This document shows positions 1-64,000 of a stretch of DNA of 64,000 bases, piece after piece. The position numbers and the translations under genes were made by a program. How positions within the stretch are numbered: position 1 is the stretch's first letter; each line of letters opens with the position of its first letter. The notes under the pieces were generated by a model that was not told where the DNA came from, did not search any database, and was given only the letters and a program-made list of their open reading frames with translations. Location of the stretch: IMG/VR virus record IMGVR_UViG_3300028630_000295; one strand, written 5' to 3'. The stretch is from an uncultured virus (IMG/VR IMGVR_UViG_3300028630_000295) (Duplodnaviria > Heunggongvirae > Uroviricota > Caudoviricetes).

Positions 1-705
1 ATTGAACCATTCTTGAAAATCCCTCCTGCTGGAAAAGATAATTTTAAAATAGTGTTTATTGATGAAGCAGACTTTCTTACGGATGCTAGCTTTAAATCTC
101 TTAGAGGTATTATTGAGGCATACCATGAGCAAAATAGATTCGTATTAACATGTAATTATCTTTCAAAGATTCCAGATCCTGTTCAGAGTAGATTTCAAAC
201 ATATATGTTCAAGCAGATGCCAATTGACTTTGTAGTTGATTATTATAAGAAAATGTTAGATACAGAAAATATTAAATATAGTGAAGATGATATCAAATAT
301 ATTATTGATGGGGTTTATCCAGATGTAAGAAAAGGAGTTCAGATTTTACAACAGAGTTCTCATAGTGGAACACTAAAGATTAATAGAAATATTAGTCTTA
401 CAAATGAAAAATCTATTATAGGATCTGTTATTGAAATTGTAAACTATATTAAAAATGATGAAGTTCCAAAGATAAATAAAAGTGTAAATGATATTCTTAG
501 TATTGTATCTAATGAATATGATTTAGATTTTAGAAGTATTTATTCAAGTTTGTTTTATAGAAATGAAGTTCCAGTAAATGTAAAAATCATTGTCAATAAA
601 TATACAAACACGCATGGAGATTGTCTAATTCCGTCAATGCATTTTATGGCAATGATTTTTGAGGTTATTAAGTCTCTTCAAGAATATAAAAAATTGGTGA
701 AGTGA
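1..705 (+). CDS. Clamp loader (RFC small subunit / T4 gp44-like AAA+), 5' truncated by window edge
   Basis: Walker B IVFIDEAD, then SLRGIIE, RFVLTCNY and PVQSRF (sensor/SRC region); frame is open from base 1. Confidence 0.9.
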   Translation: MEPFLKIPPAGKDNFKIVFIDEADFLTDASFKSLRGIIEAYHEQNRFVLTCNYLSKIPDPVQSRFQTYMFKQMPIDFVVDYYKKMLDTENIKYSEDDIKYIIDGVYPDVRKGVQILQQSSHSGTLKINRNISLTNEKSIIGSVIEIVNYIKNDEVPKINKSVNDILSIVSNEYDLDFRSIYSSLFYRNEVPVNVKIIVNKYTNTHGDCLIPSMHFMAMIFEVIKSLQEYKKLVK

Positions 706-1043
706 TGGGTGTATTTTTATCTCCAAGAGAGCAGGAAGAAGCAAATAATCATATATCAAATGTTAATCGTGTTCTTAGAAATGATCCGGATGCTAGGTTT
801 TCTGTTTGTCCTAAATGTAGAGGAACAGGATTAACATCAAAACGTGGAGATGAATATTGGGATGGAAAATTTTGTGGGGAATGTAAAGGATTTTCTATAA
901 AAATAGAAAAATCTGGAATTTACTCAGTATGTAGTAAATGTAAAGGAGTTGGAAGAATTTTTGGTAGTGTTTGCCCTAAATGTGAAGGATATGGTCATCT
1001 CGATTGGTTAGAAAATATAACTGGTATAAGGAACAAAAAGTAA
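702..1043 (+). CDS. Small DnaJ-type zinc-finger protein (CxxCxGxG...W family)
   Basis: Four CxxCxG motifs ending in CPKCEGYGHLDWLENI. Confidence 0.75.
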   Translation: MMGVFLSPREQEEANNHISNVNRVLRNDPDARFSVCPKCRGTGLTSKRGDEYWDGKFCGECKGFSIKIEKSGIYSVCSKCKGVGRIFGSVCPKCEGYGHLDWLENITGIRNKK

Positions 1044-1044
1044 A

Positions 1045-2022
1045 ATGATATATGACGATAAATTTATTCAGTATTTAAAAGATTCACTCGGAGAACCTGT
1101 TAGAGTGAAATCTAAGAATATAATTTGTCGTTGCCCTTGGTGTGAGTTTGGCCAAAAGAAAGATCATTATCATTTATATATTTCTACAGAATATCCAATC
1201 TTTCATTGCTTCCATTCTGATTGTCAAGCAAGTGGAACACTAAGAAAATTATTTAAAAAAATTGAAGGTAAAGACATATCTGAAAAATATGTAGATATTG
1301 AAAAAGTTAAAGAGTATGCAAAAGAAAGAGTTAGGGTTCAGGAGAACGAAGTTACTATAAAGAATATGTTTCTTCCTCCAATTAATGAGGACGAATTTAA
1401 ACTTAAAAGTTTATACATGAGAGAAAGATTGAAATTTTCAAACATAAGATTACAAGATATTAAAGGCTTAATATTTGATGTTAAACAATTTTTAGATGTA
1501 AATAAAGTTGTTATTGATGAAAAAATGTTCAGGATGATTGATTATCTACATCAAAATTTCGTTGGTTTTTTAACTGAAAATCAATCAGTTGTTATCTTTA
1601 GAAATATAGATAGAAAATCTAGTTTCAATCACTTCAAGTATCAAATCCAGGAAAGTAATTTTTTAGATTATTATAAAATTAGCGGTAACAATATTAATAG
1701 TAATAATATTGTTTTAGCTGAAGGTGTCTTTGATATATTTTCAGAAAGTATTTTTGATTCTATAGGAATAAAAAATAACACAAGATTATATGCTAGTGCT
1801 CTATCAACATCATATGAATCTCTAATAAAATCAATAGTTTTTCACGAGCAAGAATTTAAACTGAATGTATCTATACTTTCAGATAGTAATATGGAATTAG
1901 ATTATTATAGAAAAATAAAAAGATTTAATAAACACATTATAGAAAGTTTATCTGTTTATTATAACAAGAGTGGAAAAGATTTTAATGTCACTCCAATTAA
2001 TCCTGAAAAATTTATCCTGTAA
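1045..2022 (+). CDS. DNA primase (zinc finger + TOPRIM)
   Basis: N-terminal CPWC...H...FHCFHSDC; VLAEGVFD; ILSDSN; GKDFN. Confidence 0.8.
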   Translation: MIYDDKFIQYLKDSLGEPVRVKSKNIICRCPWCEFGQKKDHYHLYISTEYPIFHCFHSDCQASGTLRKLFKKIEGKDISEKYVDIEKVKEYAKERVRVQENEVTIKNMFLPPINEDEFKLKSLYMRERLKFSNIRLQDIKGLIFDVKQFLDVNKVVIDEKMFRMIDYLHQNFVGFLTENQSVVIFRNIDRKSSFNHFKYQIQESNFLDYYKISGNNINSNNIVLAEGVFDIFSESIFDSIGIKNNTRLYASALSTSYESLIKSIVFHEQEFKLNVSILSDSNMELDYYRKIKRFNKHIIESLSVYYNKSGKDFNVTPINPEKFIL

Positions 2023-2424
2023 ATGGAGATTCTGTGTATGAAGAAGGCAAAAGAGAAAATTGTAGAACTATTTGACAAGACAGTTAAGAATGGTGAGGTT
2101 TACGATGGTGATCTTGAAAATGTTAATTATTTTGCTTTAATGTGTAAAGCAAAAGAAGATTATATGTTTAAGATTGGTCAATGCAATGGTTGTATGTTTA
2201 AATATAAATATGATGGGAAAACCTCTGTTCTATTTATATTCTCAATGCCTATAAACCTCAATACAGATAACGGACAAGACAATAAACATATATCCGAAAG
2301 GGTTATTGATATTGTCAGGATGCTTGAAGATTGTTTCGTAACAATTGATTATTTAAACTCAGTAGAGAGTAGGGAAGATAAGTTTGTATATATCACAGCA
2401 GTGAAAAAAATAGCAAAAAAGTGA
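2023..2424 (+). CDS. Hypothetical protein
   Basis: ORF packed in the operon; likely start at second Met (2038) after GGAG. Confidence 0.6.
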   Translation: MEILCMKKAKEKIVELFDKTVKNGEVYDGDLENVNYFALMCKAKEDYMFKIGQCNGCMFKYKYDGKTSVLFIFSMPINLNTDNGQDNKHISERVIDIVRMLEDCFVTIDYLNSVESREDKFVYITAVKKIAKK

Positions 2425-2436
2425 AAGGAGAATTAA

Positions 2437-3192
2437 ATGAGACAGCTAAATCTTGATTCAGCGAAATTTGAAGTATTTCTAAGGTGTCTTTCCCTTATGA
2501 AAGATATTTGTAATGATGTGGATATTCGTGGTGGAAAAATTAGACAAAGAAGTAATGACCATTCAGTTATTTTTGAAATGGATCTGACTCCTTTGATTTC
2601 TGATATGAATATTCCAATTACAAAACTAAAAGAGAAACTTGAGTTGTTTAAATGTTTTGCTGGAAATGATGTTGATGTTACTGATGATGAAAAGTATTCT
2701 GTTGCAGACCAGATTTCTTTAATTTCTTTCAAGAGACCACTTCTTACTCTAATTGATAATCAGTTTATTAGTGAGGAAGAATTTGCAAGTTTATTTACTC
2801 TTGAAGAAAGTGATATTATTCTTAGTTATAATATTCCAACCATGGTTTCTGAAAGAATGAGAACAGTAACACAGGGATTCAATGTTAATAATGTAGTCGT
2901 TGTATTTGAAGGAGAGAGAGCTTCAATTACAGCAAAGACAATTTCTAAAGATCAGTTTGCAAAATTTGTTGGTGATATTGTTGTTGAAGATGAAAAGAAT
3001 TGTTCATCTAATTTGATTGTAACACCATTTATTATTGACCATGATGGAGATATGTCTTTTTCAATGTATGAAGTCAGAGAAGGGCATTCAATCAATAAGT
3101 TCGCAACATCAATTGGAGATGTTTCTATTAATGTTTATGGAAGATCATCACTTATTGAAACCGAAAATGAAGACGAGGAAGGAGAAGACTGA
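2437..3192 (+). CDS. Probable sliding clamp (gp45/PCNA-like)
   Basis: 251 aa, acidic; helix then beta-strand pattern (FLRCLSLMKDICNDVDI..IRQRSNDHSVIFEMDL); near clamp loader and primase; AAGGAG RBS. Confidence 0.55.
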   Translation: MRQLNLDSAKFEVFLRCLSLMKDICNDVDIRGGKIRQRSNDHSVIFEMDLTPLISDMNIPITKLKEKLELFKCFAGNDVDVTDDEKYSVADQISLISFKRPLLTLIDNQFISEEEFASLFTLEESDIILSYNIPTMVSERMRTVTQGFNVNNVVVVFEGERASITAKTISKDQFAKFVGDIVVEDEKNCSSNLIVTPFIIDHDGDMSFSMYEVREGHSINKFATSIGDVSINVYGRSSLIETENEDEEGED

Positions 3193-3509
3193 TGGCTGAT
3201 GTACCGGCAGGATACAGTAAAAATGTAGATAGAGTTGGTGATTGGGATGTATTTGCAAAAGATATGCATGATTACATTGCCAAAAATACAGTTACAAAAT
3301 ATGGTCAGGATTCATTTGGTTTTGACCTTATGAGTATTACTGAACCAAGAGTTTGTATTTGGAATATTATCAGATATGCTCTAAGGTGTTGGAATGGAAA
3401 GGGAAAAAAGAATGACCTGCATAAAATCTGTCATTATGCTCAAATGGCATATACTTTGAGTAATGGTGATTTAAGTAAAGCTGGAATTGATAAAGATGCA
3501 ACTCATTAA
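3192..3509 (+). CDS. DUF3310-like phage protein
   Basis: WNIIRYALR..GKGKKNDLHKICHY resembles the NxIKYxxR...K...DLxKAxxY pattern. Confidence 0.55.
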   Translation: MADVPAGYSKNVDRVGDWDVFAKDMHDYIAKNTVTKYGQDSFGFDLMSITEPRVCIWNIIRYALRCWNGKGKKNDLHKICHYAQMAYTLSNGDLSKAGIDKDATH

Positions 3510-3702
3510 GAATGGTTGGGTTTGGATTTCTTGGAGATGGGCAAACAGAAATGATTTTGCTGCGGCAGTTGATGTAAAAGAAGGAATAATAACTGAAACT
3601 CCACCTGTCTTATATAAGTTTAAAGGACAACCAATAGATAATTTATACAAATGGCTGAAATCAAAGAATCTTATTTGGATAGAATATAAAGAGGATGTAT
3701 GA
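3487..3702 (+). CDS. Hypothetical protein
   Basis: Overlapping operon ORF; start uncertain. Confidence 0.5.
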   Translation: MIKMQLIKNGWVWISWRWANRNDFAAAVDVKEGIITETPPVLYKFKGQPIDNLYKWLKSKNLIWIEYKEDV

Positions 3703-3872
3703 TGACATTTATTGTATGGTGTGTATTTTTCTTTACTCTTACTCAGTTGGGATACAGATATAATAGTCCAGAATTTTGGGCTATAATTTGTAGTGTTGCT
3801 GCTATTCTATTAGAGGATTCTATTAGAAGAGATAGGGAACAAAATAAGAAGGAGAAAGAAAGTGCATCCTAG
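3699..3872 (+). CDS. Small predicted membrane protein (57 aa, not in ORF track)
   Basis: Manual translation MMTFIVWCVFFFTLTQLGYRYNSPEFWAIICSVAAILLEDSIRRDREQNKKEKESAS; ATGA overlap with upstream stop; GAGG RBS; fills the gap exactly. Confidence 0.6.
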   Translation: MMTFIVWCVFFFTLTQLGYRYNSPEFWAIICSVAAILLEDSIRRDREQNKKEKESAS

Positions 3873-5016
3873 TTCTATATTGAGTTATTATCCTTCCTAT
3901 GCAATTTTAGATGAAATTCTTTCTTATTCAAATTATGATACATTGAATATCTATATAGATTTGAAGAATAACCTACAGACATTATATATGCAGCATGCAA
4001 TAGTTAATGTTGTAGAATCATCTTTAAAATCTAGATATATAGATACGTCAATTTTTTCATCTATTATTTCATTTTTATCTTTTCATAAGATGTATGCAAT
4101 ACGTCGAAAAAATCTGAAACTCAATTTTTTTATTTTCTTTGAAACTGGAATTTCATATTTTCATACTAATCTATGTAGGAAATATAAACTTAATAGAAAG
4201 ATTGATGATCTATATGGTTTAGAAAAAGAGAAAAGAGATTTGTTTTATAAGATTCTTCAAAAGAATTTACAACTTACAGAGAGTGCTTGTAATAAAATTC
4301 CAGATATTAAAGTAATAAGATTACAAAATCTGGAAGCTGATTTTATTCCATATTATTTAGTATCTAGAAATTTGGTAGATACTTCTCCAAATGTAGCTCA
4401 TGTAATATATTCAAATGACCATGATATGTTACAATGTATAAATGATAATGTTTATGTATTTCAAAAGACTATGAAGGGAGTTAAGAGAGTAGTTAAAAAA
4501 GGGGAAATAATGTCCTCTTATTTTAAATATGAATCTAAATATCCCGATGAATATTTTCCCTTATCTATGGCTATAGTTGGAGATCAAGGTGATTGTGTAG
4601 ATGGTGTAAAAGGGATTGGTGCAAAGAGGTTAGAAGAGGTATTGGAAGATGTAGTTAAAATGACAAATGGTATTAATAACTTATATGATAATGTGATAAA
4701 TTCTAAACCAATCTTTGTACATAATACAGAAAAAACACAGAACAAATATATAAATATGATACTAGAAAAGGAAAATTCTGAAAATTTAATAAGTAGAAAC
4801 CTTAAATTGGTATCTTTTGAGATTCTATCTAGATTTTTAGATAATCCATCTAGTACAGAAATATTAAATAAGAAGAAATATATAAATGAGATTCTTCAGA
4901 GTACTGATATAGCAGAATATGAATCTCTGAGTAGAGCGCTGTCAATGAATAGAGTATACTTAGAAGAAGATGCTCTTTTAGCTTTATATTATAATTACAA
5001 TGGAGGATACTCCTAA
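3862..5016 (+). CDS. 5'-3' exonuclease / flap endonuclease (T4 RNase H-like)
   Basis: LEADFI, SNDHDMLQ and GDQGDCVDGVKGIG (H3TH) motifs. Confidence 0.85.
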   Translation: MHPSSILSYYPSYAILDEILSYSNYDTLNIYIDLKNNLQTLYMQHAIVNVVESSLKSRYIDTSIFSSIISFLSFHKMYAIRRKNLKLNFFIFFETGISYFHTNLCRKYKLNRKIDDLYGLEKEKRDLFYKILQKNLQLTESACNKIPDIKVIRLQNLEADFIPYYLVSRNLVDTSPNVAHVIYSNDHDMLQCINDNVYVFQKTMKGVKRVVKKGEIMSSYFKYESKYPDEYFPLSMAIVGDQGDCVDGVKGIGAKRLEEVLEDVVKMTNGINNLYDNVINSKPIFVHNTEKTQNKYINMILEKENSENLISRNLKLVSFEILSRFLDNPSSTEILNKKKYINEILQSTDIAEYESLSRALSMNRVYLEEDALLALYYNYNGGYS

Positions 5017-5735
5017 TGCTAAATGATGGAAAGGTTCTTAGCTATGTAAAACAGAACCTGGGTTTTCCTTTTATGTTTATTGAGCTTTCTGATGATCAAA
5101 TTCTTGATTATATTAAGGAATTTACAATAAAGGAATTTTCGTATTACTTTCCAGACACAAACACAATTGGGTTAAATCTACAGATTACAAGTAATAAAGT
5201 TCCTGGAAAAGGAAACGAATGGTATATTGAAGATGATCGTGGATTAGAAATTCTTAATGTAAAAAATCTGTATTTTTCAACAAGTAACTATATTATGTTT
5301 GGTCATCCACCTCTTGGACCAATGAGTCTTGGAGAACTTGGATCTTGGGCATTAGATGTTGAAGTTGCTGGTTGGATAAAGCAGTTTTCTAGTTGGGATT
5401 ATACACATGAATTTAAGGCACCAAATATTATAAGAATTTCTCCAACACCAAACAGTGAAAATTGGGTTGCTGTAGAATATGAAAGAATGCATCCACCCGA
5501 TTTTTCAAAAATTCCAAATGATCTTCAACATCATTTTCTTGAGTTGTGTCTTGCAGATATAATGATCATTATTGGTCGTGCAAGATCAAGATATGCGGAT
5601 GGAAATATAAAGACCCCTTATGGAGAAGTTCCATTGATGGGAAATATATTTCAAGAAGGACAAGATAAGAAAAAAGAAATAATTGATAAGTTGACAGCAG
5701 GAAGTCTTCCCAATGTTTCAATTGATATTGGGTAA
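5016..5735 (+). CDS. Neck / head-completion protein (T4 gp13-like)
   Basis: N-terminal YVKQNLGFPFMFIELSDDQI resembles gp13 (YIxxxLGxPxIxVELTxDQI). Confidence 0.65.
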   Translation: MLNDGKVLSYVKQNLGFPFMFIELSDDQILDYIKEFTIKEFSYYFPDTNTIGLNLQITSNKVPGKGNEWYIEDDRGLEILNVKNLYFSTSNYIMFGHPPLGPMSLGELGSWALDVEVAGWIKQFSSWDYTHEFKAPNIIRISPTPNSENWVAVEYERMHPPDFSKIPNDLQHHFLELCLADIMIIIGRARSRYADGNIKTPYGEVPLMGNIFQEGQDKKKEIIDKLTAGSLPNVSIDIG

Positions 5736-5753
5736 ATAATATACTGAAAGGAA

Positions 5754-6611
5754 ATGAAAATGACGGATAGTAATATTTCAATTTTTGGTTCTGGTTATGT
5801 AGGTGGGGCAATTTATCATGGATTATCTCCATTCTACAATATAAAGATTTATGATAAGTATAAACCTGGTTATAATGGTTTGGAAGAAACGATTGATTTT
5901 TCAAGATATATTTTTGTATGTGTTCCTACACCAGTTAATGTAGATGATAACACACAAGATTTATCTTATATAAAAGATGCTGTTTCAACCATTGAAAGCA
6001 AAGCTAAGGAGCAGAAGGTTATTATTTTAAAGTCTACTGTTCTTCCTGAAACAACCAGAAAACTTCAAAATAATTCTTCACATTTATTTGTATTCAACCC
6101 AGAATTTTTAACTGAAAGAAATTACATTTTTGATTTTATAAATCAGGGAAGAATTGTACTTGGTGGAGATTATTCTTATTCTGAAGTTTTGGATGAAGTC
6201 GAGAAACTATATAAAGTAAAATTTCCTCATACTCCTGTTTTGAAAACTACGTTTGAGGCAGCAGAGTTATTAAAATATGCATGTAATTGTTATTTTTCAA
6301 TGAAGATTTCATTTATGAATGAGTTGTACGATATATGTTTAAGAAAGGACATAAAGTTTGAAGATATTAAAGTTGGGATGTTGGGTGATCAAAGAATAGC
6401 AAATTCTCATATGGAAGTTCCTGGTTTTGATGGCCAGAGAGGCTTTGGAGGAAAATGTTTTCCAAAAGACCTTAAGTCTTTTATTACATGGGCTAAAACT
6501 AATAATTGTAATGTTGATATGTTTGAAGCTACAGATAAAGTAAATGAAAGAGTTAGAACTGTAAAAGATTGGTTAGAGATTAAAGGTGCTACTAATAATA
6601 GCTGTTATTAG
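5754..6611 (+). CDS. UDP-glucose/GDP-mannose dehydrogenase family, short form
   Basis: GSGYVG Rossmann motif, VCVPTP, LKSTVLP, FNPEFL, catalytic GFGGKCFPKD; lacks the C-terminal domain. Confidence 0.9.
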   Translation: MKMTDSNISIFGSGYVGGAIYHGLSPFYNIKIYDKYKPGYNGLEETIDFSRYIFVCVPTPVNVDDNTQDLSYIKDAVSTIESKAKEQKVIILKSTVLPETTRKLQNNSSHLFVFNPEFLTERNYIFDFINQGRIVLGGDYSYSEVLDEVEKLYKVKFPHTPVLKTTFEAAELLKYACNCYFSMKISFMNELYDICLRKDIKFEDIKVGMLGDQRIANSHMEVPGFDGQRGFGGKCFPKDLKSFITWAKTNNCNVDMFEATDKVNERVRTVKDWLEIKGATNNSCY

Positions 6612-6620
6612 GAGGAAACA

Positions 6621-7214
6621 TTGCAAAAGATTTATGTAGGACTGGACTTATCTTTAAATGGGACGGCAATTGTTGTAATTGATGATAAAGGAAAAATTTT
6701 ATCACAATCTAGATTTAAAACAAAACCAGTTGATTTAATTGAGGATAGATTATTTTTTATAGCTAATCAGGTTTTAAATGTTTTATCGACTATAAAAATA
6801 GAAAGATTATATATTGAAGGATTGTCTTATGCATCTTCTGGACAATCAACTATGGAACTTGCTGGATTACATTATGTAGTCAGATGTTTCATTGCTCAAA
6901 AATATGGTGTTGTTTATAAACTTGTAGCACCACCATCGTTAAAGAAGTTTGTTAGTGGTGTTGGAAATTGTAAAAAGAATTTGATGCTTTTATACGCTTT
7001 CAAAAAGTTTGGTGAAGAATTTGATGATGATAATATTTGTGATGCTTATTGTCTTGCTAGATTAGCATTAGATGAAGAAAAACGAGGCTTATCTCCAGTG
7101 AATATCCCAATTATAAAAGGAAAGAAAAAACAAAGATTTTTAAATAATGGAAATGGACACAATCACTTCAGAGGCAAAGGCGGAGGAGAAATACAAAATG
7201 GAAAAACTCAATAA
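6621..7214 (+). CDS. RuvC-like Holliday junction resolvase
   Basis: VGLDLSLNGTA, YIEG, LKKFVSGVGNCKK, DDNICDAYCLA. Confidence 0.85.
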   Translation: MQKIYVGLDLSLNGTAIVVIDDKGKILSQSRFKTKPVDLIEDRLFFIANQVLNVLSTIKIERLYIEGLSYASSGQSTMELAGLHYVVRCFIAQKYGVVYKLVAPPSLKKFVSGVGNCKKNLMLLYAFKKFGEEFDDDNICDAYCLARLALDEEKRGLSPVNIPIIKGKKKQRFLNNGNGHNHFRGKGGGEIQNGKTQ

Positions 7215-7677
7215 TTATTTAACCTATTTACAAGAAGGAATATCTGTTGGAGTATATGATGTAAATGTTGATATGTATAATATTAATAATATTGTTGTAA
7301 TGAATGTTAAATCATCAAGATCAAAGGGTGTTTTTGCATATCCTTGGTTTGTTGTATTATTTACTAATGAATCATATAACGATTTCAAAAAAGGAAAAGA
7401 TATAGATAAGGTTTATTTATCTACATCGCTTCCAACATATTATAAAATTACAAATAAACTAGATTCTTTGGTACCAATAGAAAGTGGGCAAGCAGTAGTA
7501 GAACCGTCAGTTGGATTAAGGGGTATGAGTTCAGTATATCAATTTAAAGGAATTTCTTTTTTACAAGGAAAACACATTAGAATTGAAGCTAGACCATTTC
7601 TGAGTCAAGGAAAATTTCTTATTCCATTTCTTGGTCCACTTTTATTTGACTTGAAAGCATCAATTACTTTTGTATAA
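7198..7677 (+). CDS. Hypothetical protein, possibly virion-associated
   Basis: Start reassigned to ATG 7198 after GGAGGAG; begins MEKLNNYLTYLQE. Confidence 0.55.
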   Translation: MEKLNNYLTYLQEGISVGVYDVNVDMYNINNIVVMNVKSSRSKGVFAYPWFVVLFTNESYNDFKKGKDIDKVYLSTSLPTYYKITNKLDSLVPIESGQAVVEPSVGLRGMSSVYQFKGISFLQGKHIRIEARPFLSQGKFLIPFLGPLLFDLKASITFV

Positions 7678-8500
7678 TTGGAGATACATTAGAATGTCCA
7701 AATTTATTGTAGTTCTTCATGAAGCAAAACGAGCAGGAAAACATTGGGATTTGAGGTTTCAAATGCCCGATAGTCATAACTGGGCTAGTTTTGCTTTTAA
7801 AAAGACTGCTCCAGATTTAGTTAAAGAAAATCAAAAGGTTGGTATTTCACGAACACATGACCATTCTGAAAAAGAAGCATTATTTATTGGAACAATTGAA
7901 TCTGGATATGGTGCTGGAGTTTTACATAAATATGATTCCGGTACTTGCGATGTATTAAAATTTAACTCAAAGAGTATGAAAGTTGATTTTCATGGTAGTA
8001 AATTAAAGGGTGTATATAACTTTGTTCAAATAAAAAATTTTGATAAAAAAGCAGACGCTAGTAGATACTTATTTTACTTAGGAAAAGAAATAAAGGAGAG
8101 TATGGATATGAAGAAAAAAACAGATGATCTAGACAAATTGATTGAACAATATTTGGGTGATGAAGGTCAGGACGTAAAAGATAAACAACCAAATGAAGAA
8201 AATGAATTAAAGGCAGGAGAAGAACCTGAGGATCTGGAAGGTGGAAAACTGAGGGCAGATGTAGTAGATGAACTTACCGAAGAACTTCTCAATAGCGAGG
8301 AATTTGACTATTTATCTGAAAGTGAAAAAAAATGGATCCAGGGCGCAATTAAACATCCAGGAGCTCTTCATAGAGCACTGAAAGTTAAAAAGGGAGAAAA
8401 AATTCCTGCTAAAAAATTGACAGTAAAACCTGGTGATAGTACTAAATTAAAGAGGATGAAAACATTAGCGAAAACCTTGAAAAAGATGAGAAAAAAATAA
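7670..8500 (+). CDS. LigD-type 3'-phosphoesterase domain fused to an acidic/basic tail
   Basis: HEAKRAGKHWDLRF, WASFA, THDHS, FIGTIESGYGAG and D.G are PE-domain motifs; C-terminal KKWIQGAIKHPGALH basic module. Confidence 0.75.
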   Translation: MYNWRYIRMSKFIVVLHEAKRAGKHWDLRFQMPDSHNWASFAFKKTAPDLVKENQKVGISRTHDHSEKEALFIGTIESGYGAGVLHKYDSGTCDVLKFNSKSMKVDFHGSKLKGVYNFVQIKNFDKKADASRYLFYLGKEIKESMDMKKKTDDLDKLIEQYLGDEGQDVKDKQPNEENELKAGEEPEDLEGGKLRADVVDELTEELLNSEEFDYLSESEKKWIQGAIKHPGALHRALKVKKGEKIPAKKLTVKPGDSTKLKRMKTLAKTLKKMRKK

Positions 8501-8566
8501 GAATCTAATTTTGAATCTAGGAACAAAAATATCCAAGGGAATAATATAAGAAGGAGTGAGTGATAT

Positions 8567-10315
8567 ATGTCAAAGAAGATTACGTTATCAGAGAACGCAT
8601 TAAAGGTAGCAGAATCGAGATATTTTATGCCAGGAGAAGACTGGGAAAAATGTGCTCTAAGAGTAGCGACCTCAATTTCTGTTGCCGAAAATGGAAAGCA
8701 GGATGAGTATAAAGATAAGTTTTTTGAAATGATTTACAATATGGATTTTCTTCCGGGAGGAAGAATATTACGAAATGCAGGGAGACCCAGAGGAACTCTT
8801 TTCAATTGTTTTCACTTGCCCATTGGTGACTCAATAGAAGAAATTGGGCAGTTTTATAAAGACGCTTTAGTGCTTTGGTCTGATGGTGGTGGAGTTGGTT
8901 GTAACTTTTCATCCCTTCGACCAAGAGGTGATTCAATCGCTGGAAAAGGTGGAGTATCATCTGGTTTAGTAAGTTTCATTGAAGCTGCAGATAATATTGC
9001 TAAAACCATTGAAAGTGGTGGAGCAAGAAGAGCTGCTGCATTAGCTGGTGTTGATGTATCGCATCCAGAAATTATGGATTTTATTGATGCGAAAACAGTT
9101 CATAATAGAATGTCACATTTCAATATTTCTGTAGCTGTGACTGAAGATTTCCTATCCGCAGTTGAAAGTAATGGAATGTGGGAACTAAAATTCAAGCAAA
9201 AAAGTTATGGAACAGTTCCTGCTAGAAGTATTTGGAATCAGATCATTAATAATATGGTTAAGTGGGGAGAACCTGGATTACTAAATTGGAATAATCTAAC
9301 TAAAAATAATTCATATTATTATGATCCAGTAAGGGGGACTAATCCTTGTGGTGAAGCAGTACTTGCACCATACGATGTTTGTGATTTAGGTTCTCTAGTT
9401 CTTCCAAATTTTATTACTGGAAATATTAATACAAACTGGCAGAAACTAGAAAAAACTATTAAACTAGCTGTTAGATTTTTGGATGATATTATTGATGTAA
9501 ATAAATATACTATTAATGAGATCTCAATTAAAGCTCATAACTCTAGACGAATTGGTGTTGGTGTTATGGGTCTTGCTGAATATCTATTCGCAAAAGAATT
9601 GAGATATGGTTCAGAAAAAGCATTAGCAGAAATTGAAAGATTAATGAGATTTATTAGGGATTCTGTATATCAGGCATCAATTGAATTAGCAGTAGAAAAA
9701 GGAGCTTTCCCGAAGTTCGATCCTGTTGCTTATGGCAAAGCTTCATTTATTAGAAAACTTCCAGTATCACTAAGAATGGATATTAAAAATAAGGGTGTGA
9801 GAAATGTAACATCAATGGCATTTGCTCCTACTGGAACGACTTCACTTCTTCCAGAAGTTTCAAGTGGAATAGAACCTCTTATTGCTAAAGCATATAGGAG
9901 ACAAGATAGAGTAGGTGAAAGAGTTTATGTTCACCCAAAATATAAACAACTAATTACAACAGCTGGAGTAATTCCTGATTGGTTTGTTGATGCAAAAGAT
10001 CTTACTCCAAAGGATCATTTTGAAACACAATGTCTAATTCAAAAGTATGTTGATGGGGCAGTTTCTAAGACAATCAATATGCCTAAAGGAACTACCACCG
10101 AACAACTAGACAAACTTCTTCTTGAATATGCTAGAGATCTAAAGGGTGTAACTGTTTATGTTGATGGAAGTAGGGAGGTTGAAGGACAAGTTTATATGTC
10201 TATGACTGAAGAAGAAGTTATTGATTGGATTGTAAATAATCCAGATGGAATTCTTACTAATTTTTCAGCAGAGGATATTGAGTGCAATTGTCAAAAACCA
10301 GTAGAGGAAAAATAA
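8567..10315 (+). CDS. nrdJ: Class II (adenosylcobalamin) ribonucleotide reductase
   Basis: PGGRIL, LFNCF, TNPCGE, CDLGS, RRIGVGVMG, APTGT, AVSKTIN; no ATP cone; no R2 gene adjacent. Confidence 0.85.
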   Translation: MSKKITLSENALKVAESRYFMPGEDWEKCALRVATSISVAENGKQDEYKDKFFEMIYNMDFLPGGRILRNAGRPRGTLFNCFHLPIGDSIEEIGQFYKDALVLWSDGGGVGCNFSSLRPRGDSIAGKGGVSSGLVSFIEAADNIAKTIESGGARRAAALAGVDVSHPEIMDFIDAKTVHNRMSHFNISVAVTEDFLSAVESNGMWELKFKQKSYGTVPARSIWNQIINNMVKWGEPGLLNWNNLTKNNSYYYDPVRGTNPCGEAVLAPYDVCDLGSLVLPNFITGNINTNWQKLEKTIKLAVRFLDDIIDVNKYTINEISIKAHNSRRIGVGVMGLAEYLFAKELRYGSEKALAEIERLMRFIRDSVYQASIELAVEKGAFPKFDPVAYGKASFIRKLPVSLRMDIKNKGVRNVTSMAFAPTGTTSLLPEVSSGIEPLIAKAYRRQDRVGERVYVHPKYKQLITTAGVIPDWFVDAKDLTPKDHFETQCLIQKYVDGAVSKTINMPKGTTTEQLDKLLLEYARDLKGVTVYVDGSREVEGQVYMSMTEEEVIDWIVNNPDGILTNFSAEDIECNCQKPVEEK

Positions 10316-10756
10316 ATGGAAGCAATAGATAGAGTTGAGCAACTATTAAAAGAGTTTGCTGATCAACGAGAAGCTTTAACGAAAATGGTAGATGAACTAG
10401 AATCTCTAAAATCTAAAATTGATAGATTATTTCCAGAAACTCTAGATAAGAGATATGCTAGATTTTTTGAGGAGAAGGTTAAATCAGCAACAGAGTTGTT
10501 TAAAGCTGTTCTCGATATTAGAAAAGAAATAATTAAAAGTCTTAAAGATGAGATTGAATTGAGAAAGAAATTTGAGATAAGAGTTGATAGTGATGAAGAT
10601 TTAGAAAAGTTTGTAGATGTCAGATCTCTTGCAAGAAAGATAGAAACTATTAATGAAAGTAATAACAAAAATAAAAAAGAAGAAAAAAATAAGATAGAAG
10701 AAGATGAAATGGATAAATTGACAATGGAAGCTGTGAAAGGAGAATTGCATTCATGA
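10316..10756 (+). CDS. Hypothetical coiled-coil protein
   Basis: Helical, charged ORF between RNR and RecA. Confidence 0.6.
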   Translation: MEAIDRVEQLLKEFADQREALTKMVDELESLKSKIDRLFPETLDKRYARFFEEKVKSATELFKAVLDIRKEIIKSLKDEIELRKKFEIRVDSDEDLEKFVDVRSLARKIETINESNNKNKKEEKNKIEEDEMDKLTMEAVKGELHS

Positions 10757-12018
10757 CAGAAGAAAAGAAAGAACTAGTGATTGATGATGAACTCGATACC
10801 ATAGGAGATGATTTAGTTGAAGAAACATCTCAACCATCAAAAACGGAAGTTGAAGAGATAGTTAAGAGTGTTGAACTAAAAAAGAGAGGTCCAAAGAAAA
10901 AGGATCTTCCAACACCAAATGAAGAAAAAACTTTAACTGAAAAAGAAGCAGTTGAAACACTAGACTCTAAAACAAAAGATCTATTTCATGAGTTCAATGC
11001 CTTTATTGAAAATAAAGCAGATGTAATTCAAGATACAGGTATTAAAGAAACAGTTCCAACTGGAATTGATGTTTTAGATGCTTTTATGGGTGGTGGTTTT
11101 GCAGTTGGTACGTTGGGTGTTGTTGTTGGTCAACCTGGAAGTGGTAAATCAATGATTGCTATTCAAGCAATTGGAGCAGCTCAAAGGAAGTTTAAAGGAA
11201 ATTGTTTAGCAGCATATTTGGATTCAGAAGAGGCAACAACTACAATCAGAATGGCAAACTTGGGTGTTAGATTTCCAAAACTAAAACCATATACAGACAT
11301 GACAGTTGAAAAGGTATTTAGGTTTATTGAAGGATTATGTCTATTTAAAGAAGAAAAGAAAATTATTGATACACCATCTGTTGTAGTATGGGACTCAATA
11401 GCTAATACTTTAAGTCAAAAAGAAAGAGAAATTGAAGATATCAATCAAGCAATTGGTTATAGGGGTAGAATGTTATCAGTTCTGATTCCTAAGTATGTTG
11501 CAAAACTATCTATGTATAATATATGTTTGGTTGCTGTAAATCAACTAAGAGATGTAATTCAAATCGGTCCATTTGCAGCAGCAAAAGATATGAAGTTTAT
11601 GACCACAGGAAAAGAAATGCCTGGAGGAAATGCTTTGAAATTTAATGCATTTCATCTTATGGAAATGAAAGTCAAATCTGTTGCTAATAAAGAAAAGATT
11701 GGTTTTGATGGTTTTATCTCTGAGATTAAATTCGTTAAAAATAAACTGTTTCCTCCAAATATTAAATTTGACATAGTTGGAGATTTTGTTACAGGATTTA
11801 ATAATTTCTGGACGAACTATATGTTTCTAGTTGAATGTGGTAGAATACAAACTGGTGCATGGAATACCTTAGTGGTCTATCCATCTAAGAAGTTTAGAAC
11901 AGTTCAAGCACTTGAAATGTATAATTCAGAACCAGAATTTAAAGCAGCATTTGATAGTGAAGTAAAGGAATCAATTCAAAAGGAAATTATTGATAAATAC
12001 AATCCAAAAATCGACTAG
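10753..12018 (+). CDS. RecA/UvsX-like recombinase with acidic N-terminal extension
   Basis: PTGIDVLD, GQPGSGKS, YLDSE, VWDSIA, VNQLR, PGGNALKF, VKNK. Confidence 0.9.
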   Translation: MTEEKKELVIDDELDTIGDDLVEETSQPSKTEVEEIVKSVELKKRGPKKKDLPTPNEEKTLTEKEAVETLDSKTKDLFHEFNAFIENKADVIQDTGIKETVPTGIDVLDAFMGGGFAVGTLGVVVGQPGSGKSMIAIQAIGAAQRKFKGNCLAAYLDSEEATTTIRMANLGVRFPKLKPYTDMTVEKVFRFIEGLCLFKEEKKIIDTPSVVVWDSIANTLSQKEREIEDINQAIGYRGRMLSVLIPKYVAKLSMYNICLVAVNQLRDVIQIGPFAAAKDMKFMTTGKEMPGGNALKFNAFHLMEMKVKSVANKEKIGFDGFISEIKFVKNKLFPPNIKFDIVGDFVTGFNNFWTNYMFLVECGRIQTGAWNTLVVYPSKKFRTVQALEMYNSEPEFKAAFDSEVKESIQKEIIDKYNPKID

Positions 12019-12031
12019 ATTGGAAGTAAAC

Positions 12032-12049
12032 TTAGAACAAATAATAAAG
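12032..12049 (+). promoter_or_regulatory. Candidate late/middle phage promoter TTAGAACAAATAATAAAG (representative copy)
   Basis: Related copies with GAAC starting at 3837, 4740, 8521, 20447, 28550, 34346 and 60837, mostly just upstream of genes. Confidence 0.6.
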
Positions 12050-12096
12050 TTGAATGAAGTACGAATAAGCAAATTCTTCGGGAGGAAAAATCTATT

Positions 12097-12405
12097 ATGG
12101 GGCAGGGAATCAAAGAACTACTCAAAAGTTATATCGAAAATACTGTAAAACTATTTGTTGATAACCCAAAAGAAATATCTGTAAATGTTGATATTTCGAC
12201 CAAGAATGTTATTGTTCAAGTTAAAACTAGTAAAAGCGATGTTGGAAAAGTTATTGGAAAGAAAGGTAGAAATATTGATGCTTTAAAAGTTATTGCACTT
12301 GCAATTAAAAACACACAATTCCCAGATGATAATAGAAGAGTATCATTGGAAATCCTGGAAGATGAAGGGTCAGGATTTAATAGGAAAAACAAGACGGGAG
12401 GATAA
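12097..12405 (+). CDS. Single-KH-domain RNA-binding protein (KhpA-like)
   Basis: FVDNPKEISV...DVGKVIGKKGRNIDALK (GxxG loop), ...VSLEI. Confidence 0.85.
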   Translation: MGQGIKELLKSYIENTVKLFVDNPKEISVNVDISTKNVIVQVKTSKSDVGKVIGKKGRNIDALKVIALAIKNTQFPDDNRRVSLEILEDEGSGFNRKNKTGG

Positions 12406-12411
12406 CTTAAA

Positions 12412-12969
12412 ATGAAGTTAAGTAAAGAGTCAAAAATTAGGATTCTAGAAAACTTTTACGCACTTGATTATGTTTTCTTTGGAAAGCCTGTCACAGAATC
12501 TACTGTTTGTTGCCCATTTTTCATTCAGGAATATCTGTCTGTTAAAGGGGCAATTTTATCAGTAATTATTGAAATGTTTAAGCTTGTTGAGCATAAACCA
12601 GAAGTTATCAGTGAAAGAGTAGATAGTAAGAATCTTCAAAAAATGGCAATCTCAACAGCAAAGTCTGCCAGAGCCAATTGTAAGAAGCTGGTAGTTACTG
12701 AAAAGGGAAAAGAAGATGTTAAGAATATGGTAAAGGAAGCTTTAAATGAATCTAAAGGTTCAGATGTAAAAATGGAAGATATCGTTCAGAAGAAAATTAG
12801 AGAGAAGTCATTTTCTCTGGCAGTTGATAATCTTCTTATTGCTAGAACAATCTCAGAATCTAAAGGTTACAAAAAGATGAATGAGTGGGAAGGGAAGATT
12901 CTGGAAGATGCTTATAAGATCCTAAGGGACCAGCTAGTTGAGTGTGCCCTAAATATCGTAGAGAACTAA
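12412..12969 (+). CDS. Hypothetical protein
   Basis: GGAGG RBS; helical; several (I/L)xE motifs. Confidence 0.6.
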   Translation: MKLSKESKIRILENFYALDYVFFGKPVTESTVCCPFFIQEYLSVKGAILSVIIEMFKLVEHKPEVISERVDSKNLQKMAISTAKSARANCKKLVVTEKGKEDVKNMVKEALNESKGSDVKMEDIVQKKIREKSFSLAVDNLLIARTISESKGYKKMNEWEGKILEDAYKILRDQLVECALNIVEN

Positions 12970-12970
12970 A

Positions 12971-13915
12971 TTGGATGAGTATACTAGACTATTACAATAT
13001 TTAGAAGATTATAATATTGGGACTGGTTCGAAAAAATGGGATACATTAGAGGAACCAGTTAAAGAAGTAGAAAAAGAAGAAGAAATAAAAACTGAGGAAT
13101 ATCAGGAACAACATCCTGGTATTCCTCAGCAACAAATCGAAGAACAGACATACTCATCTAAAGCATTTGATTCTGAAAAATATACTTCTTTAATGAGAAG
13201 TAAATTGATAGATGATTATAAAACGTTACAAAGTTATGAAAGACCTTATATAGCTGTTTCTGAATTGTACTCATGTTTAAGAAAAAATTATTACTATAGA
13301 TTAAAATATACAGTTGATCCAAAGGATTTATTTAAGTACTCAAAAGTGTACTTAATGCAAAAAGTTGGAAATGCTATTCACGAGGCGTTACAAGAAGTTT
13401 ATGATTTTACAGAAGTAAATAAAGCTGTTGTTAGTGAAAAGTATAAAGTTAAAGGTAAAATAGATGCTTTTAAGGATGGATTTGTATACGAGATAAAAAC
13501 ACTGGATGAAAATAAATTTTTAGGAACTTACTCAAAAGAACATTATTACCAAGGATTAATTTACTCATATATTTTAAATACTGAATATAATTATAGAATT
13601 GATACAGTAGTGTTGATCTATGTTTTTAGAGATAATTTAAAGAGAAATCCAGTAGCATTTGATTTACCCCTCGATAACGATCTGGCCAAATCCCTCCTTG
13701 AAAAAGCACTTCTATTACAAGATCATATTCAAAGAAAAGAAGTAATTGATCCTATTGGAGCAACAAAGGATCAGTGCCACTATTGTGAGTTTAAAAGTTT
13801 TTGCGCAAAAGATGGTGGACCTGTTCCTAAACCATATAAACAAAAAGATAAAAAAGTTGAGAAAAAACAACAAGAGAAAAAGCAGGAAAAGAAGACTGCA
13901 TTTCTCCTTGGATAA
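12971..13915 (+). CDS. Cas4-like PD-(D/E)XK exonuclease with Fe-S cysteines
   Basis: SCLRK, GNAIH, GKID, EIKT, QGLIY, CHYCEFKSFC. Confidence 0.8.
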   Translation: MDEYTRLLQYLEDYNIGTGSKKWDTLEEPVKEVEKEEEIKTEEYQEQHPGIPQQQIEEQTYSSKAFDSEKYTSLMRSKLIDDYKTLQSYERPYIAVSELYSCLRKNYYYRLKYTVDPKDLFKYSKVYLMQKVGNAIHEALQEVYDFTEVNKAVVSEKYKVKGKIDAFKDGFVYEIKTLDENKFLGTYSKEHYYQGLIYSYILNTEYNYRIDTVVLIYVFRDNLKRNPVAFDLPLDNDLAKSLLEKALLLQDHIQRKEVIDPIGATKDQCHYCEFKSFCAKDGGPVPKPYKQKDKKVEKKQQEKKQEKKTAFLLG

Positions 13916-14982
13916 TGGAGGAAGTTGAGATGATATATGTATACCCAATGTTAGCTTCTGAGAATATTTCACCAAATGTAATTCCTGGTATATGTAAAGT
14001 ATTAGAGAAGTTTGTTTTGTTATACAGACTAGATGATATACTTCATGATGCAAATAGACGAATTGGGTGGAGACATCTTGGATCTTTAGTTCAGGCTGGA
14101 CAGTCAATTGTATTTTCAAGAATAGGTGAATCAGAAAATCTTTCTGAAGAAGATTGGGAATTAAGAAAAGGAAGAGCAACACCACCACCAAAGACTCAAG
14201 CTGAAAAAGATGAAGAAAATTTAAGACAAATAGCTGTTGGTGGTGCTCAAGAATATGTTAAAGGTCAAATTAGACATCAACCAACAGACGTTTTTATGCC
14301 AAATGATAACTCATTATCAGTAGAACCAACATGGGTTAAAATTGATGGTGGAAGAACAGGATTACACCTTCTTGGTGTTAAAGTTATTTCCTTCCCATTT
14401 AAGACTACTGGTGCACTACCACCAACACTAGTATTTTCAAATGACCAAACTATCAAAGGACTTGAACATAAAATATTTAAATACTCAAGAAAGGCTACGA
14501 GAGCATTCTTCTCACTTTGTAGAGGTCTTAGAGTTCCTTTTATTAAAAGTAGAGCTCTTACTGGAGACATTGAAAAGGATATTCTGTGGGCAAGTACTGA
14601 GCATGGAAGAAATGTATTTACATTGTTTAGCAATATGGATGTTCAAGACAATGAAATGTTTAAATCTGCTGGTGGTGTAAAGAGAATGTTTGGTCTTGGA
14701 TGGACATCATTTATTGTAGCAGACGACGTAAATAAAAGAGTAACATTTTGTATGGATGAGTTTAAGGGACTTTGTTCAGTAGTTCTTTATCCATATTTAT
14801 TTGCAAGTCTTGGTCATTCAAGAGTATATGATAGTCTTGAAGATGTGAGAAAATCAGCAAGTCCATTCTTCAGAATGTCATCTAGTCCAACTAAAATGTT
14901 TGGAGAATCGCTTGCTTCAATTAAAGCTGGTGAGTATTTAGATACTTTATATCAATCTCAGTTTGAAGAAGAGGGTAAGTAA
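13915..14982 (+). CDS. Hypothetical protein
   Basis: Long ORF in the operon; no recognised motif. Confidence 0.65.
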   Translation: MEEVEMIYVYPMLASENISPNVIPGICKVLEKFVLLYRLDDILHDANRRIGWRHLGSLVQAGQSIVFSRIGESENLSEEDWELRKGRATPPPKTQAEKDEENLRQIAVGGAQEYVKGQIRHQPTDVFMPNDNSLSVEPTWVKIDGGRTGLHLLGVKVISFPFKTTGALPPTLVFSNDQTIKGLEHKIFKYSRKATRAFFSLCRGLRVPFIKSRALTGDIEKDILWASTEHGRNVFTLFSNMDVQDNEMFKSAGGVKRMFGLGWTSFIVADDVNKRVTFCMDEFKGLCSVVLYPYLFASLGHSRVYDSLEDVRKSASPFFRMSSSPTKMFGESLASIKAGEYLDTLYQSQFEEEGK

Positions 14983-15597
14983 ATGCAGGCTCAATCTCAG
15001 GTAGAAATTAAAAGTAATGTAGAAAAACTAGAACTATATACTGAGAATTATCCATTTAGTCTTCCACTGAGAATTAAAAATTTTGAGAATGAAGCAGACT
15101 ACAATAAGTTTATAAAGAACTGTGAAAAACTAATTCGTGGTAGTGTTGAATATAAACAATGGAGAAACTATATTACGGATGTTCTTCAGGTAAACTCTTG
15201 CTTTGTTACAAATGAGAGAATGGATGAATGTACACTTGAAATCCATCATCATGTTCCATCTCTATTTACTATGTTAAAAGCTATAGTAAATAAGAATATG
15301 GAAAAAGATGAAGCATTTTCTACATTTGATATTTGCATGGAAGCAATTGAAATTCACTTTGCAAATAAGGTTGGTTATATTGCTGTAATTTCTAGTATAC
15401 ATGAAAAGATCCATAATAATTGTCTTGAGATTCCAAGATCAATGATCCAGGGCGATTATATATGGTTTATTGAAAACTTCTCCAAATATTTAGATGATGA
15501 AGATTTAGATACAATAAATAGAAGATTATCAGTTGAAAATTCTGAGTTCGCATGGGGTAAAGATAATTATCCTGGTATTGCGGAGAATAAAAATTAA
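14983..15597 (+). CDS. Hypothetical protein with HNH-like His cluster
   Basis: CFVT...LEIHHH...SIHEKIH. Confidence 0.5.
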   Translation: MQAQSQVEIKSNVEKLELYTENYPFSLPLRIKNFENEADYNKFIKNCEKLIRGSVEYKQWRNYITDVLQVNSCFVTNERMDECTLEIHHHVPSLFTMLKAIVNKNMEKDEAFSTFDICMEAIEIHFANKVGYIAVISSIHEKIHNNCLEIPRSMIQGDYIWFIENFSKYLDDEDLDTINRRLSVENSEFAWGKDNYPGIAENKN

Positions 15598-15941
15598 TGA
15601 ATATTAATGATTATTTAGATTATATTCAGTTAGAACAAGTAGCAGCTGCAGCATATGAGTATCCTAGACCATATAACATATTAAGAACTTACTATAATTC
15701 ATGTGCTAGATCATGTGCTAGATTTGAAGGTGATAGACCACAAAGGAATATTTGTATATTAAATTGTAAAATAGCTGTAACCAAAAGAGAATTATTATTA
15801 ACAAAACAACAACTTCTTCAATGTGGAAGAGTTGGAAATTTGAGATGTCAGGATCAGGCTAAAAAGAAGATGATAAGGGTTAATAAAAAACTTCAAGCAA
15901 ATTTGAGTGCTTTGCAAAGATATAGAGCTAATTTAAAATAA
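15597..15941 (+). CDS. Hypothetical Cys-rich helical protein
   Basis: CxxxC pairs; starts MNINDYLDYIQLE. Confidence 0.55.
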   Translation: MNINDYLDYIQLEQVAAAAYEYPRPYNILRTYYNSCARSCARFEGDRPQRNICILNCKIAVTKRELLLTKQQLLQCGRVGNLRCQDQAKKKMIRVNKKLQANLSALQRYRANLK

Positions 15942-15952
15942 GGAAATAAAAG

Positions 15953-16342
15953 ATGATTACAATAGATCAAGAGAGTAAGAATAGAGCAAGACTGGCTATT
16001 GATTTAGACAATTTTGCTGATAGATATAAAACAGAAAATGGTTATTTTTCTTTTACGTCTCCAAGTTTATCAGTTATTGATAAACATTTATTTTATCTGT
16101 TGAGAAATGCAAAAGAAATCAATTTTGAACAGAAATACAAATGGAGACCAGATTATTTATCATATGACCAATACGGTACAGTTGCATTAAAGGAATTACT
16201 AATGTATGTTAACGGAGTTCAGTGTATTGAAGACTTCGATTTATCTACAGTAGTAATTCCTGATTTTAATGCTATAGTTGATATATGTAGAGATAAGTAT
16301 TCTAAAAAAGATCCCAATGATCTAGAACAGGTGGATTGGTAA
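15953..16342 (+). CDS. Baseplate wedge protein (T4 gp53/LysM-like)
   Basis: YKWRPDYLSYDQYGT...LMYVNG. Confidence 0.75.
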   Translation: MITIDQESKNRARLAIDLDNFADRYKTENGYFSFTSPSLSVIDKHLFYLLRNAKEINFEQKYKWRPDYLSYDQYGTVALKELLMYVNGVQCIEDFDLSTVVIPDFNAIVDICRDKYSKKDPNDLEQVDW

Positions 16343-17239
16343 ATGGTAGTAAAAGAAAAATTCACTCTACTCAAAAATGTTCCAAACACATTACATTTAT
16401 CAGCAGCTACTATCAAGGCTCATTCGGTTTCTGCTGGTCCCAGAAAAGTATTTGTTGTCTTAGAAATGTTAAAAGATAGAATAAATCATTATACTAAGGA
16501 TAGAGTTTTTTCTCTAATTTCTGATGTTAAAAAAAGAGATAAAACACTTGCTGTTGTAAAAATGTCTAATTATATTCTTCCTGTTTCGTATAATATTCCA
16601 ACTAAGCAAATAATTCTGAATATAACTCCATTTGATACAGATGATATATATCCAACAAAACCAGATCCAATCAATATTTATTCTAGTATTGTTTATGGAA
16701 TATGCTTTTCAGATTTAGTGAATAATAAAGTAAAGATTCCTGACTCATATTTTGCTCCAATTTCTAGTTATTTATTGAGTATGTTCATTAGGGTTTTTGG
16801 AAAGGAATATGGTCTTCTTGGAATGTATGCTACAGAAATAAATAAACTTAAGTTCTTAATATGTTGTTATATCATGACTTCATTCTTTGGAATGGAAGGA
16901 AAAGAAGTTTATACAAAAGCAACTACAGCATCTGCATTTGACTATAGAGATATTAAAGATAAATTAGATACATATAATTTTACAAATATTGAGGATTTGA
17001 TTAAAGCATTATCTGATCTTAAAGTGATGCCTGGATTAAATAGATTCCATTTTACTGAAAGACTATATAGATTCTTAGGTGTTGGATTTTTACCAGCTAT
17101 TGAGGACTTATCAAGATTTGTCTCAATTTTGACAGTATCTGCTATTACAGGATCTAATGTTGTTCCAACATTTATATACACATATAATGAAGGAGAGTTT
17201 AATAAAATTATAGATATTTCAAAGGGAATTTTTAAATAG
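16343..17239 (+). CDS. Hypothetical protein
   Basis: Long ORF among structural genes. Confidence 0.65.
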   Translation: MVVKEKFTLLKNVPNTLHLSAATIKAHSVSAGPRKVFVVLEMLKDRINHYTKDRVFSLISDVKKRDKTLAVVKMSNYILPVSYNIPTKQIILNITPFDTDDIYPTKPDPINIYSSIVYGICFSDLVNNKVKIPDSYFAPISSYLLSMFIRVFGKEYGLLGMYATEINKLKFLICCYIMTSFFGMEGKEVYTKATTASAFDYRDIKDKLDTYNFTNIEDLIKALSDLKVMPGLNRFHFTERLYRFLGVGFLPAIEDLSRFVSILTVSAITGSNVVPTFIYTYNEGEFNKIIDISKGIFK

Positions 17240-17250
17240 AGGATTTTTTA

Positions 17251-18150
17251 ATGCCAACTGATAAACTACTCGGTATGTATCGAGCGAAAGTTGTGGATAA
17301 TAATGATCCGCAAATGTTCGGTCGAGTTCAAGTCTGGATTCCTGATATAATGTCCGAACTACCTCAAGATAAAGGTTTGTGGGCACGTCCAGCGAATAAT
17401 CCTGCTGGAGGAAGAAATAATGAAACTCAGGGTGGTGATGATAACTATTATGCAGGAACAAGTTTTATACCAAAGAAAGGATCTTTTGTTTGGGTATTTT
17501 TTGAGGGTGGAAATGAAAATAGACCATACTATTTAGCAGCCTGTGATTTAGAGGGGGCAAAAGTTCTTCCTGAATGTCAACTTGGTTCAACACCTCAAAA
17601 CAAATGGGTTATTTTTAAATCACATGAAGGAAGATGTATTGTAGTGTCAGATGATCCAGATGATGAACGTGTCGAAATTACTGGAAAGAAAAGACAGTTA
17701 TCTAGTCCTCCAAGTGGAGATACAGGATCTGTCTATACAATTGATGGAAATCAAACCACAATTTTATTTGACGAAAAAGAGGGAAAGGAACAAATACTTA
17801 TAAGAACCCACCAAGGAGATTTTATTAAAGTTGATATTACAAATAGAAAATTAGAAGTATCATTTCAAGATGACATTATTATTAAAACAGTTGGAGATTT
17901 TCATTTGCATGCAAGTGGATTAGTAAATATTAAAGGTGATCTAGGAGTTAATATTATTGGTCTTGATGGAATAGTTAATTTTAATAAGAGTACATATCAG
18001 ACAGTTGGAAAATTGAGTGTCTTATCTACTGGATCTGGAATTAGTGCTGACTCATACGGCGGGAAGATTCTACTTAATAATGCTGATGCAACACCAGAAA
18101 CTGCGACTCCACCTGACGATCCATCTAGTGGAACAAGAGAAGGAGATTAA
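17251..18150 (+). CDS. Baseplate hub / central spike (gp5/VgrG OB-fold + beta-helix)
   Basis: YRAKVVDNNDPQMFGRVQVWIP...WA...P.KGSFVWVFFEGG...PYY; beta-strand repeats toward the C-terminus. Confidence 0.85.
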   Translation: MPTDKLLGMYRAKVVDNNDPQMFGRVQVWIPDIMSELPQDKGLWARPANNPAGGRNNETQGGDDNYYAGTSFIPKKGSFVWVFFEGGNENRPYYLAACDLEGAKVLPECQLGSTPQNKWVIFKSHEGRCIVVSDDPDDERVEITGKKRQLSSPPSGDTGSVYTIDGNQTTILFDEKEGKEQILIRTHQGDFIKVDITNRKLEVSFQDDIIIKTVGDFHLHASGLVNIKGDLGVNIIGLDGIVNFNKSTYQTVGKLSVLSTGSGISADSYGGKILLNNADATPETATPPDDPSSGTREGD

Positions 18151-18153
18151 TTT

Positions 18154-18906
18154 ATGGCAAATCCTCCTAGCCCATTTGGAGTAATGGTTCAGCAGACAGT
18201 ATGTCTTAAAATGGATGCGTCTATCAAATCTTTATTTGCAGCTATTGATGCAGCAAGATTAGCTGTTGTATCTGCTCTCAATGCAATTAAAGCATATATA
18301 AGAAGTATTATTGACCAACTAAATCCTGCTAGTAAAATAGCAGAAGCTTTGGCAGAATTTAACAGACAAGTAAACGAATTAATACCTGATCCTACAGATT
18401 ATCAAACAGTTAATAAAATGATTAGATCATGCTCTTATTTAGATACTAGTGATATATTTGCAAAACCAGCTTCTCTTTTAAAAGATACAATTGATGGAAT
18501 TATGGGTGTTGGTGGTTATATTGATGGTATGTTAAGTGATTTAGCAGCTGCTCTTGAAGTCCCAGAATTCATCGCTTCCAATATGTTATCTGGAATAGAA
18601 ACTCTATTTCAACAACTTGGAATATTATCAACAATAGATGAAATAAAAAAGATGATTCAATGTTTAAGCGTAGTTTGCGGAATGCCTGTTCAGGCTTATA
18701 TTAATAAACTATCTCAAATATATACAGATTTTTATTTGACTGAAACAGGTGATATAAATGTTGCACAACTAGTAGCTGATTCTGGAGTTCCATATGGAAA
18801 ACGTGGTCCTTTGATGGCAGCAATGTCTGGAGTAAAAGCAAAAAGGGTACAATTCAATACAATACTAGATAATGCTGTAGACTCGTTTAGATCTCTTGGT
18901 ATGTAA
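18154..18906 (+). CDS. Hypothetical, probably baseplate-associated
   Basis: Immediately follows the spike gene; Ala-rich helical. Confidence 0.55.
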   Translation: MANPPSPFGVMVQQTVCLKMDASIKSLFAAIDAARLAVVSALNAIKAYIRSIIDQLNPASKIAEALAEFNRQVNELIPDPTDYQTVNKMIRSCSYLDTSDIFAKPASLLKDTIDGIMGVGGYIDGMLSDLAAALEVPEFIASNMLSGIETLFQQLGILSTIDEIKKMIQCLSVVCGMPVQAYINKLSQIYTDFYLTETGDINVAQLVADSGVPYGKRGPLMAAMSGVKAKRVQFNTILDNAVDSFRSLGM

Positions 18907-18941
18907 CCCACCAGTTAGTTTCCCATATATCAACCCTCCTA

Positions 18942-18953
18942 CTATATATATAA
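18942..18953 (+). promoter_or_regulatory. CTATATATATAA motif (candidate early phage promoter)
   Basis: Identical 12-mer also at 28924; both copies intergenic and upstream of genes. Confidence 0.5.
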
Positions 18954-18980
18954 TACTCAAAAAGAGATGGAGGGTTTTCA

Positions 18981-20423
18981 ATGGAATTTGTATTAGATCA
19001 AAAAGTGTGTACTATTAACTTTGATGAAAAAAACTCTATTATTCTAGATCTAATTCCATCATCTGTAACTAACAAATTTTTTATTATTACTGGATTTATT
19101 GAAAAATTATCAGCCCATTTTGGAAAAGATTTTGATAAATGGTTCAAGAAATTTTTAACTGACTATAATAAAAAAGTAGAAGGAAGATATGATGTAGTAA
19201 TAAAGAATATTCCAAAAATTAGATATTATGTTGATAAATATATTGAAGATAATAAGGTTGATTTTAACCAATTTGTAGACGAGAGTAAAGCTAAAAAAAC
19301 AAGTATTCTGTTTTCAGCAGATGAAATTGAAAAGATTGCTAAAATTTCTAACTACATGAAAATATACTCAATTATTTCAAATAGTGAAAATTTAAAGTTG
19401 GATCAGAGACTACATAGAAAAGCATATAATGAAATTATATCATCTGTTTCAAACTCTGATATCGTTTATAAAATTTTCAATGTTATTAAAACTAAAACGT
19501 TTAGATATAATCTTACTGATAAATATATGTGGGATTATATCAGAATGATTCAATGCAAGACAATTGATGTTCATGTTATTGAAATCTTTAATTTTATTAT
19601 GAATAGTATTTTAGTTCTTTGTGAAGATAATAGAAACCCAATAACTTATTTTGTTAGTGTAGTTGAAGAATCTATTAAATGGTTTTTGAGATCTGTATAT
19701 AAGAGATCTATTATTTATGATGACACAGTTTCTACTGAAGATTTGCATGGCCCAAATGTAGATAATCTAAAAACATATTCTTATAATGATACTATTGGAA
19801 GGTTAAAAGATATAGCATTGGGACAAATGCAAAATCATGTAGAAAGACCATTAATTTTATTGTTTGAAAGAGAAAGTGAATCAAATAGATCGTTAATTGA
19901 ATTTCACGAAAGACTTGGTTCTGTTAATAATATTTCTCCATTATGCGAATGTTTGGTTTATCCAATTTTGTCAGCAATAACCGGAGTTCCATATAATCAT
20001 TTCAAAACTGTTTCTGCTGAACACTCTGTTCTTTTATCTTTCTATGTTCAAGGTTTAATGAAGAAGGTATTTAAAAATGATTATAAAAATATAGTTTCTT
20101 TGCTGAATTATAGTACTGATAGCCAACCAGCTTTAGTAACTACATATAAGATGAAAGCTATTCATGATTATCTAAATATTACTAATGAACTCAAAAATTT
20201 CTATGGATTTAATACTAAAATTATTCCTCATAAGATAATTAGTTATTTTATTGGTAGAATCTCAAGAGTTAAATTTGTTGATATTTTTAATGGAAAGGAG
20301 CTATCTGGTATTCCCCTTAGTAAAATAGAGCAAGAGATGATTCAGTTCTATACTTCCTTGTTTGCGGGTAAATTTAATGATGAATTTGACAAAATGAGAA
20401 AAATAATGAATAGTGATTTTTAA
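18981..20423 (+). CDS. Probable sigma-like promoter-specificity subunit of non-virion RNAP (AR9 gp226 / phiKZ gp68-like)
   Basis: 480 aa, helical; segments KIFNVIKTKTFRYNLTDKYMWDYI and NPITYFVSVVEESIKWFL resemble my recollection of AR9 gp226; close to RNAP genes. Confidence 0.55.
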   Translation: MEFVLDQKVCTINFDEKNSIILDLIPSSVTNKFFIITGFIEKLSAHFGKDFDKWFKKFLTDYNKKVEGRYDVVIKNIPKIRYYVDKYIEDNKVDFNQFVDESKAKKTSILFSADEIEKIAKISNYMKIYSIISNSENLKLDQRLHRKAYNEIISSVSNSDIVYKIFNVIKTKTFRYNLTDKYMWDYIRMIQCKTIDVHVIEIFNFIMNSILVLCEDNRNPITYFVSVVEESIKWFLRSVYKRSIIYDDTVSTEDLHGPNVDNLKTYSYNDTIGRLKDIALGQMQNHVERPLILLFERESESNRSLIEFHERLGSVNNISPLCECLVYPILSAITGVPYNHFKTVSAEHSVLLSFYVQGLMKKVFKNDYKNIVSLLNYSTDSQPALVTTYKMKAIHDYLNITNELKNFYGFNTKIIPHKIISYFIGRISRVKFVDIFNGKELSGIPLSKIEQEMIQFYTSLFAGKFNDEFDKMRKIMNSDF

Positions 20424-20488
20424 ATAGTAATCTCTATCTATTCTTAGAACAAATTATAAATAATATGAATCCTTCGGAGGATTTTAAC

Positions 20489-20932
20489 ATGAAGAAAGAC
20501 ACAAAGTACTTGCAAGAATTGTTAACTAGAATTTCTTCTTATCTTGATCCAACTGAGTCAGATGACCAAATGAAGTGGTTACACAACAAAAAGTTGGTTG
20601 AAAGATTATATGGTGAAAAACCAGAATGTTTTGTTGCGATTAAAGATAGAGGACAGGATATTTCTACTATTCTTCCTGTTTGTAATAGGGCTGGAATGCA
20701 AGATCCAAGAATCATTCAGTTTTCTATTAAGTTAGCTAAAAAAATGGGAGCTGATGATAAAGTTGGTCTAGTCGATCCTGCTAGCCTTAGTGAGGCAGTT
20801 GAAGAATTAGAAAAACTAAAAGAAAAAGTTAAAAAGAAAAAAGCTACACCCAAAGGTGCTGCACTAAAAGCTAATTCAACAAAGGGTATTAATAAGATTA
20901 AGGATCATCTAAAACGAGTTAGAGGAAAGTAA
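20489..20932 (+). CDS. Hypothetical basic protein preceding beta'
   Basis: Start reassigned to ATG 20489 after GGAGG; downstream of a GAACAAAT motif. Confidence 0.6.
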   Translation: MKKDTKYLQELLTRISSYLDPTESDDQMKWLHNKKLVERLYGEKPECFVAIKDRGQDISTILPVCNRAGMQDPRIIQFSIKLAKKMGADDKVGLVDPASLSEAVEELEKLKEKVKKKKATPKGAALKANSTKGINKIKDHLKRVRGK

Positions 20933-20934
20933 GG

Positions 20935-23900
20935 ATGTTAAAATTCCTTGATGTTGATAAGTTTTGTAAAAAATTGTCTCCCGTTTCTTCGTCTGATTAT
21001 TATACGAGAACGGGAGACTTTCATAGGGAAGGATTGTTTTCTGAACAGATTTTTGGACCTGTTGGTTCATTAGATAGAAGGAAAACATATTCATATATAA
21101 ACTTAAACTCTAAAGTTATTCACCCAACGGCTTTAAAACTATTAACACAACTAGATAGAAAAATTGAAAAATTTATATCTACAGAAGATACGTTTATTGT
21201 AACAAAGGACGGAAGGTTGGAACAATCTGATGAAGGTGTAACAGGAATTTTAAACTTTATTAAACTCTTTCCAAAAATTAAATTTAGGGGAGAAACAAAA
21301 GATAGGGAAAGATTTATAATTGTTTTAAATACTTCATTTAAAGCTGGAACTTTGTTTATAAATAAAATTCCTGTAATTCCTCCAGACCATAGACCAATTT
21401 TTAAAGATGAGCATGGAAACCCAGTAGTTGATAGTTTGAATGATTATTATCTTACTGTTCTTAGAAGATCTTTCTCAATGAGAAGCGCTGGGGCTGGTCC
21501 GCTGTATGATTTGTTAAACTATGGAATGCAAAAAGCTATTGTAGATTTGGATGAGTTTATTAAATCCAAAATTGGTAAAAAGGCTGGTCTTATTAGAAGC
21601 CAAATTCTTGGGAAGAGAACTGACTTTTCTGGAAGAGCTGTTATTACCCCAGGTCCACAACTTAAAGTAAATGAAATTGGTATTCCATTGAAACTAGCAG
21701 TTAGTTTATTTGAACCGTTTATAATACATACTCTTTTATATTCTGGAAGACCAAAAGATGAGTTAGAAAAAGAAATTAAAGGATATCTTAATACTGACTT
21801 ATCTGTTGACTCTGTAAAAAGGGTTATAAAAGCAATTAAATCTGGTGATGTAATTCCAAAGAGACTATACGAGTTATTTTGGGAAGCGACAGAAGCATGC
21901 ATTAAAGGAAGAATAGTTTTGGCAAAGAGAGATCCAGTATTGCATGCTGAATCAGTCAGAGCTTATATTCCAATATTAGTTGATGGAAACACTATTCAAC
22001 TTTGCACATTACAAGTTGGTGGTCATGGAGCAGACTTTGATGGTGATACAATGGCTGTATATCATCCAGTTACAGATGAGGCTCAAGAAGAAGCAAAAAG
22101 AAAGATGCTTAGATTAGTTTCGGGAAGTTCATCTAAAGCTCTTACATTTTCACTTGGAAAAGAGATGTATGTAGGTTTATATCTGATGACAAAAGATGTG
22201 ACGCCAAAAAACTCACCACTTTCTATAACAGAAGATGATATAATCAAAGCTACAAATCCATATGTTGCCGTCAAATTTAGAAATAAAAATACAACAATGG
22301 GAAAAGCAATATTCAATTATTGCTTACCAAAAGATTATCCATTTATTGATAAACAAGTGACATCTGGAGATGTTAACTCTATCATTTTAGATATTGTAGA
22401 ATCATATGGAGATGAAATAGCAATCGAATCATCATCCAGACTGGAAAAATTTGGATTTAAGTTTGCTACTCTTACGGCTCCTTCGTTTACATTCGACCAG
22501 ATTAAGATTCCACCTGAGATTTATAAACTCAAGCAAAAACTAGATAAAGCAACTACAGAGGAAGCTATTGAAATAGTTGCTGAAATGAGAAAAATAATGA
22601 TTAAGAGTATGAAAGATACTGGTGTATATGATCTAGTTGAATCTGGAGCAGGAAAAGGATGGGATCAACCAATGCAGATTTTAGCTGCAAAGGGTATTAT
22701 TGCAGATCCAAAAGGAAATATTCTTCCTCCTATTAAAGGTTCATTTATGGATGGACTAACTCCAAAAGAATATTTTGAAGCATCTTCTGGAGCTAGAAAA
22801 GGTATTATTGATAGAGTTTTGAATACTGCAGATACAGGATATATGTCCAGACAGTTTGTATTCTTACTAAACACTGTTGAAGCTAGCCCATCTTTAAATG
22901 ACTGTGGAACACAAAGAGTACTTCAACTAAAATTAGATAATGATATAGCATCTAGATTAACAGGAAGATTTATTGTTAAAGGTGCTGGTATACAAGAATT
23001 TAAGAAAGAGAAGTTTAGTACAGGAGATATTATTCATTTAAGAAGTCCAATTTACTGTAAAAGTAAAAAGATATGTCACACGTGTTATGGAAAATTGTTA
23101 GCTAGACATAGAACTCCATATGTTGGTGTTTTAGCAGCTCAAATAATTGGTGAACGTGGAACACAAATGATTATGAGAACTTTCCATACAGGTGGTGCAA
23201 TCAAAATTGCTGTAAGAGAGATTATTCAAGATATAGTAGAAAATGATCCTGTTGTAACTTCTGACAAGTTGAGAGGATATTTGAAACAAGAGAAGAATAC
23301 CCTATATTGTTTAAAGGATTGTAAAATTACAATAGATTTGTCAGACTATGTTATGGGAGATAATATTGAAATAGATGAAGATGAAAATAAAATTGATGTT
23401 CGTGGTTTGATGTGTCAGATTGAGTTTGAAGATTTAATATTCAATATAATTTTAGACTATGGACTTGAAATAAATTATAGAGATATTGAATATATCAAAA
23501 AAGAAAAAATAACGTTATTCTTTAAAGCAGATGATCCATTATTTGAAGTCTCTCTTGAAAGACAAGAATTAAAAGAGCAAGTATTATATGTTCAAAGGCT
23601 TCTAGCTGGAAGAGAAATTTTCAGAGATGTAGATCATCTTCTTATGAAACTTCTAAAAATATATGGACCACTTTCAAAAATGGATCTTGTTCATTTAGAG
23701 ATTTTATTGAGTCAATGTTTGAGAGATAGAGCAAATCCAGCAAATCCTGCTAGACTTGGTAAGACATGGGATCCAGTTATGGTTAACATCAAGAAGAATA
23801 TTTTTAATACTTCCTTTGTTCAGGGATTAGCATTTGAAAATGTTGGATTAGCAATCAAGACGGGATTAATATCAGAGGAAGTTCCTGACCAATCAATAAT

Positions 23901-23961
23901 TGAAAGAATTTTAACAGGTGAACTCGTTCCTAAGAAAGAAAGGGAGGATTATTATAGATAA
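20935..23961 (+). CDS. Multisubunit RNA polymerase beta'-like subunit, copy 1 (unsplit, no N-terminal Zn finger)
   Basis: GLFSEQIFG, IPVIPPDHRP, LGKRTDFSGRAVI, RDPVLH, GADFDGD, GARKGIIDRVLNTADTGY, AAQIIGERGTQMIMRTFHTGG. Confidence 0.95.
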   Translation: MLKFLDVDKFCKKLSPVSSSDYYTRTGDFHREGLFSEQIFGPVGSLDRRKTYSYINLNSKVIHPTALKLLTQLDRKIEKFISTEDTFIVTKDGRLEQSDEGVTGILNFIKLFPKIKFRGETKDRERFIIVLNTSFKAGTLFINKIPVIPPDHRPIFKDEHGNPVVDSLNDYYLTVLRRSFSMRSAGAGPLYDLLNYGMQKAIVDLDEFIKSKIGKKAGLIRSQILGKRTDFSGRAVITPGPQLKVNEIGIPLKLAVSLFEPFIIHTLLYSGRPKDELEKEIKGYLNTDLSVDSVKRVIKAIKSGDVIPKRLYELFWEATEACIKGRIVLAKRDPVLHAESVRAYIPILVDGNTIQLCTLQVGGHGADFDGDTMAVYHPVTDEAQEEAKRKMLRLVSGSSSKALTFSLGKEMYVGLYLMTKDVTPKNSPLSITEDDIIKATNPYVAVKFRNKNTTMGKAIFNYCLPKDYPFIDKQVTSGDVNSIILDIVESYGDEIAIESSSRLEKFGFKFATLTAPSFTFDQIKIPPEIYKLKQKLDKATTEEAIEIVAEMRKIMIKSMKDTGVYDLVESGAGKGWDQPMQILAAKGIIADPKGNILPPIKGSFMDGLTPKEYFEASSGARKGIIDRVLNTADTGYMSRQFVFLLNTVEASPSLNDCGTQRVLQLKLDNDIASRLTGRFIVKGAGIQEFKKEKFSTGDIIHLRSPIYCKSKKICHTCYGKLLARHRTPYVGVLAAQIIGERGTQMIMRTFHTGGAIKIAVREIIQDIVENDPVVTSDKLRGYLKQEKNTLYCLKDCKITIDLSDYVMGDNIEIDEDENKIDVRGLMCQIEFEDLIFNIILDYGLEINYRDIEYIKKEKITLFFKADDPLFEVSLERQELKEQVLYVQRLLAGREIFRDVDHLLMKLLKIYGPLSKMDLVHLEILLSQCLRDRANPANPARLGKTWDPVMVNIKKNIFNTSFVQGLAFENVGLAIKTGLISEEVPDQSIIERILTGELVPKKEREDYYR

Positions 23962-26900
23962 TGATAAGATACTCGTCTCTAAGATTATATAATCATGTTG
24001 TTGATGGATTGAGATTTCCTCCGACAAAAGATACTAAATATTTGATAACATACTTTTCTGAGAACTCTAGTTTTTTACAGGATTTTCATAGATTAAACAT
24101 ACGACTAGTTGATATTAGAATTGTTGTTATTCCTTATACGAAATATCCTCTAACTAAACTAACAACAGGTTTGAGGAAAGAATATAGAAAAATGGGAATG
24201 TTCTCATTCCAAAGTAATCAGCCTGTTCCATTTAGAAATGCTTATTATGATTTATCAAATTATTTTACTGCCGTAGATGACTTATGGAAGCCTGCAAACT
24301 ATAGAATGAGAGTTGGTCATATAGTTAAGAATGCTACAGAAGCATCTGTCGTTGGTTTTGAAGATTATCATAAGATTCTTTTTTATTCTGTAGATTTGAC
24401 TAAACCATTCGATAAAAACTATATAAATAGAAAGTTTTATCCAATTCTCTCAGCATTAAAAGATGGTGAGTTCCCATTTGATGATTTAGTTTTAGTAACA
24501 ATTGGTCCATCTGGAAGTAGATATAGACTATTAGTTAAAGATAGACAATATGTATTTGCAAGAGTTTGGAATTATGTTAAAGCAATTAAATTTCAACAGA
24601 TTGAAGATGGTGAAGTTTCTGATGAAGAAGTTGAAGATGCTTCTAACGATGTAGTTGATAAGGTTTCAACTATAGTTAATCCAGAGACCAAAGAGAAGGT
24701 TAGATCTGCTGTTTCCTCTTATTTAAAGAAGAGTCCAGAAGAAGCAGATAAAATAACGGATAAGAAGATTGATAATGATGATGCTGCAAAGATTGCTGCT
24801 AAAGCAATTTTATATAAAGCTACAGGAAGTTTTGTAAAATCTAAAGTTGCTGTTGATAAACTACCAAAAGATAAATCAACTAATGCATTGAAAGTTGTTG
24901 ATAAGAACTTTACAGATCAAATTTTAGATAAACAAAAAGCTGTTACAACATCAGCAAATAATATTACTAAATCATCAAATATTCCTACAGCAGTAGATCA
25001 AAAAAATCCGTCACATTTATTTCAGAAAAGACAAATAGACTTCCAAAAGAATTTGGAAAAGGATATAACAAACTCATTCTCTGTATTAGAGAGAAAAGAA
25101 GTTCCATTAAGAATAGAAAAAATTGAGATTGTTACTAAGGGACAAAGAAAGGGTGAAATTGATAAATCTGATATAAGTACTGTTAACGTAGTTCTCCGGG
25201 ACCAATGGAAAAAATCCCACAGAATCCATATTGATCTTCCAAAAATTGATCCAAGTTCTGGAACGTTCAGAGTTAATGGAAGAACTAAATGTCTTATTAA
25301 TCAGATAGTTCTCTGTCCAATTACATTTCCTAAAAAATATGAGTCAAAGTTTGAGAGCTCATATGCAATCTTTAGAATCTATAGTAAAAGGACCGCCAGA
25401 CACAATTATTTAGAAGCATACATAGCTTCTCACAGGCTCCCTCTCCTTATCCTAATGGCATATAGTTTTGGGTTTGAGGACACCCTAAAACGGTTTGGGA
25501 TAGGATATCAATTGACAACAGCTCGTCCATCTAAAGATGACTTTTATTATAAGTTCTTATCTGGAAACTACATTGTCTTTGAAAATGTAAATACTGAACT
25601 TAAGTTAGAACTAGTAAAGTCATTTTTGTTAGCTAATGTGTCAAAGTATAATGTTCAAAAAGAGTTTGGGAGTAAGGAATATTTTAATGATCTAATTATT
25701 GAAATGACAGGGAAGAGAAATTCCACATATTTGATTAATCAGAACCTTGAGAATATAGTTGATCCTGTTGCCAGGCAAGTTCTATTAAATCAGCATTTAC
25801 CAACTGAACTAGAAACTATTATGTTCTATATGGCAAGTAAGGTAGTTACTGGATTTGTACAGGATAGAAATGATATAGCAAACCAGAGAATCAGGGGTTC
25901 AGAAGTTTTAGTTCATTTAATGCAAAAACAAATTCTTGCAGCTTATACTGTATATAAAGAGCAAGTTCTTGCTGGAAACAAAGATGCTAAATTTGAGATT
26001 CCTCAACATAAACTTATAAGTGATTTTGTCAGATCAGAAATTGTAACAGATATGGAATATGCTAATCCAATTGAAGAAATGGCAGTTATGACAAGAATTT
26101 CTCCTGTTGGAAAAGCTATTGGTGGAATTCCAGATAAGCAAGCAATTCAAACTGTTGCAAGAAATGTACACCCATCTTATTTTGGAAATATAGATCCATT
26201 AGATACACCAGAAGGTGGAAATATTGGTGTTGTTCAACAACTAGCAATAGATGCAATGATAACTTCTGCTAGGGGATTATTTCAAACAAAACCAATAACT
26301 AATAAAGAAGGTGGGGGAATGTTATCAACGTCTGCTTCTATGATTCCCTTTGTTGAAAATAATGAAGGTGCAAGAATCATGATGGCAGCAAACCAATCAA
26401 GGCAGATGTTACCACTTAAGAATCCAGAAGCCCCTGTAATTCAGTCTGGATATGAATCAATACTAACTGGAGTTCTTTCAGATAATTTTATAAAAAGATC
26501 TCCATGTGACGGGAGAGTTTTAAATATAACTCAAGATTCAATTTCTATTGTGTGTAATAATAAAAGAAAGATTGATATTGATTTAACACCTGTTCACTTG
26601 AGGTCTGGTATTGGTAAAGATACTTTAAGTATTTTTAAACCAAAAGTGGTCAAAGGGCAAGCAGTAAAAACAGGGCAAATAATTGCTGAAGGGAGTTGTA
26701 TTTCTGAAGGAGCAATTTCTCTTGGAAGAACACTATGTACAGCATATATGCCATACAAAGGATATAACTTTGAAGATGGTATAATAATAAGTGATAGTAT
26801 AGTCAAGGAAGAAAAACTAACTTCTCTACATGGAATTGAAGAAGAGATTTTAATATCTGAAGATGATAGAGTTTTATATGTAGTTCCAATGGGATCCAGA

Positions 26901-28055
26901 ACTAACAAAGGTGAACCTTTACTTAGAAAGACTATTGGTGAGTTAGAGCAACTAATTGGATATGATGAAGAAGAAGGTGAAGAAGTAACAGCTGGTCAAT
27001 ATATAAAAAAGAGTCCTGGCGGAGCAGTAGTTGATATTGAAGTATATTCTAATGTTAACATAGATAAATTTCCAACATTAAAAGATTTAGCTATCAGAAC
27101 ACAGAAAAGATATAAAATGCTTCCAGATGAAAAGTTTACTGTCCGAGGAAATATAATTAAGGGAATTCTTATAAAATTTAAAATTGAACAAGAACTTTCT
27201 GTTAGTGTTAGCGATAAATTATGTAATAGATATGGAAATAAAGGTATTGTTTCACTAATTGAAAAAGAAGAAAATATGCCAAGAACTCCGTGGGGAGAAA
27301 GAGTTGAGGTTATTCTTAATCCTCTTGGAATCATTAATAGAATGAATGTTGGTCAACTTTATGAGTTATATTGTGGTTTGATTTCTAGAACACTAGCTGT
27401 AAGAATAGTTGAATATAATAGTCAACCAAAGACAGTACAATTATTGAGGCTTATTCTTCCAAAGTTGGATAACACAGATGGAAAGAAAATAAGCACCGGA
27501 GTAATTTCATATGTGAGTTCTTTATCTCCAGCAGGGTTCAAGAATCTAATTAATCAGATAAAAACATTTAAATTTGTTCCAATTATTATTCCACCATTTA
27601 AATCTCCAAAGTTGGATCAAGTTATGGAATGTTTGAAGATTCTTGGTTTGAAAGCTGGATATAATTTGTATCTGCCAGAATATAATACAAAGACTGACCA
27701 CATAGTTCCTGTTGGTTATACATACCAATCAAAACTTGAACATATAGGTGAGATGAAAATTTATGGACGTTCTACGGGTCCTGTTACAGGTAAAACAGGT
27801 CAGCCCACTGCAGGAAAAAGAAGAGAGGGTGGGCAAAGAATGGGAGAGCAAGATACCTATTCTCTTATTTCGTATAACTGCCCTGCTCTCATTGCTGAAT
27901 TTTTTGGTCCATTGAGTGATGATGCTGTTAGTAAAAATGAGATTATTTCAGATATTATTCAAAGAGGTCATGCTGAGTTTAGAACAGCAAAGGTTTCTCC
28001 TGTAAAAGATTTGCTAACATCTTATTTTATTTCGTTGATGCTTGAAAGGTACTAA
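23961..28055 (+). CDS. Multisubunit RNA polymerase beta-like subunit (unsplit, long N-terminal extension)
   Basis: HPSYFGNIDPLDTPEGGNIG, RIMMAANQSRQ, GYNFEDG, DKLCNRYGNKG, NPLGIINRMNVGQ, KLEH, GGQRMGEQD. Confidence 0.95.
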   Translation: MIRYSSLRLYNHVVDGLRFPPTKDTKYLITYFSENSSFLQDFHRLNIRLVDIRIVVIPYTKYPLTKLTTGLRKEYRKMGMFSFQSNQPVPFRNAYYDLSNYFTAVDDLWKPANYRMRVGHIVKNATEASVVGFEDYHKILFYSVDLTKPFDKNYINRKFYPILSALKDGEFPFDDLVLVTIGPSGSRYRLLVKDRQYVFARVWNYVKAIKFQQIEDGEVSDEEVEDASNDVVDKVSTIVNPETKEKVRSAVSSYLKKSPEEADKITDKKIDNDDAAKIAAKAILYKATGSFVKSKVAVDKLPKDKSTNALKVVDKNFTDQILDKQKAVTTSANNITKSSNIPTAVDQKNPSHLFQKRQIDFQKNLEKDITNSFSVLERKEVPLRIEKIEIVTKGQRKGEIDKSDISTVNVVLRDQWKKSHRIHIDLPKIDPSSGTFRVNGRTKCLINQIVLCPITFPKKYESKFESSYAIFRIYSKRTARHNYLEAYIASHRLPLLILMAYSFGFEDTLKRFGIGYQLTTARPSKDDFYYKFLSGNYIVFENVNTELKLELVKSFLLANVSKYNVQKEFGSKEYFNDLIIEMTGKRNSTYLINQNLENIVDPVARQVLLNQHLPTELETIMFYMASKVVTGFVQDRNDIANQRIRGSEVLVHLMQKQILAAYTVYKEQVLAGNKDAKFEIPQHKLISDFVRSEIVTDMEYANPIEEMAVMTRISPVGKAIGGIPDKQAIQTVARNVHPSYFGNIDPLDTPEGGNIGVVQQLAIDAMITSARGLFQTKPITNKEGGGMLSTSASMIPFVENNEGARIMMAANQSRQMLPLKNPEAPVIQSGYESILTGVLSDNFIKRSPCDGRVLNITQDSISIVCNNKRKIDIDLTPVHLRSGIGKDTLSIFKPKVVKGQAVKTGQIIAEGSCISEGAISLGRTLCTAYMPYKGYNFEDGIIISDSIVKEEKLTSLHGIEEEILISEDDRVLYVVPMGSRTNKGEPLLRKTIGELEQLIGYDEEEGEEVTAGQYIKKSPGGAVVDIEVYSNVNIDKFPTLKDLAIRTQKRYKMLPDEKFTVRGNIIKGILIKFKIEQELSVSVSDKLCNRYGNKGIVSLIEKEENMPRTPWGERVEVILNPLGIINRMNVGQLYELYCGLISRTLAVRIVEYNSQPKTVQLLRLILPKLDNTDGKKISTGVISYVSSLSPAGFKNLINQIKTFKFVPIIIPPFKSPKLDQVMECLKILGLKAGYNLYLPEYNTKTDHIVPVGYTYQSKLEHIGEMKIYGRSTGPVTGKTGQPTAGKRREGGQRMGEQDTYSLISYNCPALIAEFFGPLSDDAVSKNEIISDIIQRGHAEFRTAKVSPVKDLLTSYFISLMLERY

Positions 28056-28650
28056 TATGGAAGAACAAGACAATTTAAAAATACTTCTTGGTTCAGTAGA
28101 TCCATTACCAGAAGTAGATGATGAAGAGAATGATGAAATGGCGGAACAAGCGTTTAAACAGTATGTTATGTTGGAAGTTTTAACAGCTATCGGAGAAGAG
28201 AACTTTAAAGAAATATACTATAATATGATAAATGAGATTAAGCAATATCCAATAGAAGAACAATTTACTTTTTGTAGGGCTATTTTAGCAAGAATAATGC
28301 AAGTCTATAATTTTGAGTTTCCAAGAGAAATAGATCTCTTAACAGCTGGAGCAGTACAACAAATATATATACTTATTGAATTTATAGAATTTAACCATAT
28401 TAATTTTATTTCAGAACTTATGAAACCATATAATTTCGACTTCAGAAAAGGAAATGCTAAAGATTTTATAGAACTAAACTATACAAAAATTGAAGGAGAC
28501 ATTGAAGTAATTTCTAGAAATGTTCCCGAGATAATTTCTGAATTTCTTAGAACATATAATAAAGAAGATTTAATAAATTGGTTAGTGAATAGAATAGAAA
28601 AGTCAAGAATGATAATCCTACTAAAAATGAAAGAAGGAGAATTTGTATGA
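28042..28650 (+). CDS. Hypothetical acidic protein
   Basis: Follows beta; likely start at ATG 28057. Confidence 0.6.
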   Translation: MKGTNMEEQDNLKILLGSVDPLPEVDDEENDEMAEQAFKQYVMLEVLTAIGEENFKEIYYNMINEIKQYPIEEQFTFCRAILARIMQVYNFEFPREIDLLTAGAVQQIYILIEFIEFNHINFISELMKPYNFDFRKGNAKDFIELNYTKIEGDIEVISRNVPEIISEFLRTYNKEDLINWLVNRIEKSRMIILLKMKEGEFV

Positions 28651-28898
28651 GTAAAGTGGTAATTAAGAAAAAGGGAATTACTATTGAAATGGAAAGGTCA
28701 GATTTGGTTATGGTTGACCAGACTGCTGATGGTGTGGTATTTAACTTCAAGTATGGTTTATTCCTGCACTATACTGATAACTTTATGCCAAATGGTGCAA
28801 AGGAACTTATGAAGAATACATCAAATTCATTTCCAAATGCAAAGAAACTAACATTTAACCTAGATAATTACAATAAACCAGTATCTGCTGAGATGTAA
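28647..28898 (+). CDS. Hypothetical small protein
   Basis: AAGGAG RBS; GAACATATAATAAAG motif about 100 nt upstream. Confidence 0.65.
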   Translation: MSKVVIKKKGITIEMERSDLVMVDQTADGVVFNFKYGLFLHYTDNFMPNGAKELMKNTSNSFPNAKKLTFNLDNYNKPVSAEM

Positions 28899-28923
28899 AA
28901 TTTTTATTAGAATTTAAAAGTAT

Positions 28924-28935
28924 CTATATATATAA
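28924..28935 (+). promoter_or_regulatory. CTATATATATAA motif (candidate early phage promoter)
   Basis: Second exact copy, at the start of a long intergenic region. Confidence 0.5.
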
Positions 28936-29138
28936 ATTTATAGAAAGAAGGAAATTATCAACTAAATTTTCAAATATTTCAATTATAAAACAAGTGTAAA
29001 TCAAATGGCCAAGGATAAGTATCTGTTTTCTAAAAAAGACGGATATCTTTATCCTACGTCGTTATATAATAATAATAATAGAAAGGAGGTTATAATTTTT
29101 TGGGGTTTTTCTTCTAATACTGTGTTTGGAAGGGGAAT

Positions 29139-29372
29139 ATGAGAACAGAGAGAGATACCAAATTGAGAAGGAGAACAGAAGAGTTCTTACGAAGTAGTAA
29201 GAGAGATATCATTATTGCATTTGGAATTGTTTGTGGATTTGTTGAATCTTTCACCGAAGAAGTGGATGAAAGAAAAGTCAGAAGAAAGATTGAAGATGCT
29301 ATCCGGAAGGATGACGAGTTACTAAAGGCACTGGCACGGGCTATCAAAAGACTTGAAGCCGACGCAGATTGA
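29139..29372 (+). CDS. Hypothetical small charged protein
   Basis: GGAAGGGG RBS-like sequence; 77 aa. Confidence 0.5.
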   Translation: MRTERDTKLRRRTEEFLRSSKRDIIIAFGIVCGFVESFTEEVDERKVRRKIEDAIRKDDELLKALARAIKRLEADAD

Positions 29373-29429
29373 ATAGAAATATTCATGAAAACAATTGCCT
29401 TCAAAACTAATAAGACTACAGGCATTTAT

Positions 29430-29498
29430 GCTACTAGTATGGTTAGTTTTACTTATTTAGTTACGAAACTAATTAGTAAAGCTAACCATACTAGTAGC
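29430..29498. repeat. Long inverted repeat / hairpin (~30 bp stem)
   Basis: GCTACTAGTATGGTTAG / CTAACCATACTAGTAGC is a perfect 17-bp pair, continued by TTTTACT/AGTAAAG and TTAGTT/AACTAA. Confidence 0.85.
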
Positions 29499-29505
29499 TG
29501 AATCC

Positions 29506-29538
29506 TGTTTTTATAAACTCTTTTTGTTTTTATAAACT
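29506..29538. repeat. Direct repeat TGTTTTTATAAACT x2
   Basis: Copies at 29506 and 29525 in a T-rich tract. Confidence 0.7.
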
Positions 29539-29570
29539 ATTTTTGTTTAGAAATTAAAAAATCCGAATCC

Positions 29571-30158
29571 ATGGAGGAATTTATGAAGATTGTTTCAGTC
29601 GAAAAATTTATTGAAAAGTTAAATTGTGATGTTTATCCAGTTACAATTATTAAGTTTCTCTTGAATAAGAGAAAGATTTTATCCTATTTTTCTAAAGCGG
29701 CAGATAAGAGTTTTGAGATTCGGGGAACGAAGTACTCAATAGATCATACTACTTGCCAAGTTTGCGAAGAAAAGAAAAATGAGGGAATTCTTTGTAGGCA
29801 GCATACATCTATCAGTAGAGTTCTTAATGCTGATGTAGTAGCATTTGATCTAGATACTAATTCCTATTTCTATAAAAATGAAATTTTCAGATTTGTTGGA
29901 AATAGATTAGTTATCGTTTATTGCCCTCATCCAAAACTCATTGTAGATGAAATCACTGATGCTAAAGTGAGAAAAATTAATCCAATTACAATTGATTATC
30001 CAGAAGATTGTAAAATTCCTGACTATAAGAAACATGAATTTATCTCAAGTGATCTATTAGATCAACATATGAAGTGTTGGTTTAATGACCAATTTTCATT
30101 AGTGACCATTCCTGAAGATAGAAACTTCAGTAATTGGTGTTTATTTCCCAACAAATAA
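29571..30158 (+). CDS. Hypothetical protein with CxxC..C..H zinc motif
   Basis: CQVC...LCRQH; likely start at ATG 29583 after GGAGG. Confidence 0.6.
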   Translation: MEEFMKIVSVEKFIEKLNCDVYPVTIIKFLLNKRKILSYFSKAADKSFEIRGTKYSIDHTTCQVCEEKKNEGILCRQHTSISRVLNADVVAFDLDTNSYFYKNEIFRFVGNRLVIVYCPHPKLIVDEITDAKVRKINPITIDYPEDCKIPDYKKHEFISSDLLDQHMKCWFNDQFSLVTIPEDRNFSNWCLFPNK

Positions 30159-30190
30159 AAAACAAATTTAAAACTAAGGAGACAACAAGT

Positions 30191-31147
30191 ATGGTAAACA
30201 TTAATATTGATGATTATGATGCTCTAGATGATACTGGTTTTATTAGTAATGAACCATCGACACCAGAAAAAGATTTCTTTCATTCTGTATATGTAGCTGG
30301 AAAAACAAGAAAAAATCATATTGGTGTAACAGAAGAACTAGGAAAACTACAGGTAAGGGGAGTAGAATATAATAAAGATAAAATCTATATGATTATTACT
30401 CACATTAAACCTGTTCTTATGAAAACAAAAAGAGTTCAGAACAGGGATCAAATTGAGTGTTTCTCATATCAGATTGGTCCTCCTGAGAATTGGAGAGGAA
30501 CTAATAATGGAAGAAAATGCCCAAGGAACTCAGTTGAGAGAGCAGCTAATTCTTGGTGCAACGGTTGTAAATCTCAGCTGATTGTTGCTGGAATTTATAC
30601 AGATCAATCTGGAAGACCAGTTACAGGAGAAGATAATAAACCAATTTTTATCTTTATTCGTGGAAGGGGTGTTAAGTATCAAAACGTTTCAAATTATCTT
30701 AGCGATCTGAGTAAGATGGAACTTCCTCCCATTACACAGGCTAAAGATGAAGAAGCTTTAAAACGAGAAAGGAAGCTTCTTAATCATAAGAGATTTGTAA
30801 CTCAAATTTCTGTTGGAAAATTTGAAACACAGAGTTACGGTGTTAAAGATACTTTCAATCTTGAAAGATCAACTCAAATTCCGGATGATAAAGTTACGGG
30901 TATTCTTAATATTGCTCAGAAAACGGTTGATAAGTTTCATCAAAAATTTGATTGGTCAAAGGGAAGACAGGTTCAGTCTAGTGACTATGTAGAAAAACCT
31001 CCTGTTACTGAAGATCAAAAATTTGGTGGATCAGAGAATAAACCAGAAGAACAAAAGTCTACCACACAACCAAGTGAAGAAAAGAAAGCAGCTACAGAGC
31101 AAAAGAAAGCTCTTGAAGGATTTAATTTTGAATCATTAGAATTTTAA
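30191..31147 (+). CDS. Probable single-stranded DNA-binding protein
   Basis: AAGGAG RBS before ATG 30191; beta-rich core with C..C..CxxC, disordered linker and acidic-aromatic tail FNFESLEF. Confidence 0.5.
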   Translation: MVNINIDDYDALDDTGFISNEPSTPEKDFFHSVYVAGKTRKNHIGVTEELGKLQVRGVEYNKDKIYMIITHIKPVLMKTKRVQNRDQIECFSYQIGPPENWRGTNNGRKCPRNSVERAANSWCNGCKSQLIVAGIYTDQSGRPVTGEDNKPIFIFIRGRGVKYQNVSNYLSDLSKMELPPITQAKDEEALKRERKLLNHKRFVTQISVGKFETQSYGVKDTFNLERSTQIPDDKVTGILNIAQKTVDKFHQKFDWSKGRQVQSSDYVEKPPVTEDQKFGGSENKPEEQKSTTQPSEEKKAATEQKKALEGFNFESLEF

Positions 31148-31158
31148 GGAGAACTGAT

Positions 31159-32409
31159 ATGTCAAATGGGAAGAAACAAGAGTTAAAATACTTTGAGAAG
31201 TTAAATATTTCTGTATTATCAATTGATAAAATTAAAGAATTAATTAAATCCAATATCGTTAATACCATGAGGTGTTGGGAAAAGGGAAAAGATGTTCAAA
31301 AAATTACCTTTCATATTATTGGTCCAGCGGGTGTTGGAAAGACGCAAGTGTGTGGTCAAATAAAAGATGAGCTTACAAAAGAAACTGGAAAGAAATGGAA
31401 CATGATTATGATTAAGAGTCCAGTTCTTTCTAGGGATGATTTTCTTATTCCATTCCCAGTAACTGACAACGGAAACACAAAGTTTAAAATGTTATACTCA
31501 GACTTTGTTCCAACAGGTCAAGATAGTTGTGGTTTATTTGTCATTGACGAGTTTTCTCGCGGTGACCATAATTTACAGCAGTTGATGTGGCAGGTTCAAA
31601 ATGAGTATAAACTTCATTTATACGATTTTCCAAGAAACTGGTTTGTCATTTGTACAGATAACCCAGATGACCAAGAATATAGTATGGACTATTTAGAAGA
31701 TGCTGCAGGATTAAGAAGAACTCTTCATATTTATAGCGAAGTTTCTGCTGCAGCATTTTTGAGGTTTGCAAGACAATCTTCTTATCATCCTTTGGTTATT
31801 GAGTTTATTGAAGCTCATCCAGAGTATGTATATGACTTTGATTCTCAGAAGGTTGGAAGTGTTTATGCAAATCCAGCAAGCTGGGAGAAGGTTTCAGATA
31901 CTCTTTGGGGATTTGAAATGAACGGTGGTATAGAAGAGAATCTTAATAAACTAGAACCTCTAGCTTCTGGATTATTAAATACAAGTAAGACTAGAATGTT
32001 TATTGATTATATCAAGAGTAGAGAAGCAATTTCTCCAAGGGATATTCTCGATAAATATGAAACGGTTAAAAAGACGATTGCAAAGTATGTCAAGGAAGGT
32101 CACAATGTAAGACTTGGTCAGTTGATGGATTCTTTTATTTCCTTCCTTGTTGATACAAAACCAGCTCTGAATGATGAAAGATTAAAGAATATTGGAACAT
32201 TCATTTGTGATGTCCCATCAGATACAGCTGCTATTCTTGTTACTAAGACTGATTCTTATGACAGGAAGAGTGAAGAGTTTAAGTATATGACTAAAGTTCA
32301 TACCTCGCTATTCAGCTCTTCTCAGGATTATAAGAAGAAGTTCTATGAAACAATGACAGCTATTGGAGATAAAGCTGCATCAAACGAAGCATTGAAGAAG
32401 GGAAGGTAA
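31159..32409 (+). CDS. MoxR-like AAA+ ATPase
   Basis: GPAGVGKT, FVIDEFSR, CTDNP, LRR, NPASWE; adjacent to a vWA gene. Confidence 0.85.
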   Translation: MSNGKKQELKYFEKLNISVLSIDKIKELIKSNIVNTMRCWEKGKDVQKITFHIIGPAGVGKTQVCGQIKDELTKETGKKWNMIMIKSPVLSRDDFLIPFPVTDNGNTKFKMLYSDFVPTGQDSCGLFVIDEFSRGDHNLQQLMWQVQNEYKLHLYDFPRNWFVICTDNPDDQEYSMDYLEDAAGLRRTLHIYSEVSAAAFLRFARQSSYHPLVIEFIEAHPEYVYDFDSQKVGSVYANPASWEKVSDTLWGFEMNGGIEENLNKLEPLASGLLNTSKTRMFIDYIKSREAISPRDILDKYETVKKTIAKYVKEGHNVRLGQLMDSFISFLVDTKPALNDERLKNIGTFICDVPSDTAAILVTKTDSYDRKSEEFKYMTKVHTSLFSSSQDYKKKFYETMTAIGDKAASNEALKKGR

Positions 32410-33818
32410 TGAAAGCAGATACCAGTGAAAGATTAAGGGAATTGATAGTACAGTTAACTTTCGCTGACTCGTATTGGGGATATTTGTTTTCAAGAGTTAG
32501 AAGAGTGGAAAAACAAATGCCGTATGCTATGGCAGTTACTCCAGATCCAGATGGAACAATTCATCTCTGGTATAATAAAGAGATGGTTGATGGATCAGAT
32601 GATTTTACTATCTTCAAGATTCTTGAGCATGAAGGTATGCATATATTGAATAAACATATCTCAAGATTTTTTAGATTAATTGCTGATGAAATTTCTCCAT
32701 ATGAAGTTCTAAAAAAGAGAGAGATTTTAATGTATGCAGCTGACATGGCAGTTAACACACAAATGAATATGCCAAGAAAGTTAACTGTTAATAGGCAGGA
32801 GTTTATTCCTGTCTTTCCTGAACCATATAATTTGGAACCAAAAAAGACATTGGAATACTATTACCTTGAACTGCAAAAATTGTCAAATCAGGGTGGTGGT
32901 GGAGGAAAGAAACAAAAGCAAAAAATTCAAGGAATTTCTGTTGGTGGTGGTAAAGAAAAAGGTGAAGGTGAAGGAGAATCTGAAGGTGAATCTAATGGGA
33001 AGGGAAAAGATCAACAACAGAACCAAAACAGTAATGGATTGGGTGGCGGAGAAAAAGGTGAGTTTATTGATGACCACTCAATTTGGATAGAAGTAGCTGA
33101 AAAATGTGAAGATCCAAATGCAATGTCAAGGAAACTTGATAACTTTGCAACCAATATTATTTTGGATGCGTATAGATCTGTTTCTGATCGAGGAAAAATT
33201 CCTGCTGGAATTCTTGATATGATTCAGAAAGCTCTTGAACCAGCAAGAGCTCCATACTATCAGATAATCAGGAAACTAGTCAGGGGTTCCAGGATGACTA
33301 AGTTTGAGAGATGCTTTACCAGAATAAATAGGAAGAGAACTTATGCATTTGCAATTAGTTCAAATCCTAATAGACCTGCAATATGTCCTTTTCCTGGAAA
33401 GACAAGAGATTTCTCATTCAACATTGGTATTCTTCTGGATTCTTCTGGAAGCATGTCATTAGATGATATCATGGAAGGATTATCTGGAGTAAAGAATATC
33501 ATTGAAAGTGATAGACATTGCAAAACAACTATCATTGAATGTGATGCTCAAATTCAAAAAGAATATATTTGCAAGAGATTGAAAGATATTGATTTTCAAA
33601 TTAAGGGTCGTGGAGGAACAACATTATTTCCAGCACTTTCTAGATTTAAAGATCTGGATGTGGATGTTGTTTTAGCATTTACTGATGGGTATTGTGAAAA
33701 TGTAAACGAAATTAGAAGAACACTATTACCAAAAAAGATTATTTGGGTAATTACAAATAACCGGGGAACTACTGAGAATATCAATAAAACTGGATTTGTA
33801 GTTGTCCTGAATAAATAA
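32409..33818 (+). CDS. DUF2201-type metallopeptidase-vWA protein
   Basis: HEGMH, AADMAVN, G/E-rich linker, DDHSIW, LDSSGSM (MIDAS), GRGGT, FTDG. Confidence 0.85.
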   Translation: MKADTSERLRELIVQLTFADSYWGYLFSRVRRVEKQMPYAMAVTPDPDGTIHLWYNKEMVDGSDDFTIFKILEHEGMHILNKHISRFFRLIADEISPYEVLKKREILMYAADMAVNTQMNMPRKLTVNRQEFIPVFPEPYNLEPKKTLEYYYLELQKLSNQGGGGGKKQKQKIQGISVGGGKEKGEGEGESEGESNGKGKDQQQNQNSNGLGGGEKGEFIDDHSIWIEVAEKCEDPNAMSRKLDNFATNIILDAYRSVSDRGKIPAGILDMIQKALEPARAPYYQIIRKLVRGSRMTKFERCFTRINRKRTYAFAISSNPNRPAICPFPGKTRDFSFNIGILLDSSGSMSLDDIMEGLSGVKNIIESDRHCKTTIIECDAQIQKEYICKRLKDIDFQIKGRGGTTLFPALSRFKDLDVDVVLAFTDGYCENVNEIRRTLLPKKIIWVITNNRGTTENINKTGFVVVLNK

Positions 33819-33835
33819 AGATTAAGGAGAGTTTT

Positions 33836-34345
33836 ATGAAGATCATCGAAGCGTTGAAGAAGTTAAAGGTCATTGAAAAGCGAATGGAGAAAAACAGACA
33901 ACAAATTACCCAGTATGCTTCAATGATCAGTACGGAGAGACCAATCTTCGATACTGAGGAAAAGCAGAGAAAGGAAGTTTCTTCTTTGATTCAATCAAAC
34001 ACAGATCTGATGAAAGAGTATCTCGATCTGAAAGGAAAGATTGAGAAAACGAATATCACTGTTAAGGTTGAAATGGGTGGTGTTCAGTACTCAATCTCGG
34101 ATCTTCTTCTCATTAAGAGAAAGATGGCAAAAGTCATGATGAGCACTTACGAGGCGCTGAATACATCAGCAGGACAGTCGAGACTGAGACAAGTTTCGAT
34201 TGGTGCTGGGGAAAGGTCACCTCAAGTTGTTCAACTCTATGATGAGAAGGATAAAATTGCAGGCTTGGATAAGTGGCAGGATCTATATCACAATATAGAT
34301 TCTCGCCTTGAGGTCATCAACGCAACGACTGACCTCATGGAATAA
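33836..34345 (+). CDS. DIP1984/DUF6847-like coiled-coil protein
   Basis: MKIIEALK..., KIEKTN, YSISDLL, IDSRLEVINATTDL match the family pattern as recalled; strong AAGGAG RBS; more C/G-ending codons than neighbours. Confidence 0.6.
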   Translation: MKIIEALKKLKVIEKRMEKNRQQITQYASMISTERPIFDTEEKQRKEVSSLIQSNTDLMKEYLDLKGKIEKTNITVKVEMGGVQYSISDLLLIKRKMAKVMMSTYEALNTSAGQSRLRQVSIGAGERSPQVVQLYDEKDKIAGLDKWQDLYHNIDSRLEVINATTDLME

Positions 34346-34353
34346 GAACAAAT

Positions 34354-34655
34354 AATAAAGGGTGATAGTTTTGGTGATGTAAAGAAGTAGGAATTAAGAG
34401 TCCCTCCTAATGGGGTCATATTAGGATACATGGCTAAGGATAATTGTTTATCCTTTTTAAGACATGGTGATATACCATATCTTCAAGACTTACGTCTAAA
34501 GGTTCAAGACTTACACGATGCCCTACGTGGATAAATAAGGGCTTCTAAAGTCTCAGGACTAAGGACTCAAGGCTGGGAGAAAACCAGGTCAAGTGGTGCT
34601 TTAATTCTTGGCATCTATACCACTTCTGGCTGTCATTGGAGCTTCACCCTTTATT
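34354..34655 (+). ncRNA. Unidentified ~300-nt structured RNA with phased 7-nt repeats
   Basis: Ends pair (AATAAAGGGTGA/TCACCCTTTATT) and extend through a G-U-rich helix; five internal hairpins; YTHARGN heptamers; promoter-like motif at 34346; no ORF. Confidence 0.8.
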
Positions 34656-34683
34656 TTACGTTAATTTTGAAAGGTGATTTTAT

Positions 34684-35088
34684 ATGAGAATGAAATTGGA
34701 TTTTGTGACGAATAGTTCCTCAAGTTCCTTTATTGCTTGGGGAATATGTACAGATATTGGAGAACTAAAAAATAATGTAACTCTATCAGACCTTTTATAT
34801 AATGATTATTTATTAACATTAAAAGATGATGAACCATTAACAAAAGAAGAGTTCTTTGAGCAAGATAGATGGGACTTTATTGATTATTTTGATAGATTTC
34901 TTGGTAAACATGGAAATGGGTTACAATATTCTTCACGAGAAGATTATATCTACATTGGTGTTGACCCATTTGAAATTGAAGATAATGAAACAGGGTTGGA
35001 ATTTAAACAGAGAATCATGAAAGCATTTAAGTCAATTGGTATAAATACAAAATTAGAAAAAATTGAAGAATCATGGTATGATGGGTGA
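34684..35088 (+). CDS. FVTNSSS-leader family protein 1
   Basis: MRMKLDFVTNSSSSSF. Confidence 0.75.
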   Translation: MRMKLDFVTNSSSSSFIAWGICTDIGELKNNVTLSDLLYNDYLLTLKDDEPLTKEEFFEQDRWDFIDYFDRFLGKHGNGLQYSSREDYIYIGVDPFEIEDNETGLEFKQRIMKAFKSIGINTKLEKIEESWYDG

Positions 35089-35092
35089 GTTT

Positions 35093-35284
35093 ATGCCAAG
35101 AGATCGTAGATTATGTATATTTTTAATGATGGCAAATATTATAGCTAAGAACTTGAATCCAAAAATTCATTCTATGTGTTTAGGAAAAGAATGTGAACAT
35201 TTTAAACTAAAAGAAAATTCCCAAAATCTTTATTATTGTGGAATTTCTGGAGAATCTGTAAGTTCAGATAGTACTAAAGAATAG
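35093..35284 (+). CDS. Hypothetical small Cys-containing protein
   Basis: ATG after GGTGAG; C...CxxxxC...C. Confidence 0.5.
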   Translation: MPRDRRLCIFLMMANIIAKNLNPKIHSMCLGKECEHFKLKENSQNLYYCGISGESVSSDSTKE

Positions 35285-35292
35285 AGGTAATT

Positions 35293-35894
35293 ATGAGAAT
35301 AAAAGAAGATTTTGTTACTAACTCGAGTAGTACATCATTTGTACTTTCAGCTATTTGTATTGGTCACATTCCATATACGAAAATGGATCTTACAAAGAGC
35401 CTAAAAAGAAAATTCAAACTAGCTAAACATGAGTTAAATTCATATTCTGATAATGATAGATTTTCATTTGTAAAGTATTTAAACATTTCGATATGGGATC
35501 CAGATAATGACGACATTGATGAACCATCTGACGATGGTTATTTGTCAGTAGAAGTTTTTAATGGTGATATGAGTTATTATGACGAGAACGAAAAAAAATA
35601 GAAGATTTGAGAACTATCGTGAAAATATGTGTTACCACACCAACTCTTTATGCTAAAGATGAAGGAAGATTAGTTAACTTAGTTATAAATAATTTGAAAA
35701 CAATATTATCTACTATAAAGGAAGATTTTATTGTAGATTTATTTTATTCTCAAAATGTTAAAGATATTTATGGTGATGGTTGGGATGGTGGAGATCCAAT
35801 GGGTCCATATGAGTGGACAAAAGATGTTTATGAACAGGAAACAAAACTTGGAAGAATTACAGGCGGAAAAGGATTCTTAAGATTTTCAAGATAA
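35293..35894 (+). CDS. FVTNSSS-leader family protein 2, interrupted by a -1 frame change at an A8 run
   Basis: 35293..35601 ends GAA AAA AAA TAG; the -1 frame continues ATA GAA GAT TTG into ORF 35607..35894, which has no RBS. Confidence 0.6.
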
Positions 35895-35907
35895 AGGAGA
35901 ATAGTGA

Positions 35908-36696
35908 ATGAGTCACTTTACAGTTCTTGTAGTTGGTGAAAATGTGGATGAACAGTTACATCCATTTTGGGAACTTGATCTAAGTGAAGACGAAATAAAA
36001 ATGGATTCAAGAGCCCAATTTTTTCTTGAGATAAAGAAGGATGAACTCGAAAAGAAATTCGAGGAATTTCTTAAAGAAAAGAAAGAATATATAGAAAAAA
36101 ATTCTATTATATATGAAACAGCTGAGGAATGGGTAAAAGATTGGCATGGTTATATTCTTAATCTAGAAGCTGGAGGTTGGGGATACTATAAAAACCCTCA
36201 ACAGAAATGGGATTGGTATTCGGTTGGTGGTAGATGGTCTGGGTGGTTTGTTCTGAAAGATGGAGCAAAGGGAATATTGGGAAGACCTGGTATTTTTGGA
36301 CGAGAAGAAAAAAATGAAACTCCAAACAGAGCTGACCAAGCAAAAAAAGGTGATATTGATTGGGAAGCTATGGTTAAAGATCGAGTTGAGGAAGCGAAAC
36401 AAACATGGAATGAAATAGTAGTTGAAAATAAAAAGAATATGACTCCAGAAATTATTAGTTTTATTTATGGAATTAATTCCGAAGATACTCTTGAATCCTA
36501 TATAAAAAGAAGAGAAAAATTTCCTACCACATTTGCTGTTTTAAAAGATGGTAAATGGTATGAAAAGGGTGAAATGGGTTGGTGGGGAATTACTACAAAT
36601 GAAATGCCTCAAGATCAGTGGGATGAAGAATTCAAGAAACTAATTGAAGATCTACCAGATGATACACTTCTAACTGTTGTTGATTGCCACATCTGA
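35908..36696 (+). CDS. Conserved Trp-rich phage hypothetical protein
   Basis: MSHFTVLV...NPQQKWDWYSVGGRW...GKWYEKGEMGWWG...TLLTVVDCHI. Confidence 0.7.
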   Translation: MSHFTVLVVGENVDEQLHPFWELDLSEDEIKMDSRAQFFLEIKKDELEKKFEEFLKEKKEYIEKNSIIYETAEEWVKDWHGYILNLEAGGWGYYKNPQQKWDWYSVGGRWSGWFVLKDGAKGILGRPGIFGREEKNETPNRADQAKKGDIDWEAMVKDRVEEAKQTWNEIVVENKKNMTPEIISFIYGINSEDTLESYIKRREKFPTTFAVLKDGKWYEKGEMGWWGITTNEMPQDQWDEEFKKLIEDLPDDTLLTVVDCHI

Positions 36697-36709
36697 TAGG
36701 AGACTTTTA

Positions 36710-38518
36710 ATGTCTGAAACTTATACAGGTAAACATATTAAAGTATTGGATGAGGTATCTCACATTCGACTTAATCCTGGTATGTATATAGGAGATACTT
36801 CAAATCCAGTACACCTTGTAGAAGAAGCATTGGACAATGCTCTGGATGAATGTTTAGCAGGGCATGCTAATATTATAGCAGTTAATATTGATACAAAAAC
36901 TCATACATATTGTATATTAGATAATGGAAGGGGTATACCTATTGATAATGATACTCCAATAACCATATCTACAAAATTGTTTTCTGGTGCTAAATTTCAA
37001 GATAGTAAATCATCGTATTTAATTTGTAGTGGACTTCATGGTGTTGGATTAGTTGCTCTTAATGCATTATGTTCACTATATATTATTGAAATTTATCGTG
37101 ATGGAAAACATGCAAAATATGTATTTGAAAATGCAAAACTAAAAGAAAAAAGAATTGAACCATTTAAAGGAGAAGCTCCTTTTTCTACTAAGATTCAATT
37201 CAAACCAGATAAGAAAATATTTGAAAGTCTTGTTCCTGATACAGATAGACTTAGAAAGAGATTAGCAGTAGCATCAGTAGAATTGAAAGGATCAAAATTA
37301 GTTCTAAATATTGATAATAATAAAGAAATTTTTAGTCTAGATTCTGTTGGATATTTCAATCAAGAATGTCTAAATGATTCTGATAGTGAAACGACGAAGT
37401 TGATTGATATCTTCGTCGAAGATGGAATAGAATCACTAGAAGTTAAATTTTGTTACTCATTAAACGGAACTATTGCTCCTAGAATTCTATCGTCTGTTAA
37501 CTTACTACCTGTTGAATCTGGTGGAACTCATGTAAATACTTTTTTAGAAATTATTAAAGAATTATTTGTTTCAAAAGCAAAGAAGGTTGGATTGAAGTTT
37601 CAACCATACGACGCTCTATGTGGATTGAGAGCTTATCTTACTCTGAAACTACAAAAACCGGAATTCTCTGGTCAGACTAAAGATAAACTTATCAATCGAA
37701 AAGATTATTTGAGTAAGTTAACTGGAAAGTTTAAAGCGGCTATTGAGTCGTATTTTTCAAATGATCCAGAAGAACTAGATTTATTATTAAATCAGTTTGC
37801 AGAATATAGAAAAAAGTTAGATTCTAAAAAACTGAAAGCTTCTGGAAATGGAAAGAGAGCATCAACTAAATTTACAAAGCTTAGAGATTGTACATCGACA
37901 AACGGAGAGTTGTTTATTACGGAGGGTGATTCTGCTGGTGGTTCTCTTTTACAATGTAGAGATCCAAGGATCCATGCTGTTCTTCCATTAAAAGGAAAGA
38001 TTCCATCAATCGTAAATGCAAAAGAGATTTTGAAAAACCAAGAGATTGGGGAACTAATTCAAGCATTGGGAACTGGTGTAGGGCCGCACTTTGATGTTAG
38101 TAAACTTAAATATAACAAAGTTATATGTGCAGCAGACGCTGATTTTGATGGTTATCATATTTTCTGTTTATTAACTATTATTCTTGCTGTTTTAGTTCCT
38201 GATATAGTTAAGAATGGTAATTATTATCTTGCACAAACTCCATTATATGCCATAAACAAGGGAAAGACTTTTATTCCATTATGGACAAAGGATGAGTTGG
38301 AAAAAGCAAAGAAAAAAGGGGAATCAATAACCAGATTTAAAGGACTGGGGGAATTATCTCCTTGGCAACTAAAAATATGTTTACTGGATAATAATACTAG
38401 ACATTTAACAAAAGTTAAATATTCTAAAAATATAGACGAAATGTTAAAATTATTTTCAGATGTTAACGAAAAAAGAAAATTACTGGCAGATGATAGTATT
38501 GGAGAAGTTGAAATATGA
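36710..38518 (+). CDS. Type IIA topoisomerase B subunit (GyrB/ParE-like)
   Basis: PGMYIG, EALDNALDE, DNGRGIP, GLHGVG, TEGDSAGG, PLKGK, DADFDG, RFKGLGE; start ATG 36710 after AGGAG. Confidence 0.95.
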   Translation: MSETYTGKHIKVLDEVSHIRLNPGMYIGDTSNPVHLVEEALDNALDECLAGHANIIAVNIDTKTHTYCILDNGRGIPIDNDTPITISTKLFSGAKFQDSKSSYLICSGLHGVGLVALNALCSLYIIEIYRDGKHAKYVFENAKLKEKRIEPFKGEAPFSTKIQFKPDKKIFESLVPDTDRLRKRLAVASVELKGSKLVLNIDNNKEIFSLDSVGYFNQECLNDSDSETTKLIDIFVEDGIESLEVKFCYSLNGTIAPRILSSVNLLPVESGGTHVNTFLEIIKELFVSKAKKVGLKFQPYDALCGLRAYLTLKLQKPEFSGQTKDKLINRKDYLSKLTGKFKAAIESYFSNDPEELDLLLNQFAEYRKKLDSKKLKASGNGKRASTKFTKLRDCTSTNGELFITEGDSAGGSLLQCRDPRIHAVLPLKGKIPSIVNAKEILKNQEIGELIQALGTGVGPHFDVSKLKYNKVICAADADFDGYHIFCLLTIILAVLVPDIVKNGNYYLAQTPLYAINKGKTFIPLWTKDELEKAKKKGESITRFKGLGELSPWQLKICLLDNNTRHLTKVKYSKNIDEMLKLFSDVNEKRKLLADDSIGEVEI

Positions 38519-39366
38519 CTTGTCAATATGGTTGTGGTAGAGAAGCTAAATTTCTTCTCGTTTTTAAAACTATAGAAAATAAATGGTGTTGTAGTGAAAA
38601 GTGGAATAGTTGCCCTGCTCAAATAGAAAGACAAAAATATAAGATGTTACAAGCATGGAATAGAGATAGTAAATTATTATCAAAAGATAGAAATATAAAA
38701 ATTAGTGAATCTAAAAGAGATTTATGGAGTAATCCAAATAGTGTATATAATTCAAAAGATTTTAAAGAGAAAAACAGAATAAATACTATAAATTACTTTA
38801 AAAATGAAAGAAATAGAAAAAAATTATCAGAACAAATTTCAAGATTGTGGAAGAATAAAGATTATGTGAGAAAGAGAAATATTTCTCATAAAAAAGCAAT
38901 GTCAAAAAGTAGCGTAAAAGATAAGTTAAAGATAAGAATGATAAATGAATGGAATAACCCAAATAGTATATATAATTCAGAAAATGTTAAAAATAAAATT
39001 AGAAATACAATGATTGAAAAGTTTAAAGATCCAGCATATTTAAAAAAATTTCAGTCTGGACTACATACCAAACCAAATAATTATGAAAAAATTATTATTT
39101 CTATTCTTCCAGAAAGCTATGAATATACTGGAAATTATTCCTTCTGGATTGGAGGAAAGAATCCAGATTTTATAAATAAGAAAGAGATGAAAATAATAGA
39201 ATTTTTTGGATACTATCATCATGAAGAAGTTACAGGAATTAAAAATGAAGATCATGAAAGAGATAGAATTGAACATTTTGAAAAATATGGATATAGATGT
39301 TTAGTTATATGGGAAAAAGATTTATATGATATCACTAAACTTAAAAATATGATTTTGAATTTTTAG
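38515..39366 (+). CDS. Free-standing homing-endonuclease-like protein (Vsr/DUF559-type nuclease domain)
   Basis: Basic repeats WxNPNSxYNS x2; C-terminal NPDF...IIEFFGYYHH...GYRCLVIWE. Confidence 0.7.
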   Translation: MTCQYGCGREAKFLLVFKTIENKWCCSEKWNSCPAQIERQKYKMLQAWNRDSKLLSKDRNIKISESKRDLWSNPNSVYNSKDFKEKNRINTINYFKNERNRKKLSEQISRLWKNKDYVRKRNISHKKAMSKSSVKDKLKIRMINEWNNPNSIYNSENVKNKIRNTMIEKFKDPAYLKKFQSGLHTKPNNYEKIIISILPESYEYTGNYSFWIGGKNPDFINKKEMKIIEFFGYYHHEEVTGIKNEDHERDRIEHFEKYGYRCLVIWEKDLYDITKLKNMILNF

Positions 39367-39371
39367 TATAT

Positions 39372-39602
39372 TTGGAGATAATTATGCCAATTAGTGCAAA
39401 ACTAGAGAATAAAGTAAGTTTTACTTTATTAATTGAAGGTGAAGATGTATTTAGATTTAAAAAATTAATTGAAGCAGGACAATCATGGATTGTTGTTGGA
39501 AAAACAGCAGAAGAAAATCTCAAAAAAGATGGTACTGTTATTGTAAGTGATAATAATGAAATTCTTAGATTGGCTGAAAATATCTTACAGAGGTTTAAAT
39601 AA
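39372..39602 (+). CDS. Hypothetical protein
   Basis: GGAG RBS before MPISAK. Confidence 0.55.
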   Translation: MEIIMPISAKLENKVSFTLLIEGEDVFRFKKLIEAGQSWIVVGKTAEENLKKDGTVIVSDNNEILRLAENILQRFK

Positions 39603-39883
39603 TGCCATATATTTCACCAGAAAGAAGATCAAACATAGAACAAAACCTTATAGAAGCTTTTGAGTATATAGACACAAAGGGCGATCTTTGTTTTGCTATA
39701 TATTGGTTAATGAAAGCTTTTGCTGAGTATCCGGCAGATAAAGATGTTGTTGGTCCAGCAATGACATTTGATAGTGCATCAAATGCTGTATCTGCTTGTG
39801 AGTGTGCTAAATTAGAATTTTATAGAAGAATACTTGGTCCATACGAAGATAAGAAAATTGAAGAGAATGGAGATATTACATGA
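39602..39883 (+). CDS. Conserved phage hypothetical protein
   Basis: MPYI...ECAKLEFYRR..PYEDKKIEENGDI. Confidence 0.7.
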   Translation: MPYISPERRSNIEQNLIEAFEYIDTKGDLCFAIYWLMKAFAEYPADKDVVGPAMTFDSASNAVSACECAKLEFYRRILGPYEDKKIEENGDIT

Positions 39884-40269
39884 TTGAAAAAATGACAGTA
39901 CAAGAGGTCGGTGTAGATGCAGGTTTAATTATCATTTCAGATTTGGATTGGTTTAAAAATAAACCAGGATATAAATTTGAAGATAGACTAAGTTATCTAT
40001 ATGATATTGAACCAGGAGATTATCATGTTGACTGGAAGATTAATGAAACATGGAACGGAAAGGTAAAGGGATCAGGAATCTTAAAAGTTACATCTGGAAA
40101 GATTGTTGTTTCTGATCCATGTTATTTGATTGACCATGAAGCAAATCATTGGGGAGATATCCTTGATGAAACTGATTTCTTTCAAACTGCTCCAGAGGGA
40201 ATGGTTGTTTTAGATAAAATGGGTGGAGATGGTTGTTATGATGTAGATATTAAACTCAAAAAACTATGA
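39880..40269 (+). CDS. Hypothetical protein (DUF4241-like motifs)
   Basis: GVDAG, SGKIVVSDPCY, GGDGCYDV. Confidence 0.6.
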   Translation: MIEKMTVQEVGVDAGLIIISDLDWFKNKPGYKFEDRLSYLYDIEPGDYHVDWKINETWNGKVKGSGILKVTSGKIVVSDPCYLIDHEANHWGDILDETDFFQTAPEGMVVLDKMGGDGCYDVDIKLKKL

Positions 40270-40281
40270 GGATTAATTTCA

Positions 40282-40728
40282 ATGTCTCAAATTGATACAC
40301 CTCACGAGATTAGAATCCAAAACACATTTTATTCATTCCATGATACATATCTATTGAGGGTCTATACGGAGGGAATGGAGAAGTTCAATTATCCCAATTT
40401 AATGATAGTAGTTCCCGACGTATATATTTATTACACATATAAAATTTTATACCAAATATGTGATTGGATTCTAAATCACTACTCGAACGGACCGGAGGAT
40501 CTTGGTAACTATTATGTAAATGTTGGAAAAGATACTGAGTATCCTCCGGTCATGTTCGTAAAAATTAAAAAAGATGGGAAAGATTACTTATTCCTGCAAT
40601 CTAGGCAGGCATTGAATAAAGAAGAATTTGAACAATCTTTAATGACTAAAATTGAATGTGATAGTTTTAAAGAACTTGTTGTAATTAAAGGGGGAAAAAG
40701 TGGACAAGCTGATCCCGGTATTTTATAA
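40282..40728 (+). CDS. Hypothetical protein
   Basis: ORF with GAGG RBS. Confidence 0.55.
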   Translation: MSQIDTPHEIRIQNTFYSFHDTYLLRVYTEGMEKFNYPNLMIVVPDVYIYYTYKILYQICDWILNHYSNGPEDLGNYYVNVGKDTEYPPVMFVKIKKDGKDYLFLQSRQALNKEEFEQSLMTKIECDSFKELVVIKGGKSGQADPGIL

Positions 40729-42025
40729 GAGTTATGGAGAATATGTAAATCATTTTAGAGCATTTCCTCTTGATGTAGATGGACTAAAACCAGTAGAAAG
40801 AAGAATCCTTCTTTCATCTTATGAAATAGCAAGAGATAAATATGTAAAGTCAGCAAGAATTGATGGTCATTGTATTGGTCATTATCATCCACATGGTTCA
40901 TCTTATTCGACCATTGTTCAGTTAGTAAACCAAGGATTTTTAGATGGTCAGGGAAACTTTGGATCCAGTGTTGGAGTTGAAGATAATCCTCCAGCAGCAA
41001 TGAGATATACAGAGTGTAAACTATCTAAAAAGACAACTAGTATGGCGTTTAAGTTATTAGACTATGTTCCTTGGGCAGAGTCGGAATTAGATAAGGAACC
41101 AGAATATTTACCAACCATGTTCCCGTTTTGCATTATTGGTCATGAGTATACAGTTGGTATTGGTTTTGGTTATAGGACTTATATTCCTTGCTATACAGTT
41201 GAAGATTTATATAAAAGACTTTTATATCTTTTAAAGAAAGAAAAACAAAAACCGATAATAAAACCAATTTCAGATTGTGATATTTTAGCAACAGATAAGG
41301 AATTGGAAGAACTTCTAACAACCGGAAAGGCATCTATTAAAGTAAGAGGAAAAGTTAAAGTAGATAACGCACATTGTAAAGTGACTGTAAAATCTTGGCC
41401 ACCAGGAAGAAAGTTTGAGTCTTTTCTTGGAAAGTTTAATAAAGAACTTGAAAGTCAGGATATTGGTTTTACAGATCTTTCTACGTCGGAAACTAATATT
41501 GTATTTGAAGTTTTAAAACAAAGAAGTAGAGATGAAATATTTAAGAAGTTTGTTGAAAAATTAAAGGATTCTTTAACAGGATCAATTTCATTTGAAACCA
41601 TTATTGTTGATATGAATAAAAGAGTTAGAAATATTTCTATAGATGAAATGTTATTGAATACATACCATATGTATGAGCAGACTAATGGTGCAATGCTAAA
41701 GAGTGAGATAGAAAGAGTTGATTCTCTGATTAAAGAAAATCTTATTCTTGAAAAGATAAAACCAGCTTTATCTTCTTATCTGAGACCAAAACAGGTTTTC
41801 AAATTTGATGAAGCAATCACAACTATTTCTGATTTATGTAATCTTGACGAAAAGATCGTAAAGGAGTTATTTCAAAAATATAGAATTTCAAAACTCCTTA
41901 CAACGAATACAGATATAAAAGAGTTAGAGGAAAAGAAAGAGGCAATTAAGAATAATTTAACTAATTTATCTAAATACGTACTGAGTCAATATAAGGAGAT
42001 TGGGTATGTTAAAGAAAATCATTGA
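40700..42025 (+). CDS. Type IIA topoisomerase A subunit lacking the C-terminal pinwheel
   Basis: RAFPLDVDGLKPVERR, KSARI, YHPHG, GQGNFG, AAMRYTE (catalytic Tyr); only 441 aa. Confidence 0.93.
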   Translation: MDKLIPVFYKSYGEYVNHFRAFPLDVDGLKPVERRILLSSYEIARDKYVKSARIDGHCIGHYHPHGSSYSTIVQLVNQGFLDGQGNFGSSVGVEDNPPAAMRYTECKLSKKTTSMAFKLLDYVPWAESELDKEPEYLPTMFPFCIIGHEYTVGIGFGYRTYIPCYTVEDLYKRLLYLLKKEKQKPIIKPISDCDILATDKELEELLTTGKASIKVRGKVKVDNAHCKVTVKSWPPGRKFESFLGKFNKELESQDIGFTDLSTSETNIVFEVLKQRSRDEIFKKFVEKLKDSLTGSISFETIIVDMNKRVRNISIDEMLLNTYHMYEQTNGAMLKSEIERVDSLIKENLILEKIKPALSSYLRPKQVFKFDEAITTISDLCNLDEKIVKELFQKYRISKLLTTNTDIKELEEKKEAIKNNLTNLSKYVLSQYKEIGYVKENH

Positions 42026-43932
42026 TTTATTTAAAACGAAAAGAGAAGAGATGGAACCAGATGTTAAAAGGGAAGTGAATAGATTAGAAGATAATCTTTC
42101 AATTGCAGCTGAATGGATGCAGAGATCAGTAACAAAATCTAACGAAGTTAAAGAACATGATGAATGTTCTGAGTTCTGTTCTTCTTGTGATGGTACTGGT
42201 TACTTAAAAAAAGATATAAGATTGTTGTATTTATGTAAAGCCTGTTTTGGTGCTGGAAGTATATATTGGATAGATAGATGCTTGACAGCATCAAGAGTTT
42301 CAGAGTATGAAATGAAAATGCATACTCAAAACTGCAAGAATATTCATACTCTTATATATGAACTCAAACATGAAGCTATGAAAATAGGAGCAGTTGCTTT
42401 AGTTGAAATAAAACCTATGGAACCACCAAATACTGAAGAAATAGTAAGAAAACTCTCAGGCTTAAACTTGTTTGGAGGAATCCGTAAAGATGGGACCGAA
42501 TGAAGTTGGATATTTAGAACCAAGAAAATGTCACACCTGTAATGGGCATGGGAAATACAATAAGTATATTCCCATGCCAGGTGGTACTCTACAAAAAGTA
42601 GAAGTAGAATGTATGATGTGTGAAGGAAAAGGATTCGTAGATATGATAGATGAAATAAATACTGACTCTAAAACTAGGGTGTAAAATGGGAAATTTTGTA
42701 TGTCCATTATGTCATGGTTGTAAAACGATAGTTATTAAAATAAATCCTTGTGATGCCCCTAATATTATTAAAAATTGTCATTTATATTGTTGTCTATGTG
42801 GAGGGGCAGGTTACTATCATAAAGAGATACTATGTACTGCATGTGGAGGAAAAGGATATAGAGATTGGGTTGATGTTATAAGAAGACCCTATTTGGGAGA
42901 TTATAATGCTACCAATAAAAATTTGTTGTAAATGTGTTGGATCTGGTTTTGATCTTGAGTATCTAGTTGAATCAAAGACAATGAGTTTTGTTGATTGTAA
43001 ACACTGTAAAGGTACAGGATATAGATTCTGGATAGATGATATTTTAAGACCAACAGGAAATAAAAATGGAACAGAAAAAGGAAACTCCTTGGCAATGGAC
43101 TGAGCTAGAAAATAAAATTAGAGATGAAGGATTTGTTCCGTGTCCTGTATGCCACGGAACAAAACAAGACGTACTTACAGGTAGAAAAGTTTGTGAAGAT
43201 TGTGGAGGAACGAAAAAAGTAGCAAGATATAATAATAGTGTGTTTATTCCATGTAATCGGTGTGATAAAGATGGAACACATTTTTATGCTAAGTGGATAA
43301 CGTGCGAATATTGTAAAGGAACTGGATTAAGAACATGGGTGGACACAATGATACGACCCGTACCTGTTCAGTATGCAGAGGACAAGGAGTATTAAGAGCT
43401 CTACACTCTAAAAGAGAATGTTTAATATGTGACAATAAATATGAATCTGTAACATTGAATAATCAGAAGTTCTTTTATACTTCTAGTACCTCAATGTGTA
43501 ATCTTTGTCAATCAGTATGTGTAATAGATTCAATGGAGAGTGTGGTTGTTTCATGCCCTCATTGTTTGGGAACAGGAACAAGAACATGGATAGATAAAAT
43601 TGTTAGACCATATAATAAATCTAGATTAGAAAATGAATTATTTAGAATAATAGTAAGAACAGACGAGGGATTCCGTGAAGGATATGAATTGGATTAAATG
43701 TTCTGTATGTGGAGGTCTTGGTATACACAGAGAAGAAAACAATATAGAATGTGTATATTGTGGTAGTCTTGGTTGTAAATGGGATAGTAAAAAAGGAAAA
43801 ATTATAACATGTGAAGATTGCAAAGGAGATGGTTATGTAACGGGAATTATTCATAACTATTGTAGGTTTTGTAAAGGTGAAGGAAAAAGATACTGGACAG
43901 ATGTTATAATGAGACCAATTCTGGGAAGGTAA
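42000..43932 (+). CDS. Tandem cluster of seven small zinc-finger genes (42000-42503, 42472-42684, 42686-42931, 42906-43103, 43066-43395, 43335-43697, 43675-43932)
   Basis: Each has CxxCxGxG repeats, mostly ending CxxCxGxGxxxW(I/V/T)Dx(I/V)xRP. Confidence 0.8.
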
Positions 43933-43934
43933 AT

Positions 43935-44294
43935 ATGTTAAAACAAAACTTATGGGTACAAGTAGTTACAAAAATAAATGCACTAGAAAGAGAATTTCCA
44001 AACGATAGATTTATACATGTATACAGACAATGGATAACAAGAGAATTTAAAGATGTTTGGACATCTACAATTGACATGTATATATTACTCCTTTCTAGGG
44101 CAGGATACTTGAGAAAAATAACACCTGGCCATTATTCAAGAGTAAAAAAAATTCCTTTAGATATTCCAATGAAAAAATTTTATAAAAATTATCAAGGAAA
44201 AATGTTATGGACTGAACAGGTTTTAACATTTTATAACTTGTACCAAGAAGAGGTGGTAGATGACGATTCCACACGGAGAACCAATTGTGGATGA
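43935..44294 (+). CDS. Hypothetical protein (possible winged helix)
   Basis: STIDMYILLLSRAGYLRKITPGHY. Confidence 0.5.
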   Translation: MLKQNLWVQVVTKINALEREFPNDRFIHVYRQWITREFKDVWTSTIDMYILLLSRAGYLRKITPGHYSRVKKIPLDIPMKKFYKNYQGKMLWTEQVLTFYNLYQEEVVDDDSTRRTNCG

Positions 44295-44484
44295 TGACTA
44301 TCCACAACCATTTAAGTGGAAAGAATTTAATATGGAAACAGCTATAAGACATAGGAATTGTAACTATTGTGGAAATATAATTCCACCAGGTGAGAAATGT
44401 CTTAGATTTCGATATGGAAGTTCATATTATAAAATAACTGCAAATCTTTGTAGAAACTGTATGTCTAGAATGTTATATGAATAA
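44260..44484 (+). CDS. Small zinc-ribbon protein
   Basis: CNYCGNIIPPGE...LCRNC; GAGGTGG RBS. Confidence 0.65.
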   Translation: MTIPHGEPIVDDDYPQPFKWKEFNMETAIRHRNCNYCGNIIPPGEKCLRFRYGSSYYKITANLCRNCMSRMLYE

Positions 44485-44749
44485 AATTATTAAACAATGG
44501 GTATGTGTAGAATGTCATGGAGATGGGACAGAATATAGAATTATAGATTCAGTTTGTTTTTTCTGCCGTGGTACAGGATTTGTAACAATGTCTACTACAT
44601 CAGTTTGTGATGTATGTAAAGGAAAGGGTATAGTCCCACTACATACATTTGGACCATGTAGTTATTGTAGTGGGAAAGGATATAGAGATTGGGTAGATTA
44701 TATTAAAAGACCAAGTAAAAAAGAAAAGGAGCTGCCATGTTTCGTATAA
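44477..44749 (+). CDS. Zinc-finger family member
   Basis: Four CxxCxGxG; ends CSYCSGKGYRDWVDYIKRP. Confidence 0.8.
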   Translation: MNKIIKQWVCVECHGDGTEYRIIDSVCFFCRGTGFVTMSTTSVCDVCKGKGIVPLHTFGPCSYCSGKGYRDWVDYIKRPSKKEKELPCFV

Positions 44750-45180
44750 AGAAATCTTTTAGTGTTCCAGTAGGACACAGATTGAGTAAACATGATGGTA
44801 GATGTAAAAATATTCATGGGCATAATATGAAAATTGAAGTCCAAGTTTCATGTCATGGACTAGATAACAATGATATGGTAATGGACTTTTCTCTTTTAGG
44901 TTATATTGTTAATAGTTTATTAGATCAGTATGACCATGCAACATTGTTAAATTCTAATGATAAAAAATATATAGATTTCTTGAAAAACTGTGAAGATAGG
45001 AGAATTGTTTTAATTGATAATGCTGATCCAACAGCTGAAGTTTTATCATGGTATTTTTATCAGAGTATCTCTAATCAACTTAAAGCTCGTAATCAGTATT
45101 TAAAATTAGATTATGTAGCTATTTGGGAATCAGATGATGCAGTAGCTATCTATGACGGATGTGAAAAGGATGTAAAATGA
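44737..45180 (+). CDS. queD: 6-carboxy-5,6,7,8-tetrahydropterin synthase
   Basis: GHRL...CKNIHGHN, VMDF, YDHATL, PTAE, IWES. Confidence 0.9.
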   Translation: MFRIKKSFSVPVGHRLSKHDGRCKNIHGHNMKIEVQVSCHGLDNNDMVMDFSLLGYIVNSLLDQYDHATLLNSNDKKYIDFLKNCEDRRIVLIDNADPTAEVLSWYFYQSISNQLKARNQYLKLDYVAIWESDDAVAIYDGCEKDVK

Positions 45181-46607
45181 TTCTTAAAAGAACCTCAGGA
45201 ATTTGCATTCCAAGAGATTTAGAAAATGAAGTTTTCTATACAAATATTAAAGATAATTTGACTAGAAAATTTTATAACTATGGGGATTCTACAATCTTTT
45301 GGCATAACTTTTATGTAGAAGATAGTAAGATCTTTAAGATTCCTAGGTTCTTTCCAATTTGGGATTATACATCTTGTAAAATTGAAAATAGTTTTGGACC
45401 TGGAGAAGATATAAAAATAAACCATAATATTAAATTGCGCGATGATCTTCAAAAAAATATTGTGGAATATTTATTAGAAAACAACCGTGGAATTATTCAA
45501 GCTTCTCCAGGTTCTGGGAAAACAGTAACCGGCGTATTTGCTGTAGCTGAAAGAAAGAAGAAATCATTTATATTAGTTCATAGAGATAGTTTAGCAGACC
45601 AATGGAAGGGACCAGGAACTAAAGATAAAAAGCAAGGATTTCTTGCCTTTACAGACTTGAAAGATAATGAAGTTGTAAGATTAACATCAACTAATTTTGA
45701 AGATGCTTTAACTAAACCAGTTATTATATGCACAGATCAGACTTTTATATCTCTTCTAAAAAGACATAGAGCAAGATTTCTTATTTCTCTTAATAAAGCA
45801 AATATTGGGATATTTATTGCTGATGAAGTTCATACGACAGTGGGTGCTCCAACATTTGCAGAATGTTCAATTCATATTCCATCTCCAATCTCATTCGGTT
45901 TTAGTGCTACACCATATAGATATGATGGAAATGGGGATGTAATTGAATATCATTTAGGAGAGGTATTTGAACCAGAGGGAACAGCAACTGTAATGGATGC
46001 AAGAGTTACAGTTATGTTATTTGATTATGGTATTACAAAGAAAAGTTTTTTCTATGTCTACTGGGCAGGAAGATTTCAGAGGGCTAGATATTTCAATTTA
46101 TTAAGAAAATCTGAAATGTTGACAGTTGTCTCAAAATCTTTACTAACCAAGTTTCTAAAAGATGATAGAGATATAGTATATGTAACAGAGAGATTGAATC
46201 ATATAGATATGCTTCATAAATGGGCACCTACAGATAATAAAACCACGTTTATTTCTGGAGATAAAATTGATGTTCTTGATTGTCAACTAGTATTTTCAAC
46301 TCCAGGAAAAATGCGAGATGGGGTGGATATTCCACAAAAAGATTGTTTGATAATGTCAACACCAATTAGTAATATAGAGCAAATGTGTGGGAGAATCGTG
46401 AGAATTTCTAGAAATAAAGAGGAACCAATTATTATTGATATGGTTGATATTGGTGAGAAGGAAATATACAAAACTCTATTTTCTAGAGTTAAATATTATG
46501 AAAAGAAAAAGTGGAAAGTTAAGTATGTTCTTTTAACTAGTGATGGAACATTTAGGGAAATATCAAAAGATAATGCTATGGAAATAATTAGTGAAAAAAA
46601 TGAATAG
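45177..46607 (+). CDS. Superfamily 2 helicase (UvsW-like)
   Basis: SPGSGKT, ADEVH, FSATP, DGVDIP, EQMCGRIVR. Confidence 0.9.
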   Translation: MILKRTSGICIPRDLENEVFYTNIKDNLTRKFYNYGDSTIFWHNFYVEDSKIFKIPRFFPIWDYTSCKIENSFGPGEDIKINHNIKLRDDLQKNIVEYLLENNRGIIQASPGSGKTVTGVFAVAERKKKSFILVHRDSLADQWKGPGTKDKKQGFLAFTDLKDNEVVRLTSTNFEDALTKPVIICTDQTFISLLKRHRARFLISLNKANIGIFIADEVHTTVGAPTFAECSIHIPSPISFGFSATPYRYDGNGDVIEYHLGEVFEPEGTATVMDARVTVMLFDYGITKKSFFYVYWAGRFQRARYFNLLRKSEMLTVVSKSLLTKFLKDDRDIVYVTERLNHIDMLHKWAPTDNKTTFISGDKIDVLDCQLVFSTPGKMRDGVDIPQKDCLIMSTPISNIEQMCGRIVRISRNKEEPIIIDMVDIGEKEIYKTLFSRVKYYEKKKWKVKYVLLTSDGTFREISKDNAMEIISEKNE

Positions 46608-46617
46608 GAGAATTAAA

Positions 46618-47025
46618 ATGAAAATTAAAGAAAGTTTCGTTACTAATAGTAGTTCGACATCTTATATTATTTATCTTCCTGAATCCATTGATCCAATTGA
46701 TATGATTAAAGATAAAGATCCAAATATACTTGCTTGGATAGAAGATCAAGATTTAAATGTTTTGAAAAGGATGTTTGAAAAAGCAAGAAAAGATTCTGAG
46801 ACAAGTTTAAATTGTTATGATATGGATATGTTTATTGACGAAGATGAGGAAGGTATTGATACTAGAGAATTAGTAGATATATTTTATAACATTGTTGATA
46901 AACTTGGTCTTATTGTTGGTGGTATTGATATGGGACCAGATCAAGGACCAATTTACTATAATATAGCAAGTAAGGAAATAAGTAAAAAAATTGCAAAGAT
47001 AAAATCAGATGTTGGTGATATTTAA
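46618..47025 (+). CDS. FVTNSSS-leader family protein 3
   Basis: Start ATG 46618 after AGGAG; MKIKESFVTNSSSTSY. Confidence 0.75.
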   Translation: MKIKESFVTNSSSTSYIIYLPESIDPIDMIKDKDPNILAWIEDQDLNVLKRMFEKARKDSETSLNCYDMDMFIDEDEEGIDTRELVDIFYNIVDKLGLIVGGIDMGPDQGPIYYNIASKEISKKIAKIKSDVGDI

Positions 47026-47405
47026 TGATTAATAAATCTAAATGGAACCTTCTGACTCATAAAAGTAGAGAATTTTTTAGAACACGATTCTGTCATGTAA
47101 CTCCTGCAACAATGAAGTGTCCTGTATGCTGGCAGGATACATCTATATATTTGGTTAAAAAATTTAACCAATCTAAATTCAACTTTAGGTGTTATGACTG
47201 TAATTTCACTTTTTTAGTTGTTATAGAACCATATCAAATGTTATGCGAAACTTGCCGTGGTTCTGGAAGAGTATGGAAAATAAACAATACTCCAAATCGT
47301 GTTAATATTCCTACATGGGAAACTAAAATTTGTGATATATGTAAAGGAAGAGGAAGATTGGATTGGTGTTCAAGAGTAACTAGGGCAAAGGGGATGATTA
47401 AATGA
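47025..47405 (+). CDS. Zinc-finger family member
   Basis: CPVC, CYDC, CETCRGSG, CDICKGRGRLDW. Confidence 0.75.
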   Translation: MINKSKWNLLTHKSREFFRTRFCHVTPATMKCPVCWQDTSIYLVKKFNQSKFNFRCYDCNFTFLVVIEPYQMLCETCRGSGRVWKINNTPNRVNIPTWETKICDICKGRGRLDWCSRVTRAKGMIK

Positions 47406-48430
47406 AATTTGCTTACACAGCAGATTGGCATCTTTCGGGATATACTCAAGATAAGATTATTAACGGACTTCCTGAAAGATTGTATGAGAAGAAGGTTGTG
47501 CAAGAGAATATAGGAAATTATTGTAGACTTAACGAGATCAAAACAATAATAATTGGAGGGGATCTGCTGCATAACAAGTCTATAATTTATTCTCTTGCAC
47601 AATCTATTCTATTAGACTTTTTTAGAGAATATAAAGATTTGAATTTCATTGTACTTGATGGAAACCATGATTTATCTGGAAAGGGAAGCGATGTAGTTTC
47701 TGCATTGAAATCATTAGATAATGAACCGAATGTAAGAAGAGTTTCTAAGCCAACAAGAATTACTGATGATTCTGGTTTAGATATATTAATTGTTCCTTAC
47801 TCAGATAATATGATTGATGCCATTAAAAAATCTTCAGCAAAGTATCTTATTTCTCATTTTGGATTAAATGAAGGAACTCTCAATTCTGGCGTCAGTATTA
47901 TTTCTGACATTGGTTTAAAAGATCTTGTTGGAAAATACCAATACGTTCTTCTTGGTCATTATCATAAACCACAGGAAATTACCAAAGATAATATTTCTGT
48001 GTATTATTCTGGATCAATAACACAAAATGACTGGGGAGAAAAAGGTGAAGAAAAAAGATTTCTTATTGTTGATACTGATACAGATACTATAGAATCTGTT
48101 CCAACAAAGGGATATAAAAAATACTTTGATCTTCAAATAACAGAAGAAAATAAAACAGAAGTTATCAAGAAAGCTAGGGAGCTGAAAGAAGAAGGTCACA
48201 ATGTAAAAATTACTAGAAAAGAAGCAGTAGATATAGATGATATCAATAAAGAGTTTATGGTGGTTGACAAAGTTGAAAAAGATATTACAAACAGGGGATT
48301 AAGTTCAACTATGTCAATGAGAGATAAACTCATGAGATATCTGGAAGTTAACGAAATTCCTGAAGATAAAAGAGATATTTACTTACAAGAAGCATTAGAT
48401 ATAGTTAACTCTGTAGCCGAGAGGAAATAA
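47402..48430 (+). CDS. Mre11/SbcD (gp47-like) nuclease
   Basis: ADWH, GGDLLH, GNHD, SHF, LGHYH, YSGS. Confidence 0.92.
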   Translation: MKFAYTADWHLSGYTQDKIINGLPERLYEKKVVQENIGNYCRLNEIKTIIIGGDLLHNKSIIYSLAQSILLDFFREYKDLNFIVLDGNHDLSGKGSDVVSALKSLDNEPNVRRVSKPTRITDDSGLDILIVPYSDNMIDAIKKSSAKYLISHFGLNEGTLNSGVSIISDIGLKDLVGKYQYVLLGHYHKPQEITKDNISVYYSGSITQNDWGEKGEEKRFLIVDTDTDTIESVPTKGYKKYFDLQITEENKTEVIKKARELKEEGHNVKITRKEAVDIDDINKEFMVVDKVEKDITNRGLSSTMSMRDKLMRYLEVNEIPEDKRDIYLQEALDIVNSVAERK

Positions 48431-48432
48431 TT

Positions 48433-49228
48433 ATGAGATGTATTTTAAAATGTATAGTAACTAGAAATGATGAACATGTTAAAACTATTTATGTAAATAG
48501 ATACTATATTAAAAAAAATTTAGCAAGATCAAAAAATAATAAGAAAATAACTAAAGAAATAGTTGAAAAATCCAAAGGTAAAGTTTCAATATGCAGATCT
48601 TGCGATGGTTGTGGATTTTTTAGAGAATATATTGTTGATATAAAATGTCAAAATTGTTCTGGATCAGGTTATGTTGATTGGATTAAACGAATTATTCCCA
48701 AAGGATAGTTATAAATGGAACATTCAGATTATTATATAAGTTTTAATAAAGAAGCTGCTATAAGATCTAAGCGTATAGCAGAATCTGTTGTTAAAGAATG
48801 GGAGGGAAAATTTTTAATCTGTCCAAAGTGTGATGGAACTAGTTTTACAGAAGACCACAAATATCTATGCAAATATTGTGATGCAAAGGGTTATGTAGAC
48901 TGGATTCAAAGTATTATGTTGCGCGAGCTAAGAAAATATAGGACTACATAAGAAAATGGAAAACTACAATATTGGTGGTTGGTTCAACAGAGTATATTAT
49001 AGCTGGCATGACGGACTTATTTGGCCAACTGTATATACAATAAAACAAAATAAATGGAAATCTAAAAGAAGAAGAGAAGAAAATCTAAAAATCATTGAAA
49101 AAGTAAATGGTTCTGTACAATTGTGTCCAAAATGTGATGGATACGGATTTCCAAATCATTTATTTTATGATTGTTGTATATATTGTAATGGTAAAGGATT
49201 GGTAGATTGGATCTCCAAAATAAGATAA
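48433..49228 (+). CDS. Three zinc-finger family genes (48433-48708, 48715-48951, 48956-49228)
   Basis: Each ends CxxCDG...CxxCxxxGx(V)DWI. Confidence 0.75.
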
Positions 49229-49240
49229 GGAGAAAGCAAA

Positions 49241-51421
49241 TTGAGATCTGTAGAATTTAAGAAAACAGGAATGCAAAATTTCTGTTGCTACACCGATCTA
49301 ATGGAATTTGAGTTTTCCAATGATAAAGTTATTTTGATAACTGGTCCCAATGGATCTGGCAAATCCACAATCTTTGACTCAATTCCATATACTTTCTATG
49401 GAACAAGTCCAAAGGGATTGAAGGGAGCAGATGTAATAAATAATACTGTGGGAAAAGATTGTTATACTTATGTTGAGTTCGATATTGATAATGACCATTA
49501 TAAGTGCGAACGATACTGTAAGTATAAGAAATTTGGAAACACAGCTATTCTTTACAAAAATGGAACTCAAATTAAAAAAGGTCATGAAGAAGTTGTAGCA
49601 GAAATTGAGAGAATTTTGCTTCCTCAAAAACTGTTTATGAATACTCTTTTATTCGGTCAAAAAGTTAAAACATTCTTTACAGATCTTACTGATTCTGAAC
49701 AAAAAGAAATTTTTAGAAGAGTGTTACAACTAGATGACTATCTCTTATATTATGATGAAACAAATAAGAGATTAAAAGGGTTAGAAGAAGATGTAACCAA
49801 GTTTACAAATCAGAGAAAAGTTCAAGAAGAACTTCTCGGAGAGATTCGCAAGCAAGTTGAGCAACTAAGATCTGATAGGGAAAATTTTTATTTAAAGAAA
49901 CAATCTAATTTAGAAGAGTTAAACAAAAATGTCTATGATCTCGGTCAAGAACTCACAACACAAATTGAAAAGTATTTAAAGTTTGGAGAATCTCTTGAGA
50001 CAGAAAGAGAAGAACTATTAGATAAACAAAGAGTATTGAAAAATGATCTTTCGTCTACTCAGGATAAATTGGAGAATGAAATTCTATCAATTAGAAATAA
50101 GAAAAAAGTAAAAGAAGCAGAACTAACTTCAGCAGCTACAGAAGCTAAATCTAAAGAATTACAAACCAAAAATAAGTTGATAGATGAACTTAAAGATTCT
50201 TTATATGAAAGAACACATTCATTAGAAGATGATGTTGTAGCAGCTAAAGTAGAGTTGAATAGACTTGATCTTGTTTCAAAAGTTAGTGCAAATAGAATTT
50301 CAACTCTTGAATCCGAACGAGATCCTTTAATAGCAGGTGTAGAAAACGAAACATGCCCACTATGCAAACAAAGTATTCAAAAACATACAGTTGAAGAAAT
50401 TAATTTCAGGATAACTGAAATAAACAACCAGATTGGTTTGTTAAAAGAAGACATTGAAAAGAGTAAAAAAGAAATTAGATCATTGATGACTAAAAAAGAT
50501 CAACTAACTGAGACTATTGAGTCAATTAAAAAAGAGATTTGTGATAAAATACGAAAAGTTGAGGAAGAGTATACAAATACAATTAATGGTTTAGTTTCTA
50601 GACTAAAAGAGAAACTTAGCCAATTAAATGATATCGAAACTAGATGGATTGAAAAAGCAAAGGTGGATTTCAAAGAAATAGTTGACGGTATAACATTATC
50701 ATTATCTGAGTTACAACCTAAAATTGAAAAGTTAAATGTAAAAATTACAAAGAAGCAAGAAATTTCAGAAATAATTAATCTAACAAAACTGAAAGTTAAA
50801 TCCACTTTGGAATCTATTGAAAAGATTGAAAAAACTGAGTATGATAGCACTTTGCTAGATTCTCAGATAAAAAAGGAAGAAGAGATTAAAGAAACAATTA
50901 AGTCTCTCATTGAATCTCTTTCTAGTGTTGAAGATAGATACAATGTTTTAAGACTTTGGAGAACAGGATTCTCAATGAGTGGAATTCCAAGTATGCTTAT
51001 TGATGAAGCAATTCCATTTATGAATCGAAGAATCATGGAATACTTGGATGTAATTGGAGGAAGATATATAGTATCATTTGATACATTGGGTGAGAATAAA
51101 TCCGGAGAAGTCAGAGATAAAATTACAATTAGAGTTTTAGATACAGTTACTAAAGCTAATATGAGAAAACAATTATCGGGTGGGCAGACTAGAATAGTTG
51201 ATATTGCAACTATTTTAACTCTATCAGATTTACAAAATATTATTCAAGATACAAAAATAAATATTATCTTATTGGATGAGATCTTTGATTCCTTGGATGA
51301 TAAAAATATATCATATGTATCAAATTTACTTAGATCTTTAGCAAAAGGAAAATCAATAAATATTATTAGTCACCGAGCAATTGACCAAATAGATTGTGAT
51401 GGTCAACTACAACTTTTCTAA
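49241..51421 (+). CDS. Rad50/SbcC (gp46-like) ATPase
   Basis: GPNGSGKS, Q-loop FGQ, coiled coil with CPLC hook, LSGGQ, LLDEIFDSLD, IISH. Confidence 0.93.
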   Translation: MRSVEFKKTGMQNFCCYTDLMEFEFSNDKVILITGPNGSGKSTIFDSIPYTFYGTSPKGLKGADVINNTVGKDCYTYVEFDIDNDHYKCERYCKYKKFGNTAILYKNGTQIKKGHEEVVAEIERILLPQKLFMNTLLFGQKVKTFFTDLTDSEQKEIFRRVLQLDDYLLYYDETNKRLKGLEEDVTKFTNQRKVQEELLGEIRKQVEQLRSDRENFYLKKQSNLEELNKNVYDLGQELTTQIEKYLKFGESLETEREELLDKQRVLKNDLSSTQDKLENEILSIRNKKKVKEAELTSAATEAKSKELQTKNKLIDELKDSLYERTHSLEDDVVAAKVELNRLDLVSKVSANRISTLESERDPLIAGVENETCPLCKQSIQKHTVEEINFRITEINNQIGLLKEDIEKSKKEIRSLMTKKDQLTETIESIKKEICDKIRKVEEEYTNTINGLVSRLKEKLSQLNDIETRWIEKAKVDFKEIVDGITLSLSELQPKIEKLNVKITKKQEISEIINLTKLKVKSTLESIEKIEKTEYDSTLLDSQIKKEEEIKETIKSLIESLSSVEDRYNVLRLWRTGFSMSGIPSMLIDEAIPFMNRRIMEYLDVIGGRYIVSFDTLGENKSGEVRDKITIRVLDTVTKANMRKQLSGGQTRIVDIATILTLSDLQNIIQDTKINIILLDEIFDSLDDKNISYVSNLLRSLAKGKSINIISHRAIDQIDCDGQLQLF

Positions 51422-51432
51422 GGAGAAACTAA

Positions 51433-51750
51433 ATGTCTGTACAGATTATTGTTTTAACATCAGGGGAAAAAATCATTGGAAATATTGAAAAGATTGATGA
51501 TGGAATAAACAACACTATGTTAGTTAAGAAACCTCTTGCTGTAAAGGAAATAGTAAGTGATGGCGGAATTGGATATTTACTTATTCCGTTTATTCCAATA
51601 AAAGCGGATAGTATTGTTGTTAGAACAGATAATGTAGCTGTTCTTCCAGTAGATGCTGATGCGAGAGTAGCTGACGAGTACCAAGCTCGAACATCAAGTT
51701 TAGTTCTACCAACATCAAATAAAATTGAAAAACCTGTTTTAGTAAAGTGA
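51433..51750 (+). CDS. Hypothetical Sm-like phage protein
   Basis: IIVLTSGEKIIG...VKKPL...LIPF. Confidence 0.55.
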   Translation: MSVQIIVLTSGEKIIGNIEKIDDGINNTMLVKKPLAVKEIVSDGGIGYLLIPFIPIKADSIVVRTDNVAVLPVDADARVADEYQARTSSLVLPTSNKIEKPVLVK

Positions 51751-51757
51751 GTGAAAA

Positions 51758-52147
51758 ATGAAAACTAAACTAGATTTTGTAACAAATAGTTCTAGCACAA
51801 GTTTTGTTATATGGGGAGTTGATAAGGATTGGGATGACGAATTTTTAGAGAGGGTTTGGAAGAATTTTGATGATAAGAAAAAAATGTCCCTTGAAAACTT
51901 TTTGAAATTAGATTGGTATGAAATAGCAGGTATCATTAGTAGTGTAGCATACAAAAAATATAAGCTACGGGCTGGAACACATGAAGATGGTGACAGTTCT
52001 ATGATTGGTATTAGTCCATTTGAAATGAAAGAAAATCAGACTTTAGCTGAGTTTAAAAAAGATCTTTGCAATTCACTTTCTGATTTTCTAGGTGAAGAAA
52101 TTACTCCAAATTCTCTACAGAAAATAGAAACAGAAATCCCACAATAA
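51758..52147 (+). CDS. FVTNSSS-leader family protein 4
   Basis: MKTKLDFVTNSSSTSFVIWG; C-terminal half similar to 34684 (IGxxPFExxxNxTxxEFK). Confidence 0.75.
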   Translation: MKTKLDFVTNSSSTSFVIWGVDKDWDDEFLERVWKNFDDKKKMSLENFLKLDWYEIAGIISSVAYKKYKLRAGTHEDGDSSMIGISPFEMKENQTLAEFKKDLCNSLSDFLGEEITPNSLQKIETEIPQ

Positions 52148-52157
52148 GGAGTATTTT

Positions 52158-53195
52158 GTGGATAAAGTTCAAATCGTTAGTTGGTTACTAACAAGAAAAT
52201 GCAATCTCCGTTGTTCATATTGTAGAATAATTAGAAATTATAAAGACCTTCCAGAAGAGTATCCATCAATTTCTCAGTACCACAGAAATGAAATGCCAAC
52301 CAAAATGGTTCTTGATGGATTATATGGATTTAAAATGCATAATCCAGACTCGTTCCATATTTTGTATGGAGGCGAACCACTTTTAAGAAAGGATCTTCCA
52401 GAAATAGTCCAGTTTTGTAATGATAATAATATTAATTATACAATCATTACAAATAATAGCGATGAAGTTCAACCAATGATAGAAAATCTTCTTACTTCTG
52501 TTAACTATGTAATTGGTTTAACATCTTCTGTGGATCCAATAATTTTTGATAAATCTGCAACCGGAGATAGAGTAGAAAAGAGTATAGCTGGACTTAAAAA
52601 GCTAACGGATTTCAAAGGGATAGTAAAGGATCTTGTAGCTGAAATAACAGTTGACAATGATACTTTGCCATTCCTTTACCCATTAGTTGAAAAGTTAACA
52701 GAACTTGATATCAATAGTGATATAACTTTTATTGACATTGCAAAAAGTAAATATTATGATTTCTCAAATGTTACAGATGAAAATCTTTTAGTTCAAAAAT
52801 CAGAAGCGGTTCAAAATGAACTTCAAAAGATTATTGATGCTAAATTGAATGTACATATGGCAAATGTACTTCTACCAAAAATGTATCTATCATTACCTTC
52901 TAATATGGATTGTAAAATTGAAAAAAATATTCACAACTTAACAATAGATTCAGATGGAACAATAAGATTATGTCTAAGAGTAAGAGGTGTAGATACACCA
53001 AATAAAATTAATATTGGAAATTTATTTGAGAAGAACTGGAACTTAAATCCAAATCTAAAACCGCAGTTAATTAAAGATAAATTACATTATTGTAGACTTT
53101 GTAATTGGAGTTGCCAGATTATGTCTCAGATTATTTCAGAAAATTCCAATATGTTGGGAAGTCTAGTTCATGAAAATAAAAGATCAAAAAATTAG
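52158..53195 (+). CDS. Radical SAM enzyme with SPASM/twitch-like C-terminus
   Basis: CNLRCSYC, GGEPLL, ITN; C-terminal C...IDSDGTIRLC...CRLCNWSC. Confidence 0.88.
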   Translation: MDKVQIVSWLLTRKCNLRCSYCRIIRNYKDLPEEYPSISQYHRNEMPTKMVLDGLYGFKMHNPDSFHILYGGEPLLRKDLPEIVQFCNDNNINYTIITNNSDEVQPMIENLLTSVNYVIGLTSSVDPIIFDKSATGDRVEKSIAGLKKLTDFKGIVKDLVAEITVDNDTLPFLYPLVEKLTELDINSDITFIDIAKSKYYDFSNVTDENLLVQKSEAVQNELQKIIDAKLNVHMANVLLPKMYLSLPSNMDCKIEKNIHNLTIDSDGTIRLCLRVRGVDTPNKINIGNLFEKNWNLNPNLKPQLIKDKLHYCRLCNWSCQIMSQIISENSNMLGSLVHENKRSKN

Positions 53196-53934
53196 GTGTA
53201 TAATATGTGGTAAATATTTTAGAAATAAAAGAGGTATTGCAACACATGTTTTTAAACATTCTGACAGATGTTTAAAAGGGTATATAATACTATATGGATT
53301 TAATAGGTGGACTTGGCCAGAAGAAACATTTTTAAATTTGAAACAATGTAAAGAATGTAGAGCACCATTAAAAGATGTAAGATCTAAAGAATTTTGTTCA
53401 TTTTGTAGATCAAATAATCATAATGTTATGAAAAATCCGGATATAGTTAAGAAAAATGTTGAAACAAATAAACCCTTGCGAAATACCAAAGAATATAAAA
53501 AAATGATATCCGATAGATCTATAAAAATGTATAAAGAAAATCCTCAGTTAAAAGAGAAGCAAAAGAAATATATGTTAAATGGTGGTGCTCTAAAGGCAAG
53601 AAAGGGAATTAAAAGTCCATCTAAACCACAGATGAAATTATTTTCAATGGTTAAAGAAATTTTTAATGACTCTATAATTAGTTATGATATATGTGGTACT
53701 ATTGATAGTAAAAAATTTCAGTTTGAGGTAGATATTGCAATACCAAAATATAAACTTGTTATAGAGTATGATGAACCATATTGGCATAAAGATAAAGATT
53801 GGGATGAAAAAAGACAAAAGAAAATAGAAGTTCTCGGATGGAAGTTTTTAAGATACTCAGAAATTCCATCCATAGAAAAACTCAAAACTGATATTTCAGA
53901 AAATATAGAGGATCTGGAAGTATGTCAGAACTAA
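53170..53934 (+). CDS. Homing-endonuclease-like protein (Zn fingers + DUF559/Vsr-type domain)
   Basis: C2H2 at the N-terminus; PSKPQ...VDIAIPKYKLVIEYDEPYWH...D..RQ..IE..GWKFLR. Confidence 0.7.
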   Translation: MKIKDQKIRCIICGKYFRNKRGIATHVFKHSDRCLKGYIILYGFNRWTWPEETFLNLKQCKECRAPLKDVRSKEFCSFCRSNNHNVMKNPDIVKKNVETNKPLRNTKEYKKMISDRSIKMYKENPQLKEKQKKYMLNGGALKARKGIKSPSKPQMKLFSMVKEIFNDSIISYDICGTIDSKKFQFEVDIAIPKYKLVIEYDEPYWHKDKDWDEKRQKKIEVLGWKFLRYSEIPSIEKLKTDISENIEDLEVCQN

Positions 53935-54233
53935 TAACATCAGCAATAGACTTCCTAAATAAAATCAAAGTTGAAAAAATGGTTGTTGTAAAGTTCAAGA
54001 AACTTGACGGAACTGAACGAACCATGAACTGTACATTGGACTTCTCAAAAATTCCAAGGGAGAAGCATCCGAAGGGTGTTGATTTAGCAAAAATTCTAAA
54101 ACTAATTAATAATAATCACATTCTAAGAGTTTATGATTTAGAAAAACAAGACTGGAGAAGTGTTCCGTTTGATAGAGTTGATTATCTAGTAACACCTTCT
54201 AATAAAAAATCTTATAGAATTAAGCTGAAATAG
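53922..54233 (+). CDS. WYL_2/DUF2693-like SH3-barrel protein
   Basis: VKFKKLDGTERTMNCTL...VYDLEKQDWRSV. Confidence 0.75.
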   Translation: MSELITSAIDFLNKIKVEKMVVVKFKKLDGTERTMNCTLDFSKIPREKHPKGVDLAKILKLINNNHILRVYDLEKQDWRSVPFDRVDYLVTPSNKKSYRIKLK

Positions 54234-54236
54234 GGG

Positions 54237-54575
54237 GTGTATATGGTAATATCTAAAAATATCATTGGAACAATTGATGTAGATACAAATTCAGGAACAA
54301 TTTGGATTAATGCACCAAATTGTATTCTTAGAGTTCAGGGATTAGATTTTGGTAGACGAGGAATAAGAGAAAAGTTTTCAATGATAGATATTAGTGGAAA
54401 CAAAGCATCTATGATTGAAGGGGATCTTGTTCTGGATGATAAATCTTTAGTTAGATTTATTCTTGATTTATTTAATTCTTTGTCATACAACGTTATGAAC
54501 GGAAAGATAAAAGATAAGAATAAATTTCTAGATGATTTATGTAAAGAAATAAACAGAAGGATTGATGAGCAATGA
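54237..54575 (+). CDS. Hypothetical protein
   Basis: Operon ORF. Confidence 0.55.
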   Translation: MYMVISKNIIGTIDVDTNSGTIWINAPNCILRVQGLDFGRRGIREKFSMIDISGNKASMIEGDLVLDDKSLVRFILDLFNSLSYNVMNGKIKDKNKFLDDLCKEINRRIDEQ

Positions 54576-54940
54576 CAATACTACAAAACCTTCTAAATGA
54601 ACTAAAAGGAGACTCAGAATCTAATATTGATGAGTCAGTGAAGAAAATTTGCGATACAATCTATGATGAAGAGAAAGGAAAATTTTTATATCCTACAAAG
54701 ATGCCAAAAGGTGCAAATGTTTTTCTGGCAATTGAATGTCAGGGAAGAGAACATGGAGAAGTTGGATATCTATGTTTAGAAAGAGATGCTCCAGGTACTT
54801 TTTTCGCTGGGTATTGGGCTGGTAATGCTAGTGGAGTCAATTCTCTTAAAAGAGTAAAAACATGGGATATTAGAGAAATAGAAGTTGAAAAAATAATGTT
54901 AGAATATGCAAAAATACTCAAGTATCTAGTTAGGGAGTAA
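54572..54940 (+). CDS. Hypothetical protein
   Basis: Operon ORF with ATGA overlap. Confidence 0.55.
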   Translation: MTILQNLLNELKGDSESNIDESVKKICDTIYDEEKGKFLYPTKMPKGANVFLAIECQGREHGEVGYLCLERDAPGTFFAGYWAGNASGVNSLKRVKTWDIREIEVEKIMLEYAKILKYLVRE

Positions 54941-54945
54941 CTCAA

Positions 54946-57534
54946 ATGAGTGAAAAGAAAGAAAAAGAAATAGAGTTTACTGATAGTTTTCGTGAATTAA
55001 TTATTTCTAAACGATTTGTATCATCAAATCAAACAGCCTGTGATGAAAAAGAAAAGATTTTTCTTCCCTATAAAAGAAAGAATCTTTTGAATCTAAATGA
55101 TTTCTTTGAAAGATTAATGAAAATGGTATCTATTAAGGGTACTATTCTTCCAAGAAATTGTAGATACGTAGATTCAAGAGATAATGGTTATAAAATTTTA
55201 GTAATTGAGGATCCTCCTGCTGTTAGAAATATTTTAGTTGACATGGATTTTGAAAATACAAAGGAGAGATTTAAAATTACAGGAAAAGATCAGATTGTTG
55301 AAGTTAAAGATTTAATTGGTGAGAAGAGACCATATAGAATGAATCTTTCTTTCCCGTATGTAGTATATATACTTATGTTTAATCATGAGAATAGATTTAG
55401 TAGAATGAAAGTTTTTTATAGATTATCTCCAATGAGTTCTGCTCATGATTATCTTCTTCTAGCAAACTTGCCAAATATTGGTGGTAGTCAAACGGTTTGC
55501 TTAGGGGATTTGCATCAGCAGTATAGTAACTTATCTGATGGAGCAAATCTAGTTATAGATTCATTTTGGTTTAACTCATTTAATACTGATTATATTACTA
55601 ACTATCAATCATACGCTAAAGAAGTTCCCGAGTTTAAAGATTTTGTTTCTTGGGCATACAACACAGTTGTTGATCCAATGTTTATCTTTAGTGTAAAGTA
55701 TTTTAAAAATGATAGAACTGTTGAACAAGAATGCAACCAATTTTTTAAGGAGCACTCACCACAAGCAGAAACAAATAATAACACAATTCACGATTTTTTA
55801 AACAGATTGCTTTCCCCATCCAAAGTTGTAGTAGATGGGAAATTATTAACTTCGAGAGCTGGAACTACTGAGTCATATTATTTTAAAGAGAAACCAGTAT
55901 CAATTGGAGATATCATTAATTATGATAAAAGTGATTATTATATCAATGATATTATTATAGATTCAAATACAGGTTTTCCAGCTTATTTTAGTCTTGAAGA
56001 TAAAGAAGGAAAATTAAAAACAATAGAAATTTCAAAAGTTAACCAATCTCAATTTGAGATTAAGTATCCTGTTATTGAATGTCTCCAGTTGGCTGATGGA
56101 AATGAAGTTAAAATTGGAGATGCTGTTGTATTGCAATATCCATTCAAAAAAGTAAGAACCATTGAAAAGATAAGAATGGGAAGAGATGGTAATCCAGAAG
56201 TATTGTTAAAAGGTGATACTGATTATTACCTTTTAGATAAAATTGGTGCCACAAAACTAGGGGATATTATTCCTCAGTTAAGTGGAATTAAACTTAACAA
56301 AGATGATGCATATATTCTGTATAGAAAGACAGACGATGTATTCAAATACTTTGCTAATGTAAAATATGATTCATATGAAATTTCTACCGAAGGTTATATT
56401 ATTTTAAAGTTTAATGAAACTAATATGCAAGCAGGTCAAAGTGCTAGAAAATGGAGAATCTATGATTCGTCTGTGGAGCATCATCAAGATGAATGGCAGT
56501 TGCATTTGAAGTCAGATGTTAAACTACTTGAAAACAGAACATTTAGGATTTTAAATAAGTTATATCAGAATAAGAATAAAGATATTTATTTAGTTAAAGA
56601 TGCTGTCATATTTGATGAAAGAAAATATGCAGGAGTAGTTCCAAGCTACAATCATGAAGAAGCAATTAATGACATTCTTACGGAAAAGGGAACCAGATTA
56701 TTTATTCCATCTTATGATGTAGATATTGATTTTTCTGTTGGAGATACAGTTATTGTAGCGGATTGGGATAATTTATATTGTATGGTAACCCCAAGAGTAA
56801 TTCATGCATTTATTTATGAAAATCAGTGCTTATTTGTTCTTACCATTGATCCCGATACAGGAGCAATGAGAAAAGATAAATATATTGATTTCAAAAATAA
56901 TATTGTCTATGTTGGTTCCATTAGAAAAATTGATTTGAATGTTAAAAATCTCGAAAATGGAACTCTAATTGTAGCGCAAGAAGCATGGATTCAGAACTTC
57001 CCTAAGAAAGATGTAAATAAAATTGTAGGTGTAATTACTGATACTATTACTCATCCACCTCTTGTTCTTTGCTCAAATGGGTTAACTATTTGGGCAGATG
57101 AATTAAATCAATTTAAATTGATTAAGAAAGGTGCAAGAGGATACAAGAGTCTGTTTGAAAAGATAGTTCCTGTTGTAAATCCAAAAGATTTGAAAGATCA
57201 ACTTGGGGATCTTTATATTCACACTGATTCTGGTAGTAAAGTTGATACTATTCTCTTCTCAAAAACAACACCTCAAGATTATGGTCACAAAGCATATACA
57301 TATCTGATAAGTACATCTTATATTCTTACCAGAAATGATTATAATGCTAGAAATTCTTTGAATCTTAATGCTACACCAGAAGCGTTTGAAAAATTTAAAG
57401 TTAAGAGATATGGAATTATAAGACCAAGATATTCTGAAAGAAGAAAAGCTGCAGAATCAATGATTAATGCTTATCCAAATCTTCTTGGTGGTCATATCAG
57501 TAGCATTAGACAATTTAGATTATACCAAAAGTGA
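54946..57534 (+). CDS. Prokaryotic E2 family D (PRTRC protein B-like) domain with long C-terminal extension
   Basis: LSFPYVVY...KVFYR...LLLANLPNIGGSQTVCLG...DSFWFNSFN; directly upstream of JAB, ThiF and Ubl genes. Confidence 0.65.
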   Translation: MSEKKEKEIEFTDSFRELIISKRFVSSNQTACDEKEKIFLPYKRKNLLNLNDFFERLMKMVSIKGTILPRNCRYVDSRDNGYKILVIEDPPAVRNILVDMDFENTKERFKITGKDQIVEVKDLIGEKRPYRMNLSFPYVVYILMFNHENRFSRMKVFYRLSPMSSAHDYLLLANLPNIGGSQTVCLGDLHQQYSNLSDGANLVIDSFWFNSFNTDYITNYQSYAKEVPEFKDFVSWAYNTVVDPMFIFSVKYFKNDRTVEQECNQFFKEHSPQAETNNNTIHDFLNRLLSPSKVVVDGKLLTSRAGTTESYYFKEKPVSIGDIINYDKSDYYINDIIIDSNTGFPAYFSLEDKEGKLKTIEISKVNQSQFEIKYPVIECLQLADGNEVKIGDAVVLQYPFKKVRTIEKIRMGRDGNPEVLLKGDTDYYLLDKIGATKLGDIIPQLSGIKLNKDDAYILYRKTDDVFKYFANVKYDSYEISTEGYIILKFNETNMQAGQSARKWRIYDSSVEHHQDEWQLHLKSDVKLLENRTFRILNKLYQNKNKDIYLVKDAVIFDERKYAGVVPSYNHEEAINDILTEKGTRLFIPSYDVDIDFSVGDTVIVADWDNLYCMVTPRVIHAFIYENQCLFVLTIDPDTGAMRKDKYIDFKNNIVYVGSIRKIDLNVKNLENGTLIVAQEAWIQNFPKKDVNKIVGVITDTITHPPLVLCSNGLTIWADELNQFKLIKKGARGYKSLFEKIVPVVNPKDLKDQLGDLYIHTDSGSKVDTILFSKTTPQDYGHKAYTYLISTSYILTRNDYNARNSLNLNATPEAFEKFKVKRYGIIRPRYSERRKAAESMINAYPNLLGGHISSIRQFRLYQK

Positions 57535-58712
57535 GGAAAATAATGTTTAATGTATATATCTATAATGAAGGAGATGAACTTCCGAAAGATGATGTTTGTT
57601 ATATTCTCACAAAAGACGGCATTCTTCTAAAAAAGAAGGTCGGATTGATGGAGAGTATTTCTAAGGTTGATAAAATTTCGATTCTTGGAGATTTAAAACC
57701 ACATGCAAAACTCCACATTGAAAAGATACCTGGTCCTGTGTTTGCTAAGATTTATAGTTTCTTTAAGGAAGTATATAAAGAGTTTTATTCGGAGTGTGTA
57801 GCTCTTTTATACTATAATCCAAAAACGAAGAAATATAAAACTTTCATTCCGAACCAGGAGGTTTCTGGAGCTAGTCTTGATTATGTTAAAGATAGAACAT
57901 TCAAAGATCATGTGTTGATGTGTTCTATTCATAGTCATGCTAGCATGAGTGCTTTCCATTCAGGAACGGATAGTGATGATGAAAAGAGCTTTGATGGTCT
58001 TCATATAACTCTTGGGAAGATGAATCAAGATGTTATTGATATCTCAGCTTCTATTGTTGCAAATGGAACCAGATTTATGGTTGATCCTCTTGACTATGTT
58101 CATAATCTGGATCTTGTTGAATTCTCATATTATAATCCAAATCAGTTTAAACCAGCATTTGTGGTTGTTGATGGTGAAAAACAATACACTAAAGATGTAA
58201 AAACACATCTTGGTTATGTAATTAATGGTGTATCTGATAAGGATAAGGAATTTGATAAGAATTGGATGAGATTTGTCAAGAAGAAAACATACTCATATAC
58301 ATATTCAAGATGGGTATGGGATAATGAGCAGAAAAAACTAATTGAAGTCAAAGAGGAGAGATCTGGTGGTGAAACAGTTGGATCTGTTCTGGAAGCTCAA
58401 AATCGTGCCCGTGGTGGTTATCCATATTATGGTGGTCATAGGGGACGAGAGGATTGGTGGACTGGTATAAACGAAAGACAAAGGTATAGAAATGATGAAC
58501 ATACATCTCCAAGATATGAAAAATATAATCCATGTAAGGATTGTATTTTTAGAGATCATAAACTGAGACAAGATGAAGTTAGCAAAGCACTAGAACCAGT
58601 TGCTGATAACTATAAGAGTAAAACTCCTGATCCTACTTTTAAAGAAATGGTAAATACAGATCAAGAACTCATGGAACTTTATGATGAATTTGGTCTGTAT
58701 AGATACTGGTAA
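57531..58712 (+). CDS. JAB/JAMM metalloprotease (Ubl deconjugase)
   Basis: Upstream Glu (YSECVALLYY) and canonical H-x-H-x7-S-x2-D (IHSHASMSAFHSGTD). Confidence 0.88.
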   Translation: MRKIMFNVYIYNEGDELPKDDVCYILTKDGILLKKKVGLMESISKVDKISILGDLKPHAKLHIEKIPGPVFAKIYSFFKEVYKEFYSECVALLYYNPKTKKYKTFIPNQEVSGASLDYVKDRTFKDHVLMCSIHSHASMSAFHSGTDSDDEKSFDGLHITLGKMNQDVIDISASIVANGTRFMVDPLDYVHNLDLVEFSYYNPNQFKPAFVVVDGEKQYTKDVKTHLGYVINGVSDKDKEFDKNWMRFVKKKTYSYTYSRWVWDNEQKKLIEVKEERSGGETVGSVLEAQNRARGGYPYYGGHRGREDWWTGINERQRYRNDEHTSPRYEKYNPCKDCIFRDHKLRQDEVSKALEPVADNYKSKTPDPTFKEMVNTDQELMELYDEFGLYRYW

Positions 58713-58725
58713 AATGGAGGAATTA

Positions 58726-59409
58726 ATGGAAAGACTTGTAATTATTGGTCTTGGAGGTATTGGTTCAATTTTAAGTGATAAATTATCTAGATTTGTAAAT
58801 TTCAAAAAAGATCAAGAAACTTGGATTACATTGATTGATGGTGATTATTTTGAGGAGAAGAATTTTGAAAGACAAGAATTCTTCAACCTTGGAAATAAAG
58901 CATCAGTCAAGGCAGCGGAATTGAGTTCAAGGTATGAGAAGATTAAGTATGATAATGTTCCATACTTTGTTGATGAAAATCTTTTACCAAGAGTGATGGG
59001 TGAGGGAGACACTGTTTTTCTCGCAGTTGATAATCATAAAACGAGAAAATTAGTCTCTGATTATGCTAAAAATTTAAAAGATATTACTATTATCTCTGGT
59101 GGTAACGATCTTATTGATGGGAACGTGCAAATCTATGTACGAAAAGGAGGTGAAGATTTAACTCCCAGTCTTACTGATTACCACCCAGAAATTGAAAACC
59201 CAGCAGACAAATTACCAAATGAAATGAGTTGTGAAGAGTTACAAAACTCTGAACCCCAACTATTCTTTACAAATTTAGGGGTTGCTACAATCATGTGTTG
59301 GTCCTATTACAATATTAAAAATAAAGACCTCACAAGTTCCGAAATTTATTTTGATATTAACAAAATGAGAGCACATTCTACTGCTAGAGAACCAAAAACT
59401 AAAAAGTAA
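58726..59409 (+). CDS. ThiF/E1-like Ubl-activating enzyme
   Basis: IIGLGGIGS, IDGD.FEEKNFERQ, NKA, AVDNHKTR, SGGN, candidate catalytic Cys in EMSCEE; start after GGAGG. Confidence 0.9.
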   Translation: MERLVIIGLGGIGSILSDKLSRFVNFKKDQETWITLIDGDYFEEKNFERQEFFNLGNKASVKAAELSSRYEKIKYDNVPYFVDENLLPRVMGEGDTVFLAVDNHKTRKLVSDYAKNLKDITIISGGNDLIDGNVQIYVRKGGEDLTPSLTDYHPEIENPADKLPNEMSCEELQNSEPQLFFTNLGVATIMCWSYYNIKNKDLTSSEIYFDINKMRAHSTAREPKTKK

Positions 59410-59419
59410 GGAGTTTGAA

Positions 59420-59869
59420 ATGAATAGAGCAGAACTAGAAGCAAAAACCGTAGATGAACTTCGTAGTATTTGTGTACGTTATGGTATCGTTGGAATGAGC
59501 AAGAAGAGGAAGGACATCATTGTTGATGCTCTTCTAGCATATTATAAAAGTAGTGCAGGACCAGTTTCAAAGTCCGGTTCCCAGAACCTCGATGAAATGA
59601 GGTCCGTTTTTCACAGTAAAGTTACGAATCCTGGTGCAGCAGCAGGAAACAAAACTTCTACCACAATCCTCGTATCCTGTGGTGCGGCGTATGGAAACTT
59701 TCCTGTGGTCGGGAAAACTGTGGGGTCCGTTGCCGAGTTTCTTCGGGAAGTCCTCAATGTTGACCGTATGTCACAAGGTGTCGTAAACGGTAAGCAGGTT
59801 GAAGATTCTTACCGTCTGAAAGAAGGGGACAATCTTGAGTTCCTGAAACCTGCTGGCCGCAAAGGTTAA
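59420..59869 (+). CDS. Ubiquitin-like protein with N-terminal Rho-N/HeH-like domain
   Basis: ELEAKTVDELRSIC...GMSKKRKDIIVDAL; C-terminal beta-grasp signature VNGKQVEDSYRLKEGDNLEFLKPAGRKG ending in Gly. Confidence 0.8.
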   Translation: MNRAELEAKTVDELRSICVRYGIVGMSKKRKDIIVDALLAYYKSSAGPVSKSGSQNLDEMRSVFHSKVTNPGAAAGNKTSTTILVSCGAAYGNFPVVGKTVGSVAEFLREVLNVDRMSQGVVNGKQVEDSYRLKEGDNLEFLKPAGRKG

Positions 59870-59877
59870 AAAATGAA

Positions 59878-59910
59878 GCTCCCAGTCTTCATGGAAAGAG
59901 GACTGGGAGC
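59878..59910 (+). terminator. GC-rich hairpin after the Ubl gene (terminator or 3' stabiliser)
   Basis: GCTCCCAGTCTTC-ATGGAAA-GAGGACTGGGAGC, 13 bp; U-tract weak. Confidence 0.65.
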
Positions 59911-59933
59911 CCATTTAATAAACTTATGGAGAA

Positions 59934-60425
59934 ATGATTATGGAAGATGGCAAGCAGATCAATCCTGAAAATCTATATCCCAAGTATTATTATCAATCGG
60001 ATGAAATCATTGGAAACGTGTATACAGCATGTATTCTAGTTGATAGATCTAACGGTGTAATTGTGTCAAGAGGTATAGCTGTAAGATCTCTTCTTGACAT
60101 GCATAAAAAAGCAACTGCCAGAAATATTGCTCATGGTAGAGCTATTAAAGCTATTGCCAATGTGAGTAGTTCTGATGAAATCAATGTTGATAGGCAGAGA
60201 GTTCCATCGTTTATTCTATTTAAGAAGAAAGATGGATTAACAGAAGAAGAAGCTCAGAAAATCAATGAGAGTTTCTTTATTCCAGAAGGATCCTCAAACA
60301 TTTATGTTCCAAGGTTCTATCCACTTGAGGTAACTGCAAAAGAGTTTAAATTCAAATCAGAATTTATGCCTCAACCTACTGAGAAGGAAAAGATGATTGC
60401 TACAAAGTTACCTAAAGTAAAATAG
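59934..60425 (+). CDS. Hypothetical phage protein
   Basis: GGAG RBS; RGIAVRS..D..KKATARNIAHGRA. Confidence 0.6.
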   Translation: MIMEDGKQINPENLYPKYYYQSDEIIGNVYTACILVDRSNGVIVSRGIAVRSLLDMHKKATARNIAHGRAIKAIANVSSSDEINVDRQRVPSFILFKKKDGLTEEEAQKINESFFIPEGSSNIYVPRFYPLEVTAKEFKFKSEFMPQPTEKEKMIATKLPKVK

Positions 60426-60430
60426 TATGA

Positions 60431-60544
60431 TTGGTGGGTGGGTGACCTGGGGAGGAACTTGATGCTAGATCCAAAAAAGGGTACAATTTTGATCCTTTAA
60501 ACCGACTAGTGTTCAAGGAGTAACCCACAGTAGCCCACCCCCAA
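60431..60544 (+). ncRNA. Unidentified ~115-nt rod-shaped structured RNA
   Basis: Nested stems TTGG/CCAA, GGGTGGGT/GCCCACCC, TGGG/CCCA, CTTGA/TCAAG, TGCTAG/CTAGTG, AAAGGGT/ATCCTTT; GC-rich island in AT-rich DNA. Confidence 0.65.
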
Positions 60545-60561
60545 ACTTTTAAGGAGTTTGT

Positions 60562-60816
60562 ATGGCATATAACCAAGAAAAGGATAAACTTTTAAAACTT
60601 TTTGAAATGGAATCCAATATTCCAGGAAACAGTCTTTTGGTTTCGATATTTTCATATGATAATGCAAAACCAAAGCTTCAAATTACAAGATCATATAAGA
60701 AAAAAGATGAAACATTAGGATATGCAGCTGCTGGAAGATTAACAATAGAAGAAGTAGAATTTCTGAAAAATAATATGGATGAAATTATTTCAACAATGAA
60801 AGGTATAGGTAAGTGA
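60562..60816 (+). CDS. PC4/YdbC-like nucleic-acid-binding protein
   Basis: LLVSIFSYDNAKPKLQITR...GRLTIEEVEFL; AAGGAG RBS. Confidence 0.55.
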   Translation: MAYNQEKDKLLKLFEMESNIPGNSLLVSIFSYDNAKPKLQITRSYKKKDETLGYAAAGRLTIEEVEFLKNNMDEIISTMKGIGK

Positions 60817-60853
60817 GATGCTTTCTCAACATTAGGGAACAAATAAATGTGGA

Positions 60854-61753
60854 TTGGAGGGATGTGATTTGTACGGTAGTATTTCCCTTATTGGTTTAGG
60901 ATCACTTGGTAGTTTTTTAGCTAGAACCCTCGTAGATGCAAGTCGTCATTTGAGAGAACTTATCTTGATAGATTATGATATAGTATCAGAAGATAATTTA
61001 GAGAGAAGTTTATACGATATAAATGATATAGGAAAATTGAAAATAGATGCCCTATTTGATAAAATAAGAAATTATAAACCAAGTTTATCAGTTCAAAAAC
61101 TTGCGACTAGATTAATTTCTGGATCACCACTTCCAATATGCGACTTACATATTGACTGTAGAGATTTTCATTATAATTCAATTGAAAATGTACCAATGAT
61201 AAGAACTTATATTTCTTCTGGAAAACTAGTTGTAGATTGTAGGGATAATATTAAACACCAACGAAATATAGAAGGTTCTTACTCAACGGTAGTTTTGAAA
61301 CACCATCTTTTATATGCTTCAACAATTATAGCAAATTTGATTGACACAGGAAATATTAAAAAATTAATTGACAAAAAATTAGTTCAAATTTTTGAACTAG
61401 ATTACCTCGAAAAGAAAATAGAAGATAAACTCAATAGAGTAGAAAATATGCCAGATGTGATTTATGACTCAGAATTTGATAGTCAGAAATTATTGAACTT
61501 ATTAGAATATTCTCAACCAATTATCTCTTCAAATAAAAACTCTCCTATTACAGTATATGTTGGTGGTCGAAATAGACCAACAGTTAAAGAAACAATTCCC
61601 CCAAATAGATTGTGTGATTTTAGTGACTTAATATCCTGTTTGTCACCATTAACACAATTGAGATTTTCTAGTAATTACTATATTGTGATATTTAGTCCAA
61701 TTACACCACATGGTCCTATCATTGAGTTAATTCCAGACGATGGTTCAGCGTAG
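60854..61753 (+). CDS. Second, divergent ThiF/E1-like protein
   Basis: LIGLGSLGS, IDYDIVSEDNLERS, GKLKIDAL, IDCRD; start codon uncertain. Confidence 0.8.
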   Translation: MEGCDLYGSISLIGLGSLGSFLARTLVDASRHLRELILIDYDIVSEDNLERSLYDINDIGKLKIDALFDKIRNYKPSLSVQKLATRLISGSPLPICDLHIDCRDFHYNSIENVPMIRTYISSGKLVVDCRDNIKHQRNIEGSYSTVVLKHHLLYASTIIANLIDTGNIKKLIDKKLVQIFELDYLEKKIEDKLNRVENMPDVIYDSEFDSQKLLNLLEYSQPIISSNKNSPITVYVGGRNRPTVKETIPPNRLCDFSDLISCLSPLTQLRFSSNYYIVIFSPITPHGPIIELIPDDGSA

Positions 61754-61761
61754 GATTAATC

Positions 61762-62109
61762 ATGGAAAAAAAGATTTTAAATTTTAAAAAAATTATAGTT
61801 CCTACGAGGGTGGTTTATCAGAATTCTATTAGAATAATCACTCGAATTAATTTGGATTTTGTAATCAATGGATATTCTATTTATCTAGATGAAGAATCTA
61901 GATTAGAGAAAGTAATAGTCAACGGAAAACATCCGAATAGTAATCCAGATACAAATGAGTTCTGTATTCCGATTCCGTTTAAAAATATGTTTAGAGTAAC
62001 GAAAAGTTATAGGAAAAGGTTAGAAGGAATGATGGCAACTTTTAATATGAATGATTGTTATTTTTCTCCGTGGTATGCTTTCTCCTATGATAAAGACTTT
62101 TATAACTAG
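61762..62109 (+). CDS. Small E2(UBC)-like protein
   Basis: HPN-x8-C motif (KHPNSNPDTNEFCIP) directly after a ThiF gene. Confidence 0.5.
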   Translation: MEKKILNFKKIIVPTRVVYQNSIRIITRINLDFVINGYSIYLDEESRLEKVIVNGKHPNSNPDTNEFCIPIPFKNMFRVTKSYRKRLEGMMATFNMNDCYFSPWYAFSYDKDFYN

Positions 62110-62117
62110 GAGGAAAT

Positions 62118-62333
62118 ATGTCTGTTAAGCATAGAAATCAGATTTTGGACACAATTGAAAACTTGGTAAGTGATCTTAAACAACCAGTAGAAAAAGCATT
62201 TCAAAGTTTAACTAATATTGTTCTAGATTTTAATCATGAAAGACTAATAAGAGCAATTGAAAAAAGAAAAACTCCAGAGCAACCACAAAAACCAAGTGAT
62301 GTTATTATTGATATTAAGGAGATTAAGGAATGA
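62118..62333 (+). CDS. Hypothetical protein
   Basis: AGGAGG RBS. Confidence 0.6.
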   Translation: MSVKHRNQILDTIENLVSDLKQPVEKAFQSLTNIVLDFNHERLIRAIEKRKTPEQPQKPSDVIIDIKEIKE

Positions 62334-62548
62334 AAACTGGTAAACTTCTTGGTGAGCAACTTCAACAAGAAATAATTGATTTAGTTAATGAAACAGCTCA
62401 AAAAGCAAATAGAGATATTACAAAAACAGAACTAAAACAGATTATCAAGGAGGTGATGCCCAATATTGAAGCAATGATTGCCAAGAATGTAAAACAACAT
62501 CTAAGATCTATAGCTGTTAATATATTAGAAAATACATCAGAGGAGTAA
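62330..62548 (+). CDS. Hypothetical protein
   Basis: AAGGAG RBS, ATGA overlap. Confidence 0.6.
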   Translation: MKTGKLLGEQLQQEIIDLVNETAQKANRDITKTELKQIIKEVMPNIEAMIAKNVKQHLRSIAVNILENTSEE

Positions 62549-62552
62549 AAAC

Positions 62553-64000
62553 ATGCCTTCATTGTTGGATCAAAACAAATTCGTTGAGGATTTGCCGGAA
62601 GTTTCTTCTGTATCAATTATGAGCAAAAGAAAGTTCCATCCAGAAGGACTTTTCTCTGAGCAGATTTTTGGACCTCTCAAAAATTATACATGCCAATGTG
62701 GAGTATATTATGGTTCTTCTAAATCAGGTGGGAAGTGCAAAACTTGCCAGGTTGATATAGTGAATAACAATGAGAGGAGAAAAAGGTTTGCTAAGATTAG
62801 ACTTCCTATTCCTGTAGTTAATCCAATCTTTTATGATCTCATTGTTAGTATTGGTGGGAATAACTTAAAGGCTACGATTGACACATTGATGAAAAAAGAC
62901 GATGTTAGTCTTTATAAGGATGGAAATGATTATGTATGCGTAGACGATAAATTAGTTCCTCCAAAAGTTAAAAAATGGGAAACATTAGAAGCAATCAATG
63001 AACTTATTACTGGAATTACAAAAGAAAATGTTAAAGGTGGGAATAAAAATTGGAAAATTATTCAAGATAATTTAGATAAACTATTTCTAAATTATGTTAT
63101 TGTTCTCCCACCTGATTTGAGACCAGCAGCAAAAGGGATTGAAAAGAACAGTCAGGTAGTAGATAAAATTAATAGATATTATATGCAAATACTAACTAAA
63201 AAAGAAATAATGAAAGAAACTATTATTAATGTAACCAATAATAAACAATTATTTTATACTTATTTTAAGCAGTTACAAAAAGATGTAAACGAATTATATG
63301 AGCATATTATTGAAAAGCTATCTAAAAAAGAAGGCTTAATCAGGGGAAATATTCTTGGAAAGAGAATTGACTTTTCTGGTCGAGCAGTTATCATTCCAGA
63401 TCCAACCCTATCTTTAGATGAATGTTGTTTACCATATATTATGGTTCTGGAATTGTTCAAGTTAAAAATCTCCAAAATTTTGATTGAGCTTGGAAAATTT
63501 AAACTTCTTAATGATGCTGTTGATTATATTGACAAGTGTATTGAATATAAAATTCCGGCTCTATACAAAATTGCAGAAGAAGCAATTTATGACGAAGTTT
63601 GTTTATTGAATAGACAACCATCTCTGCATAGATTGAGCATGGTTGGTTTCAAAATTAAGATGTCAGTGGATAATGTTATTAAAATTCACCCATTGGTTTG
63701 CTCTGGATTTAACGCAGACTTCGATGGAGATCAGATGGCTGTTTATATTCCAGTATCTGAAGAAGCTAAAGAAGAACTCAGACAAAAATTTCTATCAACA
63801 AAAAATCTTACAAATCCAGCAAACGAGAGTTTAACTACAACTCCAAGTCAGGATATTGTTCTTGGGATATATACATTGACATCTCATAGATTTAAAGAAT
63901 TAGAAGGTAAAGTAGAATATAAAGGAAAAGAAATTACAGAAGCACAAAAAATATTTAATGAAGCACTACCAGAATCTTATCCAATTATTGATTATGTTGT
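62553..64000 (+). CDS. RNA polymerase beta'-like subunit, copy 2 (3' truncated by window; missing from ORF track)
   Basis: Manual translation: MPSLLD...GLFSEQIFGPLKNYTCQC...CKTC...VLPPDLRP...LGKRIDFSGRAVI...NRQPSLH...GFNADFDGDQM (63711-63731); GAGGAG RBS. Confidence 0.95.
   Translation, partial: MPSLLDQNKFVEDLPEVSSVSIMSKRKFHPEGLFSEQIFGPLKNYTCQCGVYYGSSKSGGKCKTCQVDIVNNNERRKRFAKIRLPIPVVNPIFYDLIVSIGGNNLKATIDTLMKKDDVSLYKDGNDYVCVDDKLVPPKVKKWETLEAINELITGITKENVKGGNKNWKIIQDNLDKLFLNYVIVLPPDLRPAAKGIEKNSQVVDKINRYYMQILTKKEIMKETIINVTNNKQLFYTYFKQLQKDVNELYEHIIEKLSKKEGLIRGNILGKRIDFSGRAVIIPDPTLSLDECCLPYIMVLELFKLKISKILIELGKFKLLNDAVDYIDKCIEYKIPALYKIAEEAIYDEVCLLNRQPSLHRLSMVGFKIKMSVDNVIKIHPLVCSGFNADFDGDQMAVYIPVSEEAKEELRQKFLSTKNLTNPANESLTTTPSQDIVLGIYTLTSHRFKELEGKVEYKGKEITEAQKIFNEALPESYPIIDYV

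Follow-up and report, generated by a model that had tools for sequence, protein, structure and literature searches.

Two intact RNA polymerase gene pairs in a jumbo myovirus lineage and their predicted relation to the virion and non-virion enzymes of phiKZ and AR9

The virus contig studied here comes from a lineage of jumbo myoviruses carrying two RNA polymerase (RNAP) cores, each of beta plus beta', and a protein resembling gp226 of AR9 and gp68 of phiKZ; this lineage likely runs the phiKZ/AR9 transcription programme. The four large subunit genes are intact and retain their catalytic motifs, the set is conserved among related viruses, no alpha subunit was found in the long relatives, and two classes of motif recur upstream of the genes. 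Since two complete polymerases occur together with a promoter protein of predicted AR9-like fold, the phiKZ/AR9 strategy, with one enzyme packaged for early and the other made for late transcription, is likely to be used.

Gene layout and conservation of the two polymerase copies

The window, that is, the whole 64,000-nucleotide stretch that was analysed, is part of a 72.7-kb contig. The genes considered first are listed below.

20465..20932, + strand: conserved 155-aa gene directly 5' of the copy-1 beta' gene (20 homologue rows in fetched loci, adjoining that gene)
20935..23961, + strand: beta' copy 1, intact, lacking the N-terminal zinc finger, predicted virion RNAP (open frame, Pfam, zinc-finger check, profile scores)
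23961..28055, + strand: beta copy 1, intact, with an N-terminal extension of ~350-460 aa, predicted virion RNAP (open frame, Pfam, profiles, model of the N-part)
28042..28898, + strand: conserved 202-aa and 83-aa genes 3' of the copy-1 beta gene (homologues in 20 and 19 rows, respectively, from the fetched loci)
62553..64000, continuing to contig position 65252, + strand: beta' copy 2, intact, with zinc finger, predicted non-virion RNAP (open frame, Pfam, motifs)

A preliminary description made from the sequence alone had reported a full beta' gene adjoining a full beta gene and a second beta' gene starting at 62553. Both observations hold. In copy 1, beta' (1008 aa) and beta (1364 aa) each occupy one uninterrupted frame with Pfam matches (Rpb1_2/Rpb1_5 and Rpb2_6/Rpb2_3), while the copy-2 beta' gene runs past the window and is complete on the contig (899 aa). 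The adjacent sequence, where it had been suggested to look for the remainder of this gene and a second beta, contains both, the second beta gene being intact and downstream of beta' (contig positions 65504-68524, 1006 aa). Identity between the two beta'/beta pairs is 27-32%, and a sequence check found the catalytic DxDGD and beta lysine motifs in both sets. As described earlier, the single frame of copy 2 has a zinc finger at its N-terminus as well as NRQP and NADFDGD, and copy 1 lacks the finger; its own motifs are KRDP and GADFDGD. The 155-aa gene before copy 1 and the 202-aa and 83-aa genes after it have no Pfam or PHROG match; the latter two are candidates for accessory or virion proteins.

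Of 40 related virus contigs, 19 have both beta' genes in the same order and on the same strand, copy 1 lying 29-50 kb upstream of copy 2, and both pairs are full length across many relatives, with 51-67% identity. Splits of the RNAP genes are sporadic and confined to some relatives, so the earlier claim of a lineage with two intact polymerases stands for the four single frames found here and needs qualification for part of the lineage. One relative, G005, is a complete 277-kb myovirus syntenic with the present contig; it encodes capsid, portal, sheath, terminase and an intact family B DNA polymerase (1087 aa). Of its 27 proteins with matches in the reference set, 26 matched best in AR9, the only whole genome in that set. 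In G005, phmmer gave no match to UGI and none to chimallin, the latter being a single-sequence search too insensitive to exclude this protein. A partial thymidylate-synthase-family gene is present. The alpha subunit domain PF01000 was absent from all five long relatives, two of them complete (control positive, 14/14).

A search of 1/64 of the GTDB parts returned only bacterial rpoC and carries no host information, and the best 60 of 127 matches in a PDB sequence search were bacterial beta' only. Volactin genes and matches in Asgard-labelled assemblies might mean that a bacterial-type polymerase serves some members in archaeal hosts, a reading that we regard as very unlikely; the consulted portions of two Asgard-virus papers (10.1101/2021.07.29.454249, PMC13700489) describe no virus of such kind.

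It is hardly conceivable that either copy is degenerating after duplication, was captured from a host or was created by misassembly. The copy-1 motif of the present contig has G for N in NADFDGD, the copy-1 family consensus (33/37 rows), a change seen in 3 of 37 rows, and could be read as decay. However, all three catalytic aspartates are invariant, the full-length pairs and their order are conserved among relatives, neither copy falls within bacterial rpoB/rpoC in any tree, and near-identical DNA in independent runs showed no supported break in 12000-31000. The preliminary description would have been overturned by a fragmentary or pseudogenic copy 2, by its branching within host rpoC or by misassembly; none of these was found, host capture, fragment and misassembly being ruled out by the whole copy 2 with its own beta, the 19 of 40 contigs and the trees.

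Relation of the copies to virion and non-virion enzymes

The labels virion and non-virion come from the AR9 and phiKZ annotation and were transferred to the other reference phages by BLAST. With these labels, the profile of the copy-1 beta' N-part scored the virion above the non-virion subunit in 12 of 12 phiKZ/AR9-type phages, mostly by large margins, and the copy-2 profile on the matched stretch preferred the non-virion subunit in just 6 of the 12. Profiles of the beta' middle part and the beta C-part did not discriminate between the two classes. When the copy-1 beta profile was compared with AR9 and Madawaska, the virion beta N-lobes scored 72-79 bits vs 25-32 for the non-virion ones. A model of the N-part of this beta had its best BFVD matches (E 7.5e-10 and 3e-9) in what are, judging from length, the virion beta subunits of phiR1-37 and PBS1; HHalign of the N-extension gave a weak match (E 0.003, prob 9.9). 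The zinc finger is present in none of 37 copy-1 rows and in 36 of 37 copy-2 rows; by pattern, it occurs in no virion row and in 6 of 12 non-virion rows, and copy-1 and virion rows have a similar short replacement at this place. These profile scores, the zinc-finger loss, the fold of the beta N-extension and the promoter context (see below) support the prediction that copy 1 is a virion-type enzyme, in agreement with its earlier designation as the probable virion enzyme.

Trees were computed on reduced sequence sets (the full set has 64 rows), and AU tests were run under the simpler LG+G4 model. The two-RNAP viruses form one group in three trees (99/99, 94/99, 92/98). Copy 2 joins the non-virion enzymes in four trees (75/65, 86/89, 88/86, 90/98) and copy 1 the virion enzymes in three (80/94, 70/95, 82/89), and a clade of copy 1 plus copy 2 is rejected (p-AU 0.042, 0.036). 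None of the orthology branches is starred. This tree analysis, which had been proposed as a check, placed both beta' copies and beta outside the bacteria and lends moderate support to both copies being orthologous to the split enzymes, copy 1 to the virion and copy 2 to the non-virion one. If they are, the duplication preceded the splits.

An independent origin of the two-polymerase strategy, by separate duplication or acquisition here and in phiKZ/AR9, with the likeness of copy 1 to virion enzymes due to convergence or slow evolution, appears improbable. Several observations are in its favor: a clade of virion plus non-virion enzymes is compatible with the data (p-AU 0.31, 0.12, 0.155); in the beta-only tree, copy 1 does not join the virion enzymes, which group with Carin-5/GN1 (84/93); the zinc finger is also gone from four AR9-like non-virion enzymes and from fused-type phage enzymes; and the split enzymes have a beta' split site in common (PMC7598289), for which a split before the duplication is the simplest account. 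However, independent origin does not readily accommodate the higher copy-1 scores of virion subunits in all 12 reference phages, the common beta N-extension and gp226 fold or the grouping of copy 2 with non-virion enzymes in four trees, and the intermediates JD-Fnp4 and G038 make it evident that, inside each class, these sites may be joined or split.

We lean slightly towards the broader view that an undescribed, large and widespread jumbo-virus clade retains the ancestral unsplit virion/non-virion pair together with a gp226-type factor. There would then have been one duplication in a viral ancestor before all splits, the "shared" beta' split would have arisen or been undone more than once, and two chains without alpha would constitute the simplest multisubunit RNAP known. 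Two reviews (PMC7598289, 2020; PMC13282480, 2026) treat the virion/non-virion origin, whether a duplication within a phage or two acquisitions, as unknown, and another paper (PMC7824862) argues that the pieces are primitive and were never whole. Both origin questions are touched directly by the present orthologue candidates, which are unsplit, evolve slowly and share the promoter factor and promoter geometry; with unsplit pairs, the origin of the virion and non-virion polymerases becomes testable, and such pairs may show the phiKZ/AR9 form before gene break-up.

A sigma-like protein, upstream motifs and the proposed programme

The following features, all upstream or downstream of the copy-1 operon or upstream of copy 2, bear on promoter recognition.

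18942..18953, + strand: AT-rich motif of CTATATATAT type, 38 nt 5' of the sigma-like gene and predicted to act as an early promoter (likeness to AR9 early promoters)
18981..20423, + strand: 480-aa sigma-like promoter-specificity subunit with the fold of AR9 gp226/phiKZ gp68, predicted to pair with copy 2 (fold match)
20446..20454, + strand: RGAACAAA motif, predicted to serve the copy-1 operon as late/middle promoter (position across relatives)
28924..28938, + strand: second early-type motif, at the start of the replication gene block (motif scan)
60836..60844, + strand: RGAACAAA motif 5' of a ThiF gene, 1.7 kb upstream of the copy-2 beta' gene (motif scan)

The 480-aa gene had not been remarked upon before. 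Sequence searches (Pfam, PHROG, reference-phage set) assigned its product to no family; only the fold did so. For the AlphaFold model (pLDDT 81.8), Foldseek gave just three matches at E<=0.001 (7s01_A, 7um0_A and 8que_B), and VIA gave Z 20.0 against 7s01_A (404 aligned, rmsd 16.8), the next being 7ogp_B at 8.8. Four of the five long relatives have one copy of the gene. The model thus predicts a gp226/gp68-type promoter-specificity subunit, which would be a defining part of the non-virion enzyme.

Two classes of motif are conserved upstream of genes, and their function as promoters is predicted. The AT-rich class resembles annotated early promoters of AR9 (core ATATATTAT). In matrix scans, it precedes 11 of the 17 sigma-like genes, none of which has the late-type (AACA) motif there, and the late-type motif is found within 700 bp of the copy-1 beta' gene in 16 of 20 loci, where the early type occurs in 0/20. 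Late-type motifs also precede tail genes and, in G005, the DNA polymerase gene; early-type motifs also precede small unknown genes. The motif GAACAAAT, behind which copy 1 had been placed in the preliminary description, is no more frequent in the window than expected by chance (10 matches vs 7.2 expected; 22 of 100 shuffles reached this count), and it is the position across relatives that supports it.

In the phiKZ/AR9-like programme that we favor, copy 1 would travel in the particle, be injected and transcribe early genes by reading the AT-rich TATATATATT motif, which precedes the sigma-like gene and small unknown genes. Synthesis of copy 2 and the sigma-like protein would take place inside the cell, and their holoenzyme would transcribe middle and late genes from the AACA motif, followed, as in AR9, by a purine 11 nt after its first A. 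With this motif 5' of both tail genes and the copy-1 operon, copy 2 would drive copy 1, closing the cycle. Copy 2 itself may be expressed early.

It is quite improbable that neither enzyme is packaged, such that host RNAP would start transcription and the phage enzymes act in turn (e.g. middle, then late), or that the roles are swapped. An early promoter directly before copy 2 was searched for and not found: early motifs lie within 700 bp of its beta' gene in 2 of 50 loci and within 2.5 kb in 7 of 50, the nearest strong one in the window is 33.6 kb upstream, and a late-type motif lies at most 2.5 kb upstream in 18 of 50 loci (at 1.2-1.8 kb in many). Furthermore, some split-RNAP phages still depend on host RNAP (PMC7598289). 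Nevertheless, copy 1 lies behind the same motif as the tail genes, as expected of a virion protein, and its closest characterised phage relatives are annotated as virion subunits.

Comparison with known systems

No paper describing a system of two unsplit RNAPs was found in the openly readable literature. In the parts consulted, one paper (PMC10159854) presents a virus with a second beta fragment and no two-polymerase reading, and another (PMC5759034) describes a split system. Two beta' genes per contig are already known, standing without comment in the supplement to the work on mReC (Weinheimer and Aylward 2020, PMC7481178), uncultured tailed phages that likewise have full-length beta and beta'. 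Among 20 of the 116 rows listed in that supplement, at least three contigs have two COG0086 genes, one sharing its sample number with the public name of G005. The main text mentions neither copies, virion, phiKZ nor AR9, and treats RNAP as one deep-branching marker, without roles, promoter factor or promoters. The mReC contigs are tailed-phage contigs selected for NADxDGD and for beta and beta' not shorter than 800 aa; copy 2 has these features, and copy 1 of the present contig reads GADFDGD. A general failure of this filter to see copy 1 is ruled out by NADFDGD being the copy-1 consensus, and the mReC trees likely mix two paralogues. An unsplit pair also makes a two-gene construct available for the study of a virion-type RNAP and of assembly without alpha.

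Among cultured phages, Rhizobium RHph_Y65, Cobetia Carin-5, Yersinia GN1/YerA41 and Ralstonia RP13 also have whole or nearly whole beta and beta', but only one beta' set per genome, and in the beta' and concatenated trees they are not part of the two-RNAP group; next to its RNAP, Carin-5 has a gene annotated as sigma. In the cultured Fusobacterium phage JD-Fnp4, a single frame of 935 aa combines the N and middle parts of a virion-type beta', but the non-virion-type beta' of this phage lies in two genes and the phage branches inside the split-enzyme clades.

The phiKZ-like phages (Chimalliviridae) share the two-set design (virion gp178/149/180/80; non-virion gp55/74/71-73/123/68) and a zinc finger in the non-virion enzyme; copy 1 matches gp180 and gp178 best, and the 480-aa protein has the gp68 fold. 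Their subunits are split, whereas those described here are whole, and none of the five long relatives has a tubulin, three of them having an actin-family gene instead.

AR9/PBS1 and their kin (phiR1-37, Staphylococcus jumbo phages) resemble the present lineage in having two paralogous beta/beta' sets, a gp226-fold subunit (AR9 holoenzyme, PDB 7S01), no alpha found, an AT-rich early-type motif, an AACA late-type motif with a purine at equal distance, and related capsid, protease and terminase. V206 of AR9 gp226, the valine giving uracil specificity (PMC9209446), corresponds in a weak alignment (E 0.02) to Tyr (13) or Phe (7) in all 20 sigma-like rows. The non-virion enzyme of AR9 has lost the zinc finger that copy 2 has. 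A further difference from AR9 is the intact family B DNA polymerase of G005. Finally, the AR9 subunits are split, with four polypeptides in the non-virion core and at least five in the virion core (PMC7598289), whereas the present contig encodes its four large subunits as single genes.

The two polymerase gene pairs and their conservation

The virus record is 72,687 bases long. The window, its first 64 kb, has a G+C content of about 31%, carries nearly all of its genes on the + strand and yielded no tRNA genes; the genes surrounding the polymerases encode phage replication, repair and baseplate functions. A full β′ (1008 aa) adjacent to a full β (1364 aa) had been claimed in the preliminary description, as had a second β′ starting at 62553. 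The first two were confirmed as single frames, and the second β′ is whole at 899 aa. The rest of copy 2 and a second β, sought past the window, were found in the contig:

20935-23961, + strand: β′ of copy 1, single frame, 1008 aa
23961-28055, + strand: β of copy 1, single frame, 1364 aa, adjoining β′1
62553-65252, + strand: β′ of copy 2, 899 aa, complete in the contig, ending beyond the window
65504-68524 of the contig: β of copy 2, 1006 aa, after β′2

The zinc finger, NRQP and NADFDGD of copy 2 were seen in the sequence as described, as was the absence of the finger from β′1, which has KRDP and GADFDGD motifs. The DK..GNKG motif is kept in both β subunits. In the main alignments, the two copies are 32% (β′) and 27% (β) identical.

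For each β′, 120 or more relatives reach at least 53% identity, and the best 120 are nearly all equal in length. Fifty loci were taken, giving 40 searchable records chosen for holding at least one copy; a copy-1-type β′ is present in 20 of these, 19 of which also have a copy-2-type β′. In the 19 paired records (two of them near-copies), both β′ genes are on one strand with copy 1 located 29-50 kb upstream, without exception. Among the 15 records of at least 100 kb, 11 carry both copies, one (G038, a 357-kb virus) carries two diverged sets, and in the remaining three the expected place of the absent copy is near or past the contig end. The two-RNAP arrangement is real and conserved. Runs of wastewater and activated sludge from three studies contain near-identical DNA.

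One relative, G005, is syntenic with the window; its genome is complete (277 kb) and has terminal repeats. A scan of 150 of its 376 ORFs, taken outside the syntenic part, revealed major head, portal, protease, terminase, sheath and baseplate proteins and an intact family B DNA polymerase; 27 G005 proteins match the reference set (all of AR9, parts of phiKZ and Madawaska). Neither an alpha domain nor a tubulin was found in the five long relatives searched.

Affinities to virion and non-virion enzymes

Virion and non-virion labels were taken from the AR9 and phiKZ records and transferred to ten further phages by BLAST, and profiles were compared on a matched N-terminal β′ stretch in these 12 phages. 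The copy-1 profile scored the virion subunit higher in all 12 (for example, phiKZ, 96 vs 15 bits; phiR1-37, 129 vs 54), whereas the copy-2 profile preferred the non-virion subunit in only six, the AR9-like phages and JD-Fnp4. The zinc finger is missing from all 37 copy-1 rows and all 12 virion rows (two have a wrong start), a similar short segment replacing it in both; by pattern it is present in 36/37 copy-2 rows and 6/12 non-virion rows, and nearly so in two more of the latter. The profile preference and the shared loss of the finger back the earlier proposal that copy 1 is probably virion-type. The β1 profile also scored virion β N-lobes above non-virion ones, and the β2 profile matched the AR9 non-virion N-subunit (82 bits) but not the virion first exon. 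Profiles of the β′ middle and the β C-terminus did not discriminate between the two classes. When the first 460 residues of β1 were modelled alone, the best BFVD matches (500-590 columns, TM about 0.3) were a 1393-aa protein and a 921-aa PBS1 protein, which from their lengths we infer to be the virion β of phiR1-37 and PBS1.

For phylogeny, split subunits were joined before alignment, and the AR9 and Madawaska β′ were omitted because of introns. The β′ tree (64 rows cut to 48; 477 columns, LG+G4) united all two-RNAP viruses, apart from bacteria, single-RNAP phages and NCLDV (99/99), with copy 1 joining the virion enzymes (80/94) and copy 2 the non-virion enzymes (75/65). In the β tree (41 rows, 492 columns), copy 2 again joined the non-virion enzymes (86/89), but the virion enzymes grouped with Carin-5/GN1 (84/93) and copy 1 was placed apart from them. 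The phylogeny proposed in the preliminary description kept copy 2 outside bacterial rpoB/rpoC in all trees; its β part did not unite copy 1 with the virion enzymes. Concatenated trees (35 and 24 rows) recovered the two-RNAP group (94/99), copy 2 with non-virion (88/86) and copy 1 with virion enzymes (70/95); the C20 PMSF values were 92/98, 90/98 and 82/89, respectively. A single clade of copies 1 and 2 was narrowly rejected (p-AU 0.042, 0.036). The AU test did not reject virion and non-virion enzymes as one clade (p-AU 0.31, 0.12, 0.155), and therefore orthology of copy 1 with virion and of copy 2 with non-virion enzymes is the best tree, short of proven.

The sigma-like protein and promoter-like motifs

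Relatives keep a predicted promoter-specificity gene ahead of the copy-1 operon:

18981-20423, + strand: sigma-like gene, 480 aa

A family search with this protein gave no match. Its predicted model (pLDDT 81.8, pTM 0.53) had three Foldseek matches at E≤0.001, each to a chain of the AR9 or phiKZ non-virion RNAP. It aligned with AR9 7s01_A at Z 20.0 (404 residues, rmsd 16.8) and, at second rank, with phiKZ 7ogp_B at Z 8.8, the following row being at 7.2. From chain lengths and PDB entries, the matched chains are taken to be gp226 and gp68, the non-virion promoter subunits. Passages of PMC9209446 state that V206 confers uracil specificity on gp226. In AR9, V206 was traced to a 464-aa frame that has a weak alignment with the 480-aa family (E 0.02); with Tyr or Phe at the V206 column of this alignment in 20/20 members, uracil reading by the family is not indicated.

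Beyond the ribosome site, two motifs stood out in G005 upstream regions, GAACAAA and CTATATATATTAA. Of 72 RGAACAAA sites, 31 lie at most 150 nt before a same-strand start (10.8% expected at random; 6 on the opposite strand). By raw count, each of the 31 has a purine placed 11 nt past the first A of AACA. The AR9 late consensus, AACA-N6-TA/G in passages of PMC7598289, has the identical purine spacing, although its T is mostly A in this lineage. RGAACAAA is found ahead of long genes in the tail block, of the gene that comes before the sheath and of the DNA polymerase gene; CTATATATATTAA precedes small unknown genes and is similar to eight early promoters annotated in AR9. The late-type motif occurs within 700 bp before 16/20 β′1 genes and 0/17 sigma-like genes, and the early-type motif before 0/20 and 11/17, as would be expected if the sigma-like factor were an early product and copy 1 a late one destined for packaging. 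Copy 2 does not match this pattern cleanly: the early-type motif is found at 2/50 loci within 700 bp and 7/50 within 2.5 kb, and the late-type motif at 18/50 within 2.5 kb (coding controls, 1/49 each). Long read-through may reach copy 2, or some other promoter type may serve it.

Neighbouring genes, subunit architecture and known systems

Other features of the window and its relatives are as follows:

44737-45180 and 52158-53195: QueD-like and radical SAM genes
57531-58712: JAB-domain gene
58681-59409 and 60854-61753: two ThiF/E1-like genes
G005 186671-187270 and 201192-202055: QueC and partial thymidylate-synthase-family genes
G005 168800-169762, G011 224751-225710 and G021 112073-113029 (long relatives): Volactin-like actin-family genes (PF25216, 231-254 bits)

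Together, the JAB and ThiF/E1-like genes make up a set for ubiquitin-like conjugation that lies shortly before copy 2, in a block (54946-61753) that is kept in G005 and also holds an 862-aa gene without a family. The QueD-like, radical SAM, QueC and thymidylate-synthase-family genes suggest modified DNA bases. Volactin matches occurred in 3/5 long relatives, with 1/14 control genomes passing the cut-off; the actin-family gene might stand in for a spindle, or might point to archaeal hosts. Database entries place three copy-2 β′ relatives (P0165, P0233, P0234) in Thorarchaeota or Heimdallarchaeaceae MAGs, the contig of one measuring 255 kb; this may be mis-binning. The last ~250 bp of β2 with a terminator-like hairpin (contig 68314-68560) recur at 71053-71304 as a 69-aa ORF (72% identity); an 816-aa gene without a Pfam match lies between, a DNA methylase follows, and the repeat resembles an insertion or a scar left by recombination. 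Visual inspection of the intergenic region 29372-29571 showed an inverted repeat as well as a short direct one.

Subunit splitting is variable. Among about 20 copy-1 β′ relatives, five end near residue 775-783 and resume, 8 nt later in one case, as a 227-239-aa gene, a piece matched by an AR9 249-codon frame and reminiscent of the fifth virion subunit that PMC7598289 describes for SPN3US. In G038 (completeness 100%), β is in two genes in both RNAP sets, and no homologue of the 480-aa protein was detectable; its sets (184000-221000) are in an intermediate split state. The cultured Fusobacterium phage JD-Fnp4 has a joined virion-type β′ of 935 aa (ON464764.1 83950-86742), annotated as 'subunit alpha'. 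These intermediates weaken the argument from a common β′ split site. Many IMG/VR viral contigs (L022-L053) have β and β′ fused in a single 2000-2500-aa frame, and others have β joined to the N-half of β′. Some β′2 relatives (P0166, P0236; L163-L168) carry an extra PF14890 domain, presumably an intein, or an insert of ~170 aa near residue 765.

Full-length β and β′ define the mReC phages of PMC7481178, whose supplement includes contigs with two β′ (among 20 of 116 COG0086 rows); a term search of its main text found no mention of copies, virion, phiKZ or AR9. The relevant parts of PMC7598289 and PMC13282480 describe only split systems and call their origin unknown, and those of PMC7824862 hold the RNAP pieces to be primitive. 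A search of non-subscription literature gave no account of a system that combines two unsplit enzymes and a gp226-type factor. The same working scheme as in phiKZ and AR9 is likely here, but those phages have split genes and this virus does not; most likely, it runs a phiKZ/AR9-type programme built on whole subunits.

Follow-up and report, generated by a model that had tools for sequence, protein, structure and literature searches.

The locus considered here lies in a 64,000-nt stretch of DNA (hereafter the window) from an uncultured virus of the Caudoviricetes and raises a simple question: does the non-coding block immediately downstream of a gene for a 169-aa protein specify an RNA and, if so, do RNA and protein belong together? 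An earlier note on this DNA, made from its letters, had proposed as much, reading the block as a non-coding RNA with phased 7-nt repeats that forms a ribonucleoprotein system with the product of the upstream gene. The coordinates it gave all agree with the sequence, and the observation proves to be real and conserved (Table 1).

Table 1. Features of the gene-RNA locus, in window coordinates.
Feature	Position	Strand	Basis or remark
169-aa helical-protein gene	33836-34345	+	ORF call; TAA stop at 34343-34345
15-nt motif GAACAAATAATAAAG	34346-34360	+	possible phage promoter or processing signal; overlaps RNA start
Structured RNA, ~300 nt	34354-34655	+	closing stem, fold, covariance model, RNA-library contigs
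RNA core matched by covariance model R1	34366-34644	+	208 bits, E 8e-43
Closing stem P1, 5' strand	34354-34379 (extension 34354-34365, core 34367-34379)	+	partner 34631-34655
Junction starting with conserved UAAA, within GYGUAAA motif	34380-34399	+	
Pseudoknot 1	34400-34426	+	H-type
Variable hairpins P3 (34436-34455) and P3b (34464-34478)	34436-34478	+	window fold
Heptad array 1, five UNAAG-type units	34483-34517	+	starts 34483, 34490, 34497, 34504, 34511
Pseudoknot 2	34514-34542	+	H-type
Heptad array 2, four units	34546-34573	+	starts 34546, 34553, 34560, 34567
3' domain: GAGAAAA (34577-34583), helix P6, hairpin P7 inside P6	34577-34629	+	
U-rich tract at P1 foot, possible transcript end	34650-34658	+	family consensus

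That the window encodes a highly structured non-coding RNA on its plus strand is confirmed. The folding energy is -105.1 kcal/mol on this strand (z -5.0; equalled by 0 of 100 shuffles) and -89.4 kcal/mol on the minus strand. A covariance model, R1, returned 70 matches, 46 of them outside the seed alignment and all on the same strand as the gene; the window, being part of that seed, matches over the full model length by construction. In the R1 alignment, which was fitted to the model and therefore leans towards it, 93.0% of cells pair, against 37-43% when partners are slid, and compensatory changes are found in 30 of 32 nested pairs, with 0 of 500 shuffles reaching any of these measures. A separate MAFFT/RNAalifold run that preceded R1 recovered compensatory changes in 14 of 21 pairs. 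Both the closing stem and the 7-nt phasing, on whose recurrence in homologous loci the earlier note had staked its reading, are conserved. The terminal G-U pair of the closing stem P1 is invariant in all 56 sequences, and G-U pairs occur often elsewhere too, which argues for an RNA, and for one made from the plus strand. A DNA palindrome or MITE can thus be discarded, given the conserved G-U pairs, the covariation, the better plus-strand fold, cover in RNA libraries and the presence of one copy only in a complete phage genome of 277 kb.

No known family accounts for this RNA. None of the curated Rfam 15 families matches the window at its gathering score, matches at E <= 10 are at chance level, and across eight related loci Rfam recognised tRNAs and nothing else, so that the earlier note was right to name no family. 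A tmRNA, recognisable by a reading frame for the tag and a tRNA-like domain that has a T-arm and an acceptor end, was considered and rejected, as ARAGORN found neither tRNA nor tmRNA in the window and Rfam no tmRNA even at E <= 10; RNase P and other known RNAs likewise went unmatched by ARAGORN and Rfam.

The family layout runs from a stem ending in G-U and followed by UAAA, through pseudoknot 1, array 1, pseudoknot 2 with its GRUAAA, array 2 and an A-rich tract with helices P6 and P7, to a final CUGGCUG. P1 is built as the earlier note described: AATAAAGGGTGA (34354-34365) pairs with TCACCCTTTATT (34644-34655) in the extension and AGUUUUGGUGAUG (34367-34379) with UGUCAUUGGAGCU (34631-34643) in the core, where we count 7 G-U pairs from the sequence. 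Compensatory changes affect 12 of the 13 core pairs, with pairing in 95.7% of cells; in L249, the closest relative, the extension covaries as well. Alignment positions G34, A36 and A37 of the adjoining junction are invariant in 47 sequences.

Two segments formerly read as hairpins, TCCTAAT/ATTAGGA and GCCCT/AGGGC, do pair, but as the second stems of two pseudoknots. In pseudoknot 1 a CCC/GGG stem (34402-34404 with 34412-34414) encloses the loop UCCUAAU (34405-34411), which pairs with AUUAGGA (34420-34426). In sub-alignment A6 (50 sequences), 67.2% of the cells of this pseudoknot are paired, against 31.6-48.6% when slid, with a covariation score of 0.47 against 0.11-0.20 (0 of 500 shuffles). 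Pseudoknot 2 combines a CACG/CGUG stem (34514-34517 with 34526-34529; compensatory changes in 4 of 4 pairs, 100% of cells paired) with pairing of its loop GCCCU (34520-34524) to AGGGC (34538-34542) across the A-rich GAUAAAUA (34530-34537). This second stem is a helix of at least 4 bp in 55 of 57 sequences covering the region, and L007 (GTCCCA/TGGGAT) and L270 (GTCCTA/TAGGAT) differ by a clean double change. In the 3' domain, P6 pairs CCAG (34584-34587) with CUGG (34626-34629; 100% paired, compensatory changes in 3 of 4 pairs), and the P7 hairpin (34591-34625) pairs 34591-34597 with 34619-34625 (compensatory changes in 6 of 6 pairs). Three further helices proposed in the earlier note, AGAAGU/ACUUCU, GAAUUAAG/UUUAAUUC and CUGG/CCAG (34574/34584), have to be given up: they are not conserved and clash with the covarying P6 and P7. 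The region of P3 and P3b is variable; in many relatives P3 is a 5-bp stem with a 7-nt CUUGAAA loop (alignment read by eye), and one divergent relative, L300, has a complete tRNA at this position.

Both arrays are predicted to be single-stranded, with five and four UNAAG units 7-8 nt apart, and begin at 34482/34483 and 34545/34546, just where the heptamers had been placed before. The family consensus of array 1 reads TnAAGnn TnAaGnn tnaAgnnn TnAaGnn TaAc, and U, A and G of every unit are invariant or nearly so across 47 sequences; the stems vary. Could phasing of this kind arise by chance? The window holds two runs of four in-phase U.A.G units. Runs of at least four appear in none of 5000 shuffles of the 338-nt spacer, and neither strand of the 64-kb window has another run of three or more. 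Two variants in RNA libraries, 34561 A>C and 34568 C>A, sit at the free second position of units in array 2. Tandem Repeats Finder returned nothing in the region, because the units are too degenerate, and a simple count of AG at lag 7 over whole spacers was uninformative. The idea that heptads mimic T-loops was dropped, as in the heptads the position corresponding to the invariant T-loop C can be any base.

Contigs from RNA libraries of four studies concentrate on 34366-34648. In X15 the RNA is covered by a contig of depth 263 and the gene at 2.6-3.6, contig depth being a poor measure of abundance; in X16 a single 262-nt contig spans 34380-34641. Contigs end at 34641-34648 in three studies, a weak hint of the transcript end, and the family consensus finishes in ...GGAnCCnTTTnTTTTT; a scan for consensus terminators found none. 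One contig of low depth reads through from 34615 to 34995. Window stretches without contigs (33400-33800, 35150-35400) carry no evidential weight.

At the other end, the 15-mer GAACAAATAATAAAG had been called promoter-like. It does recur, with an exact second copy at 12035-12049 in an intergenic gap, near-copies at 28550 (one mismatch) and 20447 (two mismatches), and 21 matches at up to three mismatches against 12.8 +/- 3.9 in shuffles; GAACAAA also comes after the stop codon in L001, L003 and L010. At the present locus, however, the 3' half of the motif doubles as the 5' strand of the closing stem in its extended form.

What, then, is the protein? It is a distant, sub-threshold relative of DIP1984/DUF6847, the family that the earlier note had named. 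NCBIfam DIP1984_fam matches at E 1.3e-7 (31.8 bits, below the cut-off of 70) in an alignment that runs end to end (residues 2-167 on model positions 1-149 of 149), and Pfam DUF6847, matched at E <= 0.01 by 19 of 34 aligned homologues, at E 2.1e-4 (21.7 bits, below the cut-off of 27). The AF2 model (pLDDT 90.6) is a helical bundle with one beta-hairpin, the top two PDB matches of which in Foldseek are 3kdq_C and 3kdq_A (probability 1.00, TM 0.51/0.56, 168 columns, E 2e-3), with the next match at E 0.23. At 9-10 A the rmsd of this superposition is high, as one would expect of helical bundles that flex. When the family profile was searched against PDB sequences, nothing came back at E <= 1. We know of no function for DIP1984/DUF6847 (PDB 3KDQ, from Corynebacterium diphtheriae), and a literature search found no functional account of it. 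Deinococcus radiodurans alone among the control genomes has a true DIP1984 member. One neighbouring cluster in the ESM Atlas is named 'Siphovirus Gp157 family protein' (score 0.94), which we take as a lead only.

Modelled with itself, the protein, which the earlier note had envisaged as a ring or filament with one unit per 7 nt, gave a symmetric two-copy interface, not a ring, at a score of 0.71 compared with 0.01 for the best of three controls; at least 91% of contacts agree between runs and partner pLDDT is at least 86. The 0.71 mark is reached by 20 of 30 proteins solved as same-chain pairs and 1 of 23 solved as single chains, a calibration that is only rough here because our own alignment and four copies were used, and because 3KDQ is a solved relative the model may draw on memory.

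Having established what the two partners look like, we can ask how faithfully they travel together. We collected 218 homologues of the protein. R1 detects the RNA in 67 of the 77 protein loci for which 330 nt or more of downstream sequence exist, some of these loci being duplicates across collections, and in 59 of the 67 the RNA starts within 100 nt of the gene, which bears out the proposed genetic pairing. Among the ten loci without an R1 match, four (L299, L300, L302, L306) carry a divergent version of the RNA recognisable by eye, two (L257, L263) have other ORFs downstream, one (L268) has tRNAs, and three (L301, L305, L317) match the protein only in part. When eight neighbouring proteins of the window were compared, the DIP1984-like one alone was met again outside the closest relative; nothing but protein and RNA stays together from locus to locus. 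Searching in the opposite direction, a first RNA-only pattern was too loose and none of the matches listed was true; a second, narrow one gave 108 stretches, 6 of them true and all in contigs already found via the protein, with contig identity resting on identical scores alone for three of the six. These scans recovered no locus with the RNA and without the gene, though with so narrow a pattern the RNA may still occur alone elsewhere. A single-protein search found no close relatives in viral contigs.

Blastn of the window locus against cultured phages found nothing. Diverged pairs are discernible by eye and in a four-sequence alignment in T5, Cronobacter phage GAP31, Pseudomonas phage COT4 and Bacillus phage Thrax5. 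All four share the window's layout and have clade-specific motifs (NAAAG, UUUAG), all with NAG; the Thrax5 version, UUUAGNN, has exact UAG-N4 spacing and was recognised by eye only, R1 matching neither its locus nor the whole Thrax5 record. Judging from this comparison, the classic phage T5 apparently carries the pair, in the form of gene T5.085, mislabelled tail fiber, followed by an unannotated gap. Blastn of the T5-type RNA stretch hits 451 phage records; hardly any of those listed annotates it.

How might such a pair work? We favour, at a probability of roughly 55%, a discrete, stable RNA that forms a defined RNA-protein particle with its dedicated DIP1984-like partner and acts in trans as an accessory factor. 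Structure, conservation, gene linkage, strand and presence in RNA libraries are established; from these we infer binding, stoichiometry, end formation and role as follows. The RNA would be a rigid scaffold, made of P1, the two A-rich H-type pseudoknots and the P6/P7 domain, that holds out two single-stranded arrays whose units contain NAG. These units would be read in succession by the protein, probably in the form of symmetric dimers, by analogy with HutP and TRAP. The transcript's 3' end may be set by P1 and the U-tract or, where a tRNA gene abuts the RNA, by tRNA 5' processing. The particle might then serve as an accessory factor linked to the phage's set of tRNA and translation genes, or in counter-defence.

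Several observations sit less well with this proposal. The protein's fold is unlike that of HutP or TRAP, neither of which families it matches in Pfam, NCBIfam or PHROG; no known RNA-binding domain was detected in the same three collections; and its pI of 8.9 is only mildly basic. The nine units, spaced 7,7,8,7 and 7,8,7, have no obvious mapping onto dimers. The RNA could also serve another partner, be it a host protein, tRNAs or itself. As for the analogy, the TRAP oligomer reads repeated NAG triplets in unstructured RNA (11 GAG/UAG repeats in the trp leader), and here, too, phased NAG triplets (nine UNAAG units in 47 sequences) lie in single-stranded RNA beside a putative reader. The units here are, however, 7-8 nt apart and not 5, the protein is no ring-forming beta-sandwich, and the context is one of phage tRNA clusters.

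A close precedent is the hut operon of Bacillus subtilis, where HutP binds UAG-N4 repeats in two clusters and governs a terminator/antiterminator. Might the present RNA be a cis-acting device of this type, with protein binding deciding the fate of a P1 + U-tract terminator and hence read-through into downstream genes? We consider this unlikely. Gene order is the same (hutP, repeat RNA, downstream genes), NAG-type triplets recur every 7 nt in two single-stranded clusters directly after the presumed binder's gene, a U-rich tract follows P1 in the family consensus and could together with it act as a terminator, tRNAs or other genes come next on the same strand, and the read-through contig would fit. 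Yet the repeats are interspersed with pseudoknots that covary as a single, fixed fold, no conserved alternative terminator/antiterminator pairing is seen, and the consensus terminator scan was empty. In L011 and L012 a tRNA starts at the RNA end with no U-tract, and elsewhere the RNA is kept 0.5-2.9 kb from the gene (2.6-2.9 kb in L285 and L253). The RNA also appears to accumulate stably; in one library it seems to exceed both neighbouring genes by far in abundance, weak evidence in itself. Further differences from hut are the helical, DIP1984-like bundle of unrelated fold, nine units instead of six, and the sheer size of the RNA (~300 nt, two conserved pseudoknots, a closing stem of 13-25 bp).

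Alternatively, the RNA may be a sponge or decoy for a host factor (a protein that binds NAG, a defence enzyme that cuts RNA, or a toxin) or a platform that pairs with tRNA anticodon loops. It would work without help from the protein next door, whose part would be limited to chaperoning or stabilising it. One RNA presenting many copies of a short single-stranded motif does recall sponges of the CsrB/RsmZ type, which carry many GGA motifs in hairpin loops; here the arrays are contiguous and phased, the motif is NAG, and the presumed partner is encoded next door. The pair lies within phage tRNA clusters in 17 of the 22 loci chosen for scan, the AAG units resemble Lys codons, and the UAG-N4 spacing of Thrax5 equals the HutP site, in a Bacillus phage. 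The behaviour of the gene in culture would moreover suit a counter-defence factor: in the CRISPRi-ART phage T5 source-data table, T5.085 is listed as 'Not Fit' (PMC11879866, supplement file 7), so that the protein is apparently dispensable under those laboratory conditions, a point that also tells against the favoured particle. Against this, the motif varies by clade (UNAAG, NAAAG, UUUAG, NAAGG) and the linked protein diverges in step, which is more in keeping with a phage partner that co-evolves than with a host target that stays fixed; PADLOC found no defence-family match; and loops of neighbouring phage tRNA-Leu(UAA/CAA) mostly have A, not G, opposite the invariant G, an observation that also led us to reject the heptads as anticodon-loop mimics. 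On balance a sponge or platform is unlikely.

A machine made of RNA only, self-assembling or catalytic, with gene linkage reflecting co-expression and nothing more, is very unlikely. GOLLD and ROOL are reported next to tRNA genes in phages, as is the RNA described here, and the large, intricate fold with its A-rich pseudoknots invites the comparison. Both are large ornate phage-associated RNAs (bioRxiv 10.1101/2024.12.08.627333). Their Rfam models do not match our RNA, which is smaller and has heptad arrays and an obligate protein-gene neighbour, its most conserved letters are in unpaired repeats rather than junctions, and it is very tightly linked to one protein family across otherwise unrelated contexts. 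A toxin-antitoxin pair of type III, with the RNA as antitoxin as the earlier note had suggested among its alternatives, is most improbable, for although a protein gene beside a repetitive, pseudoknotted phage RNA is reminiscent of ToxIN-like systems, in which an antitoxin of ~34-36-nt tandem repeats lies upstream of an endoribonuclease toxin gene, here the RNA is downstream, Tandem Repeats Finder sees no repeats of ~36 nt, Pfam and PADLOC show no ToxN, CptN or TenpN-type match, and the predicted fold is a helical bundle and no nuclease fold.

Returning to the trans-acting particle, one may go further and imagine a widespread phage class in which DIP1984-like dimers polymerise on phased NAG heptads, themselves presented by a scaffold of pseudoknots, and act on tRNA or translation, or disarm RNA-directed defence, a generalisation we offer tentatively and at somewhat less than even odds. 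Such a class would span T5-like, rV5-like, Bacillus and huge phages and have relatives among cellular DIP1984 proteins. Be that as it may, the pair looks like a class not described so far, keeping in mind that older papers on T5 stable RNAs may hold a description. Few large structured RNAs have a protein partner of their own, and those known are for the most part central machines. The pair would provide a first functional handle on DIP1984/DUF6847, put right a 'tail fiber protein' mislabel that is widespread, and exemplify a new way for a protein to read short RNA motifs in phase; phage control of translation, or counter-defence, may also prove to have a further layer. Since T5 appears to carry the pair, a direct test in E. 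coli K-12 is possible. Stable non-tRNA RNAs are familiar from phage tRNA regions, T4 rnaC/rnaD being examples, and NC_005859 annotates in T5 an 'rnaX, stable RNA with unknown functions'; the putative T5 copy of the heptad RNA, at 43143-43493 on the minus strand of the same record, is not among the features annotated for that stretch.

The window, from a large phage, is densely coded on the plus strand, and the 338-nt spacer 3' of the 169-aa protein gene is among its largest non-coding gaps. An earlier note had proposed, from the sequence alone, that this gene is paired with a ~300-nt RNA carrying phased 7-nt repeats; its coordinates all proved correct when checked against the window. The plus strand of the spacer folds at -105.1 kcal/mol, far below shuffled sequence (z -5.0), against only -89.4 kcal/mol for the minus strand, a difference expected if G-U pairs matter.

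Coordinates of the features discussed, in the window and in phage T5
Feature	Sequence	Position	Strand	Remark
MoxR-type AAA ATPase, then DUF2201 protein	window	31159-33818		directly 5' of the 169-aa gene
169-aa protein gene	window	33836-34345	+	ORF
RNA	window	34354-34655	+	
Small paralogous gene pair	window	34684-35088; 35293-35601		directly 3' of the RNA
Recurring motif GAACAAATAATAAAG	window	12035-12049; 20447-20461; 28550-28564; 34346-34360	+	at or near gene starts
Short ORF	window	29114-29425	-	
Hairpin	window	29426-29570		stem 29430-29498
ORF	window	from 29571	+	
Largest non-coding gap	window	62549-63259		711 nt
RNA polymerase beta/beta'-like, topoisomerase II, ribonucleotide reductase, clamp loader, SbcCD	window			other genes
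T5.085	NC_005859	43505-44143	-	likely diverged T5 counterpart of the protein
RNA-like stretch of T5	NC_005859	43143-43493		unannotated

Public data hold 218 homologues of the protein. We took the surrounding DNA from three collections (21 loci from viral contigs, 58 from metagenome contigs and 11 from species genomes, all of the latter being MAG contigs), and in nearly all loci fetched the DNA 3' of the gene is visibly similar. A first alignment of 16 sequences (MAFFT/RNAalifold) gave 21 pairs, 14 of them with compensatory changes. A covariance model, R1, was then seeded with 24 sequences (298 positions, 32 pairs); searched against 92 sources it returned 70 matches, every one sharing the protein gene's strand. 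In the 59 distinct rows of the resulting alignment, 93.0% of cells are paired, compared to 37-43% when partners are slid, compensatory changes occur in 30 of the 32 pairs, and none of 500 shuffles matches any of five measures; having been fitted to R1, these rows are biased toward the structure, yet the independent earlier alignment agrees with the result.

Two additional helices are pseudoknots. In the first, the loop of a CCC/GGG hairpin pairs with the strand directly 3' of that hairpin; in a 50-sequence sub-alignment, 67% of cells are paired versus 32-49% when slid, with a covariation score of 0.47 versus 0.11-0.20. In the second, the loop of a CNCG/CGNG hairpin reaches over an A-rich linker (GRUAAAUA) to pair beyond it. 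Of the 57 sequences covering this region, 55 have such a helix of at least 4 bp, which shows a clean double change between the near relatives L007 and L270. Read from the alignments without a formal count, the first variable hairpin has in many members a 5-bp stem and a 7-nt CUUGAAA loop. Searching the window and eight related loci against Rfam 15 matched tRNAs and no other family.

Which parts of the RNA are conserved as sequence? Outside the helices, conservation in the model alignment is highest at nine units arranged in two arrays, with consensus TnAAGnn TnAaGnn tnaAgnnn TnAaGnn TaAc for the first and TcAaGnn TnAaGnnn nnAaGnn TnAAG for the second. Units are spaced 7,7,8,7 and 7,8,7 (the window's own first array being 7,7,7,7); within a unit U, A and G show little or no variation, and the second position is unconstrained. 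Across the 64-kb window, four in-phase U.A.G units in a row occur twice, both times here, and 5000 shuffles produced no such run. Since sequence is kept in unpaired RNA while the flanking helices vary freely, the heptads carry what reads as the signature of a recognition site.

Ninety loci were fetched via the protein, some being one contig present in two collections, and 77 of these offer at least 330 nt 3' of the gene. The RNA is present (E <= 0.01) in 67 of the 77, starting within 100 nt of the gene in 59; in the remainder it lies 241-2925 nt away, with inserted genes between. Among the ten loci missed by R1, four (L299, L300, L302, L306) encode proteins 29-34% identical and carry, as judged by eye, a divergent related RNA with the core GAGAUAAAAACUGGCAAAA ... 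CAGGCUUC and NAAGG units; L302 and L306 give weak R1 matches, and a fifth locus of this type, L298, scores 43 bits. Other ORFs are found at L257 and L263 and tRNAs at L268, and L301, L305 and L317 are partial protein matches. Two scans of viral contigs for the RNA pattern alone recovered only loci that also carry the gene, and a complete phage genome of 277 kb carries the RNA exactly once. Seven other window proteins were tested as neighbours of the homologues, and none reappeared outside L249, a relative with 89% identity; gene and RNA thus form a two-part module.

Is the RNA made? Of 2 kb surrounding the locus, six RNA runs cover about one fifth and DNA runs up to 95%. We compared four RNA runs, from four activated sludge or wastewater studies and all as contigs, with the locus. 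Their contigs cluster on 34366-34648: in X15 one covers 34387-34539 at a depth of 263 against 2.6-3.6 over the protein gene, X16 has a single 262-nt contig (34380-34641), and contigs of X17 and X18 end at 34644 and 34648. Read-through into the next gene is seen in one low-depth contig. Contig variants at 34561 and 34568 each affect a heptad at its free second position, and one contig has the sequence of an L249-type relative. As contigs give neither strand, true ends nor reliable levels, these data hint at a discrete, abundant RNA but do not prove it.

Same-strand tRNA genes lie in the fetched flanks of 17 of 22 loci that we selected, and none in the window. In L011 and L012 a tRNA-Met starts at the end of the RNA, and in L015, L016 and L020 a tRNA follows 11-50 nt past it. 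A complete tRNA with anticodon UCA sits inside the divergent RNA of L300 (2521-2594), at the position of the variable hairpins, which hints that this RNA is processed into two pieces. A UCA anticodon would read UGA, a further hint that the phage reassigns or suppresses this stop codon. The divergent RNA of L299 holds, at 1540-1620, tRNA pieces that resemble a T-arm and a 5' half and are permuted in order, for which ARAGORN calls no tRNA.

The protein is a full-length relative of the DIP1984/DUF6847 family, which the earlier note had named, with a sub-threshold score; PHROGs assigns it to phrog_1491, 'tail fiber protein'. AlphaFold models the protein (pLDDT 90.6) as a bundle of helices plus one beta-hairpin, and the only close solved structure is that of a functionally uncharacterised protein from Corynebacterium diphtheriae, 3KDQ (probability 1.00, TM 0.51/0.56). 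Modelled as four copies, it self-associates at 0.71, against 0.01 for the best of three controls, a mark reached by 20 of 30 solved one-chain pairs and 1 of 23 solved single chains, although this calibration is only rough given our own alignment and the four copies, and the pass may reflect memory since a solved relative exists. At least 91% of contacts agree between runs, with partner pLDDT of at least 86. The scored copy contacts a single partner copy, and each side contributes the same residues, so that the model predicts a symmetric pair. Invariant residues include K8, K15, K66, R95 and R157, along with the aromatics Y27, F38, Y85 and W147. The residues named for the predicted interface do not include the conserved C-terminal SRLEVINAT helix, which we therefore infer to be a candidate RNA-binding face.

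The RNA is a single-copy, strand-specific, heavily constrained fold whose unpaired parts hold conserved phased NAG units, strictly coupled genetically to one protein family and present in RNA libraries. How might the pair work? The main alternative is a cis regulator like that of the hut operon, with which the locus shares both gene order and repeat code. Such a regulator fits poorly with a single fixed RNA fold, with displaced and tRNA-abutting copies, and with the RNA's apparent accumulation. We favour a particle acting in trans: symmetric protein dimers would dock on successive heptads to give a defined assembly, the RNA ends would be set by termination at the closing stem P1 plus U-tract or, next to an abutting tRNA, by processing of that tRNA, and the particle might act in the sphere of tRNA and translation or of counter-defence. 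Our literature search, with older subscription papers on T5 RNAs outside its scope, found no description of the RNA or of the protein family's function.

Diverged pairs appear in cultured phages. With the window protein, tblastn led to Bacillus phage Thrax5, where six tRNAs precede the gene and a 388-nt gap follows, with closing stem GAUGUAAA ... CUAGGCUGUUAUG and UUUAGNN heptads. The Thrax5 protein in turn matched 166 phage records, for the most part T5-like Escherichia and Salmonella phages in which the gene is labelled 'tail fiber protein'. That label, on T5.085, on relatives in ~160 phage records and on phrog_1491, seems to be an annotation error, carried from record to record, for a DIP1984-like helical protein. 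The spacer of the T5-like phage JLBYU40 (folding z -6.6) has closing stem ends GACGAAAG ... CUAGGCUGUUUAU, a CCUCG/CGAGG hairpin with loop pairing after UUAAAUAAG, NAAAG heptads and a 3' domain, AAAC-CCUAG-AUCAAAG ... CUAGG, laid out as in the window. By blastn this stretch occurs in 451 phage records, almost never annotated among the 40 matches listed. The layout is shared by Cronobacter phage GAP31, there within a tRNA cluster, and by Pseudomonas phage COT4. A four-sequence alignment, spanning three lineages only and thus indicative and no more, suggests that P1 and a helix like P6 of the 3' domain are kept through compensatory changes. An hhalign comparison of the family profile with T5.085 gives a probability of 63% (E 7e-5). 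We regard these pairs as likely, though not proven, homologues of the pair in the window. The CRISPRi-ART paper (PMC11879866, supplement file 7) enters T5.085 as 'Not Fit' in its table of T5 source data.

Other features of the window deserve mention. The DUF2201 protein has metallopeptidase-like and VWA-like domains; T5-like phages, perhaps by coincidence, also have genes with a metallopeptidase annotation 5' of the homologous gene, and tblastn found no MoxR/DUF2201 relatives in the other loci. The paralogues share the N-terminus MR(M/I)K.DFVTNSSS.SF, and family searches with them gave weak matches at most. The largest gap folds somewhat more stably than shuffled sequence (z -2.9). The recurring motif, two copies exact and two with 1-2 mismatches, may serve the phage's own RNA polymerase as a promoter. 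Finally, the near-perfect hairpin of ~30 bp, followed by U-rich sequence and lying between the two tabulated ORFs (-47.3 kcal/mol, z -9.1), could be a bidirectional terminator, an origin or a further RNA.
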